From positions 1 through 28,944 of the forward strand of contig CAZHSU010000001.1 in assembly GCA_964535095.1 (NCBI GenBank): DNA of 28,944 nucleotides, read 5' to 3'. Below, one piece after another: positions 1 to 28,944 of this stretch. The stretch comes from an uncultured Candidatus Saccharibacteria bacterium. Lineage in GTDB: Bacteria; Patescibacteriota; Dojkabacteria; SC72. The translations under genes and the position numbers were made by a program. Positions within the stretch are counted from its first letter, which is position 1. The number at the start of each line of letters is the position of its first letter. The notes under the pieces were generated by a model. That model was given only the letters and a program-made list of their open reading frames with translations. It made no database searches and was not told the DNA's origin.

Positions 1-1553
1 ACCTTTTTATAGCAGTAAATTTTGTCACCTTCTCTTGCTTCGATTGTCCCATCAACAAGCTGAATTCCACATTCAAAACCAGCTTTTACCTCACTTACCT
101 TATCTTTATTTATTCTCAAACTCTTTACCTTGCTTTCCCCTACAATCTCATCATTTCTCACTACATATATCTTACAATCCTGCTTCATAATCCCTTTATC
201 TACCTTACTTCCCAATACTACACTACCATCTGAGAGGGTAAATATTGTCCTAATAGTGGCATCTCCTATTTCTTCTTCTACCTCTTGAGGAAGTGCCATC
301 AATGTTAAAGCCTCCTTGATTTCTTCAAAAATTCTGTAAATGATGTCATAGGTCTTTACTAGCACTCTGTTTTTCTTAGCATAATCTTCCACTCCAGCTT
401 CAATCCCAACCTCAAAACCAAGAATAATTGCTTTGGAAAGGCCTGCAAGCTCAACATCCCTTAAAGCAATATTGCCAACACCAGAGTCAACAATCTTCAC
501 ACTATAATCTTCCTCAACAATCTTGCTTAGTGTGTTTTTAATTGCCTCTAGAGATCCCTCTGAAGAACTTTTTACAATTACATTAAGAGTTCCTCCCTCT
601 TCTCCTTTGCTCTCACTTGTATCAAAGAAATCTTCCAATGACATCTCTGTTGCCTCCACAATACTCTGTTTCTCAATTTTAATAATTGTTTCTAAGAGTT
701 TTTTATCGTTTTTTGCAAGAAGGTATCCCTCTGTTCCGAGTTCCAAAAGATGTGAAAGACCAATGATTTTACCTCCACAGCCACAGTCGAAAAGACAGAT
801 GGGCTTGCCATCTTCTGTAACCATTCCTTTTACCTTTTCTAAATATAACTTGTCATCTACTTTGTAGCCAAACCAATTTCCCTGACAGATTGAACCATAA
901 GAGAGAACAATTGAAGAGACATTCCCTTTATATTTGTCTTTAACAGATTCTAATACAAATGCTTTTCCTAAAATTGCATTTGGTAATTTTTCAACTTCTC
1001 TTAGACCTTCAACTTCTGCGACAAGAAGAATTAAGTCTAGAAGTTCAGGAATTCCTTTTCCTGTTCTACCAGAGACTTCGAGAACAGGGATTGTTCCTCC
1101 CATTCCTTCTATTTGAAGTCCTGCATTCACAATATCTCTTTTGATTTTTTCCACATCTACATCTGGAAGATCTATTTTGTTAATGACAACTATTGGTTTA
1201 GCTGTGGAATTTTTGATTATTTCTATAGATTCTTTTGTTTGAGGTTGTACACCATCGTTTGCGGCAACGATTAGAAGTACAATATCTGCAATAGTGCCAC
1301 CTCTTGATCTCATAAGGTCGAAGGCTTCATGACCGGGAGTGTCGATAAAGGTTATCTTTTTATCTTTGCCATCTAGGTTTACTGTAAAGACAGAAACCTT
1401 CTGTGTAATACCTCCTGCTTCCACACTCTGGACATCGCTCTTCCTTATTTTGTCTAAAATCGTAGTTTTCCCATGATCCACATGCCCCAAAATAGTGACA
1501 ACTGGTGTTCTTAGGATATTCTTCTGTTTTGTGTTTGCAGAACTCTTCGCCAT
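1..1553 (-). CDS. infB: Translation initiation factor IF-2, short form; 3' end runs off the window
   Basis: Not in the ORF track because there is no stop in the window. Hand translation from ATG 1553: MAKSSANTKQKNILRTPVVTILGHVDHGKTT...DTPGHEAF...NKID...GFECGIQLVDGTIEAREGDKIYCYKK. G1/G3/G4 motifs and IF2 C2 end present; directly downstream of nusA. Confidence 0.97.
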   Translation of the reverse strand, partial: MAKSSANTKQKNILRTPVVTILGHVDHGKTTILDKIRKSDVQSVEAGGITQKVSVFTVNLDGKDKKITFIDTPGHEAFDLMRSRGGTIADIVLLIVAANDGVQPQTKESIEIIKNSTAKPIVVINKIDLPDVDVEKIKRDIVNAGLQIEGMGGTIPVLEVSGRTGKGIPELLDLILLVAEVEGLREVEKLPNAILGKAFVLESVKDKYKGNVSSIVLSYGSICQGNWFGYKVDDKLYLEKVKGMVTEDGKPICLFDCGCGGKIIGLSHLLELGTEGYLLAKNDKKLLETIIKIEKQSIVEATEMSLEDFFDTSESKGEEGGTLNVIVKSSSEGSLEAIKNTLSKIVEEDYSVKIVDSGVGNIALRDVELAGLSKAIILGFEVGIEAGVEDYAKKNRVLVKTYDIIYRIFEEIKEALTLMALPQEVEEEIGDATIRTIFTLSDGSVVLGSKVDKGIMKQDCKIYVVRNDEIVGESKVKSLRINKDKVSEVKAGFECGIQLVDGTIEAREGDKIYCYKK

Positions 1554-1574
1554 TCAGCTATTCCCAAACTAAAA

Positions 1575-2756
1575 TTACTTTTCTTCTGTTTTTTCCTCTT
1601 CTTCTACCTTTTCCTCAGTCTTGGTTTCCTCAACTACTGCATCTTCCTCTGTTTTTACTTCTTCTACTACTGGCTCTTCATCTTTTTCCCCCTCTACCTT
1701 CTTCTCCTCTATTGCATCTGGATCTGCAGGAACAATATCTATCTTGTAGCCTGTCAATTTCCATGCAAGTCTTACATTCTGTCCCTCCCTACCGATAGCT
1801 AAAGATAGCTGATCATTTGGAACAGTAACAGTTGCTACCTCATTATCTATCTTCACATCATCAATCTTTGCAGGGCTTAATGAATTTGCAACAAATTTCT
1901 CTGCATCTGAATCCCATTCGATGATATCTATTTTTTCTTCACCTAACTCATTCATTACATTTGCAATTCTAATACCTCTCTGACCAACACATGAACCAAT
2001 TGGATCTACACCTTCCTGATGTGAGACTACTGCCATTTTGCTTCTAGAACCTGCTTCTCTTGCAATTGCTTTAACTTCCAAAACTCCAGATTCTATCTCT
2101 GGTACCTCAAGTTTGAACAAGCCTACTAAGAAATCTGGATCTGACCTAGAAACAATCATTTGTGAATCTACAATATCTTTTAGCAATACCTTATATCTAT
2201 CTCCTAATCTGTAAAATTCATTAGAAATCTGCTCTTCTGGAGGCATAATTGCTGTTGCTTTTGCAATTTCAAAAATTCCTTCACCTCTTTGCATTCTCTG
2301 CATAAGGGCTGTGAAAATTTCTCCAACTTTATCGCTATACTCGCTAATAACTGCCTCTTTCTCGGATTCTCTAATCTTCTGCAAAATCACCTGTTTTGCT
2401 GTTTGTGCAGCAATTCTTCCAAAATCTTCAGATGGCATCTCTATCTGAATAGCATCACCAACATCTACATTTGGTGAAATCATTTCAGCTTCAGAAAGAG
2501 AAATTTCTCTCTCTCCATCTTTAACTTTTTTAACAACTTCTTTTGTTGCAATTAGCTTGAACTCGCCTGTTTCTCTATTTAACTCCACAGACCAGTTTGG
2601 CTGACTCTCTTCTTCTGGTGCATCCAATCCAAATTTCTCCTTTTTAAATGCAACAAGAATCGCTTCTTCCAATGCTTGGAAAATCTCTTCTTTTTCTATT
2701 CCTCTCTCTGCAGCTATCTGATTAATTGCAGTGATGAATTCTGTAGTCATTGACAT
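1575..2756 (-). CDS. nusA: Transcription termination/antitermination factor NusA (about 393 aa, acidic C-tail)
   Basis: NTD, S1 and two KH domains (AREAGSRSKMAV, GSCVGQRG, LSLAIGREGQNVRLAWKLTG). Start moved from 2786 to ATG 2756 (MSMTTEF), matching the usual NusA N-terminus; 2750 is also possible. Confidence 0.97.
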   Translation of the reverse strand: MSMTTEFITAINQIAAERGIEKEEIFQALEEAILVAFKKEKFGLDAPEEESQPNWSVELNRETGEFKLIATKEVVKKVKDGEREISLSEAEMISPNVDVGDAIQIEMPSEDFGRIAAQTAKQVILQKIRESEKEAVISEYSDKVGEIFTALMQRMQRGEGIFEIAKATAIMPPEEQISNEFYRLGDRYKVLLKDIVDSQMIVSRSDPDFLVGLFKLEVPEIESGVLEVKAIAREAGSRSKMAVVSHQEGVDPIGSCVGQRGIRIANVMNELGEEKIDIIEWDSDAEKFVANSLSPAKIDDVKIDNEVATVTVPNDQLSLAIGREGQNVRLAWKLTGYKIDIVPADPDAIEEKKVEGEKDEEPVVEEVKTEEDAVVEETKTEEKVEEEEKTEEK

Positions 2757-2802
2757 AATATGAAATAATTCAAAGTTTATATACATTAAGATAGGAAATC
2801 TT

Positions 2803-2834
2803 AAAAAAAAAGGTGAGTTTTATCCTCACCCTTT
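2803..2834 (-). terminator. Intrinsic terminator between dnaJ and nusA
   Basis: Minus strand reads AAAG-GGTGAG-GATAAAA-CTCACC-TTTTTTTTT: 6-bp GC-rich stem, 7-nt loop, 9-U tract. Confidence 0.85.
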
Positions 2835-2858
2835 CCTTCGTATTACTTTCCTATTTAT

Positions 2859-2888
2859 AGTATAGCATACTTGGGACCTTGATAGCAA
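2859..2888 (-). promoter_or_regulatory. Sigma70-type promoter for nusA-infB, upstream of the terminator
   Basis: Minus strand TTGCTA-18 nt-TATACT with TG extension (TGCTATACT, 2867..2859). Confidence 0.6.
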
Positions 2889-2891
2889 ACA

Positions 2892-3986
2892 CTAAGGTCT
2901 TAACTGCTCCCAAAGTTCTTTTTCTGCTCTGCTTAGTCTCCTTGGGATTTCAATACGAACTCTTACATAATGATCTCCCCTCTCCTTAGGAGAATTGAGT
3001 AATGGTGCTCCCTTACCCTTTAATTTGAAGATTGTACCTGGTTGTGTACCCTTAGGAATTTTCAATTTCACTTCTTCAAAAATTGTTTCAACCTTAACAA
3101 CATCTCCTAGAACAGCAGATGATACTGGAATCTCCAAATCTGTATAGATATTATTCCCTCTTCTTTCAAACTTAGGAGATGCCTCGACATTAACCTCTAT
3201 ATACAAATCCCCTGTTGCTCCACCATTCTTACCTGCATTACCACCTCCTCTAAATCTCAAAATCATGCCCTCATATGCTCCTGCTGGAACCTTAATACTA
3301 ATATCTTCTTCCACATACTTAAGACCACTCCCTTCACACTTACTACATGGGTCCTCTATAACAGAACCTGTGCCTCCACAATTCTGACATACTCCCATAA
3401 TTGCAATCTGTCCAAAGACCGTATTTCTCACTTGTTGACTCTGTCCAGTTCCCTTACATACAGGACACACTTTTTTCTTGCCAGATTCACTTCCTGAGCC
3501 TTTACATTTATCACATCTGTCTTCTTTCCTCACCTTTAGCTTAAAATCTCCACCTTTCATAGCTTCTTCAAAACTCAAGCTAATCCTATATCTAATATCT
3601 GAACCTGTATTATCCACCTGTCTGCCTTCTCCACCAAAGTCAAAACCACCTCCCATACCACCTGGCATACCTCCTCCAAAGAAGGTATTGAAAATATCTC
3701 CCATATCAAAGGGAGCTCCACCATTAAAATCCGTGTATCCACCAGAAGAACCTGGGTTAAAACCTGCTGTTCCAGCATGTCCAAATTGGTCGTAAGCAGA
3801 CCTCTTAGAATCATCGGAAAGCACCTCATATGCCTCTTGCACCTCCTTAAATTTCTCCTCAGCATCAGCCTCCTTATTCACATCAGGATGATATTTCTTT
3901 ACCAATTTTCTATATGCTTTTTTAATATCTGAAGCAGAGGATTTTTTATCAACCCCCAAAACTTCATAATAATCTCTTTTTTCCAT
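2892..3986 (-). CDS. dnaJ: Molecular chaperone DnaJ
   Basis: J-domain with HPD, G/F-rich linker, four CxxCxGxG zinc-finger repeats ([32 protein letters not shown]), C-terminal substrate domain. Confidence 0.98.
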
Positions 3987-3994
3987 AGCGAGTC

Positions 3995-4003
3995 ATTTTA
4001 GCA
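3995..4003 (-). promoter_or_regulatory. Extended -10 element of dnaJ (near-leaderless)
   Basis: Minus strand TG-C-TAAAAT followed by 8 nt and the dnaJ ATG. Confidence 0.6.
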
Positions 4004-4024
4004 GAACTCCCTCCCAATTGCTAG
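3998..4024. promoter_or_regulatory. CIRCE-like (HrcA operator) inverted repeat
   Basis: TTAGCAGAA-N9-AATTGCTAG. It has the 9-9-9 geometry of TTAGCACTC-N9-GAGTGCTAA with the outer TAGCA/TGCTA arms intact and the inner triplets diverged. Lies 11 nt upstream of a heat-shock gene. Confidence 0.6.
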
Positions 4025-4035
4025 CCCCTCCACCA

Positions 4036-4239
4036 ACCTGGTCGGAGTATTTTGATTGATACAACAAACCTACTCATACATATCCACAGTTTTTTTAATA
4101 CACTAGAAGATATAAAAAATTGCAATCAAAATTAGAAATGCTTTTGCGATACAATATCCATTTCCCTATAATAATGTTAAAATACCATGAAAAGCTACAA
4201 TTATGCCAGTCCCAATAAGCATTTCTAAGCCGACCAGGT
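4036..4239. other. 204-nt element of three nested perfect inverted repeats (three-way junction); candidate structured ncRNA or miniature element
   Basis: ACCTGGTCGG 4036-4045 / CCGACCAGGT 4230-4239; TTTTGATTG 4050-4058 / CAATCAAAA 4123-4131; TTAGAAATGCTT 4132-4143 / AAGCATTTCTAA 4217-4228. The pairing is directly visible; the function is unknown. Confidence 0.6.
4144..4172 (+). promoter_or_regulatory. Candidate sigma70 promoter inside the structured element
   Basis: TTGCGA-17 nt-TATAAT. Confidence 0.45.
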
Positions 4240-4243
4240 CTGT

Positions 4244-4271
4244 TTTACTTCTTTTCAAAATCTGCTATATT
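4244..4271 (+). promoter_or_regulatory. Leaderless-type promoter of the sortase gene
   Basis: TTTACT-16 nt-TATATT with TG extension (TGCTATATT), 7 nt before ATG 4279. Confidence 0.55.
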
Positions 4272-4278
4272 AGAAGAT

Positions 4279-5067
4279 ATGGAAAATCCATGGAATATTG
4301 AAACAGAAAACACAAAAAAGATAAAAAATACAAGAATCGTAATCTCTGTGGTGCTTGCTTTTGCAGGATTAGGAATAATTGCTAGTCAAGTAATACCATT
4401 AGTTAAGTCATATATAGATGGTGAAATAATGCAGATGCGAGGGGAAATTAAGGTAGAGCCCGTACCAGAGTCATACAAGAAATTCATTGAAAATGAATTC
4501 GCATACTATGACCCTGGTGGTAGTTATTTTTCCAACCTCGCCAAACAACTCGGCGTCCTAGGAATCTCCTCATATGCAAGCGAAAATGCAGGGTACAAAA
4601 CAAGCAAAATAGACACCTCATATGACAAAAATATGTACATAACAATAGATAGTGTTGGGATTAAAAATATTAAAATTTCTGCAAATGTAGAAAGCAAAGA
4701 TGAAGAGGTATACAACAAATTTCTCAAATCTGGAGTTGCACACTTTAGAGGTACCCCACTCCCCGGAGATGGTGGAAACTCATTCATATACGGACATAGT
4801 GCGGTAGAAGCCTTTTTCAGCAGACACAAAGACTATCCAGAAACAATTTTTTCGAGGCTAGACAATATAGATGTAGGACAAAAAATCCAGATACAAAAAG
4901 ATGGTGAGATTCTAGAATATGTTGTCCGAAACAAGAAAATTGTAGAGCCAACAGATTTCACAATACTCCAACCAATTCAAGACAAAGAGAATGTAACTCT
5001 CATGACATGTTGGCCACTTGGAATTGGTACAAAAAGGCTAATTGTCGTAGCAGAGAGAAAGATTTAA
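4279..5067 (+). CDS. Sortase family transpeptidase
   Basis: N-terminal TM helix; catalytic His (FIYGHS), TLMTC and Arg (TKRLIV) in sortase order. Confidence 0.92.
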   Translation: MENPWNIETENTKKIKNTRIVISVVLAFAGLGIIASQVIPLVKSYIDGEIMQMRGEIKVEPVPESYKKFIENEFAYYDPGGSYFSNLAKQLGVLGISSYASENAGYKTSKIDTSYDKNMYITIDSVGIKNIKISANVESKDEEVYNKFLKSGVAHFRGTPLPGDGGNSFIYGHSAVEAFFSRHKDYPETIFSRLDNIDVGQKIQIQKDGEILEYVVRNKKIVEPTDFTILQPIQDKENVTLMTCWPLGIGTKRLIVVAERKI

Positions 5068-5083
5068 GTTAAAAAACAAAAAT

Positions 5084-6511
5084 ATGTCAGATTTTTTTAA
5101 TAGTGTGCCAGATACTTCAATAAGTACAGCAGAACCAATAAAGAAAAAAACCAAATTCCCTATCCCTATTCTAATATTAGGAGGTGTTGTCATTCTGGTC
5201 ATAATCCTTCTAGTTGTCCTCTTTATTTCCAATGCAAATAAAAATAAAAATGGAAATCCAAGCCCAAATCCAAGTAACTCATCAACCAGCAGTAGCAGTA
5301 ATGCAGACTTAATATATTGGGGATTATGGGAACCGAAAGAAGTAATGGAACCACTAATAAAAGAATTTGAGGAGAAAAATCCTGGAATAAAAATCCAATA
5401 TTCCCAACAGAGATACTCTAAATACGAGTCAAGAGTATATACAAGACTACAACAAGCAACATCATCTTCAGAACCAGCTCCAGATATCATAAGAATACAT
5501 AATACTTGGGTACCTAAATTCAGCAAATACATAACCTCCGTTCCTACCAATGTAATGAGCAGAGAAGAGTATTCACAAAAATTCTACCCAACCGCATTGG
5601 AAGATTTCACAGGTAAAGATGGAAAACTCTATGCAATTCCATGGGAAATTGATGGATTAATGGTCTTCTACAACAAGCAACTCTTACAAAAAGAAGGTGT
5701 CCAAGAGCCACCAAAGGACTGGGACTCATTCATTGAATTAGCATACAAACTTACAAAGAAAAGTAGCTCTGGGAATATAGAGCAGTCTGGCTTGGCAATT
5801 GGAACAGCAAAGAATATACAGCACTCCGCAGAAATACTCTCCTTCCTCTTACTCCAAGAAGGAGTCGATATTATTGATGAAACAAGAACAACGGTTTCTT
5901 TAAATAATTCCAAAGCTATTAGTGTATTTGAAACTTACACAAACTTCGCAAAAGGGGAAGATGCAATATGGACATCCTCTCTAAGAAGCGATTTGGAAAT
6001 GTTCTATTCAGGAAAACTTGCAATGATGATTGCACCAAGTTGGAGAGCATTTGACATCATAAATTCAAATTCTACAATAGAATTTGGAACTGCTTCACTC
6101 CCACAATTAACAGCAAATGAAAACAAAATATATTACTCCACATATTGGGGAGATACTGTAAGTAAAAGTAGCAAAAACCCAGAAGCTGCATGGAAATTCA
6201 TTGCATTCCTTTCAGAAAAAGAGCAACAGAAGAAGATTTTCTCTAATTCCATAACAGCAGGACAGAGAGCATTTGGAGAACCTTACTCACTAGTTGAACT
6301 AAATAGCGAAATGAAGACAAAAGCATATATCAAACCTATTGCAGAGATGGCACCATATATGAAGTCATGGCAAATGGGTGATGAGACAAATGTAAAGACT
6401 TATTTGAATGAAGCAGTAACATCTATAATAGAAAGAAATACAAGAGTCAACACTGCTCTGAAGGATGCTGAAACCAAAATTAATGAACAACTTGCACAAA
6501 CGAACAAATAA
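5084..6511 (+). CDS. Extracellular solute-binding protein (carbohydrate ABC-type fold), TM-anchored
   Basis: TM helix IPILILGGVVILVIILLVVLFI, Asn/Ser linker, then SBP motifs (LIYWGLW, PDII, LYAIPWEIDGLMVFYNKQLL, PPKDWDSF, FYSGKLAMMI, AAWKFIAFL). No lipobox Cys. Confidence 0.88.
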   Translation: MSDFFNSVPDTSISTAEPIKKKTKFPIPILILGGVVILVIILLVVLFISNANKNKNGNPSPNPSNSSTSSSSNADLIYWGLWEPKEVMEPLIKEFEEKNPGIKIQYSQQRYSKYESRVYTRLQQATSSSEPAPDIIRIHNTWVPKFSKYITSVPTNVMSREEYSQKFYPTALEDFTGKDGKLYAIPWEIDGLMVFYNKQLLQKEGVQEPPKDWDSFIELAYKLTKKSSSGNIEQSGLAIGTAKNIQHSAEILSFLLLQEGVDIIDETRTTVSLNNSKAISVFETYTNFAKGEDAIWTSSLRSDLEMFYSGKLAMMIAPSWRAFDIINSNSTIEFGTASLPQLTANENKIYYSTYWGDTVSKSSKNPEAAWKFIAFLSEKEQQKKIFSNSITAGQRAFGEPYSLVELNSEMKTKAYIKPIAEMAPYMKSWQMGDETNVKTYLNEAVTSIIERNTRVNTALKDAETKINEQLAQTNK

Positions 6512-6529
6512 ACAGTATTATATTGTATA

Positions 6530-9154
6530 GTGATGCCCAAGAAAATTAGAAGCAAAAAATCAAGACAAACATTAGTGATTATTACCAGCCTCTTTCTTGT
6601 GCTTGCATTACCTCTAGCAGTATACAATCTTCAACGGGGATCTTTTGATATGAGAAACCAAGCATACGATATGCTTGAACTAAGTGAAAAGAATCCATGT
6701 ATTATTTCTTTCCCTAGTGTAAATCCATATTCATTAGAAGTTGGGAAGAGTGTTCGTGTACAGGTAGATGCAAAATTCACCAATGCAGGAATAAAGAAAC
6801 TAGACATTTCAGATTCAACAGGAAGAAATATATATACCGAAGAGTTCGATGAAACCCCATTGCAAATGGGGACAAGTTTCATTCTCACACCTGAACAAGA
6901 TGGTCCTGTCGATATCCTCGGCTTAATTGAAAAAACAGATGGAGCAAATGCAGGATGTAAAATTAGCAGCCCATATGATGTAAAGGGCTTAAGAGCAATT
7001 GCAAATAACAGCTCTCCAGAGTTTACTACCAACCCTACACAATCTAAGCCTTCTCAAGATATAAAAACAGGTACACCTTATGAATACAAACTATCCGCCC
7101 ACGATACTGACGGTGATAGAATTAACTATTCATATTCATTTACTCCGAAAGCAGATTGGCTCAAAGCCGTTGTCATTGAAGATGGCTCAAATGGAAAGTT
7201 ATCTCTTGTATTTAAAGGAGATACAGATATGCCCGCAAGCTATTTAGCAAATATCATTATTCATGATGGATACAGTAAAAATGTCAGATCCCAATCTTGG
7301 GTAATAAGTGTAGGACAAAGTGAAAATGACATGCCGAAAGTAAGAGTTCTTAGACCAGAGGATTCTTTGAGACTAGATGCTGGAAGCAATTTTAATACAG
7401 CATGGGAAGTTTCAGATCTTAACCATATTTCTATGTTTGAACTTTTCATGGCAAGAAATGTTGCAGATCAAAGTAGTTGGAAAAAGATAGGTGAAGATCT
7501 TCCATATAATATGCTTGGTTCCTCTGTTTCTACAGAAGATTTAGATTCTGGTACATACAAATTAGTTGTAAGAGCAACAGATAATCAAGATCCTCCCAAA
7601 TCTGGATTTGGAGTATCACCGGAAATTGTCCTTTCTAAACTTTCTGACAATACTCCCCCAAGTGATGATGTCGTGATATTACCAGAACCACAGATTGTTA
7701 ATATGTCGCCATCTGCAGAAGATGTTGTTTCAAATCCTAGAGCAACCATTAAAGGTACTTTAGTAGCAGGAGAAGGAGAAGAAATTAATGAGAACTCAAT
7801 TGTATTCAAGGTAGATGATAAAGATGTTACAGACAAGATGAAAATCAATGAGATCTCACATAGTGAGTATACATTAATCTATCAACCTACTGAGGATTTA
7901 GAAGATGGGAATCACAAGGGAGAGATTAGCTTTGAGGATTCTTCTGGGAAATCTGTTGTAAAGACATGGGATTTCAAGATAAATTCTTCAGCAAATACAG
8001 GTGCTGTATTTAATATCTTCGGGATGGAGATTGCTCAGAGAACTGTATTTATCGTTGGAATTGGGATTCTACTTGTCATTATTGCAGCTTGTGCTCCACT
8101 CCTAATTGCAGCAATCTGGGGAAGAGGGAAGCAGGAGAATAAAGAAACAACATATATGACTAGGAATACACCAGCAAGCATAGAACCTGCGAATTTAAAC
8201 TTTACTCCCCCTCCAGAGGAATCTTATGTAAGAAAAATGGTGGAGGCAGAGGTTACTAAACCATATGTTAATATTGACCCAATGGCTACTACAATTATAG
8301 AAGAGCCTGTTGTTCAAGACACCCCTACTGAGACAGAGATTTATACAAGTCTCCCAGAGATTGTGATTGATGAACCAGAAGTGAAGATTGAGGAAAACAT
8401 AGAGGATATTAACCAACCAATATTTGTTGAAGATCCTAAACCTTACATTGAGAAACAGGAGGAAGTAAAAATAGAAGAACTACCTACACTTGAAGAGGTA
8501 AAACCAGAAGAGCCTGTCTCCGCATTCTATTCAACAACACCTACAGAGCCTATTACAGAGGCTCAAGAGCCAACCATAACACCCTCACAAGAGCCAATAA
8601 TACAAGACCAGCCAGTTGTAGAAGAAATAAAAACAGAGGAACCCATTTCCGCATTCTATTCAACAACAACACCTACAGAGCCTATCACAGAGGCTCAAGA
8701 GCCAACTATAACATCCTCACAAGAGCTAATTATGCAAGCCCCACCAGTTGTAGAAGAAACAAAAGCAGAAGAACCAATATCTGCATTCTACTCAACAACT
8801 CCTCCAACAAAGCCCATTACAGGGGCTGAAGAGCCAACTATAACACCCCTACAACAGCCTATTATACAAGCCCAACCAGTTGTAGGAGAGACAAAAACAG
8901 AAGAACCTGTTTCTGCATTCTACCCAACAACACCTTCAACAGAACCCATTACAGGAGCTCAAGAACCAACTCCTCCACCAACCACCCAACAGCAACAGGA
9001 AGCCGTCATACCAGTACAACCTGCACAACCAATACAAAATGAAGAAAACACAGAAGAAATAATAGAGCCTGAAGCTCCAGATCCATCAGCATTCTTGAAA
9101 ATAGCACAACAAATAGAAGAACAAACATCACAAGAAAATAGTACTAATCTCTAG
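6530..9154 (+). CDS. Large two-TM surface protein with Ig/cadherin-like domains and a Pro/Glu/Thr-rich repeat tail
   Basis: TM1 near residue 15-33. Beta-sandwich units (NSSPEFTT...YEYKLSAHDTDGD; YKLVVRATDNQDPP; PQIVNMSP...LEDGNHKGEISFED). TM2 VFIVGIGILLVIIAACAPLLIAAIW, then about 340 aa of low-complexity tail. Start GTG 6530 or ATG 6533. Confidence 0.8.
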   Translation: MMPKKIRSKKSRQTLVIITSLFLVLALPLAVYNLQRGSFDMRNQAYDMLELSEKNPCIISFPSVNPYSLEVGKSVRVQVDAKFTNAGIKKLDISDSTGRNIYTEEFDETPLQMGTSFILTPEQDGPVDILGLIEKTDGANAGCKISSPYDVKGLRAIANNSSPEFTTNPTQSKPSQDIKTGTPYEYKLSAHDTDGDRINYSYSFTPKADWLKAVVIEDGSNGKLSLVFKGDTDMPASYLANIIIHDGYSKNVRSQSWVISVGQSENDMPKVRVLRPEDSLRLDAGSNFNTAWEVSDLNHISMFELFMARNVADQSSWKKIGEDLPYNMLGSSVSTEDLDSGTYKLVVRATDNQDPPKSGFGVSPEIVLSKLSDNTPPSDDVVILPEPQIVNMSPSAEDVVSNPRATIKGTLVAGEGEEINENSIVFKVDDKDVTDKMKINEISHSEYTLIYQPTEDLEDGNHKGEISFEDSSGKSVVKTWDFKINSSANTGAVFNIFGMEIAQRTVFIVGIGILLVIIAACAPLLIAAIWGRGKQENKETTYMTRNTPASIEPANLNFTPPPEESYVRKMVEAEVTKPYVNIDPMATTIIEEPVVQDTPTETEIYTSLPEIVIDEPEVKIEENIEDINQPIFVEDPKPYIEKQEEVKIEELPTLEEVKPEEPVSAFYSTTPTEPITEAQEPTITPSQEPIIQDQPVVEEIKTEEPISAFYSTTTPTEPITEAQEPTITSSQELIMQAPPVVEETKAEEPISAFYSTTPPTKPITGAEEPTITPLQQPIIQAQPVVGETKTEEPVSAFYPTTPSTEPITGAQEPTPPPTTQQQQEAVIPVQPAQPIQNEENTEEIIEPEAPDPSAFLKIAQQIEEQTSQENSTNL
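8501..8971 (+). repeat. Intragenic tandem repeat of 129-132 nt (43-44 aa), about 3.6 copies
   Basis: Units start at 8501, 8630, 8762 and 8894: K(P/T/A)EEP(V/I)SAFY(S/P)TT..T(E/K)PIT(E/G)A(Q/E)EPT... Confidence 0.95.
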
Positions 9155-9158
9155 AAAT

Positions 9159-9167
9159 TGGTATAAT
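9159..9167 (+). promoter_or_regulatory. Extended -10 of alaS operon (leaderless-type)
   Basis: TG-G-TATAAT, 8 nt before ATG 9176. Confidence 0.7.
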
Positions 9168-9175
9168 CCAACACT

Positions 9176-10918
9176 ATGGAAAAACTCTCGTACAATCAAA
9201 TTTGGCAAAAATATATAGCTTTCTTCGAAAGACATAATCACAAGGCAATCCCAAGTGCCCCACTCGTCCCAGAAAATGACCCCTCAGTACTCTTCGTAAA
9301 TGCTGGAATGTTCCCATTAGTCCCATTCCTAAACGGACAAGAACACCCAGAAGGAAACAGACTAGTAAACATGCAAAGATGTATAAGAACGGGAGATATT
9401 GAAGAAGTTGGAGATCCATACCACTGCACAGCATTCATAATGCTAGGCAACTGGTCCCTAAACGATTACTTCAAAAAAGAAGCCATTGAAATGACAACAC
9501 AATTCTTCGTCGAAGAACTCGGCCTAGATATCCACAGAATGTATGCAACAATATTTGAAGGAGAAGAAAACATACCAAAAGACACAACATCCATAGAAGC
9601 ATGGAAAGAAGTCTTTGCAAAATATGGAATAGAGGCAAAAGAGAATCAAGAAATAAGGCCAAAGGGGAGAGATGAAAACTGGTGGGGATTAGAATCCGGA
9701 GGACCATGTGGACCCGACTCAGAAATCTTCTACGATGCCGGAGATGGAGAATATGTAGAGATTGGAAACAATGTATTCATGGAGTACCAAAAAATTGGTG
9801 GCAATGTTCTTCCTCTTGGAAGACACAATGTAGACTTCGGGGGTGGACTAGAAAGACTCACCGCCCTACTCCAAGGAGTAGACTCTGTATATGAAACGGA
9901 TATATACAAACCAATAACAGAGAAAGTAAAAGAACTCTCAGAGATAGACAACATAGAATCCCAGAGAATCGTTGTAGATCACATCAAAGCGGCTACATGG
10001 ATAATAATGGATGGTGTAGAACCATCAAGAAGCCAGCAAGGATACATATTAAGAAGACTAATCAGAAGAGCCATCAGACATGGCAAAAAGCTAGGGATAA
10101 CCAAACCCTTCACAAAAGAAGTAGCAGCAGTAGCAATAGAACAATTCAAAGAAACATGGCCAAATCTCCAAACAGAAAAAAATCACATACTCCAAGTAAT
10201 TGAAGAAGAAGAAAAAAAGTTTGCAAAAACTCTAGACACAGGACTAAGAATACTAGAAAAAATCTTAGATAAAAATGGCAAAGTAACAGGAAAAGATGCA
10301 TTCCTTCTCTACGAAACATATGGACTTCCAATAGAACTCACAGAAGAAATCTTAAATGAGAAGAATGTAGAATTAGAAAATATTGAAGATTTCAAAAAAG
10401 CAGAAGAAGAACACCAAGAAAAATCTAGAACTGCTTCAAAAGGACTCTTCAAAGGTGGACTTGCAGACACATCTGAGATGTCTACAAAATATCACACAGC
10501 ATCACACCTCCTTCTCGCAGCCCTAAGAAAAGTATTGGGGGAACATGTATACCAAAAAGGAAGCAATATCACTCCAGAAAGATTGAGAATGGACTATCCA
10601 AATGAAACCCTCATGAGTGAAGAGCAGGTAAAAGAAGTAGAAAAAATGGTAAATGAACAGATAGAGAAAGGACTACCCGTCGCACACAAAGAGATGCCAA
10701 AAGAAGAAGCATTGAAATTAGTACCTTTTGCAGCATTTGCAGAAAAATACCCTGACATTGTAAATGTCTACTACATCGGAGATGAAGAAAACCCATTCTC
10801 CATGGAAATCTGTAACGGGCCACATGTAGAAAACATTAAAACCTTGGGAAAATTCAAAATCTCCAAACAAGAAAATGTTGGCTCAGGGATAAAAAGAATT
10901 AAAGCAATATTAGAATAA
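9176..10918 (+). CDS. alaS: Alanine--tRNA ligase, compact 580-aa form
   Basis: Class II motifs (PSVLFVNAGMFPL, QRCIRTGDIEEVG, MLGNWSLNDYFK, VDFGGGLERL, QGYILRRLIRRA) plus editing core HTASH...EICNGPH. Confidence 0.97.
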   Translation: MEKLSYNQIWQKYIAFFERHNHKAIPSAPLVPENDPSVLFVNAGMFPLVPFLNGQEHPEGNRLVNMQRCIRTGDIEEVGDPYHCTAFIMLGNWSLNDYFKKEAIEMTTQFFVEELGLDIHRMYATIFEGEENIPKDTTSIEAWKEVFAKYGIEAKENQEIRPKGRDENWWGLESGGPCGPDSEIFYDAGDGEYVEIGNNVFMEYQKIGGNVLPLGRHNVDFGGGLERLTALLQGVDSVYETDIYKPITEKVKELSEIDNIESQRIVVDHIKAATWIIMDGVEPSRSQQGYILRRLIRRAIRHGKKLGITKPFTKEVAAVAIEQFKETWPNLQTEKNHILQVIEEEEKKFAKTLDTGLRILEKILDKNGKVTGKDAFLLYETYGLPIELTEEILNEKNVELENIEDFKKAEEEHQEKSRTASKGLFKGGLADTSEMSTKYHTASHLLLAALRKVLGEHVYQKGSNITPERLRMDYPNETLMSEEQVKEVEKMVNEQIEKGLPVAHKEMPKEEALKLVPFAAFAEKYPDIVNVYYIGDEENPFSMEICNGPHVENIKTLGKFKISKQENVGSGIKRIKAILE

Positions 10919-10919
10919 T

Positions 10920-11372
10920 ATGCAAATAGAATACCCAATCCTAGCAATAGACTACGGAGACAAACACTTTGGCTTAGCAATTTCGGATTCAAAAGGAATC
11001 ATTGCCTCCCCTCTTGAAGTAATTTCCATCACAAAAAACAAAAACAGAGAAACCATTATTGAAGAAATACTAGAATTAGCCAATGAATACAGAGCAAAAA
11101 GCATTTTAGTTGGAATGCCAGAGGCTTTTATCCAATCTCAACAAAAAACTGTACAAAAGATTCAAAATTTCATAAAACTATTATCCCAAAAGACAAAACT
11201 CCCCATAATCACCTATGATGAGAGTTTCTCTACAACTCGAGCTCAAAATGTGCTAATATCTTCGGGACAAAACACAAAAGGTTCCAGAAGAAAAATAGAC
11301 AAAATCGCAGCAACTGTGTTTTTACAAGAATTTTTAAATTCAGAAACCAAAAACAATGAAAAAAACTCTTAG
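10920..11372 (+). CDS. ruvX: YqgF/RuvX family RNase H-fold protein (pre-16S rRNA maturation nuclease)
   Basis: LAIDYGDKHFGLAISD, VGMP, YDESFST, IDKIAATVFLQEFL; alaS-ruvX-mltG order. Confidence 0.93.
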   Translation: MQIEYPILAIDYGDKHFGLAISDSKGIIASPLEVISITKNKNRETIIEEILELANEYRAKSILVGMPEAFIQSQQKTVQKIQNFIKLLSQKTKLPIITYDESFSTTRAQNVLISSGQNTKGSRRKIDKIAATVFLQEFLNSETKNNEKNS

Positions 11373-12345
11373 TATTGTTCTAATAATCGCAATAATAGCA
11401 GGGATTGGTTTACTCATAGATTACAGAAGTTCCTTGGATAAGCAGAATTCGAAAGATTCAGAAAAGGTCACATTTCAAATAACAGAGGGTGAGGCTGTTG
11501 ATACAATATTAGGAAATTTGGTAGATGAAGGGCTTTTGAGAAAAAGATTTGTAAAATATACAAAAGTATTTCTAAAAGCTTCAAAAATGGAGGGACAGAT
11601 ACAGGCAGGGACATATAATATTCCGAAGAATTTAAGTATCAAAGAATTGATAACAACATTGCAGAACGGGAAGAATCAAGATATTTGGGTAACTATTCAT
11701 GAAGGTTTAAGAAAAGATGAAATTGCAAAGATTTTAAATGATGAATTATCCCAAATTGATACAGCATCCTTTTCAGTGGATGAATTCCTCACACTCACAA
11801 CAGATTCTGAATTTATAAAAACATTAGAATTAGAAATAGATATAAAAGATTTGGAGGGTTTTCTCTTCCCAGATAAGTATGCACTAGACCCAAATAGTAC
11901 TACAAAATCCGTAATTAAAGTATTGGTAGATAATTTCAAGAAAAAAGTTGGTGAGGAGTACACATACGATGATATTATCATGGCAAGTATTGTTGAAAGG
12001 GAAGGATATACAGAGCAAGACAGACCCATTATTGCAGGACTTCTTTTGAAAAGAATAAGGGAGGGATGGTTACTACAAGCAGATGCAACACTACTCTACC
12101 CTGTCAAAGATTGGAAGCATGTGATTACACTGCAAGATAAAGACAATGATAATCCATACAACTCATACAAGAGACCTGGATTACCACCAACTCCAATCTG
12201 CAATCCAGGGCTACAAGCAATTAAGGCAACACAGAATCCAGAAGAAACTCCATACTACTTCTACATTCATGACAACGATGGAGTACCACACTATGCAGTA
12301 ACCAACGAAGAACACAATATTAATGTAAATAAATATCTTAGATAA
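11356..12345 (+). CDS. mltG: Endolytic transglycosylase MltG (YceG family)
   Basis: N-terminal TM, LEGFLFPDKY, MASIVERE (catalytic Glu), LQADAT, NPYNSYKRPGLPPTPICNPG, YYFY. Confidence 0.95.
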   Translation: MKKTLSIVLIIAIIAGIGLLIDYRSSLDKQNSKDSEKVTFQITEGEAVDTILGNLVDEGLLRKRFVKYTKVFLKASKMEGQIQAGTYNIPKNLSIKELITTLQNGKNQDIWVTIHEGLRKDEIAKILNDELSQIDTASFSVDEFLTLTTDSEFIKTLELEIDIKDLEGFLFPDKYALDPNSTTKSVIKVLVDNFKKKVGEEYTYDDIIMASIVEREGYTEQDRPIIAGLLLKRIREGWLLQADATLLYPVKDWKHVITLQDKDNDNPYNSYKRPGLPPTPICNPGLQAIKATQNPEETPYYFYIHDNDGVPHYAVTNEEHNINVNKYLR

Positions 12346-12354
12346 TATTAGTTA

Positions 12355-12360
12355 TATACT
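12355..12360 (+). promoter_or_regulatory. -10 element of LCP-holA (leaderless-type)
   Basis: TATACT, 6 nt before ATG 12367. Confidence 0.55.
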
Positions 12361-12366
12361 GACCCA

Positions 12367-13800
12367 ATGGTACTAGATATAGACCTTAACGAAGGAGAGC
12401 TAAAAAATACACGACCTCAACCACCAAGAAGAGAAAATATTCCCCTTCAAGGCAAAAAGGAGAAGAAAAAGAGACCTTTTGTGAAAGGGCTACTCCTCTT
12501 TTTCCTATTTCTTCTCATTGGGGGAATTGGATTTGCTTCTTGGAAGGGTGTATCAATATCAAATGCTATTGGATTGAAGTTTAACCCAATAGATTTGCTT
12601 AAAGAAGAGAAACCTGAGCTTAAAAAAGATGCCACAGGGAAACATACAAATGTCCTCATTGTCGGAGTAGACAGTAGATCTGGTAATGATATTTCAAATA
12701 CAGATGTCCTCATTGTTGCTTCATATAACTACGAAACAAAAAATGTCACTATGATTTCGATTCCTAGAGACTTCCATGTAGAAATAGACCCCAAGACAAA
12801 ATGGTTCGGCAGAATTAACTCTGTATACTCCTCTGCGGAAAACAGAACAAAAGGGAGTGGTTTCCAAGCATTACAAAAAGCGGTGGAAGATGTAACAGGA
12901 TTGGAAACTCAATACTATGTATTAGTAGACTTCAAAGCTTTTGTAGAGATAATAGATAAAGTAGGAGGAGTGAATGTTAATGTAGAAAATAGTTTTACAG
13001 ACTATCAATATCCTGAAGGATTAGGATGGAAGACAGTAAAGTTCGTAGCAGGACCACAACTAATGGATGGAGAAACCGCATTAATATACTCCAGATCTAG
13101 ACACTCCAGCATGAATAATGAAGGTACCGACTATGCTAGAGCCAAAAGACAACAGAAAGTAATAGTGGGACTCAAGGATAAAATAACAGGTGATGAGACA
13201 CTCAAAGATCCACAGAAAGTTATGGGAGTAATATCTTCTCTTACAAGCAATATCAAAATCTCTGAGTTCACTATTACAGATATAAGAGCAGGTTTAAATC
13301 TTCTAGAAGAATTTACCTCGCAAAATGGCAAATCATACTCTTTTGTCTTAGACCCATACTCAGGAGGACAAGAACTGATAGAAACAAAGACAATGCCAAG
13401 TGGAGCATTCGCAATTGGCCCAAAAGAAGGTCTTGGGAAATATGAAAATATACTTAAATATGTAGGGGAAATAGATAAAAATCCTAAACTATTTTCCGAA
13501 AAACCCATTATCTATGTCCATGATATCGGCTTAGGATATGCAGAAACGACAAAGAAAGTAAAAGAGATGAGAGAAGCGAACCCATATATTCAAATAATTC
13601 AATCAACTACACTATTCAGAGACAAAGAAGGAGATTATGTATACTCCAATGTAGAAGATTATCCTGAAACAATAAATGTATTTGCAAAATATTTAAAAAC
13701 AAGCAATAAAACAAAACCAGAATTCATCACTTCCACAACAAACAGAGAAGGAGTTATAATACTCTTAGGGAAACCAACTCAACTAAGTAATGAAAATTAG
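12367..13800 (+). CDS. LCP (LytR-CpsA-Psr) family glycopolymer transferase
   Basis: TM helix, NVLIVGVDSR, TDVLIV, MISIPRD, GRINSVY, YYVLVDF, ALIYSRSRH, DYARAKRQQ. Confidence 0.93.
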   Translation: MVLDIDLNEGELKNTRPQPPRRENIPLQGKKEKKKRPFVKGLLLFFLFLLIGGIGFASWKGVSISNAIGLKFNPIDLLKEEKPELKKDATGKHTNVLIVGVDSRSGNDISNTDVLIVASYNYETKNVTMISIPRDFHVEIDPKTKWFGRINSVYSSAENRTKGSGFQALQKAVEDVTGLETQYYVLVDFKAFVEIIDKVGGVNVNVENSFTDYQYPEGLGWKTVKFVAGPQLMDGETALIYSRSRHSSMNNEGTDYARAKRQQKVIVGLKDKITGDETLKDPQKVMGVISSLTSNIKISEFTITDIRAGLNLLEEFTSQNGKSYSFVLDPYSGGQELIETKTMPSGAFAIGPKEGLGKYENILKYVGEIDKNPKLFSEKPIIYVHDIGLGYAETTKKVKEMREANPYIQIIQSTTLFRDKEGDYVYSNVEDYPETINVFAKYLKTSNKTKPEFITSTTNREGVIILLGKPTQLSNEN

Positions 13801-14741
13801 TGAAATATAAACTATATCATGGATCTTCTCACTTCCTCTCTTTAGAGGCTACACACGAGCAGATAGATTCAATAAAAAGCAAAAAAGAAGGATTAGAAGT
13901 ATTAACTATAAATGCGGATACTCTAGATTCCCAATCAATACTAGATGCACTAACATCACAAAATCTTTTCGTATCTGAAAGAATACTCTTCATCAAAAGA
14001 CTTTACAGAAACAAGAAAAAAGAAGAATTAATCCCTGCCATTACTAAAATATTGGAAAATTCAACATCAAAAGATACTGTAATCATATGGGAAGACCAAA
14101 AAATCAAATCTAACACAAAATATTACAAATTTTTTGGAAAAGACAAGAAGGTTGAGGGTTTTGATGAATTAAACAAAAGAACCTTCTTCACATGGTTGAG
14201 AGAAGAATTAAAAAAACAGGGGATGAAAATGGAAGCAGTCGCTACAAAAGAGATTGCAGAGAGAACAAATTATGACCCAGAAAGATGTGCAAATGAATTA
14301 AAGAAATTAAAGCTAATGGTTGATGATAACGAGATAAAGAAAGAAGATGTAGAGAAATTAATTACGAATACATTAGAAAGAGATATATGGGGGTTAATAG
14401 AATCAATAAATGAAGGAGACACAAAGAAAAGTACAAGAATTTTAGAAAAATTGCTTTCTCAAGCTGTAGATGTCAATTTCATCATCTCAATGATTGCAAG
14501 AAATTTAAGATTAATTACATTAACAAAATTTCTAGTTAATGAGGGAAAATCATCAAGTGAGATTGCATCCATTCTAAAAATAATCCCATTCACAGTCCCA
14601 TCATTGATAAGGGCATCCAAAGATTACTCCGAAAAGAAAATTACATACCTTTATACAAAACTTTCAAATCTAGACTACCAGATAAAAAGAGGGCTCATAG
14701 AGCCAAAACTAGGAATCACCCTACTCTCTTCCGTATTATAA
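13800..14741 (+). CDS. holA: DNA polymerase III delta subunit
   Basis: QNLFVSERILFIK, ELKKL, IWGLIESI, LSNLDYQIKRG pattern; about 310 aa; GTG start overlaps the LCP stop. Confidence 0.85.
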   Translation: MKYKLYHGSSHFLSLEATHEQIDSIKSKKEGLEVLTINADTLDSQSILDALTSQNLFVSERILFIKRLYRNKKKEELIPAITKILENSTSKDTVIIWEDQKIKSNTKYYKFFGKDKKVEGFDELNKRTFFTWLREELKKQGMKMEAVATKEIAERTNYDPERCANELKKLKLMVDDNEIKKEDVEKLITNTLERDIWGLIESINEGDTKKSTRILEKLLSQAVDVNFIISMIARNLRLITLTKFLVNEGKSSSEIASILKIIPFTVPSLIRASKDYSEKKITYLYTKLSNLDYQIKRGLIEPKLGITLLSSVL

Positions 14742-14751
14742 AATTTCATCA

Positions 14752-14780
14752 TTGACAGAAAACAGTTATTTTATTAGACT
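14752..14780 (+). promoter_or_regulatory. Sigma70 promoter of the 14825 gene
   Basis: TTGACA-17 nt-TAGACT. Confidence 0.65.
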
Positions 14781-14824
14781 TTACTAAGGCTAATACTGCT
14801 AATTTTGGGAGTACCGAAGACATT

Positions 14825-16633
14825 ATGGAACCAGGGGTAAAAAGAATTACCACTACAAAAAAATCTAATAAACTTGTCAAGACACTATTAATCGTTGCAG
14901 GAGTATTAGGTCTCATTCTTATTCTTGTTGCAATATATTTCTATGCAATAAAGCCTGCAACAGAAAGAGAAATAGTGGCAGACAAAACCTGTACTTGCTA
15001 TCTCATAGATCCCGCAGTTACAACTGACGAATGTCAAGATCCCAGAAAAGGTTTCAATTTTACCCAAACAACTGTAAAAGGCAATGAAGCCTGCCCAAAA
15101 TGTACTACTTCAAAGGTAGATACAACCCAGTTAAATACTGCAACAGACCCAAAGCTCTTTGTCTCTTGCCCATTACAGAATGCCCAAGACCTAAGATGTA
15201 AGCTAATGACTATAACGGATAAAGATGGGAAGATTATCACAGGACAGATTGCACCAGGGGAAGAGATAACTGTAGAGGCAACTTTTGATAAAAAATACAT
15301 AAATCCACACTTTACAATAAATAGTACAACAGAAGAACCAGATACCATCTCCGAAGATGGCTTAACAATTAAGAAATCTTTCACAAATTTCACAGGAACA
15401 TCTGCAGATATCGTCGCAACAGCAGATGAAGGTTCTGGAGCATTAATTAATTCCCCTCTCTGCAAAAGAATTGTCTCTATTTCACAACAGGCATCTGCAA
15501 GGGTAAATGGTCTTCAATTAACAAAAAGGATTGAAGAAAAGTTAAATAAAGTATCGAAAGCCACTTTAAAAGTTTCGAATTTAAAAGAGTCTGAGAACTT
15601 AAATATCGAATTCTCCTTTGGTAACCAGAAATTTGCAACACTTTCATTGGTAAAAGGATTAGCTTACGATGGAGGAAAAAATGAAATCACTATAATAGAA
15701 CAAGATTTGTATAATAGTGAGAATTTTTCTAATAATTTAAGTTTTGCACAATTAGATGATTTTGTTGGAACTGTTGAGGTAACAGCGAAACTTCAAGATG
15801 GTGAATCTGTATTAGGAGAAGCAACAGCATCACTAACTTTTGATGAAATTACTGATGAGACTCCCGTAGATGATGGAGAAAAGCCGGGAGATGATATACC
15901 ACCAGAAGAAAACATAGAAGAATCAGATTTCAAGGTGACAGGCTCTGCAAATTTAACCTGCCTTGAGAGAGTAGCTCCAAATAATCGTGTGACATTTACA
16001 ATTAATATTACAAACGGAGCAGAAAGTACTCAAACAATTAAATCTATTAAGAACAAGCTACCTCTTGGATTTACATATGTATTAGGAAGTTCACGAATTA
16101 ATAGTGTTTCCGTATCAGATATCAACTATCTTAAGAGCACAGATATTGGAGAGACAAAAGAATTAGTATGGGCAAGTTCAGGTGGATGGGCAATTAGTGC
16201 AGGACAATCATTAAGCCTTGTATTTAGTGCTGAAGCTGGACCAAATGCAATCACAGGAGAAAACAGAGATGAAGTAGTAATTGAGCCAGAACAAGTTCCA
16301 GTAGATCCAAATAATCTAAGAGCGGAAATCATTATTAATGTAGAACAAGCATGTAATCCAGTAATACCAGAAGAAGGAGAAGGGAATGAAGGGCAAACAC
16401 CCAATATTCCAGATACAGGCATCTTCGATACAACTCTTGGCAGAGTTATCCTTGGACTCCTAATAGTAGCAATCGGTTGGTACCTCTACACAAAACCATT
16501 TGGACAGATAGTTGCAAAGAAATTTGTAGACTCCGAAGTATACAAAGAAGCAGAAATGACATCATGGAGGATTTTCAAACCAAAGAAATACTTTGAAGAA
16601 AGCACAGTGAAGAAGTTAGGAAAAAAGAAGTAA
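14825..16633 (+). CDS. Cys-rich surface protein with DUF11-like domain and LPxTG-like (IPDTG) sorting signal
   Basis: N-terminal TM, Cys cluster (CTC..C..CPKC..C..C), DUF11-like RVTFTINITN...IKNKLPLGFTYVLGS, then IPDTG (16406-16420), a hydrophobic helix and a Lys-rich tail. Confidence 0.75.
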   Translation: MEPGVKRITTTKKSNKLVKTLLIVAGVLGLILILVAIYFYAIKPATEREIVADKTCTCYLIDPAVTTDECQDPRKGFNFTQTTVKGNEACPKCTTSKVDTTQLNTATDPKLFVSCPLQNAQDLRCKLMTITDKDGKIITGQIAPGEEITVEATFDKKYINPHFTINSTTEEPDTISEDGLTIKKSFTNFTGTSADIVATADEGSGALINSPLCKRIVSISQQASARVNGLQLTKRIEEKLNKVSKATLKVSNLKESENLNIEFSFGNQKFATLSLVKGLAYDGGKNEITIIEQDLYNSENFSNNLSFAQLDDFVGTVEVTAKLQDGESVLGEATASLTFDEITDETPVDDGEKPGDDIPPEENIEESDFKVTGSANLTCLERVAPNNRVTFTINITNGAESTQTIKSIKNKLPLGFTYVLGSSRINSVSVSDINYLKSTDIGETKELVWASSGGWAISAGQSLSLVFSAEAGPNAITGENRDEVVIEPEQVPVDPNNLRAEIIINVEQACNPVIPEEGEGNEGQTPNIPDTGIFDTTLGRVILGLLIVAIGWYLYTKPFGQIVAKKFVDSEVYKEAEMTSWRIFKPKKYFEESTVKKLGKKK

Positions 16634-16634
16634 G

Positions 16635-17045
16635 CTATAATTCGCTGAGAAGAAATTCCAACGGCACACCATTTTTACCATAACCTTTTTTCTCAGAATT
16701 AATCAGGAAATAATACTTTGATTTTGTCAGAAGCTTATCAAGCGTAACTTCATGCTTATCAGATTTTAGATTTCCACCAATATCAAAACCAACCAAATCC
16801 ATATTATTTCTGCTAGTACCATACTGAACAAAGCCAGCACACTTCCCTATTGTCTTCCAGCTAATAACAACAGAAAACTCCTTCTCCCCCTTCTCAATAA
16901 AAAGATTGTAGGGTGTACACTCGTCCTGCTCCTGATAAAGAGAATCAAAACTAACTGCCTTATCCTTTCTCAAAAGCAGAAAAACAGATGACATTGTCAA
17001 GACAAGAGCAACAGTTCCAACTATTATTAAAATATTCTTATTCAC
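16635..17045 (-). CDS. TM-anchored protein with fibronectin type III / purple-acid-phosphatase-N-like beta-sandwich
   Basis: TM helix then VVISWKT...FVQYGTS...HEVTLDKL...YYFLINS; GTG start overlaps the upstream stop. Confidence 0.65.
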   Translation of the reverse strand: MNKNILIIVGTVALVLTMSSVFLLLRKDKAVSFDSLYQEQDECTPYNLFIEKGEKEFSVVISWKTIGKCAGFVQYGTSRNNMDLVGFDIGGNLKSDKHEVTLDKLLTKSKYYFLINSEKKGYGKNGVPLEFLLSEL

Positions 17046-17496
17046 CTGCTCTATTCACTAAAATATAATTCTTCTGGGAGGAAGAATGCTCCCCATCACT
17101 CACACGAAGAGTATATGAGATAGTATCATTGTCCCCAATATTAAAAGGAACAGTACCTACAACACCCATATCGACAAGCCTCAACCAATCAGGAGCCTCA
17201 ACTAATTCCAGAACCAAAGAATTAGGATCACTATCTGAATCCTCGATTCTAGGATAATACTCATAAACCTCACCCTCTACAACCTCCAAAGGAGCTACAG
17301 AAACAATATATGGAGCACCATAAGTATTCTCTGCTCCTGTCAAAATACTCTCCTCATTAGTTGAACCTAAAACACCTTCTTCCTCCTTCTCTGGTACATT
17401 CTCTCTATTCAAAAACAGATAAACAAAGCCAAAAGAAAAGACAAAAAGAAGAACTAATGAGCTAATAACTATCTTTACTTGCCTACTTCTCTCCAT
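17038..17496 (-). CDS. TM-anchored protein with one Ig/cadherin-like domain
   Basis: TM helix; APYIVSVAP..VVEGEVYEY..RIEDSDSD...APDWL...YTLRVSDG resembles a domain in the 6530 protein. Confidence 0.7.
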   Translation of the reverse strand: MERSRQVKIVISSLVLLFVFSFGFVYLFLNRENVPEKEEEGVLGSTNEESILTGAENTYGAPYIVSVAPLEVVEGEVYEYYPRIEDSDSDPNSLVLELVEAPDWLRLVDMGVVGTVPFNIGDNDTISYTLRVSDGEHSSSQKNYILVNRAGE

Positions 17497-17502
17497 ATCC
17501 AG

Positions 17503-17552
17503 AGTTTACCACAAAAAAGAATGTTTACAAACCTTACTTTAACATATATAAT
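17503..17552. promoter_or_regulatory. Overlapping divergent promoters for rpsT (+) and the 17496 gene (-)
   Basis: Plus: TTTACA 17524-17529, 17 nt, TATAAT 17547-17552. Minus: TTGTAA 17530..17525, 16 nt, TAAACT 17508..17503 with TG extension, 6 nt before ATG 17496. Confidence 0.6.
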
Positions 17553-17588
17553 AGCCTAATATAGTTATATTAATTACATTCAGTTAAG

Positions 17589-17885
17589 ATGCCAAATTTA
17601 AAAACATCAATAAAAGATCTCAGAACAGCTAATAGAAGACAGGTTGTCAATAATAGGCTAAGAGAGAGAATAAAAAGAGCTACAAAGAAACAGAGAACAT
17701 TAGTAGCACAAGGAAATATTGAAGAGGGAGAAAAGAACCTAAAAAATGTTTACAAAGTTTTAGATAAAGCAGCTAAAAAGAACGTTATCAAAAAAGGTAA
17801 GGCAAGTAGATTAAAGTCTAGACTTACCCAAAATTTAAACAAACTCGCCCAAGATAATGTCAAAACTTCTAAAAAGGACACTTAA
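17589..17885 (+). CDS. rpsT: 30S ribosomal protein S20
   Basis: MPNLKTSIKDLRTANRRQVVNNR...LDKAAKKNVIKKGKASRLKSRL. Confidence 0.95.
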   Translation: MPNLKTSIKDLRTANRRQVVNNRLRERIKRATKKQRTLVAQGNIEEGEKNLKNVYKVLDKAAKKNVIKKGKASRLKSRLTQNLNKLAQDNVKTSKKDT

Positions 17886-18405
17886 AATATCTGTCGCTCC
17901 TGCAATTCTTATGATTGCAGGGAAGCTATTAGGTATTGTACTTGCAAACATTCTATACAAGCTAGACTTTTTCATTGATAACCAAATTCAGGGAATATTC
18001 TCAATACAACTATACTACACAGATAGTATGACTACTCTTCTTGTAAACTCAGTTTCAAATCTAATAATGGTACTTGTTTTAGCAGTCCCTACCCTATACT
18101 TCATTATCAAGACATCGATATATCAATCGACATTTGAGAATCCAAGAACAATTGTAAAACTTACAAAATTTAATATGACAAATTGGATTACGAAAGACGA
18201 TTCTTCCTTTTTAATTATCTTCATCTGGACAGCATTCCTCGTCATTGCTTCCTTAGTCGTAGTTGCTCAAACAATACAGGGGAATTGTTATGAATGGGTT
18301 GGAATAATAGCAGGTGTCTTTGCAATTTTTGGAATTTGGGGAGCGATAAAGACATTTGAGATAGAAATTGATAAGATATATCCTAAGGAGGAATTATACA
18401 GATGA
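17857..18405 (+). CDS. Hypothetical membrane protein (about 4 TM)
   Basis: 182-aa ORF with four hydrophobic segments; overlaps rpsT by 29 nt; ATGA-coupled to the next gene. Confidence 0.7.
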   Translation: MSKLLKRTLKISVAPAILMIAGKLLGIVLANILYKLDFFIDNQIQGIFSIQLYYTDSMTTLLVNSVSNLIMVLVLAVPTLYFIIKTSIYQSTFENPRTIVKLTKFNMTNWITKDDSSFLIIFIWTAFLVIASLVVVAQTIQGNCYEWVGIIAGVFAIFGIWGAIKTFEIEIDKIYPKEELYR

Positions 18406-18956
18406 GTAAATCTAAAAAAACTTTACTACCACAAATTTTTGAACCATTAGCTATTGTTGCTGTTTTAGCTCTTTTTGCAATTCCTGTGCTTACAGTTATG
18501 AATCTTTCCCCCATTACACAGGGTAACAAATCCGTAAATGTTCTCGGTGCTGCTTCTTCTCCAAATAGTATAAATATTGAGCTATTGGATGAAGATGAGG
18601 AAGTTTTTTCTGCTGGACAGGTAATGAGAGAGGGAGATAGTAAGTGGGTGTATATGGTAGATGTTTTTGCAAGAGAGAAAGAGAGAGAGTATTCTAAGGA
18701 GGTTTTCCGAATTAGGAACAGAAGTAACACGAGACAAACTGTTGTTGTTAGTGGTTATACGGATAGTACAAGTAATTCAAACTTTTCTCTTAAGATGGAT
18801 AATGAGTGGTATGTGTTGAGAGATTATAGTAGAGAGATGTATGAGAGAGAGATTATCTTAGAACCTAATGCAGTAAAGACTATTGAACTTTCAACATATA
18901 GCGAGAGTAATATCCTTTTTAAGGAGACTTTTACTGTTGATATTGTGGTGAAATAG
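18402..18956 (+). CDS. Hypothetical TM-anchored extracellular protein
   Basis: One N-terminal TM followed by a beta-rich soluble region; ATGA overlap start. Confidence 0.7.
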   Translation: MSKSKKTLLPQIFEPLAIVAVLALFAIPVLTVMNLSPITQGNKSVNVLGAASSPNSINIELLDEDEEVFSAGQVMREGDSKWVYMVDVFAREKEREYSKEVFRIRNRSNTRQTVVVSGYTDSTSNSNFSLKMDNEWYVLRDYSREMYEREIILEPNAVKTIELSTYSESNILFKETFTVDIVVK

Positions 18957-18980
18957 CAATTTTCGTGTTTTTAATTAAAC

Positions 18981-19217
18981 CATAGGGTCTCTCCTAGATC
19001 TGTCCCTCAAAAAGATACAACTATTCGCATTGTACTAAGGTTTCCTAACCCACAGCATCGTTAACTTTCTTCTTTTTCTCAACTTTTTTCAGAAGCAACC
19101 ACACAGGGTCCGTCCCAGATCTGACCCTCAAAAAGGTCCAACTATTCGCATTGTACTAAGGTTTCCTAATCCACAGCATCATTAACTTTCTTCTTTTTAT
19201 CAACTTTTTTCAGAAGC
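18981..19217. repeat. Tandem direct duplication, period 121 nt (two 116-nt copies)
   Basis: 18981-19096 vs 19102-19217; hand alignment gives 10 mismatches in 116 nt, 7 of them in the first 37 nt. Confidence 0.95.
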
Positions 19218-19288
19218 CACAAAGCCAAATATCCTATTAAACAGGCAGAAAGGGTTGGAAAACAGGGGTCAGATCTGGGACAGACCCC
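19105..19288. repeat. Inverted pair of REP-like GC-rich palindromes (third, decayed copy at 18984-19007)
   Basis: AGGGTCCGTCCCAGATCTGACCCT (19105-19128) and AGGGGTCAGATCTGGGACAGACCCC (19264-19288) are reverse complements over the GGGTCYGTCCCAGATCTGACCC core. Each folds with GGGTC/GACCC arms. Confidence 0.85.
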
Positions 19289-19310
19289 AAAATAAATCCA
19301 AAAGCCTCTC

Positions 19311-19339
19311 TTCTAAAAACCTATATATTTAGGTATAAT
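19311..19339 (+). promoter_or_regulatory. Leaderless-type promoter of lepA
   Basis: TTCTAA-17 nt-TATAAT, 7 nt before ATG 19347. Confidence 0.65.
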
Positions 19340-19346
19340 CTCAAGC

Positions 19347-21170
19347 ATGTCTGAAACAAAATTAAACAAAATACGAAATTTCTCCATCATCGCTCACATA
19401 GATCATGGGAAATCTACACTAGCAGATAGGATGTTGGAGGCTACAAACAACCAAGCAATCGCAAGGAAAAAGAAAAACAGGCTATTGGATAAACTAGACT
19501 TAGAACAAGAAAAGGGGATTACAATAAAACTACAAGCATGCAAAATGCAATGGAAAGATTACGAACTAAACCTCATTGACACACCAGGGCATGTAGATTT
19601 CTCTTACGAAGTCTCCAGATCCCTTGCAGCCTGTGAATCCGCCCTACTACTCGTAGATGCAAGCCAAGGAATACAAGCACAGACAATTTCAAATACAAGA
19701 AAAGCATTAGATCTAGGATTAACACTCATACCTGTTCTAAACAAAATAGATTTACCAAATGTAAATATTGAAGAAAGGGAGAAAGAGATAGAAGCACTTT
19801 TGGGATTTAAAAAGGAGGAAATAATAAAAGTATCTGGAAAAACTGGAGAAGGTGTAGAGAAATTGCTAGATGCAATAATTGAGAAATCCCCTCCCCCAGT
19901 TGGAGATTCCAATGCATCACTAAAAGCTCTCGTCTTTGACTCTTTCTACGATGAACATAGGGGTGTGGTTATTGCAATTAGGCTTTTTGATGGAAAGATT
20001 AAATATATTCCAGGGAAAGCAGAAGAGCTAAATATGATTCAGAGAAAACAGAGCTTCAAACCAACAGAAATTGGTATCTTTAACCCAGATTTAGAAGAGA
20101 CAGAAACACTCAGTGCGGGAGAAGTAGGATATATTGCAACTGGAATGAAGGACATAGGTCTTTTTAGTGTTGGAGATACTATTTCAGACAAAAAAGATAC
20201 AGAAGCACTCTCTGGATATCAAGTGCCTGTACCCAATATGTATGCAACATTCTTCCCAACGAATACAGAAGATTATGAAAATCTTAAAATTGCACTGACA
20301 AAACTCTCTCTCAACGATGCTTCTCTTACATTTGCAGATCAGAGATCTAATCTGCTTGGTGCAGGATTTAGATGTGGATTCCTTGGACTATTGCATATGG
20401 AAATTGTACAAGAGAGACTGGAAAGAGAGTACGATATAGATTTAATCATTACAGCACCTACTGTTGAGTATCAATTAACAAAAACAGATGGTACAGAGAT
20501 GGTCATTCAAGCTCCTCACGAGCTTCCAGATCCTGCAAGTATTAAGGAAATTAGAGAGCCATGGGTGAGAGCAGAAATTATGACTCCAGAGAAATATTTG
20601 GGAGATTTAATGAGTTTGTGCCAAGTGAAGAGAGGTGTATATGTGAATACTAAATATTTGAATGCGAATATTAGTGATGTGCAATTGGCAGACCAATATA
20701 TTGTTTTGGAATATGATATTCCGTTAGTTTCTCTCATTTCAAGTTTTTTTGACCAGATGAAGAATATTTCTAGTGGTTATGCTTCTATGGAATATGAATT
20801 CATAGATTATTTCCCTGCGGATATTGTGAAAGTTTCTGTTTTGGTTAATCATGAAGAGGTTTCTGTTTTGGATTTTTTGGAGGTTAGAGAGGAGGCAAGG
20901 GCGAAGTCTGTGAAGCTCTTAGAGGTTATGAAGACTGTTATTCCTAGACAACAGTTCCCTATTCCCATTCAGGCAGCTATTGGGTCTACAATCATTGCTA
21001 GAGAGGATGTGAAGGCATTTAGGAAGGATGTTACTGCGAAGTTGTATGGTGGAGACTATTCTAGGAAGAAGAAGTTGTTGGAGAAGCAGAAGAAGGGTAA
21101 GAAGAGATTGAAACAGATTGGTCAGGTTAATATTCCTCAGGATGCATTTTTAGCTATTTTGAAGACATAG
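19347..21170 (+). CDS. lepA: Elongation factor 4 (LepA)
   Basis: IRNFSIIAHIDHGKSTLADR, LNLIDTPGHVDF, NKID, GFRCGFLGLLHMEIVQERLERE, C-terminal KKLLEKQKKGKKRLKQIG. Confidence 0.98.
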   Translation: MSETKLNKIRNFSIIAHIDHGKSTLADRMLEATNNQAIARKKKNRLLDKLDLEQEKGITIKLQACKMQWKDYELNLIDTPGHVDFSYEVSRSLAACESALLLVDASQGIQAQTISNTRKALDLGLTLIPVLNKIDLPNVNIEEREKEIEALLGFKKEEIIKVSGKTGEGVEKLLDAIIEKSPPPVGDSNASLKALVFDSFYDEHRGVVIAIRLFDGKIKYIPGKAEELNMIQRKQSFKPTEIGIFNPDLEETETLSAGEVGYIATGMKDIGLFSVGDTISDKKDTEALSGYQVPVPNMYATFFPTNTEDYENLKIALTKLSLNDASLTFADQRSNLLGAGFRCGFLGLLHMEIVQERLEREYDIDLIITAPTVEYQLTKTDGTEMVIQAPHELPDPASIKEIREPWVRAEIMTPEKYLGDLMSLCQVKRGVYVNTKYLNANISDVQLADQYIVLEYDIPLVSLISSFFDQMKNISSGYASMEYEFIDYFPADIVKVSVLVNHEEVSVLDFLEVREEARAKSVKLLEVMKTVIPRQQFPIPIQAAIGSTIIAREDVKAFRKDVTAKLYGGDYSRKKKLLEKQKKGKKRLKQIGQVNIPQDAFLAILKT

Positions 21171-21198
21171 TGGATTTAATCCCCTTTTCTAGAAATCC

Positions 21199-21227
21199 TC
21201 TACAATCTCTCCCCTATAAGATATAAT
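21199..21227 (+). promoter_or_regulatory. Near-leaderless promoter of recF
   Basis: TCTACA-17 nt-TATAAT, 9 nt before ATG 21237. Confidence 0.6.
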
Positions 21228-21236
21228 CAATATTGC

Positions 21237-22292
21237 ATGATACAGAAAATAAAGTTAACAAATTTCAGGAAATTTGAGAATTTGGAAATAGATATAGAAA
21301 AAGATATTGTCATATTACATGGAGATAATGCGGTTGGTAAAAGCACAATTCTAGAATCCATATACCTAGTAACAAATGGAAAATCCCCATGGGCTGCCAC
21401 AGATGAATACATTTCAACAACACAGAAAGAAGAAACACCATTCAGTAGAATTGAAATAACGACAAATGAAAATGAAGATGAAAAAAAGTACTCATACTAC
21501 AAAACAAATTCTAGGAGAATGTTAAAGATTAATGAAAAGAATGTACCAATAAAGAAGTTTTTTGAAGAAACAGCATCTACTATTTTTAATCCAGAAAAGA
21601 TTGAGATTTTAATGATCTCCCCAAGTAAAAGAAGAGAATTTTTAGATGAAATAATATCTACTCTAGATTACGAATATATCGAAACATTAAAACTATTTAG
21701 AAAAACATTACAACAGAGAAATGCATATCTTAAGAAACTTGCAAAACAATTCTACGAAAAGGGAATAATTGCGAGAAATGATACTCAGTTAAATTTCTGG
21801 ACAAATGAATTTTTGAAACAGGCAGAGAAGATACAGCAACAGAGAGAGGAGCTGTCTAAAAGGATGAAGACTAAAGACTTGAAGATTGAATATATCAAAT
21901 GTAATGGAGATATTGCTCTTGAAGATGCTTTGGAATCCTCGAAGAAAAGAGATATTGCTACTGGATATACAAATATTGGACCACACAGAGATGATTGGGA
22001 GTTAATTAACGGAAAGAATATAAAGAAATATGGTTCTAGAGGAGAAAAAAGATTATCCATTGGAAAGTTAATATTTGAGGTGCAGAAGATAATGAAGAAA
22101 GAACTTGGGTACTACCCTATTCTTCTTCTTGATGACATTGCTTCAGAATTGGATAAAAAGAATACTGCTGAGATATTTAAACCTGAGATATTAAACAAAC
22201 AACAAACATTCATTACAATTATTAACTACAAAAACCTACCAAAGGACATTATTAAAAATGCTCAATTAGTAGATATGAATTCTTTTAAATAA
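21237..22292 (+). CDS. recF: DNA replication and repair protein RecF
   Basis: Walker A GDNAVGKS, SPSKRREFLD, QQRNAYLK, IGPHRDD, signature SRGEKR, Walker B LLLDDIASELD. Confidence 0.9.
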   Translation: MIQKIKLTNFRKFENLEIDIEKDIVILHGDNAVGKSTILESIYLVTNGKSPWAATDEYISTTQKEETPFSRIEITTNENEDEKKYSYYKTNSRRMLKINEKNVPIKKFFEETASTIFNPEKIEILMISPSKRREFLDEIISTLDYEYIETLKLFRKTLQQRNAYLKKLAKQFYEKGIIARNDTQLNFWTNEFLKQAEKIQQQREELSKRMKTKDLKIEYIKCNGDIALEDALESSKKRDIATGYTNIGPHRDDWELINGKNIKKYGSRGEKRLSIGKLIFEVQKIMKKELGYYPILLLDDIASELDKKNTAEIFKPEILNKQQTFITIINYKNLPKDIIKNAQLVDMNSFK

Positions 22293-23020
22293 TTCTTTAT
22301 CTTCCTCTGCTTAAACTTCTTAGGAAAAAATTCAATTCTTCCTTTCTTAGAATTTTCTGCCAACCTCTTAAAATCTGGTTGGTGACTTGCTAATTTCATA
22401 TATATTAATTGAAGATAATAGAAGAATTTGTTTAATATTCTTACAAAAATATTAACTTCTTTCTCAGATTTAATATTTGTAATTAAATTTTCTTTCTTAA
22501 CTCCATATTCTGTCATTAACCATTTATTCTGGGAAAAAACATAATTAATATATTTTTCATTATAAATTGGGACTAAATACATCAATTCATTAAAATTGAA
22601 GATATCAGAATCAAAAACTAAACCTCTCTCCTCTGCAATTAGATTCAAGCAGAATTTATCTTTCACATTCTTATCCCCTTTAACCCTTATTTTCCTTAAA
22701 AAAATGTTTCTAATCTGCACCAAAGCTCTATACAACCACATAGTTCCATTTCTTACAACAATAAAGAGATCTATATCGTCTTCTTCCTTCGCAAAACCAC
22801 TTCCAACAGAACCAGAGATTCCAACAAACTTAACAAGCTTAAAAATTAATAGAAATTTAAGATTCTCTTTTGCGATTCCAATCTTCTCCTTAACATAGAT
22901 ATTCTCGTTCTTCACAACTTCCTCATTGTATGATTTTCCCCATATTCTAATACTTTCTTCATCTGTAATACCTCTTCCAAAGAGTGAACGAAACTGTTCT
23001 AGTTTTTTGAAATTCTCCAT
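22262..23020 (-). CDS. Pol-beta superfamily (MNT-like) nucleotidyltransferase-domain protein
   Basis: VKFVGISGSVGSGFAKEEDDIDLFIV (GS plus DxD). Start placed at ATG 23020 because TATAAT lies 6 nt upstream. Confidence 0.75.
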   Translation of the reverse strand: MENFKKLEQFRSLFGRGITDEESIRIWGKSYNEEVVKNENIYVKEKIGIAKENLKFLLIFKLVKFVGISGSVGSGFAKEEDDIDLFIVVRNGTMWLYRALVQIRNIFLRKIRVKGDKNVKDKFCLNLIAEERGLVFDSDIFNFNELMYLVPIYNEKYINYVFSQNKWLMTEYGVKKENLITNIKSEKEVNIFVRILNKFFYYLQLIYMKLASHQPDFKRLAENSKKGRIEFFPKKFKQRKIKNYLKEFISTN

Positions 23021-23026
23021 ATTTCT

Positions 23027-23096
23027 ATTATATTGTTTTCTTCCCTCATCTACCACTAATATTTTACTTCATATTCTGGTAATATGTAGATATAAT
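23027..23096. promoter_or_regulatory. Divergent promoters for the nucleotidyltransferase (-) and the PrgI/VirB4 operon (+)
   Basis: Minus TATAAT 23032..23027. Plus TTCATA 23068-23073, 17 nt, TATAAT 23091-23096, 11 nt before ATG 23108. Confidence 0.6.
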
Positions 23097-23107
23097 AGAA
23101 ACTGCCA

Positions 23108-23965
23108 ATGAAACAACATGCAATACCTCAAAATGTATTAGATGTCGAATTTAAACTTTTTACTAAATTCACACTAAAAGAGTTTGCCTATCTAGCTTTA
23201 GGTCTAGGTATTTCTGGTATCATGATCTATCTAATGGTTGGCAATTCAATTAAACCAATCCTTGGAGTTCCAATAGCTGTTATTAGTGGGATTGCTGGAA
23301 TATTTCTAGCACTTGTGCCAATAAATGACCAGCCAGCAGACAAATTCATACAAAATTTCGTAGGAGCAATAACTTCACCGACCCAGAGGGTTTGGAAGAG
23401 TAAAGAAATGGGAAAACAGGCTGACAAACCTAATCTGAAACCTGCAGAAGATGGCACATTAATACATAAAGATATGAAAGAGGTAAAGAAAAAGATAATT
23501 GGTGGAAGTCAAGATGTACTAGAAGAACAGATAGATGATGCAGATAAGGATATTTTTGCAGAGATAGATTCTGCAAATCAAAATACTAAAGTTATAGAGG
23601 ATATCCAACAAGTAGAAAATATAACAACAACACAACCCACGAAGGTCACAATAACAAGCCATAATATTCAGAATTTCCAGTTCAATGCAAATGGGATGGA
23701 AAATCTACCTGGAAATATAAATATATGGCTATGTGATAATGAATATAAGCCAATACAAAATGTGATATCCTATCTCAAAGATTCATCTGGGAAATTACTA
23801 TTTGCAAACAAAACTGGAGCAAATGGATACTTTTTGACAAATAAAATGTGGAATCCTGGACATTATATTATTGAATTTGAGCATCCAGAGTACAAATTCC
23901 CCAAAGTTGAGATTCTATTAGAAGATATTAACAATAAATTACCTATTAAGATAAACAGTTTGTAA
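23108..23965 (+). CDS. PrgI-family (VirB3-like) membrane protein with C-terminal beta-sandwich extension
   Basis: QHAIPQNVLDVEFKL..FTLKEFAYL, two TM helices, INDQPADKF..F..AITSPTQRVW; C-terminal KTGANGYF...PGHYIIEFEHPEY. Confidence 0.75.
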   Translation: MKQHAIPQNVLDVEFKLFTKFTLKEFAYLALGLGISGIMIYLMVGNSIKPILGVPIAVISGIAGIFLALVPINDQPADKFIQNFVGAITSPTQRVWKSKEMGKQADKPNLKPAEDGTLIHKDMKEVKKKIIGGSQDVLEEQIDDADKDIFAEIDSANQNTKVIEDIQQVENITTTQPTKVTITSHNIQNFQFNANGMENLPGNINIWLCDNEYKPIQNVISYLKDSSGKLLFANKTGANGYFLTNKMWNPGHYIIEFEHPEYKFPKVEILLEDINNKLPIKINSL

Positions 23966-23966
23966 T

Positions 23967-24599
23967 ATGGAGAAAAATGCTCGTGCAAGAGCGACAGCAA
24001 CAACACAAGACCATTTAGCGATAAAGGAGATTCGAGATGACCTTGTCATTAATAAAAACGGGAGTGTTGCTATGGTAATACAAACTTCAGCTATTAACTT
24101 CGATCTTCTTGCAGAATATGAACAAGATAATAAGATTTATGCCTTTGCAGGATTGCTAAATTCGTTAAACTTCAGGATACAGATACTTATAAGAACAAAG
24201 AGGATTGATATCAGTAACTATATTACATATCTGAAAGCTCAGAAACAGGAAACCATGACAGAAGGCTTAAAAAAACAATTAGATATATATACCCATTTTG
24301 TCGAGAACTTAATTGTACAAAACAATGTGTTAGATAAGAGTTTCTTCATCGTGGTCCCATATCATAGTGGAGGAGTTATCCCAGATAATTCAATTTTAAA
24401 TTCTAAAAAGAAAAGCAAGGAGGAAGAAGAAGCTTCAAGCATAAAAACAGAGCAACTCCTTGAGAAAGCGAAAATCTTTCTGTATCCAAAGAGAGATCAC
24501 ATACTAAAACAACTTAACGGAATGGGTCTCTCTGGCAACCAGTTAACAACAAAAGATTTAATCTCAGAATTTTATACTACATATAACCCAGAAGAATAG
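23967..24599 (+). CDS. TraC/VirB4 N-terminal-like T4SS accessory protein
   Basis: TTQDHLAIKEIRDDLVI, INFDLLAEYEQ..IYAFAGLLNSLNFRIQILIRTKRIDIS; position between PrgI and VirB4. Confidence 0.65.
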   Translation: MEKNARARATATTQDHLAIKEIRDDLVINKNGSVAMVIQTSAINFDLLAEYEQDNKIYAFAGLLNSLNFRIQILIRTKRIDISNYITYLKAQKQETMTEGLKKQLDIYTHFVENLIVQNNVLDKSFFIVVPYHSGGVIPDNSILNSKKKSKEEEEASSIKTEQLLEKAKIFLYPKRDHILKQLNGMGLSGNQLTTKDLISEFYTTYNPEE

Positions 24600-24601
24600 T
24601 A

Positions 24602-27049
24602 ATGGAAGATAAGAAAACATTTACAAGTCAAACAACACAGAAACTGACATCAATGCAGGATCAGTTAAAAACTTCTGGACAAAAATATGCAGAATATCAG
24701 ACATTGATACAGTCTGAGTTGGATAGTGTTAAGCCTCGAAGTGATAACCCTACTGCAGAATTTGTAGAGCCAGTAAAGGAAGAGGAAGAGAAAAAGAATC
24801 CTCTTTTTAAGATGCTAGACAAGATTTCCGAGATGGTAAATAAGGATAAACCGAAAGAAACAGAGAAACCTTCTCCTGAAGAGATTCAGGAGGTTGAGCA
24901 TTCCTCAAGAGGACAAGAATTAGAAAATACTATTGGAGCACCAACAGATCTCTCCATACAAGATTTAATTGCACCAATTGACCTTGAGGTGGATTTCAAT
25001 CATTTGCAGATGGGGCAATACTATTTTAGAACTCTTTTTGTAAGTGGATATCCAAGATTTGTTGGACCAAACTGGCTCTCCCCTATTATTAACTTTGAAC
25101 ATTCACTCAGAATTAGCACTTTCTATTACCCCGTAGATTCCAAGGATATTCTAGACAAGCTTAAAAAGAAGATTGGGGAAATGGAAGCAACTCTTTATAC
25201 TCAGATAGAAGAGAGGAAAGCTGTAGACCCTTCACTTAAAGTTGCCCTCTCTGATGCTCAGCAATTGCAAGACTCCATTGCAGAGGGGACAGAAAAATTC
25301 TTCCATTTCACAATGTATGTCACACTCTATGCAAAAGATATGGATTCACTGGAAAAGATTACTAGAAATGTAATATCTACTTTTGCAGCAATGAATGTAA
25401 CCGCAAAAACTGCGACATTACAGCAAGAGAATGCATTTATAAGTACACAACCATTAGGAAGTGATAAGCTCTACATTACAAGAAACATGGATACTACTTC
25501 TCTTGCAACCACATTCCCATTTGTTACATCTGAATTAACAATGGATCATGGAATTATGTATGGATTGAATATGCATAACAAAAGTTTGATTGTATTTGAC
25601 CGTTTTGAACTCCCTAATGCAAATTCTGTTATATTCGCAACTTCTGGTGCTGGTAAGAGTTATTTTATTAAACTTGAAGCACTGAGAAGCCTTATGCTAG
25701 GTGCAGAAATTATTATTATTGACCCGGAGAGAGAGTATGAGACATTAGCGAAGGCAGTGAATGGATCATACATCTCCTTCTCACAGGACAAAGGACATAA
25801 GATGAATCCTTTTGAGCTCTCAGGAGCAAGAAGCCAAGATGGGGAAGAAGACGAGCTAAGAATTAAAATGCTTTCCTTGCTTGGTTTTTTCAAAGTTCTT
25901 TTCGGAGGAATCACAAATATTGAAGAATCCATTTTAGACAGAGCATTAAACTTGGCATATAGAGAGAAAGGCATTACATTGGATCCAGAGACACAATCCA
26001 AAGAACCTCCAATGTTAGAGGACTTGTACAAAGTTCTGAAAGGGATGGCAGAAACAGAAGCTCATGGATTAGCTAGAAGAATGGAGAAGTATATAATTGG
26101 AAGTGGAGCAGGTGTTTTCAATGAAGCAACAAACTTTGAGATTAATAATCCCTTTACTGTCTTTAGTATTAGAGATCTGCAAGATGAACTTAAACCTCTA
26201 GCAATGTATCTAATGTTGGACTTCATCTGGACAAAAATTCGTAAAGAGAAAAAGAGAAGATTACTCATTGTTGATGAGGCTTGGTACATGATGCAAGATC
26301 CAGAATCTGCAAAATTCATGTACTCTATTGCTAAGAGAGCTAGGAAATATTACTTAGGACTTTCCACAATTACACAGGATGTTGCAGATTTCTTAAACAA
26401 CGATATGGGAAGAGCCATTATTACAAACTCCTCCATGCAAATATTGATGAAACAGAGCCCTACTGCGGTAGATTTACTACAAAATGTATTTGGACTTTCA
26501 GATGGAGAAAGAAGCTTCCTTCTAAGCTGTGAAAAAGGTCAGGGACTCTTCTTCGCAGGCTCCAATCATGTAGGTATACAGGTTCTTTCAAGTCAAGCTG
26601 AAAATGAGATTATAACCTCAGATCCAAAAGAACTTGAGAAGATGAAAGAACGAGAAGGCCAAACAGACACAAGAAGCATTGAAGAACTAGCACAGGTATA
26701 TGAGCCTCCAGCAGCACAACGAAGGATAAGTAAGGTTAGTGGACATAGACAAGATGAGATTATTAGAGGTGCAGTAGTAAAGAAAGAGAGTGAGAGTAAG
26801 AAATTAGAAGGAGAGAGAGAAAGATACCAAAGGGAGTTAGAGCAGAGAATTAGAGAACAGGAGGATTTAGTTAATCCAGAGAAAAAGAGGGAGCAACAAA
26901 GTGTTCTTGATGATATTAATAACAGAACAATTACTGGACAAGTTGTGAACTCCAGAAAAGAGGCACAGAAAGGAAGTCAGCATTTAACACCACAAGGAAT
27001 GATTGAAAGCTTTGGAAAAGATAATAACAAAAATGTTCCTAATACCTAA
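24602..27049 (+). CDS. VirB4-like type IV secretion ATPase
   Basis: NANSVIFATSGAGKS (Walker A), IIDPEREY, MNPFE, LLIVDEAW (Walker B), RARKY, ITQDVADF, NSSMQILMKQ, GQGLFFAG. Confidence 0.92.
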   Translation: MEDKKTFTSQTTQKLTSMQDQLKTSGQKYAEYQTLIQSELDSVKPRSDNPTAEFVEPVKEEEEKKNPLFKMLDKISEMVNKDKPKETEKPSPEEIQEVEHSSRGQELENTIGAPTDLSIQDLIAPIDLEVDFNHLQMGQYYFRTLFVSGYPRFVGPNWLSPIINFEHSLRISTFYYPVDSKDILDKLKKKIGEMEATLYTQIEERKAVDPSLKVALSDAQQLQDSIAEGTEKFFHFTMYVTLYAKDMDSLEKITRNVISTFAAMNVTAKTATLQQENAFISTQPLGSDKLYITRNMDTTSLATTFPFVTSELTMDHGIMYGLNMHNKSLIVFDRFELPNANSVIFATSGAGKSYFIKLEALRSLMLGAEIIIIDPEREYETLAKAVNGSYISFSQDKGHKMNPFELSGARSQDGEEDELRIKMLSLLGFFKVLFGGITNIEESILDRALNLAYREKGITLDPETQSKEPPMLEDLYKVLKGMAETEAHGLARRMEKYIIGSGAGVFNEATNFEINNPFTVFSIRDLQDELKPLAMYLMLDFIWTKIRKEKKRRLLIVDEAWYMMQDPESAKFMYSIAKRARKYYLGLSTITQDVADFLNNDMGRAIITNSSMQILMKQSPTAVDLLQNVFGLSDGERSFLLSCEKGQGLFFAGSNHVGIQVLSSQAENEIITSDPKELEKMKEREGQTDTRSIEELAQVYEPPAAQRRISKVSGHRQDEIIRGAVVKKESESKKLEGERERYQRELEQRIREQEDLVNPEKKREQQSVLDDINNRTITGQVVNSRKEAQKGSQHLTPQGMIESFGKDNNKNVPNT

Positions 27050-27281
27050 GAAAAAAATTGAAGAAAATAAAGAACCCCTAAGGGAAGAGCTATACCTTGT
27101 AACACAAGCTGTTGATACAAGTACAATCGAGGAAGAACAGAAAGACTCTGATTTAGAACAACTAGAAAAAGCAGAAGAGAGAGTTAATTACAAGTCGGAT
27201 ATTGCGAAAGCTGTAAAAGACCCCCTCGTTTCTAGAGCTGCAACATCTTTACAATTGAAAAATCCATTCAAGGGGATTTAG
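27033..27281 (+). CDS. Small acidic hypothetical protein (about 82 aa)
   Basis: ATG overlaps the VirB4 3' end; the track's TTG 27003 start is an alternative. No recognisable motif. Confidence 0.5.
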   Translation: MFLIPKKKIEENKEPLREELYLVTQAVDTSTIEEEQKDSDLEQLEKAEERVNYKSDIAKAVKDPLVSRAATSLQLKNPFKGI

Positions 27282-28480
27282 CTTAGTGGACCTTGATCCA
27301 AATCCAAAAATTCTCTCAAGTTATCCTTACGAATGACAACTGGCAAAGGTGCTCCATCTATAATTTTTCTAGCAGCACTTCTTATCATTGCAGAGATATT
27401 CCTCTCTAACTGTCTAATTCCTGCATCAAAACCTACTGGCCTGATGACAGAAAGCCAAACATCTTCCTCTATTTCTAATTGGTCTGGTGTAATATGCAAA
27501 TCCTCCAGAATCTTAGGAAGAATATATTGTTTTGCAATAACACCTTTCTCGTCATCCGAATAACTGGTAAATCTAATAACCTCTACCCTATCAATCAATG
27601 CTGCTGAAAGTCCTCCCAAATTATTCGCTGTACAGATAAACATAACTTTGGAGAGATCAATTGGATAATCGATGTAGTGATCCATAAATGTCGAATTCTG
27701 TTCAGGATCTAAAATCTCCAAAAGAGTTGCCATAACATCACTTAGCAAGCCTGCACTACCACTTGCCTTCTCTATCTCGTCTAACAAAATTACTGGATTC
27801 ATAGTTCCACACCTGATAAGAGCCTTCACAATTTGACCTGGCTCACCATCTGGAGAATACCTAGGAGTTCCTCTGAGAGTTCTAACATCACCAATAGCAC
27901 CCAATGATATTCTTGCAAACTTTCTGTCCATAGCATCCGCAATAGACTTTGCAATAGAGGTTTTACCCACACCCTGCAATCCTAGAAAAAGAAAAACTGG
28001 AGAACTCAATGAAGATTCTTCAGAAACCCTCTGGTGAATTCGTGGACTGGGGGATTGAGAAAAACTTGCTATCTGTGTTGGAATATTTCCTACATTCACC
28101 TCCTCTAATTTTCTTGAATTATCTATACTCAACTGCATTGCTGCAAGATAGTCCAATATTAAGTTCTTAACAGACTCCATCCCATGATGGGAAGAATCCA
28201 AAAGAGCTTTAGCATTTCTAATATCCAAATTGTCCTTAGAAGTAATACCCCATGGCACTTTAGTAATCCAATCTATATATTTATTTACATTTTCAAATTC
28301 ACTACTATACCCACCCAATTTAATCATTCTTTTTAATCTTTCGATAGATTGGAGAGTATCTTCTTTTAATTCCTCTGGGGTTGAAGAGCTCAGAAGCCTT
28401 TCTTGTAAAGAAATTATTTCCTTTATACTCTCATCTATTCCAGTGTTATTATTAGAATTTGTCATTGTTGAATACTCCAT
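27278..28480 (-). CDS. Lon-family AAA+ ATPase lacking the N-terminal and protease domains (about 400 aa)
   Basis: YIDWITKVPW..SKDNLDI..AK..LD..HHGMESVKNLILDYLA, Walker A GLQGVGKTS, NPVILLDEIEK, LLEILDPEQNSTFMDHY, DLSKVMFICTAN, LIDRVEVI, GIRQLER. Stops where the Lon protease domain would begin. Confidence 0.9.
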   Translation of the reverse strand: MEYSTMTNSNNNTGIDESIKEIISLQERLLSSSTPEELKEDTLQSIERLKRMIKLGGYSSEFENVNKYIDWITKVPWGITSKDNLDIRNAKALLDSSHHGMESVKNLILDYLAAMQLSIDNSRKLEEVNVGNIPTQIASFSQSPSPRIHQRVSEESSLSSPVFLFLGLQGVGKTSIAKSIADAMDRKFARISLGAIGDVRTLRGTPRYSPDGEPGQIVKALIRCGTMNPVILLDEIEKASGSAGLLSDVMATLLEILDPEQNSTFMDHYIDYPIDLSKVMFICTANNLGGLSAALIDRVEVIRFTSYSDDEKGVIAKQYILPKILEDLHITPDQLEIEEDVWLSVIRPVGFDAGIRQLERNISAMIRSAARKIIDGAPLPVVIRKDNLREFLDLDQGPLS

Positions 28481-28523
28481 ATTTATCAAGTGTATATACT
28501 TGCAAGGATGAAGTCAAACAGCT

Positions 28524-28552
28524 TTGACATAACAATTCAGTCATGGTAATCT
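28524..28552 (+). promoter_or_regulatory. Sigma70 promoter of the 28581 gene
   Basis: TTGACA-17 nt-TAATCT with TG extension. Confidence 0.7.
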
Positions 28553-28580
28553 TTATGCAATAAATTGACTGCCCTAGGAA

Positions 28581-28944
28581 ATGAAAAAAACCTCTATTTT
28601 TTATGCCATTCTTTTTTTGTTGATATCCCCTATTTTAACTTTTGCTGCAGATATTACTCTTGAAGATACCTCTGTGGAGACAAATAAAAGTATTTCTGTA
28701 AGTGTAAATACTAAAGAGGAAACAGTAGAAGCAGTTAAAGTTGCAATACAGGTTCCGGAAGATATAACTATCTCCGATGTTACACAAGGAGATTTTGAAT
28801 GTGCAATGTTTTCCCATACCCAAAATGGAAGTGTACTAGAAATTACCTGTACGACGGGAGAAGGGAGTATGATTAACTCTTCAATTGCCAGAGTTAGTTT
28901 TACAACAACATCTGAGAATTATGATTTTAGTATTCTGAGAGATG
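28581..28944 (+). CDS. Secreted protein with signal peptide and cohesin-like beta-sandwich; 3' end off the window
   Basis: Not in the track (no stop). MKKTSIFYAILFLLISPILTFA|ADITLEDTSVETNKSISVSVNT...VKVAIQVPEDITISDVTQGDFEC...LEITCTT...IARVSFTT; open to the window end. Confidence 0.75.
   Translation, partial: MKKTSIFYAILFLLISPILTFAADITLEDTSVETNKSISVSVNTKEETVEAVKVAIQVPEDITISDVTQGDFECAMFSHTQNGSVLEITCTTGEGSMINSSIARVSFTTTSENYDFSILRD

Follow-up and report, generated by a model that had tools for sequence, protein, structure and literature searches.

Frequent leaderless transcription has been described in Actinobacteria and Deinococcus-Thermus, which form group C of the GeneMarkS-2 scheme and in which the leadered and internal genes use Shine-Dalgarno (SD) sites (Lomsadze et al. 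2018, PMC6028130). In the Bacteroidia the ribosomes are SD-blind, the anti-SD being sequestered by bS21, bS18 and bS6, and rpsU is autoregulated via its SD (Jha et al. 2020, PMC7797042; McNutt et al. 2023, PMC9976891). Certain Parcubacteria have lost the CCUCCU of the anti-SD (Tsurumaki et al. 2022, PMC9297842). The stretch of DNA analyzed here (28,944 nt, henceforth the window) belongs to a small-genome Patescibacteria MAG, with Candidatus Dojkabacteria as its nearest named relatives. It shares with group C the same statistical signature, namely a Pribnow box 6–8 nt from the starts of 25–50% of operon-first genes and a preference for AUG, but differs in that SD sites are at background level in all classes of genes. 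Further differences are that it comes from the Patescibacteria, with 36% GC, rather than from a high-GC phylum, and that the same promoters also occur in very short gaps before genes that look internal. Like the anti-SD-lacking Parcubacteria, it lies within the same phylum-level radiation and has reduced ribosomes that leave SD pairing unused; however, the sequence lost there is intact in 11/11 relatives of our organism. Our literature search, of limited coverage, recovered no paper tying leaderless or SD-poor starts to Patescibacteria, CPR or Saccharibacteria. The reading that we favor, with a probability of about 0.7, is that genes in this organism are expressed essentially without SD pairing, in three ways: from leaderless mRNAs, from starts abutting an upstream gene and from SD-less leaders.

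We surveyed the MAG as a whole (497 kb, 70% complete), in which 423 genes were called with a purpose-made crude ORF and codon-usage caller using longest-ORF starts, on which the start positions depend. Bioreactor, wastewater and manure communities contain this organism at more than 85% of words. E. coli passed through the same code gave the expected behavior. Hexamer counts were compared with dinucleotide-preserving shuffles and with shifted or positional controls taken from the same intergenic DNA. EM motif fits were used for the 'all genes' sets of genomes G000 and G005 only, given that small subsets and shifted null windows gave unstable mixture fractions. RNA evidence was drawn from the metatranscriptome run X18 only; X19 and X20, labeled transcriptomic but flagged as probably DNA and matching at 95–99%, were left out. 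Scanning the window for Rfam families and tRNAs returned no matches.

SD tetramers with spacers of 3–12 nt precede 7.1% of the genes as against 7.5% in the shifted control, and strong SDs (<= -7 kcal/mol) precede 3.6% as against 4.6%, with first and internal genes alike at background; the same pipeline gave 35% against 2.5% for E. coli. Likewise, the hybridization profile is flat (about -1.6) and lacks the trough observed in E. coli (-4.25) or in another Patescibacterium (-3.26). This agrees with a preliminary description of the window, according to which well-spaced AGGAGG sites are essentially absent: the sole well-placed site is the AAGGAGG at 18385–18391, which lies in the terminal part of the 17857 gene, 10 nt before ATG 18402, and pairs with -10.6 kcal/mol. 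That description also directed attention to the anti-SD tail of the 16S rRNA. The 16S gene of the MAG itself is unassembled, and those of 11/11 relatives, five of them from the same genus, end in ...GAATTACCTCCTTTCT with CCTCCT present in all, i.e. with an intact CCUCC. The anti-SD thus appears to be kept and to serve a few genes (rpsU, HU, rpsA), with rplN and rpsA showing only a weak GGAG-type core. Genomes throughout the order encode a four-domain S1 protein and bS21.

The same description had interpreted the -10 hexamers found shortly before several start codons in the window as marks of leaderless transcription. Across the MAG, TAnnnT is clearly enriched over background: it is found 5–8 nt 5' of the start in 65/169 operon-first genes, as against 34.3 in the shuffles (z 6.4), and in 128 of all 423 genes, as against 78 (z 6.2). 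For the exact TATAAT at this spacing the corresponding numbers for all genes are 35 and 5.3 (z 13.7), and for TGnTAnnnT they are 46 and 3.7 (z 21), with 22 and 1.5 among the operon-first genes. The TAnnnT counts at spacers of 5, 6, 7 and 8 nt are 18, 30, 9 and 15, compared to about 8 at other spacers; with the peak at 6 nt, which is the usual separation of -10 and +1, the +1 would fall on the A of the ATG. Alignment of the sites on the hexamer revealed a T in 57–75% at -3 and a G in 38–48% at -2, along with a TTG at -23 to -21, which corresponds to a 17-bp spacer; TTG at 16–18 bp was seen in 8/45 sites versus 1–3 in shifted controls. A pyrimidine at -1 (73% versus 54%) and ATG as the start codon (94% versus 81%) are also favored, and the EM fit converged on TGnTATAAT with a spacer of 6 and a fraction of 0.25. 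A strong -10 at 5–8 nt precedes 96 genes, and the frequency of such boxes falls from 23% at first candidate starts to 8.8% at ATGs further on within 40 codons and to 1.9% at in-frame ATGs deep inside the genes. Between same-genus orthologues (68% amino-acid identity, 45% upstream identity) leaderless status is kept (Fisher 4e-11): the signal is present in both members of 17 pairs, only in our MAG in six, only in the other genome in one and in neither in 52. At the family or order level gene-by-gene conservation did not reach significance with the small numbers available. The signal itself was seen again in three further genomes (G005, G074 and G022) and, more weakly, in a fourth (G021). Leaderless starts as the explanation of the -10/ATG geometry are therefore well supported at the level of sequence by the TG, the TTG at 17 bp, the -1 pyrimidine, the AUG preference, the conservation in the genus and one RNA contig (see below).

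On re-inspection of the window, every one of the hexamers reported earlier was found at its position and spacing, and exactly four of them carry the TG extension (Table 1). The ATG of dnaJ gives the canonical DnaJ N-terminus. The gene for an 874-aa protein follows the end of the preceding gene by 18 nt. Upstream of lepA, the TATAAT is kept in the relative L014 with 6 nt to the ATG, and the spacer measures 12 nt in the relatives L013 and L015. In the nucleotidyltransferase-like gene the ATG next to the hexamer lies 12 codons into the longest ORF, which opens with GTG 23056, and is likely to be the true start. The spacing in the PrgI-family gene predicts a very short leader, not a strictly leaderless mRNA.

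Table 1. Coordinates of the -10 elements next to start codons and of the abutting or overlapping gene junctions in the window
Feature	Coordinates	Strand	Relation to start or stop
dnaJ, extended -10 TGCTAAAAT	3995..4003	-	8 nt 5' of ATG 3986-3984
sortase, extended -10 TGCTATATT	4263..4271	+	7 nt 5' of ATG 4279
874-aa protein gene, TATATT	6519..6524	+	5 nt to GTG 6530, 8 nt to ATG 6533
alaS, extended -10 TGGTATAAT	9159..9167	+	8 nt to ATG 9176; inside 21-nt intergenic gap
LCP (LytR_cpsA_psr), TATACT	12355..12360	+	6 nt to ATG 12367; inside 21-nt intergenic gap
17496 gene (152-aa membrane protein), extended -10 TGGTAAACT	17503..17511	-	6 nt to ATG 17496
rpsT (bS20), with weak -10 TACATT	17575..17894	+	8 nt to ATG 17589; ORF 17589-17885
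lepA, TATAAT	19334..19339	+	7 nt to ATG 19347
recF, TATAAT	21222..21227	+	9 nt to ATG 21237
nucleotidyltransferase-like gene, TATAAT	23027..23032	-	6 nt to in-frame ATG 23020
PrgI-family gene, TATAAT	23091..23096	+	11 nt to ATG 23108
alaS stop / ruvX start	10918..10920	+	gap +1 nt (TAATATG)
ruvX / mltG (YceG)	11356..11372	+	17-nt overlap (-17)
LCP stop / holA GTG start	13798..13802	+	1-nt overlap (-1; TAGTG)
17496 gene / 17045 gene	17038..17045	-	8-nt overlap (-8)
rpsT / 17857 gene	17857..17885	+	29-nt overlap (-29); 17857 start uncertain
AAGGAGG and 17857 / 18402 junction	18385..18405	+	4-nt overlap (-4; ATGA)
PrgI stop / 23967 gene start	23965..23967	+	gap +1 nt
23967 gene stop / VirB4-like start	24599..24602	+	gap +2 nt

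The eight abutting or overlapping junctions to which translational coupling had been ascribed are all real. They resemble the ATGA and TAATG junctions of coupling by termination-reinitiation in that the downstream gene starts at the upstream stop. Coupled genes of model bacteria usually still use an SD within the upstream gene, whereas the window junctions, except for that of the 18402 gene, have none. Across the genome about 21% of all genes abut the upstream gene (start -40 to +5 nt from its stop), which amounts to about 30% of same-strand pairs compared to 21% in E. coli with the same pipeline; as this share is near that of E. coli, it does not mark coupling as special here.

The preliminary description went further and held that the organism relies mainly on leaderless 70S initiation and re-initiation. 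The 70S route is extrapolated from other organisms, and 'mainly' overstates the case, since about 23% of the genes carry the strong signature and about 21% abut, and about 45% show neither of these nor an SD. Given this last fraction, a third mode is needed, which would be SD-independent and leadered. Most of the ribosomal-protein genes in the S10/spc operon belong to this fraction; they start 14–17 nt past the upstream stop and have no -10 box. The strongest of the competing explanations nevertheless retains the two modes, with 70S leaderless initiation and termination-reinitiation covering nearly all genes. It is consistent with the window itself, where, among some 26 genes, 9–10 show a strong -10 at 5–9 nt and eight abut, and the count could be raised by start miscalls hiding more cases (the 8.8% of downstream ATGs with the signal versus the 1.9% baseline) and by genuine -10 boxes missed below the strong criterion. 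Against this stand the size of the class with neither signal, the arrangement of the S10/spc genes and an abutting share of 30% as against 21% in E. coli, and we regard the explanation as unlikely.

A second alternative would treat the TATAAT-like hexamers not as promoters but as an A/U-rich, non-SD ribosome-binding or enhancer signal in leadered or polycistronic mRNAs, of the GeneMarkS-2 group B type. The genome does need some replacement for the SD, and the exact TATAAT at 5–8 nt is found before 14/176 packed 'internal' genes as well as 16/170 first genes. However, the TG at -15/-14, the TTG at 17 bp and the -1 pyrimidine are promoter traits with no known role in translation, and the optimal spacer of 6 nt is the canonical -10 to +1 distance. 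Moreover, this TGnTATAAT recurs in the rpsU promoters of the genus, some 27 nt 5' of the ATG, and so marks the motif as the promoter of the lineage. The RNA contig points the same way: record 7 of X18 (304 nt, depth 24.7, no mismatch) spans 17591–17894, from rpsT +3 to 9 nt past the stop, and stops short of the upstream DNA. This single contig could, however, have been truncated by the assembler, and the nearest -10 of rpsT is a weak one, with better hexamers 17–36 nt upstream. Taken together, we consider a purely translational role of the hexamers very improbable. That the pattern is an artefact of A/T-rich intergenic DNA and miscalled starts, as a 36% GC genome with a chance TAnnnT in about 19% of 4-position windows might suggest, has a negligible chance of being correct in view of the shuffle z scores of 6 to 21, the positional comparisons within these intergenic regions, the 1.9% obtained for deep ATGs, the E. 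coli control and the conservation in orthologues.

The preferred reading, expression by three SD-free routes, can be developed as follows. Genes of the first class would be transcribed from a sigma-70-type promoter, mostly with an extended -10 (TGnTAnnnT) and a weak -35 TTG 17 bp upstream, and transcription would begin on the A of the AUG to yield a leaderless mRNA. By the strict criterion this class comprises about 23% of all genes, and perhaps 30–50% of operon-first genes, with about 40% as a possible single figure. Such promoters would also lie in 12–25-nt gaps or within the final stretch of the gene before, which would give many internal-looking genes a leaderless start of their own. Genes of the second class, about one-fifth, start a few nucleotides from the upstream stop and would be accessible to ribosomes coming straight from termination there. 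The third class, about 45% including most ribosomal-protein operon genes, would have A/U-rich, G-poor, SD-less leaders, with ribosomes probably recruited by unstructured A/U-rich start regions together with the four-domain S1 protein of the lineage. The retained anti-SD would pair with only a handful of mRNAs, notably that of rpsU. The sequence statistics, the conservation and the one RNA contig are what the analysis shows directly; where transcription actually starts, whether initiation is by 70S or 30S particles, and any coupling are inferred.

A further motif, (A)ATTAA, shows positional enrichment 12–19 nt before the ATG. Pairing with the lineage-specific GAAUUA of the 16S tail was rejected, as the hybridization profile is flat and the motif lies too far upstream. 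An origin merely as the upstream stop codon fits some cases, in which the distance equals the spacer at 17–18 nt; genes preceded by over 60 nt of intergenic sequence have the motif as well. For a role as the start of short leaders made from a -10 box farther 5', we saw no more than a weak cluster at 16–19 nt, comprising 5–6 of some 19 genes per genome in two genomes.

The rpsU gene departs from most of the genome. A perfect SD, AAGGAGGT, precedes it in 8/8 same-genus genomes (-11.2 kcal/mol in the six scored) and in 6/6 contigs encoding the identical bS21 of the window species. This conserved SD is a new observation and echoes the situation in the Bacteroidia, where bS21 hides the anti-SD. As in that class, an anti-SD is retained in a nearly SD-free genome, upstream regions are A-rich and G-poor, and rpsU has a perfect SD where the inspected S10/spc-operon genes have none (PMC7797042; PMC9976891). 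Unlike in the Bacteroidia, a quarter or more of the genes appear to be leaderless. Inspection of rpsR did not reveal the SD that this gene has in the class Bacteroidia. The C-terminus of bS21 here is very basic (KRKRRRRAAARRAR), and we did not find in it the signature of the Bacteroidia protein, a less basic C-terminus with Tyr54 stacking on A1534; a PDB search gave chloroplast and Firmicutes bS21 as the best matches and no Bacteroidia chain up to E 10. In the Bacteroidia, bS6 has a C-terminal extension and residues of bS18 hold the 3' tail; the bS18 of this organism is extended at its N-terminus by some 50 aa of acidic character.

A tentative and rather doubtful extension of these observations is that the genus has independently evolved an SD-blind ribosome of the Bacteroidia kind, with an intact anti-SD that would normally be occluded with the involvement of bS21. 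Selection would then have removed SD sites and favored leaderless promoters and A/U-rich leaders, and a perfect SD would persist on rpsU because its mRNA would be translated by ribosomes that lack bS21 and have their anti-SD exposed, resulting in autoregulation. If true, this would be the first such ribosome outside the Bacteroidota, and one with a bS21 of another, highly basic type. The combination of an intact anti-SD, the absence of SD use and the SD of rpsU suggests that control of the anti-SD through bS21 may have evolved more than once.

Start models used in the annotation of Patescibacteria assume SD sites or a mixture of leaderless and SD-led genes. The combination of leaderless and SD-less leadered genes would thus lead to systematic miscalls of starts, as exemplified by the nucleotidyltransferase gene in the window. 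In constructs for cultivated Patescibacteria, our reading predicts that the ATG should be placed 6–7 nt past an extended -10 and not behind an SD. More generally, an intact anti-SD in a lineage with no SD use, apart from a perfect and conserved SD at rpsU, bears on how minimal ribosomes choose their start codons.

The window corresponds to contig C1 in a 72-contig metagenome-assembled genome (MAG) of 497,527 bases, with 36% GC and 70% completeness. Pfam searches agreed with the earlier gene names for DnaJ, the sortase, the solute-binding protein, AlaS, RuvX, YceG/MltG, the LCP protein, HolA, bS20, LepA, RecF, the nucleotidyltransferase-like protein and the PrgI-family protein. LepA is 74-76% identical to its counterparts in MAGs labelled Candidatus Dojkabacteria or Saccharibacteria, which identifies the host as a Patescibacterium (CPR). 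The preliminary description had proposed that genes across the window are expressed without Shine-Dalgarno (SD) sequences, through leaderless first genes and translational coupling. Every -10 hexamer, spacer (the distance between hexamer and ATG) and TG extension that it listed was located in the sequence, all eight genes described as internal adjoin or overlap the preceding stop, and well-spaced SDs are nearly absent, the one well-placed case being AAGGAGG 10 nt 5' of the gene starting at 18402. The starts of DnaJ, LepA, RecF, AlaS and bS20 are sound, because they have no earlier in-frame start and their first residues are typical of the respective families. The TATAAT of the nucleotidyltransferase lies 6 nt ahead of an in-frame ATG situated 12 codons inside the longest ORF. 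Among lepA orthologues in related MAGs the promoter-to-start distance drifts: one (L014, ~1460-1485) keeps TATAAT 6 nt from the ATG, and in two others (L013 and L015, ~1470-1500) the -10 box lies 12 nt away, predicting a leader of about 5 nt.

Gene calls for the entire MAG came from a basic caller that relies on ORFs and codon usage and sets each start at the first ATG, GTG or TTG to follow a stop, the motif playing no part in the choice. Upstream of 170 first genes, TAnnnT showed a sharp peak at a spacer of 6 nt (18, 30, 9 and 15 occurrences at spacers 5, 6, 7 and 8, with about 8 per position further upstream). Expected counts came from shuffling the upstream sequences concerned with dinucleotides preserved: first genes had 65 TAnnnT versus 34.3 (z 6.4), 16 TATAAT versus 2.4 (z 9.1) and 22 TGnTAnnnT versus 1.5 (z 18), and all genes together had 46 TGnTAnnnT versus 3.7 (z 21). 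The leaderless claim, which had been staked beforehand on enrichment over an AT-matched background, thus survives this test. The same code run on 100 kb of E. coli K-12 found TAnnnT at 3.8% of starts versus 9.2% in the control. The share of codons preceded by a strong -10 at 5-8 nt falls from 23% (first candidate starts) to 8.8% (later ATGs within 40 codons) and 1.9% (deep in-frame ATGs), a gradient that ties the signal to real starts and indicates that some longest-ORF starts are too long. Same-strand gene pairs show a secondary preference for intergenic distances of 17-22 nt, which is just room for TGnTAnnnT and a 6-nt discriminator; the alaS and LCP gaps, both of 21 nt, are examples from the window.

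Starts aligned by their hexamers showed features of sigma-70 promoters that are not known to play any part in translation. T reached 57-75% and G 38-48% at the extended -10 positions, and first genes displayed T, T and G at -23 to -21, a -35 element at the canonical distance of 17 bp. TTG was found 16-18 bp upstream at 8 of 45 sites, as against 1-3 in shifted controls, and the promoters are thus mainly of the extended -10 type. The -1 position is a pyrimidine in 73% versus 54%, and the start codon is ATG in 94% versus 81%. As 6 nt is also the canonical distance from the -10 hexamer to +1, the spacer optimum makes the A of AUG the +1 position. With spacers limited to 4-9, an EM fit converged on TGnTATAAT with spacer 6 (fraction 0.25 of all genes), and it did so both in this genome and in one of the same genus. 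The same TGnTATAAT occurs about 27 nt upstream of the ATG of rpsU, a clearly leadered gene, which shows that the motif is the promoter of this lineage.

Across 76 orthologue pairs with aligned N-termini from these genomes (68% amino-acid identity; 45% identity, without gaps, over -50 to -16), a strong -10 was present in both members of 17, in this genome only in 6, in the other only in 1 and in neither in 52 (Fisher 4e-11). At the family and order level the genome-wide -10 signal is still present, and no significant gene-by-gene association was seen (small n). In the metatranscriptome run X18, the contig with the greatest depth on the window (24.7, no mismatch) is as expected from an rpsT mRNA that is leaderless and monocistronic; it is a single assembler contig rather than a 5'-end map, and the -10 nearest to rpsT (TACATT) is weak. 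Another X18 contig takes in the end of the 18402 gene and some 180 nt of the intergenic DNA ahead of lepA, suggesting that this palindrome-rich stretch carries a long 3' UTR or a separate RNA. A contig from X19, an RNA-labelled run that is probably DNA (95-99% alike), skips part of the 5' region of dnaJ, its shorter flank being only 20 nt, and probably derives from a related strain or an artefact of assembly.

That expression is SD-free is solidly supported. SD core 4-mers at spacers 3-12 occur in 7.1% of genes versus 7.5% in an interval shifted 20 nt upstream, which is no enrichment; E. coli K-12 (100 kb, same code) gave 35% versus 2.5%. Pairing with the anti-SD (in the 16S 3' tail) at -7 kcal/mol or below likewise showed no excess (3.6% versus 4.6% in the control; E. 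coli, 15.9% versus 1.2%). Nor does the mean hybridisation energy dip before starts, being about -1.6 kcal/mol versus flanks of -1.2 to -1.75, with troughs of -4.25 in E. coli and -3.26 in the Patescibacterium G058.

A few genes do have perfect, well-spaced SDs: HU, the 18402 gene, several genes for small membrane proteins and above all rpsU. A small SD-led set is made up of HU, rpsA and about ten mostly short genes, the latter slightly GC-richer (0.389 versus 0.354). In all eight same-genus genomes examined (L250-L254, L257, L259, L260) rpsU is preceded by TGnTATAAT, about 18 nt, AAGGAGGT, 3-5 nt and the ATG, with promoter and SD invariant and the leader between them variable; for the six of them that were scored, the pairing energy is -11.2 kcal/mol. 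Six other assemblies whose 66-aa bS21 is identical to that of the MAG (L270-L275, 240-312) have the same arrangement. This SD is missing from rpsU in other families of the order, rpsR is without one, and within the S10/spc operon the sole instance is a weak GAGGAG core at rplN. The bS18 encoded by rpsR, here and in same-genus loci L263-L266, is extended at its N-terminus by an acidic stretch of about 50 aa (MSEE...) ahead of the conserved domain.

Locations of features in the MAG (G000) and in the window
Feature	Location	Strand	Remark
HU-like DNA-binding protein gene	G000:C24:3592-3864	-	strong SD AAAGGAGGT; L268
rpsA (4-domain S1)	G000:C23:3461-4729	+	weaker SD AAAGGAG; L269
rpsU	G000:C22:2-199		starts 1 nt from contig end
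rpsR (bS18) region	G000:C4:4000-4152		L262
Skip in X19 contig, dnaJ	window 3863-3961		97 nt
(A)ATTAA ahead of ruvX	window 10888-10893
rpsT ORF	window 17589-17885
X18 contig, rpsT	window 17591-17894		304 nt
X18 contig, 18402-lepA	window 18892-19135		244 nt
Nucleotidyltransferase ATG	window 23020

In Bacteroidia, bS21, bS18 and bS6 are reported to hide the anti-SD, and rpsU or rpsR has a strong SD for autoregulation (PMC7797042; PMC9976891; PMC13000453). The present lineage shares their hallmark of a strong rpsU SD in a genome otherwise free of SDs. However, its bS21 differs in having a very basic C-terminus, and a PDB search detected no similarity to the Bacteroidia bS21; the parallel is functional and not one of membership. 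The plainer alternative is that rpsU kept its SD for high or regulated expression while SDs decayed genome-wide. Judged from sequence, it is rather unlikely that the anti-SD is occluded by a mechanism linked to bS21 that arose independently in this lineage. Loss of the anti-SD, as in some Parcubacteria (PMC9297842), is ruled out by the 16S of relatives, 11 of 11 full-length copies (five from the same genus) ending in ...GAATTACCTCCTTTCT with CCUCC intact, the MAG's own 16S being absent from the assembly. The 16S 3' tail in the order (L001-L011) reads GAAUUACCUCCUUUCU, the E. coli equivalent being GAUCACCUCCUUA, and the segment immediately 5' of the anti-SD core consists of A and U alone.

When 349 genes were classed hierarchically, 23% had a strong -10 at 5-8 nt, 21% abutted (5 nt or less) or overlapped the upstream gene, 3% had an SD core and 7% a weak TAnnnT only, with 45% showing no signal of any class. 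If weak boxes that were missed and starts that were miscalled are taken into account, as many as 30-50% of operon-first genes may be leaderless, equal to the upper range given for Actinobacteria and Deinococcus (PMC6028130). Abutting same-strand pairs amount to 30%, not far from the 21% obtained for E. coli with the same pipeline. In the S10/spc ribosomal-protein operon on contig C14, most genes start 1-17 nt past the previous stop after A-rich, G-poor spacers that contain no -10 box and no SD. Of the explanations considered, leaderless initiation is the best supported for roughly a quarter of the genes (probability about 0.7), but given these operon genes and the unclassed 45%, the original statement that the organism relies mainly on leaderless initiation plus re-initiation is too strong. 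A third mode, SD-independent and leadered, is required. Since the lineage retains a 4-domain S1 protein and bS21, S1-assisted loading on unstructured A/U-rich start regions would be a natural candidate. Across the order, the no-signal class is enriched in (A)ATTAA ending 12-19 nt 5' of the ATG (peak 17-18). This motif is nearly absent more than 22 nt upstream and precedes isolated as well as packed genes; pairing with the 16S tail does not account for it, and promoter position offers no clear explanation.

Samples of 160-346 kb from 11 other Patescibacteria were run through the same pipeline. Within the genus, family and order of the window the -10 signal at starts is present and SDs are at or near background, and G033, from one other family, resembles this pattern. 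Clear SD use, with an AAGGAG-type EM motif, was seen in G058, G046 and G071 and in the first genes of G054. The three patterns among the sampled genomes indicate that the trait is lineage-specific within the phylum. In the literature searched, we found no paper tying Patescibacteria to leaderless expression. Leaderless-rich genomes and SD-blind Bacteroidia are kinds already known; the combination and the lineage in which it occurs set this case apart.

Follow-up and report, generated by a model that had tools for sequence, protein, structure and literature searches.

The locus and its Y-shaped element

The window, meaning the whole 28,944-nt stretch of DNA that was analysed, belongs to an assembly of Candidatus Dojkabacteria, a member of the CPR (G000; 497 kb in 72 contigs, 70% complete). 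Among named relatives, Candidatus Dojkabacteria bacterium UBA5232 is the closest, and the species is found in manure, bioreactor and wastewater metagenomes. Near one end of the window, dnaJ and a sortase gene flank a 204-nt element made of three helices (P1, P2 and P3) and a few further landmarks:

2892-3986, minus strand: dnaJ, flanking the element
4033-4242, plus strand: whole element, in which a left and a right arm form a gene-less dimer; the outer bases of the terminal mini-palindrome AC-NN-ACCWGGT-NN-GT are counted in
4036-4045, plus strand: P1 5' strand, the left terminal inverted repeat ACCTGGTCGG; 10 bp, perfect with 4230-4239
4050-4058, plus strand: P2 5' strand, in the self-folded left arm; 9 bp, perfect with 4123-4131
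4090-4109, plus strand: left inner core, degenerate; remnant of a TTTAA..TTATCGG module, aligning with the left cores of the C48 copy and the long C4 copy
4123-4131, plus strand: P2 3' strand, partner of 4050-4058
4132-4143, plus strand: P3 5' strand, in the self-folded right arm; 12 bp, perfect with 4217-4228
4144-4172, plus strand: promoter-like site TTGCGA-17-TATAAT in the loop enclosed by P3, directed toward the sortase gene; a consensus match only (10 of 12 sigma-70-like positions)
4164-4194, plus strand: right inner core CCCTATAATAATGTTAAAA...GAAAAG; no other module of the family is as well conserved, and it has 86-91% matches on six other contigs of the genome
4217-4228, plus strand: P3 3' strand, partner of 4132-4143
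4230-4239, plus strand: P1 3' strand, the right terminal inverted repeat CCGACCAGGT, partner of 4036-4045
4279-5067, plus strand: sortase gene, flanking the element

The first-pass annotation had described three perfect helices separated by junctions of 4, 0 and 1 nt, lying between dnaJ and the sortase gene, with a plus-strand promoter consensus inside P3. Direct reading of the sequence bears out the position, the junctions and the perfect complementarity of every helix, and the promoter-like site matches the consensus at 10 of 12 positions. RNAfold, which had been proposed as a check with shuffled controls, returns the same Y shape for both strands. The folding energy is -40.9 kcal/mol on the plus strand (z -4.87) and -52.8 kcal/mol on the minus strand (z -3.36), and for either strand none of 200 dinucleotide shuffles is as stable. 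The Y-shaped 204-nt structure is confirmed as real.

Two other features of the window are worth recording. A CIRCE-like operator (TTAGCA-N15-TGCTAG) lies upstream of dnaJ at 3987-4024 and is kept in three related genomes (G016, G011 and G006); the mobile element adjoins it, just outside. Farther along, four tandem repeats of 129-132 nt (8471-8971) lie within a gene of 874 aa (6530-9154) that has no Pfam match.

A dispersed repeat family in the genome

Many dispersed copies would, according to the first-pass annotation, speak for a MITE, and such copies are found. BLAST, nhmmer and a scan for the terminal motif in the G000 assembly define a family of about 17 loci on 14 contigs, namely nine doublets and about eight single arms. 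Six doublets are short, quasi-palindromic copies of about 167 nt whose ends lie exactly 150 nt apart (on C2, C5, C7, C23 and, twice, C10). The three longer forms are the window copy, the copy on C48 and that at C4:3646-3903. C48 provides another full-length copy (69% identity over 205 nt, BLAST E 2.6e-16 in the own assembly), and the stretch 4159-4194 of the window has several strong partial BLAST matches in the same assembly. The window copy is matched by an HMM of the six 167-nt copies (nhmmer E 2.7e-10) and goes unreported by a covariance model of the same copies at E <= 0.01; its membership in the family therefore rests on nhmmer and BLAST.

Every full copy has the inverted ends ACCWGGTCGG / CCGACCWGGT, set inside a 15-nt mini-palindrome, and the copies have in common an inner inverted pair formed by the TTTAA..TTATCGG module and the CCTGTAATAATGTTAAA module. 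The short copies fold as a single long hairpin: the terminal helix measures 20 bp and shows compensatory changes, and the inner one is about 25 bp long. All six carry, in the right arm, an invariant TG-extended -10-like motif. A scan for target-site duplications at every offset, covering nine copies, found nothing consistent.

The loci are essentially all intergenic; one single arm (C39:2267-2341) apparently lies inside a long open frame (C39:1673-2797). Divergent gene pairs flank three or four of the nine full copies. The orientation of the copies relative to the neighbouring genes, or to the start of the downstream gene, is mixed and unbiased (3 of 5 in tandem contexts). A small peptide was also considered and rejected: the ATG at 4188 opens just 13 codons, its counterpart in C48 opens 5, and a C4 copy has no ATG, so that the frame is lost.

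Insertion history

Three related species of the genus (G016, G011 and G006) have dnaJ next to the sortase gene and lack the 204 nt in the spacer. The conserved flanks align to within a few bases of the element ends, in empty-site alignments that are just 70-80% identical. The copy on C2 is absent from the same three genomes. When the covariance model of the short copies is run over the genus, 8 of 23 genomes are positive, each with one to about seven loci, in differing places.

Family members also lie just downstream of dnaJ in two relatives (G016:C26:22964-23194 and G007:C21:5862-6033). G000 has its member upstream of dnaJ and none downstream. The members near dnaJ in G000 and in G016 and G007 are independent insertions around the same gene.

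On metagenome contigs the element is present in two co-occurring strains that are 5-6% apart, and in a wastewater sample. Since the two strains share it, the insertion is old and has been fixed for some time within the species. Contigs break at the element ends in runs X13 and X18; no joints of an empty site, an excision or a new insertion were seen in four metagenome runs.

Conservation of the Y shape

Five copies in four species (the window copy, C48, G016_C26, G017_C46 and G019_C1a) share P1, P2 and P3 and constitute the Y subfamily. Standard pairs fill 91.8% of their pair cells, versus 29-45% when the partner strand is slid by 1-3 columns. Double changes occur in six pairs, and none of 500 shuffles reaches the covariation score. 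They are spread over the three helices: one in P1 (G-C to T-A), one in P2 (T-A to G-C), where all cells are paired in the five copies, and those in four pairs of P3. Conservation with covariation had been named beforehand as a test of the structure, and the helices are indeed conserved, with compensatory changes, in five copies from four species. Invariant columns amount to 49 of 68 in the helices versus 46 of 158 elsewhere in the element, a comparison made on related copies and with a structure defined on one of them. Between the two co-occurring strains, 12 of 13 substitutions in the element fall outside the helices (p = 0.07). The remaining one, C4123T in the 3' strand of P2, keeps a G.T pair on the plus strand only.

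The Y-type copies differ from the long hairpins of the short copies in that each arm closes on itself, because both subterminal segments, left and right, find complements in a central insert. The inner helix that normally joins the two cores has decayed in the window copy, where the left core now pairs poorly with the right one. In another Y-type copy (L035, G019:C1:639090-639321) the inner cores are still able to pair, CTTACTATA with TATAGTAAG. Since this inner-core helix crosses P2 and P3, the L035 copy has two mutually exclusive folds.

Y1 transposase genes and their arms

Two genes of the G000 genome match the Y1_Tnp model (PF01797), both above its cut-off. The first, on C31 (C31:2293-2745), encodes a protein of 150 aa and is framed exactly by two family arms of about 85 nt, a left and a right one in inverted orientation (E 8e-7 for the left arm and 9e-6 for the right arm against the family HMM). 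Its stop codon falls inside the right inner core, the same module as 4164-4194 of the window. Because family arms bracket this gene, the short dispersed elements can be read as two arms joined head to head with the gene missing. The neighbours of the gene are adk and secY. Directly against the left arm, at its left end, stands a run of about 100 N (1264-1362 of L010, G000:C31) that disrupts adk. The repeat probably gave rise to this run as a scaffold gap, so that the G000 transposase unit lacks a complete left terminus.

The C31 protein has the HuH motif NHYHLL and a Y---NP motif (YIKENP); the second protein, of 143 aa and encoded on C24, has NHYHLL and YIRNNP. Y---NP is the signature of class-2 TnpA-Y1 proteins (Quentin et al. 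2018, PMC6006769). The two proteins are 35% identical to each other, and the only Pfam domain in either is Y1_Tnp (residues 7-116 of the 150-aa protein and 14-125 of the 143-aa protein). The only PDB relative of the C31 protein is E. coli TnpA-REP (4ER8, E 0.067). In this alignment Tyr112 of the C31 protein faces the tyrosine at position 115 of 4ER8_A, which is reported to be the catalytic residue (Messing et al. 2012). For both proteins the only NCBIfam match is REP_Tyr_transpos, at 32.2 and 65.3 bits, below the 80-bit equivalog cut-off. Public homologues are automatically annotated as 'REP element-mobilizing transposase RayT' or 'transposase [Candidatus Dojkabacteria bacterium]'. An IS200-type TnpA model gives no match at E <= 0.01; in the 70%-complete assembly there is no rve or DDE_Tnp_1 gene, nor a TnpB above the cut-off.

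The C24 gene is accompanied by repeats of its own. A separate REP-like family of 22-nt palindromes, (A/G)GGTC.G-N8-C.GACC(C/T), lies on both sides of this gene and has at least ten further dispersed copies, two of them in the window:

C24:5995-6016 and C24:6496-6517: 22-nt palindromes flanking the C24 gene
19106-19127 and 19266-19287: 22-nt palindromes of the window, within 18981-19288, beside a 121-nt tandem duplication

With the C24 gene and its palindromes besides the C31 unit, the genome therefore carries two enzyme-repeat pairs.

Transposases and repeats in related genomes

Of the 30 loci examined, 22 (12 within the genus, 10 in the family's other genera) have a C31-type gene between secY and adk; they span at least four genera. 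It is antisense to the secY-adk operon everywhere save in G016. The G016 cassette (L056, G016:C26:71332-71781) is inverted relative to those of the 21 other syntenic loci, that of G000 (L055, G000:C31) among them, as expected from recombination between inverted arms. The closer a genome's SecY is to that of G000, the closer, on the whole, is its transposase (Spearman 0.73, a rough figure from non-independent points), as vertical inheritance would have it. The G000 genome has one gene per arm type. In G016, G007, G019 and G017 the orthologues are bracketed by inverted repeats of at least 16 nt (exact; longer by eye) with ACCWGGT ends.

A second gene lineage (in G019, G017, G006 and G016:C19) is located away from secY-adk. 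The arm ends of its members in G019 and G017 are inverted repeats as well, perfect over 22 nt by eye (at least 16 nt exact), and the Y-type copies of these two genomes find their best match in the arms of this lineage. The window copy and its Y-type relatives resemble the arms of a second, 'type B' transposase lineage (G019, G017, G016) at least as well as C31 arms, and no type B transposase gene occurs in the 70%-complete G000 assembly. Dispersed copies correspond loosely to the arms of their own genome. The G000 copies fit best with the G016/G000 arm type; against such own-genome pairing, the G016 copies and some G007 copies match the G017/G019 arm type.

Other genera too have an inner core of the TTTAATATTCTATAGG / CCTATAGAATATTAAA type beside the orthologous gene, and there the core motif is also dispersed, well in excess of the controls (20 matches versus 2 in the control for G077, 10 versus 2 for G086 and 10 versus 1 for G074) and includes inverted pairs 50-70 nt apart. 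A sister repeat family in G005, G012 and G011 (L034, L036, L037, L041, L043 and L047) has different ends, GGTTACCTTCG... / ...CGAAGGTAACC, while its inner core is similar. In the same three genomes, GGTTACCTC / GAGGTAACC flank the secY-adk transposase genes.

Mobile DNA or functional RNA

Collectively, we consider it likely that the element is a non-autonomous transposable element, a gene-less arm-to-arm dimer (TIR-dimer/REPIN-like) of a RAYT/TIRYT-type Y1 HUH transposase unit. The full unit would consist of the Y1 HUH transposase gene between two inverted arms of about 85 nt. By analogy with E. coli TnpA-REP and IS200/IS605 TnpA, the enzyme would recognise the element folded as single-stranded DNA, for instance on the lagging-strand template; its HuH/Tyr centre would cut near the foot of the terminal ACCWGGT palindrome, and the piece would be rejoined elsewhere. 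Pairing in P1-P3 would be kept by selection for transposition competence and not for an RNA function, while the loops would drift. The window copy may by now be an immobile relic, because its inner helix has decayed and its closest arm type, type B, is without a transposase gene in the 70%-complete assembly.

A more ambitious proposal, to which we give a small chance, concerns a long-term, vertically inherited partnership in ultra-small CPR genomes. It would unite a RAYT-like enzyme, housed in the secY-adk part of the ribosomal super-operon, with unusually long modular structured repeats. The Y subfamily would be selected as one of two mutually exclusive folds, the inner-core hairpin versus the P2/P3 three-way junction, and would thus form an ssDNA or RNA switch that acts at the level of the host, for example by carrying a promoter or by flagging events at the replication fork.

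The first-pass annotation had left the choice between an undescribed structured ncRNA and a non-autonomous mobile element. The second alternative is upheld by the copies, the transposase arms and the empty sites; the first finds no strand or orientation bias to lean on. It is very unlikely that the element is a structured ncRNA gene or a cis-regulatory RNA, multi-copy by chance. In that case the three-way junction would be the fold in which the RNA functions, and transcription might start at the internal TATAAT and run toward the sortase operon. Such an RNA would account for a significantly stable fold on both strands, for compensatory changes in the helices of four species, for a promoter-like site (10 of 12) within the element and for the only helix substitution between the strains, a change from G-C to G.T tolerated on the plus strand only. 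Conserved pairing is nevertheless expected without any RNA role, because Y1 transposases (IS608 TnpA, E. coli TnpA-REP) act on folded single-stranded DNA. The minus strand, favoured at first for its G-U pairs, is the more stable one in the window copy (-52.8 versus -40.9 kcal/mol), but this preference does not hold across the family: by RNA and DNA folding energies in nine copies, the plus strand is better in four and the minus strand in five. Wobble pairs in the short copies lean slightly to the plus orientation, mostly through one inherited pair. Against an RNA also stand the mixed orientation of the copies relative to neighbouring genes, the empty orthologous site in related species and the presence of the same arms around a transposase gene. 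That the element belongs to no known RNA family, as first supposed, agrees with the Rfam search, which returned nothing beyond chance-level matches at E <= 10; at permissive E-values, the window copy and five other copy-bearing loci gave nothing but tRNAs, so that no Rfam family matches any tested copy. No RNA-seq runs with the window region were found.

Host domestication is very unlikely too. Here, the palindrome might, for example, bind a protein, carry a promoter or insulate the divergent dnaJ and sortase promoters from each other, and the link to the transposase would be merely historical. That the transposase has been passed on vertically at a single site in several genera, as happens in domesticated RAYT systems, points this way, as do the three or four of nine full copies located between divergent genes and the TG-extended -10-like motif that all six short copies keep in the right arm. 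However, the tandem contexts (3 of 5) reveal no orientation bias, and relatives manage with the same spacer lacking the insert. Finally, a classical MITE derived from a DDE-type insertion sequence, moved by cut-and-paste through its terminal inverted repeats, would fit inverted repeats of 10-20 bp, small size and many intergenic copies, but is highly improbable given nine copies devoid of a target-site duplication at any offset, a 70%-complete assembly without rve or DDE_Tnp_1 and a Y1 HUH transposase as the only gene between family arms.

Comparison with known systems

A dimer of this kind finds its closest counterparts in three described systems. TIRtrons, or TIRYTs, are defined by a RAYT-like gene whose long TIRs bear no relation to GTAG REPs and also occur as a repeat family, in single units and as dimers (Di Nocera et al. 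2013, PMC3733652). Likewise, the Dojkabacteria Y1 gene has long non-GTAG TIRs and a moderately abundant family of dispersed singles and dimers. Its arms differ in being modular, about 85 nt long, with a terminal ACCWGGT mini-palindrome and an inner TTTAA..TATMGG core. A GGGGWSAS motif is reported for many TIRs of TIRtrons, although not for all (PMC3733652); it is lacking in the present arms, where the nearest string is GGGGAATA, on the reverse of the right core. Most TIRYTs are assigned to TnpA-Y1 subclass 2.1, typically with a C-terminal HTH extension (PMC6006769), whereas the proteins studied here are short (150 and 143 aa) and devoid of it. Unlike in described TIRtrons, the host belongs to the CPR and one subfamily folds as a conserved three-way junction.

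In the REPIN-RAYT (REPtron) systems of Proteobacteria, a single-copy, vertically inherited Y1 transposase is likewise bracketed by inverted copies of its own repeat. Shared with these systems are extragenic singlets and hairpin-forming inverted doublets without target duplication, here in a genome with two enzyme-repeat pairs. REPs are palindromes of 20-40 nt with a 5' GT[AG]G, and REPINs measure about 70-110 nt (Nunvar 2010, PMC2817692; Bertels & Rainey 2011, PMC3116915; Ton-Hoang 2012, PMC3333891). The present family, by contrast, has no GTAG/GTGG foot; it ends in ACCWGGTCGG, its doublets cover 167-260 nt and its copies number tens instead of hundreds. With IS200/IS605 elements and PATEs it has in common Y1 HUH chemistry (predicted from protein sequence), structured ends, the lack of target duplication and gene-less derivatives. 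It departs from IS200/IS605 in that the gene is single-copy and syntenic across genera, and not multi-copy and near-identical; its ends are long inverted repeats instead of distinct left and right subterminal hairpins, and tnpB is absent.

Implications

The literature searched holds no published link of REP, REPIN or RAYT with Patescibacteria or Dojkabacteria, so that the repeat partner of the Dojkabacteria enzyme appears to be undescribed. A candidate new ncRNA is removed, and a concrete and testable transposase-repeat system takes its place. There is a warning here for annotation, as such repeats break assemblies (seen in the contigs of X13 and X18) and mimic structured RNAs. The family offers a compact model for the recognition of long modular ends by Y1 enzymes. 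For the organism itself, it means that a CPR genome of 0.5-0.8 Mb, a size at which pressure on every base is commonly assumed, maintains two transposase-repeat pairs together with tens of structured copies.

Follow-up and report, generated by a model that had tools for sequence, protein, structure and literature searches.

Lon, which joins an unfoldase to a protease in a single chain, is the textbook example of such a fusion, and the AAA+ remodellers that carry neither a fused nor a docked peptidase, such as ClpB/Hsp104 and ClpV, have aromatic pore-loop paddles and two AAA+ rings. LonA (endopeptidase La, MEROPS S16 subfamily A; 3m6a, 6n2i/6u5z, Meiothermus taiwanensis LonA and human LONP1) consists of a LON N-domain, a pre-AAA bundle, an AAA+ alpha/beta core with its lid and an S16 Ser-Lys protease, and its pore loops carry the signatures Tyr-[IV], G-A-M-P-G and D-[WFM]-R-G. 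In the M. taiwanensis enzyme, substrate contacts are made by the pore-loop-1 residue Tyr397 and the pore-loop-2 residue Trp431, and degradation depends on both (PMC8503904). According to one account of the family, every Lon has an ATPase as well as a protease domain (PMC9569914), and two reports describe LonC, for example from M. taiwanensis, as keeping the protease without ATPase activity (PMC3391209, PMC13069640). In the full-text literature that we searched we found no account of a protease-less Lon AAA+ protein, nor any relevant one of Lon in Dojkabacteria, CPR or Patescibacteria.

The gene described here, for which we use the name lonS (short, protease-less Lon), lies in a window of 28,944 nucleotides (the whole stretch of DNA that was analysed) from a 0.5 Mb, 70% complete genome of a Patescibacterium, and the named homologues of its product belong to Candidatus Dojkabacteria. 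The product shares with LonA the pre-AAA bundle, the AAA+ alpha/beta core and the lid, with about 45–50% identity over the AAA+ module and the same Walker A/B, sensor 1, Arg finger, sensor 2 and fold, but it lacks both the LON N-domain and the S16 protease, its pore loops have no canonical Tyr-[IV] and read D-x-E-P-G and GLL, and it falls in a separate clade. Like LonC it is a Lon-family member minus one of the two fused activities, and the two are mirror images, LonC being a protease without ATPase activity whereas lonS encodes the ATPase residues without a protease. ClpB/Hsp104 and ClpV belong to other clades, whereas the lonS product is predicted to be a single ring module of the Lon type, and its pore loop is non-canonical. 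The features of the gene and its upstream flank are as follows.

28489 to 28517, minus strand: promoter-like TTGACT-17-TACACT, the -10 hexamer ending 8 nt before the lonS ATG; a consensus match only
27278 to 28480, minus strand: lonS reading frame, which starts with the ATG at 28480, ends with the stop codon 27278-27280 and encodes a LonA-type AAA+ ATPase of 400 aa that stands alone
28094 to 28447, minus strand: N-terminal helical bundle, residues 15-132 (numbered from the TTG), a homologue of the part of LonA that immediately precedes the AAA+ core
28010 to 28093, minus strand: variable Ser/Pro-rich linker, residues 133-160, within the stretch (about 122-160) between two blocks that align to LonA
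27959 to 27982, minus strand: Walker A, GLQGVGKT, with G170, G173, G175, K176 and T177 invariant
27836 to 27877, minus strand: pore loop 1, LRGTPRYSPDGEPG, with Ser where LonA has its canonical Tyr and a Tyr one residue earlier
27776 to 27793, minus strand: Walker B, VILLDE, with D237 and E238 invariant
27737 to 27769, minus strand: pore-loop-2 region, KASGSAGLLSD, 2 residues longer than in LonA, a conserved GLL replacing D[WFM]RG
27587 to 27631, minus strand: sensor 1, TANN (N289), at 27620-27631 and Arg finger, DR (D300, R301), at 27587-27592
27305 to 27562, minus strand: Lon-type lid (alpha) subdomain, which includes sensor 2 and the Pfam Lon_lid match (residues 332-379)
27401 to 27421, minus strand: sensor 2, GIRQLER (R359)
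27281 to 27298, minus strand: C-terminal tail DQGPLS, a conserved feature of the Dojkabacteria clade that the wider family, ending at the lid, does not have

The reading frame listed for this gene (27278-28489, minus strand, 403 aa) begins with a TTG, and its fourth codon is the ATG at 28480 that the first-pass annotation had taken as the upper end of the gene. This ATG is the likelier start on sequence grounds, since the family consensus begins there, the homologue P0001 (97% identical to the lonS product) is likewise 400 aa long and the promoter-like site lies 8 nt upstream. Promoter-like sites of this kind are no commoner in the region than in shuffled sequence; with a -10 hexamer ending 8 nt before the ATG the lonS mRNA is probably leaderless or nearly so. 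On the plus strand of the window, a 92-aa ORF (27003-27281) overlaps the 3′ end of the neighbouring VirB4 gene and the lonS stop (the latter by 4 nt); two relatives (L039, L040) have counterparts of 72–88 aa in the same place, and it has no Pfam match.

Pfam detects an AAA domain (residues 167-308, PF00004, 4.7e-18) and Lon_lid (PF22667, 1.7e-08) in the lonS product and neither Lon_C nor LON_substr_bdg, and TIGR00763 (lon) matches it over model positions 245-566 of 795 with 321 bits, below the 608-bit equivalog cut-off. The absence of the S16 protease after the AAA+ module, read from the bare sequence in the first-pass annotation, is thus borne out, as there is no Lon_C, the lonS frame ends cleanly and its stop codon and that of the convergent VirB4 gene are just 228 nt apart, which leaves no space for a protease remnant; a terminator scan between the two genes found none. 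The N-terminal substrate domain had likewise been called absent, and this holds for the LON substrate-binding domain (PF02190 was found neither in the lonS product nor in five genomes searched, two of them complete single-contig genomes) but not for the N-terminus as a whole, as residues 15-132 correspond to the LonA helical bundle. Against solved LonA sequences the product aligns in two blocks (residues 19-121 and 159-397), and the Ser/Pro-rich insert that had been noted before Walker A does fall between them; it is predicted to be disordered (pLDDT 43–60) and varies within the family. The AF2 model has a mean pLDDT of 85 and its best PDB matches are the AAA+ modules of LONP1 and LonA over about 380 columns, with a Foldseek probability of 1.00 to LONP1/LonA chains and a TM score of 0.86 (normalised to target) against the E. 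coli Lon AAA+ fragment 6n2i. Among the 120 closest homologues the DQGPLS tail is conserved to at least 90%, and it could be a candidate docking peptide.

Every ATPase motif that had been called intact (Walker A and B, sensor 1, Arg finger and sensor 2) is present at the place named for it. The Walker A Lys/Thr, the Walker B Asp-Glu, the sensor-1 Asn, the Arg finger and the sensor-2 Arg are all invariant in a 42-sequence family alignment that extends down to 37% identity. The product therewith keeps all residues of a competent AAA+ ATPase, including the trans Arg finger, and is predicted to hydrolyse ATP. AAA+ modules isolated from LonA are poor at assembling when the protease domain is missing; as the trans Arg finger is invariant, the lonS product would nevertheless be expected to assemble into a ring.

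As also reported in the first-pass annotation, GTPRYSPDG occupies exactly positions 27845-27871 in place of the GHRRTYIG of LonA. The loop, RGTPRYSPDGEPG, aligns without gaps to the RGHRRTY[IV]GAMPG of B. subtilis and E. coli LonA and lacks the canonical Tyr-[IV] of RGHRRTY[IV]G, whose Tyr contacts the substrate in LonA. Across the wider short family pore loop 1 reads RGxS[RK]xxxDAEPG and both the canonical Tyr position and the residue preceding it vary freely, and in the clade of the Dojkabacteria family to which we refer as f1 it is fixed as RG[TSA]P[RK]Y[SA]xDxEPG, so that the short family has a conserved acidic D-x-E-P-G where LonA has G-A-M-P-G. Because the canonical aromatic paddle position is not conserved and the loop carries this acidic motif, the short family probably grips its clients in a way that differs from the Tyr-staircase threading of Lon. 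The earlier label of unfoldase is accordingly doubtful for the family, as its members do not conserve the canonical Tyr position of pore loop 1; the lonS product of this genome may still thread, since the Tyr of the f1 clade is strongly conserved, one position off the canonical site.

To place lonS among Lon proteins we used a sample of 251 Patescibacteria genomes with a match threshold of E<=1e-30. A short Lon is clearly present in 58 of them (frames of 349–530 aa) and ambiguous in two more, 22 hold a long Lon only and 169 have no match at this threshold; about 30 of the 58 also hold a Lon of ~800 aa. The canonical RGHRRTY[IV]G occurs in 11 of 12 full-length Lons from such two-form genomes, the twelfth being unmatched by the pattern search. 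In a maximum-likelihood tree of AAA+ modules (39 short and 32 full-length, one mis-cut long-branch row being disregarded) a single branch with a support of 100/99 parts the two groups, and the lonS of a second Dojkabacteria family, f2 (L042, L043), is sister to the clade that holds the lonS of the window. An exhaustive profile-free search of 1.8 billion cluster representatives ranked only a handful of short-type clusters (at 50% identity) ahead of ordinary Lons, the language-model neighbours of the lonS product are annotated as Gottesman-, Roizman- and Levybacteria, and a wider contig scan gave mostly ordinary full-length Lon from other phyla, its sole short forms lying in a Patescibacteria-type context. 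By these comparisons the lonS family is an old Lon paralogue confined, as far as searched, to Dojkabacteria and Microgenomates-type lineages.

Some further observations concern the family at large. The language-model look-alikes include, as candidate relatives at most, stand-alone clusters of AAA plus Lon_lid from giant viruses and Bacillota. A second short Lon-type gene, 46–48% identical and without the Ser/Pro linker, is present in some Dojkabacteria (G027:C1:994374-995399, G035:C6:22367-23389, G034:C34 and G040:C40:23362-24345), which implies that the short family was duplicated within the class. Eight loci with a short Lon (L073-L075, L077-L080 and L082) are mostly titled 'uncultured Gammaproteobacteria bacterium', with one 'Pseudomonadales' and one plain 'bacterium'. 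Most of them also carry nusA-infB-rpsO-pnp-lonS-rnj-ftsK with 50–60% protein identity to Patescibacteria, the same block as in the Levybacteria record L076, and their taxon labels are probably wrong.

The reading that lonS is a recently truncated or decaying Lon without a function of its own draws on the missing domains and on nothing beyond them, and we give it practically no credence. The ~400-aa form is present in 40 of 41 Dojkabacteria relatives and in all 17 genera sampled (open frames of 388–511 aa), and reaches far beyond them, and a full-length Lon was found in none of the 41. The catalytic residues are invariant, pairwise dN is 0.13–0.28 with dS saturated, dN/dS is about 0.03–0.15 and thus well below 1, and lonS is under strong purifying selection; together with the phylum sample and the branch that separates the short family from full-length Lon, this refutes decay and agrees with the earlier view of a dedicated gene. 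Nor did we find a split protease. The proposed search for a separate full-length lon or a free Lon_C gene found neither in the Dojkabacteria relatives, and Lon_C was not found in the window's own genome (70% complete), while the relatives, including 99%-complete single-contig genomes, gave only weak partial matches in ~450-aa frames. Two of these weak matches were checked as candidates for a separately encoded Lon protease and proved to be RadA/Sms (a Zn ribbon, a RecA-like ATPase and a ChlI/Lon_C-like tail); the remaining ones likewise are partial (model positions ~90-170) and lie in a ~450-aa frame. A missing protease could alternatively be supplied in trans, the lonS product being the ATPase half of a two-component protease docked on ClpP or another separate peptidase. 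The complete Dojkabacteria relatives (G019, G012, G023 and G027) have ClpP and FtsH, ClpX was not found in the five genomes searched, and the tail conserved in the Dojkabacteria clade would offer a docking peptide. Against this, the AAA+ core differs from that of LonA by only 2 residues in length and has no inserted docking loop of the IGF/LGF type, and a ClpC-like Hsp100 is available as a partner for ClpP (in G023 a ~824-aa frame adjoins radA at 406–408 kb, an arrangement as in Firmicutes), so that a ClpP partnership is unlikely; the tail is moreover missing from the wider family, no stand-alone Lon_C was found, and neither a LON N-domain nor a true Lon_C was found in the four relatives. Overall we regard this two-component arrangement as highly improbable. 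In the window's own genome the FtsH peptidase M41 is split over two frames (G000:C5:10609-11306), one of 645 aa (profile 9-119) followed by one of 134 aa (99-190), which suggests a frameshift or an assembly error.

Genomic context offers two further readings. The first-pass annotation had tied lonS to its neighbour, proposing that it might serve the PrgI/VirB4 T4SS-like machine as its own unfoldase or help to assemble it, and had looked to co-location across genomes for support. The convergent adjacency (gap about 0.2–1.3 kb) is indeed kept in 27 of the 36 Dojkabacteria relatives for which the two genes could be placed and in six of six further f1 genomes, but it is limited to the Dojkabacteria families f1, f3 and f4. 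In f2 the two genes share a contig at distances of 34 and 40 kb or are found on separate contigs, in f5 they are on separate contigs, in the two genomes that represent other orders of the class they are 641 kb from each other or on separate contigs, and in all other lonS-bearing genomes examined that have both on one contig they lie 27–157 kb apart. No general linkage was thus found, an outcome that the first-pass annotation had itself named as refuting its idea. The genes have separate promoters and stand tail-to-tail, which makes co-transcription impossible and excludes an operon, and the f2 ortholog of lonS sits within a pnp-rnj block instead. VirB4 is moreover present in 243 of the 251 Patescibacteria as against about 60 for short Lon, from which it follows that the apparatus does not need lonS. 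(The tallies for VirB4 and for udg, given below, each include one unpublished genome, G189, on which no other result rests.) A role in T4SS substrate unfolding or assembly thus loses its footing and we consider it very unlikely; the position beside VirB4 would be a lineage-specific rearrangement, a chance of local gene order that is no evidence of a common function. Several of the Patescibacteria VirB4 and udg matches (for example in G045, G231, G167, G064 and G248) hold in-frame TAA, TGA or TAG codons and could be pseudogenes, sequencing errors or cases of an alternative genetic code.

Clustering the ORFs of 20 loci from across the phylum defines a different neighbourhood, a co-directional block of nusA, infB, an unassigned gene, rpsO, pnp, lonS, a UDG-superfamily gene (udg), the RNase J gene (rnj), ftsK and a gene for an HTH protein, with gaps of 1–90 nt or overlapping genes. 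This block with lonS is present in many families, f2 among them, and recurs at seven further loci from the wider contig scan. We infer that it is the ancestral position of lonS and that lonS is a housekeeping gene; its residence in such a deeply conserved synteny block marks it as a core gene and does not thereby identify its client. The arrangement has a functional reading, in which lonS encodes a remodeller tied to RNA processing and decay (PNPase, RNase J, S15) or to the UDG-family neighbour, co-transcribed with them in most lineages: lonS directly follows pnp and precedes udg and rnj on the same strand in many families, and lonS and udg are immediately adjacent in at least 14 sampled genomes. 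However, all of these are core genes in a conserved block that also exists without lonS (G063 lacks lonS and still keeps pnp-udg-rnj), udg occurs whether or not lonS does (168 of 251 genomes) and several genomes with lonS gave no udg match at E<=1e-25, the block is broken in the family of the window's own genome, where pnp lies 27–30 kb from lonS and udg elsewhere, and the lonS product is acidic (pI about 5.0). With a phyletic pattern independent of lonS, udg was rejected as a functional partner. Plain synteny, with no functional tie, may account for the conserved neighbours, and a dedicated link to RNA decay or to the UDG-family protein is decidedly unlikely.

We therefore favour, as rather probable, the explanation that lonS encodes a stand-alone LonA-derived AAA+ ATPase of an old paralogous family, an ATP-hydrolysing, non-degradative, remodeller- or chaperone-like housekeeping machine that came to lie beside VirB4 by a lineage-specific rearrangement. 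Such a protein would assemble into a ring and hydrolyse ATP, would probably engage its client otherwise than by the Tyr staircase of Lon, and would remodel this dedicated client or act on it in the manner of a chaperone, without degrading it. In Dojkabacteria lonS is the sole type of Lon homologue found, and in other lineages it coexists with a normal Lon. A stronger proposal would make lonS a new kind of machine derived from Lon: a ring ATPase without proteolytic activity, its pore rebuilt and acidic, would have replaced Lon in Dojkabacteria and would remodel a specific housekeeping complex without threading for degradation, PNPase/RNase J being the best positional candidate; taken as a whole we think this unlikely. 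In a weaker form of this proposal lonS may have been secondarily recruited to the VirB4 apparatus in the Dojkabacteria families f1, f3 and f4.

In databases the family is labelled 'AAA family ATPase' or, wrongly, 'ATP-dependent Lon protease', and the latter label makes it unsafe to infer Lon proteolysis in these organisms from their genomes. For proteostasis in ultra-small bacteria, the pattern is that lonS is retained in the Dojkabacteria searched, in which true Lon and ClpX were not found. An ancient, selected family that consists of the LonA motor only, with a changed pore, would be the opposite case to LonC, and lonS would show what the Lon ATPase ring does without a degradation chamber.
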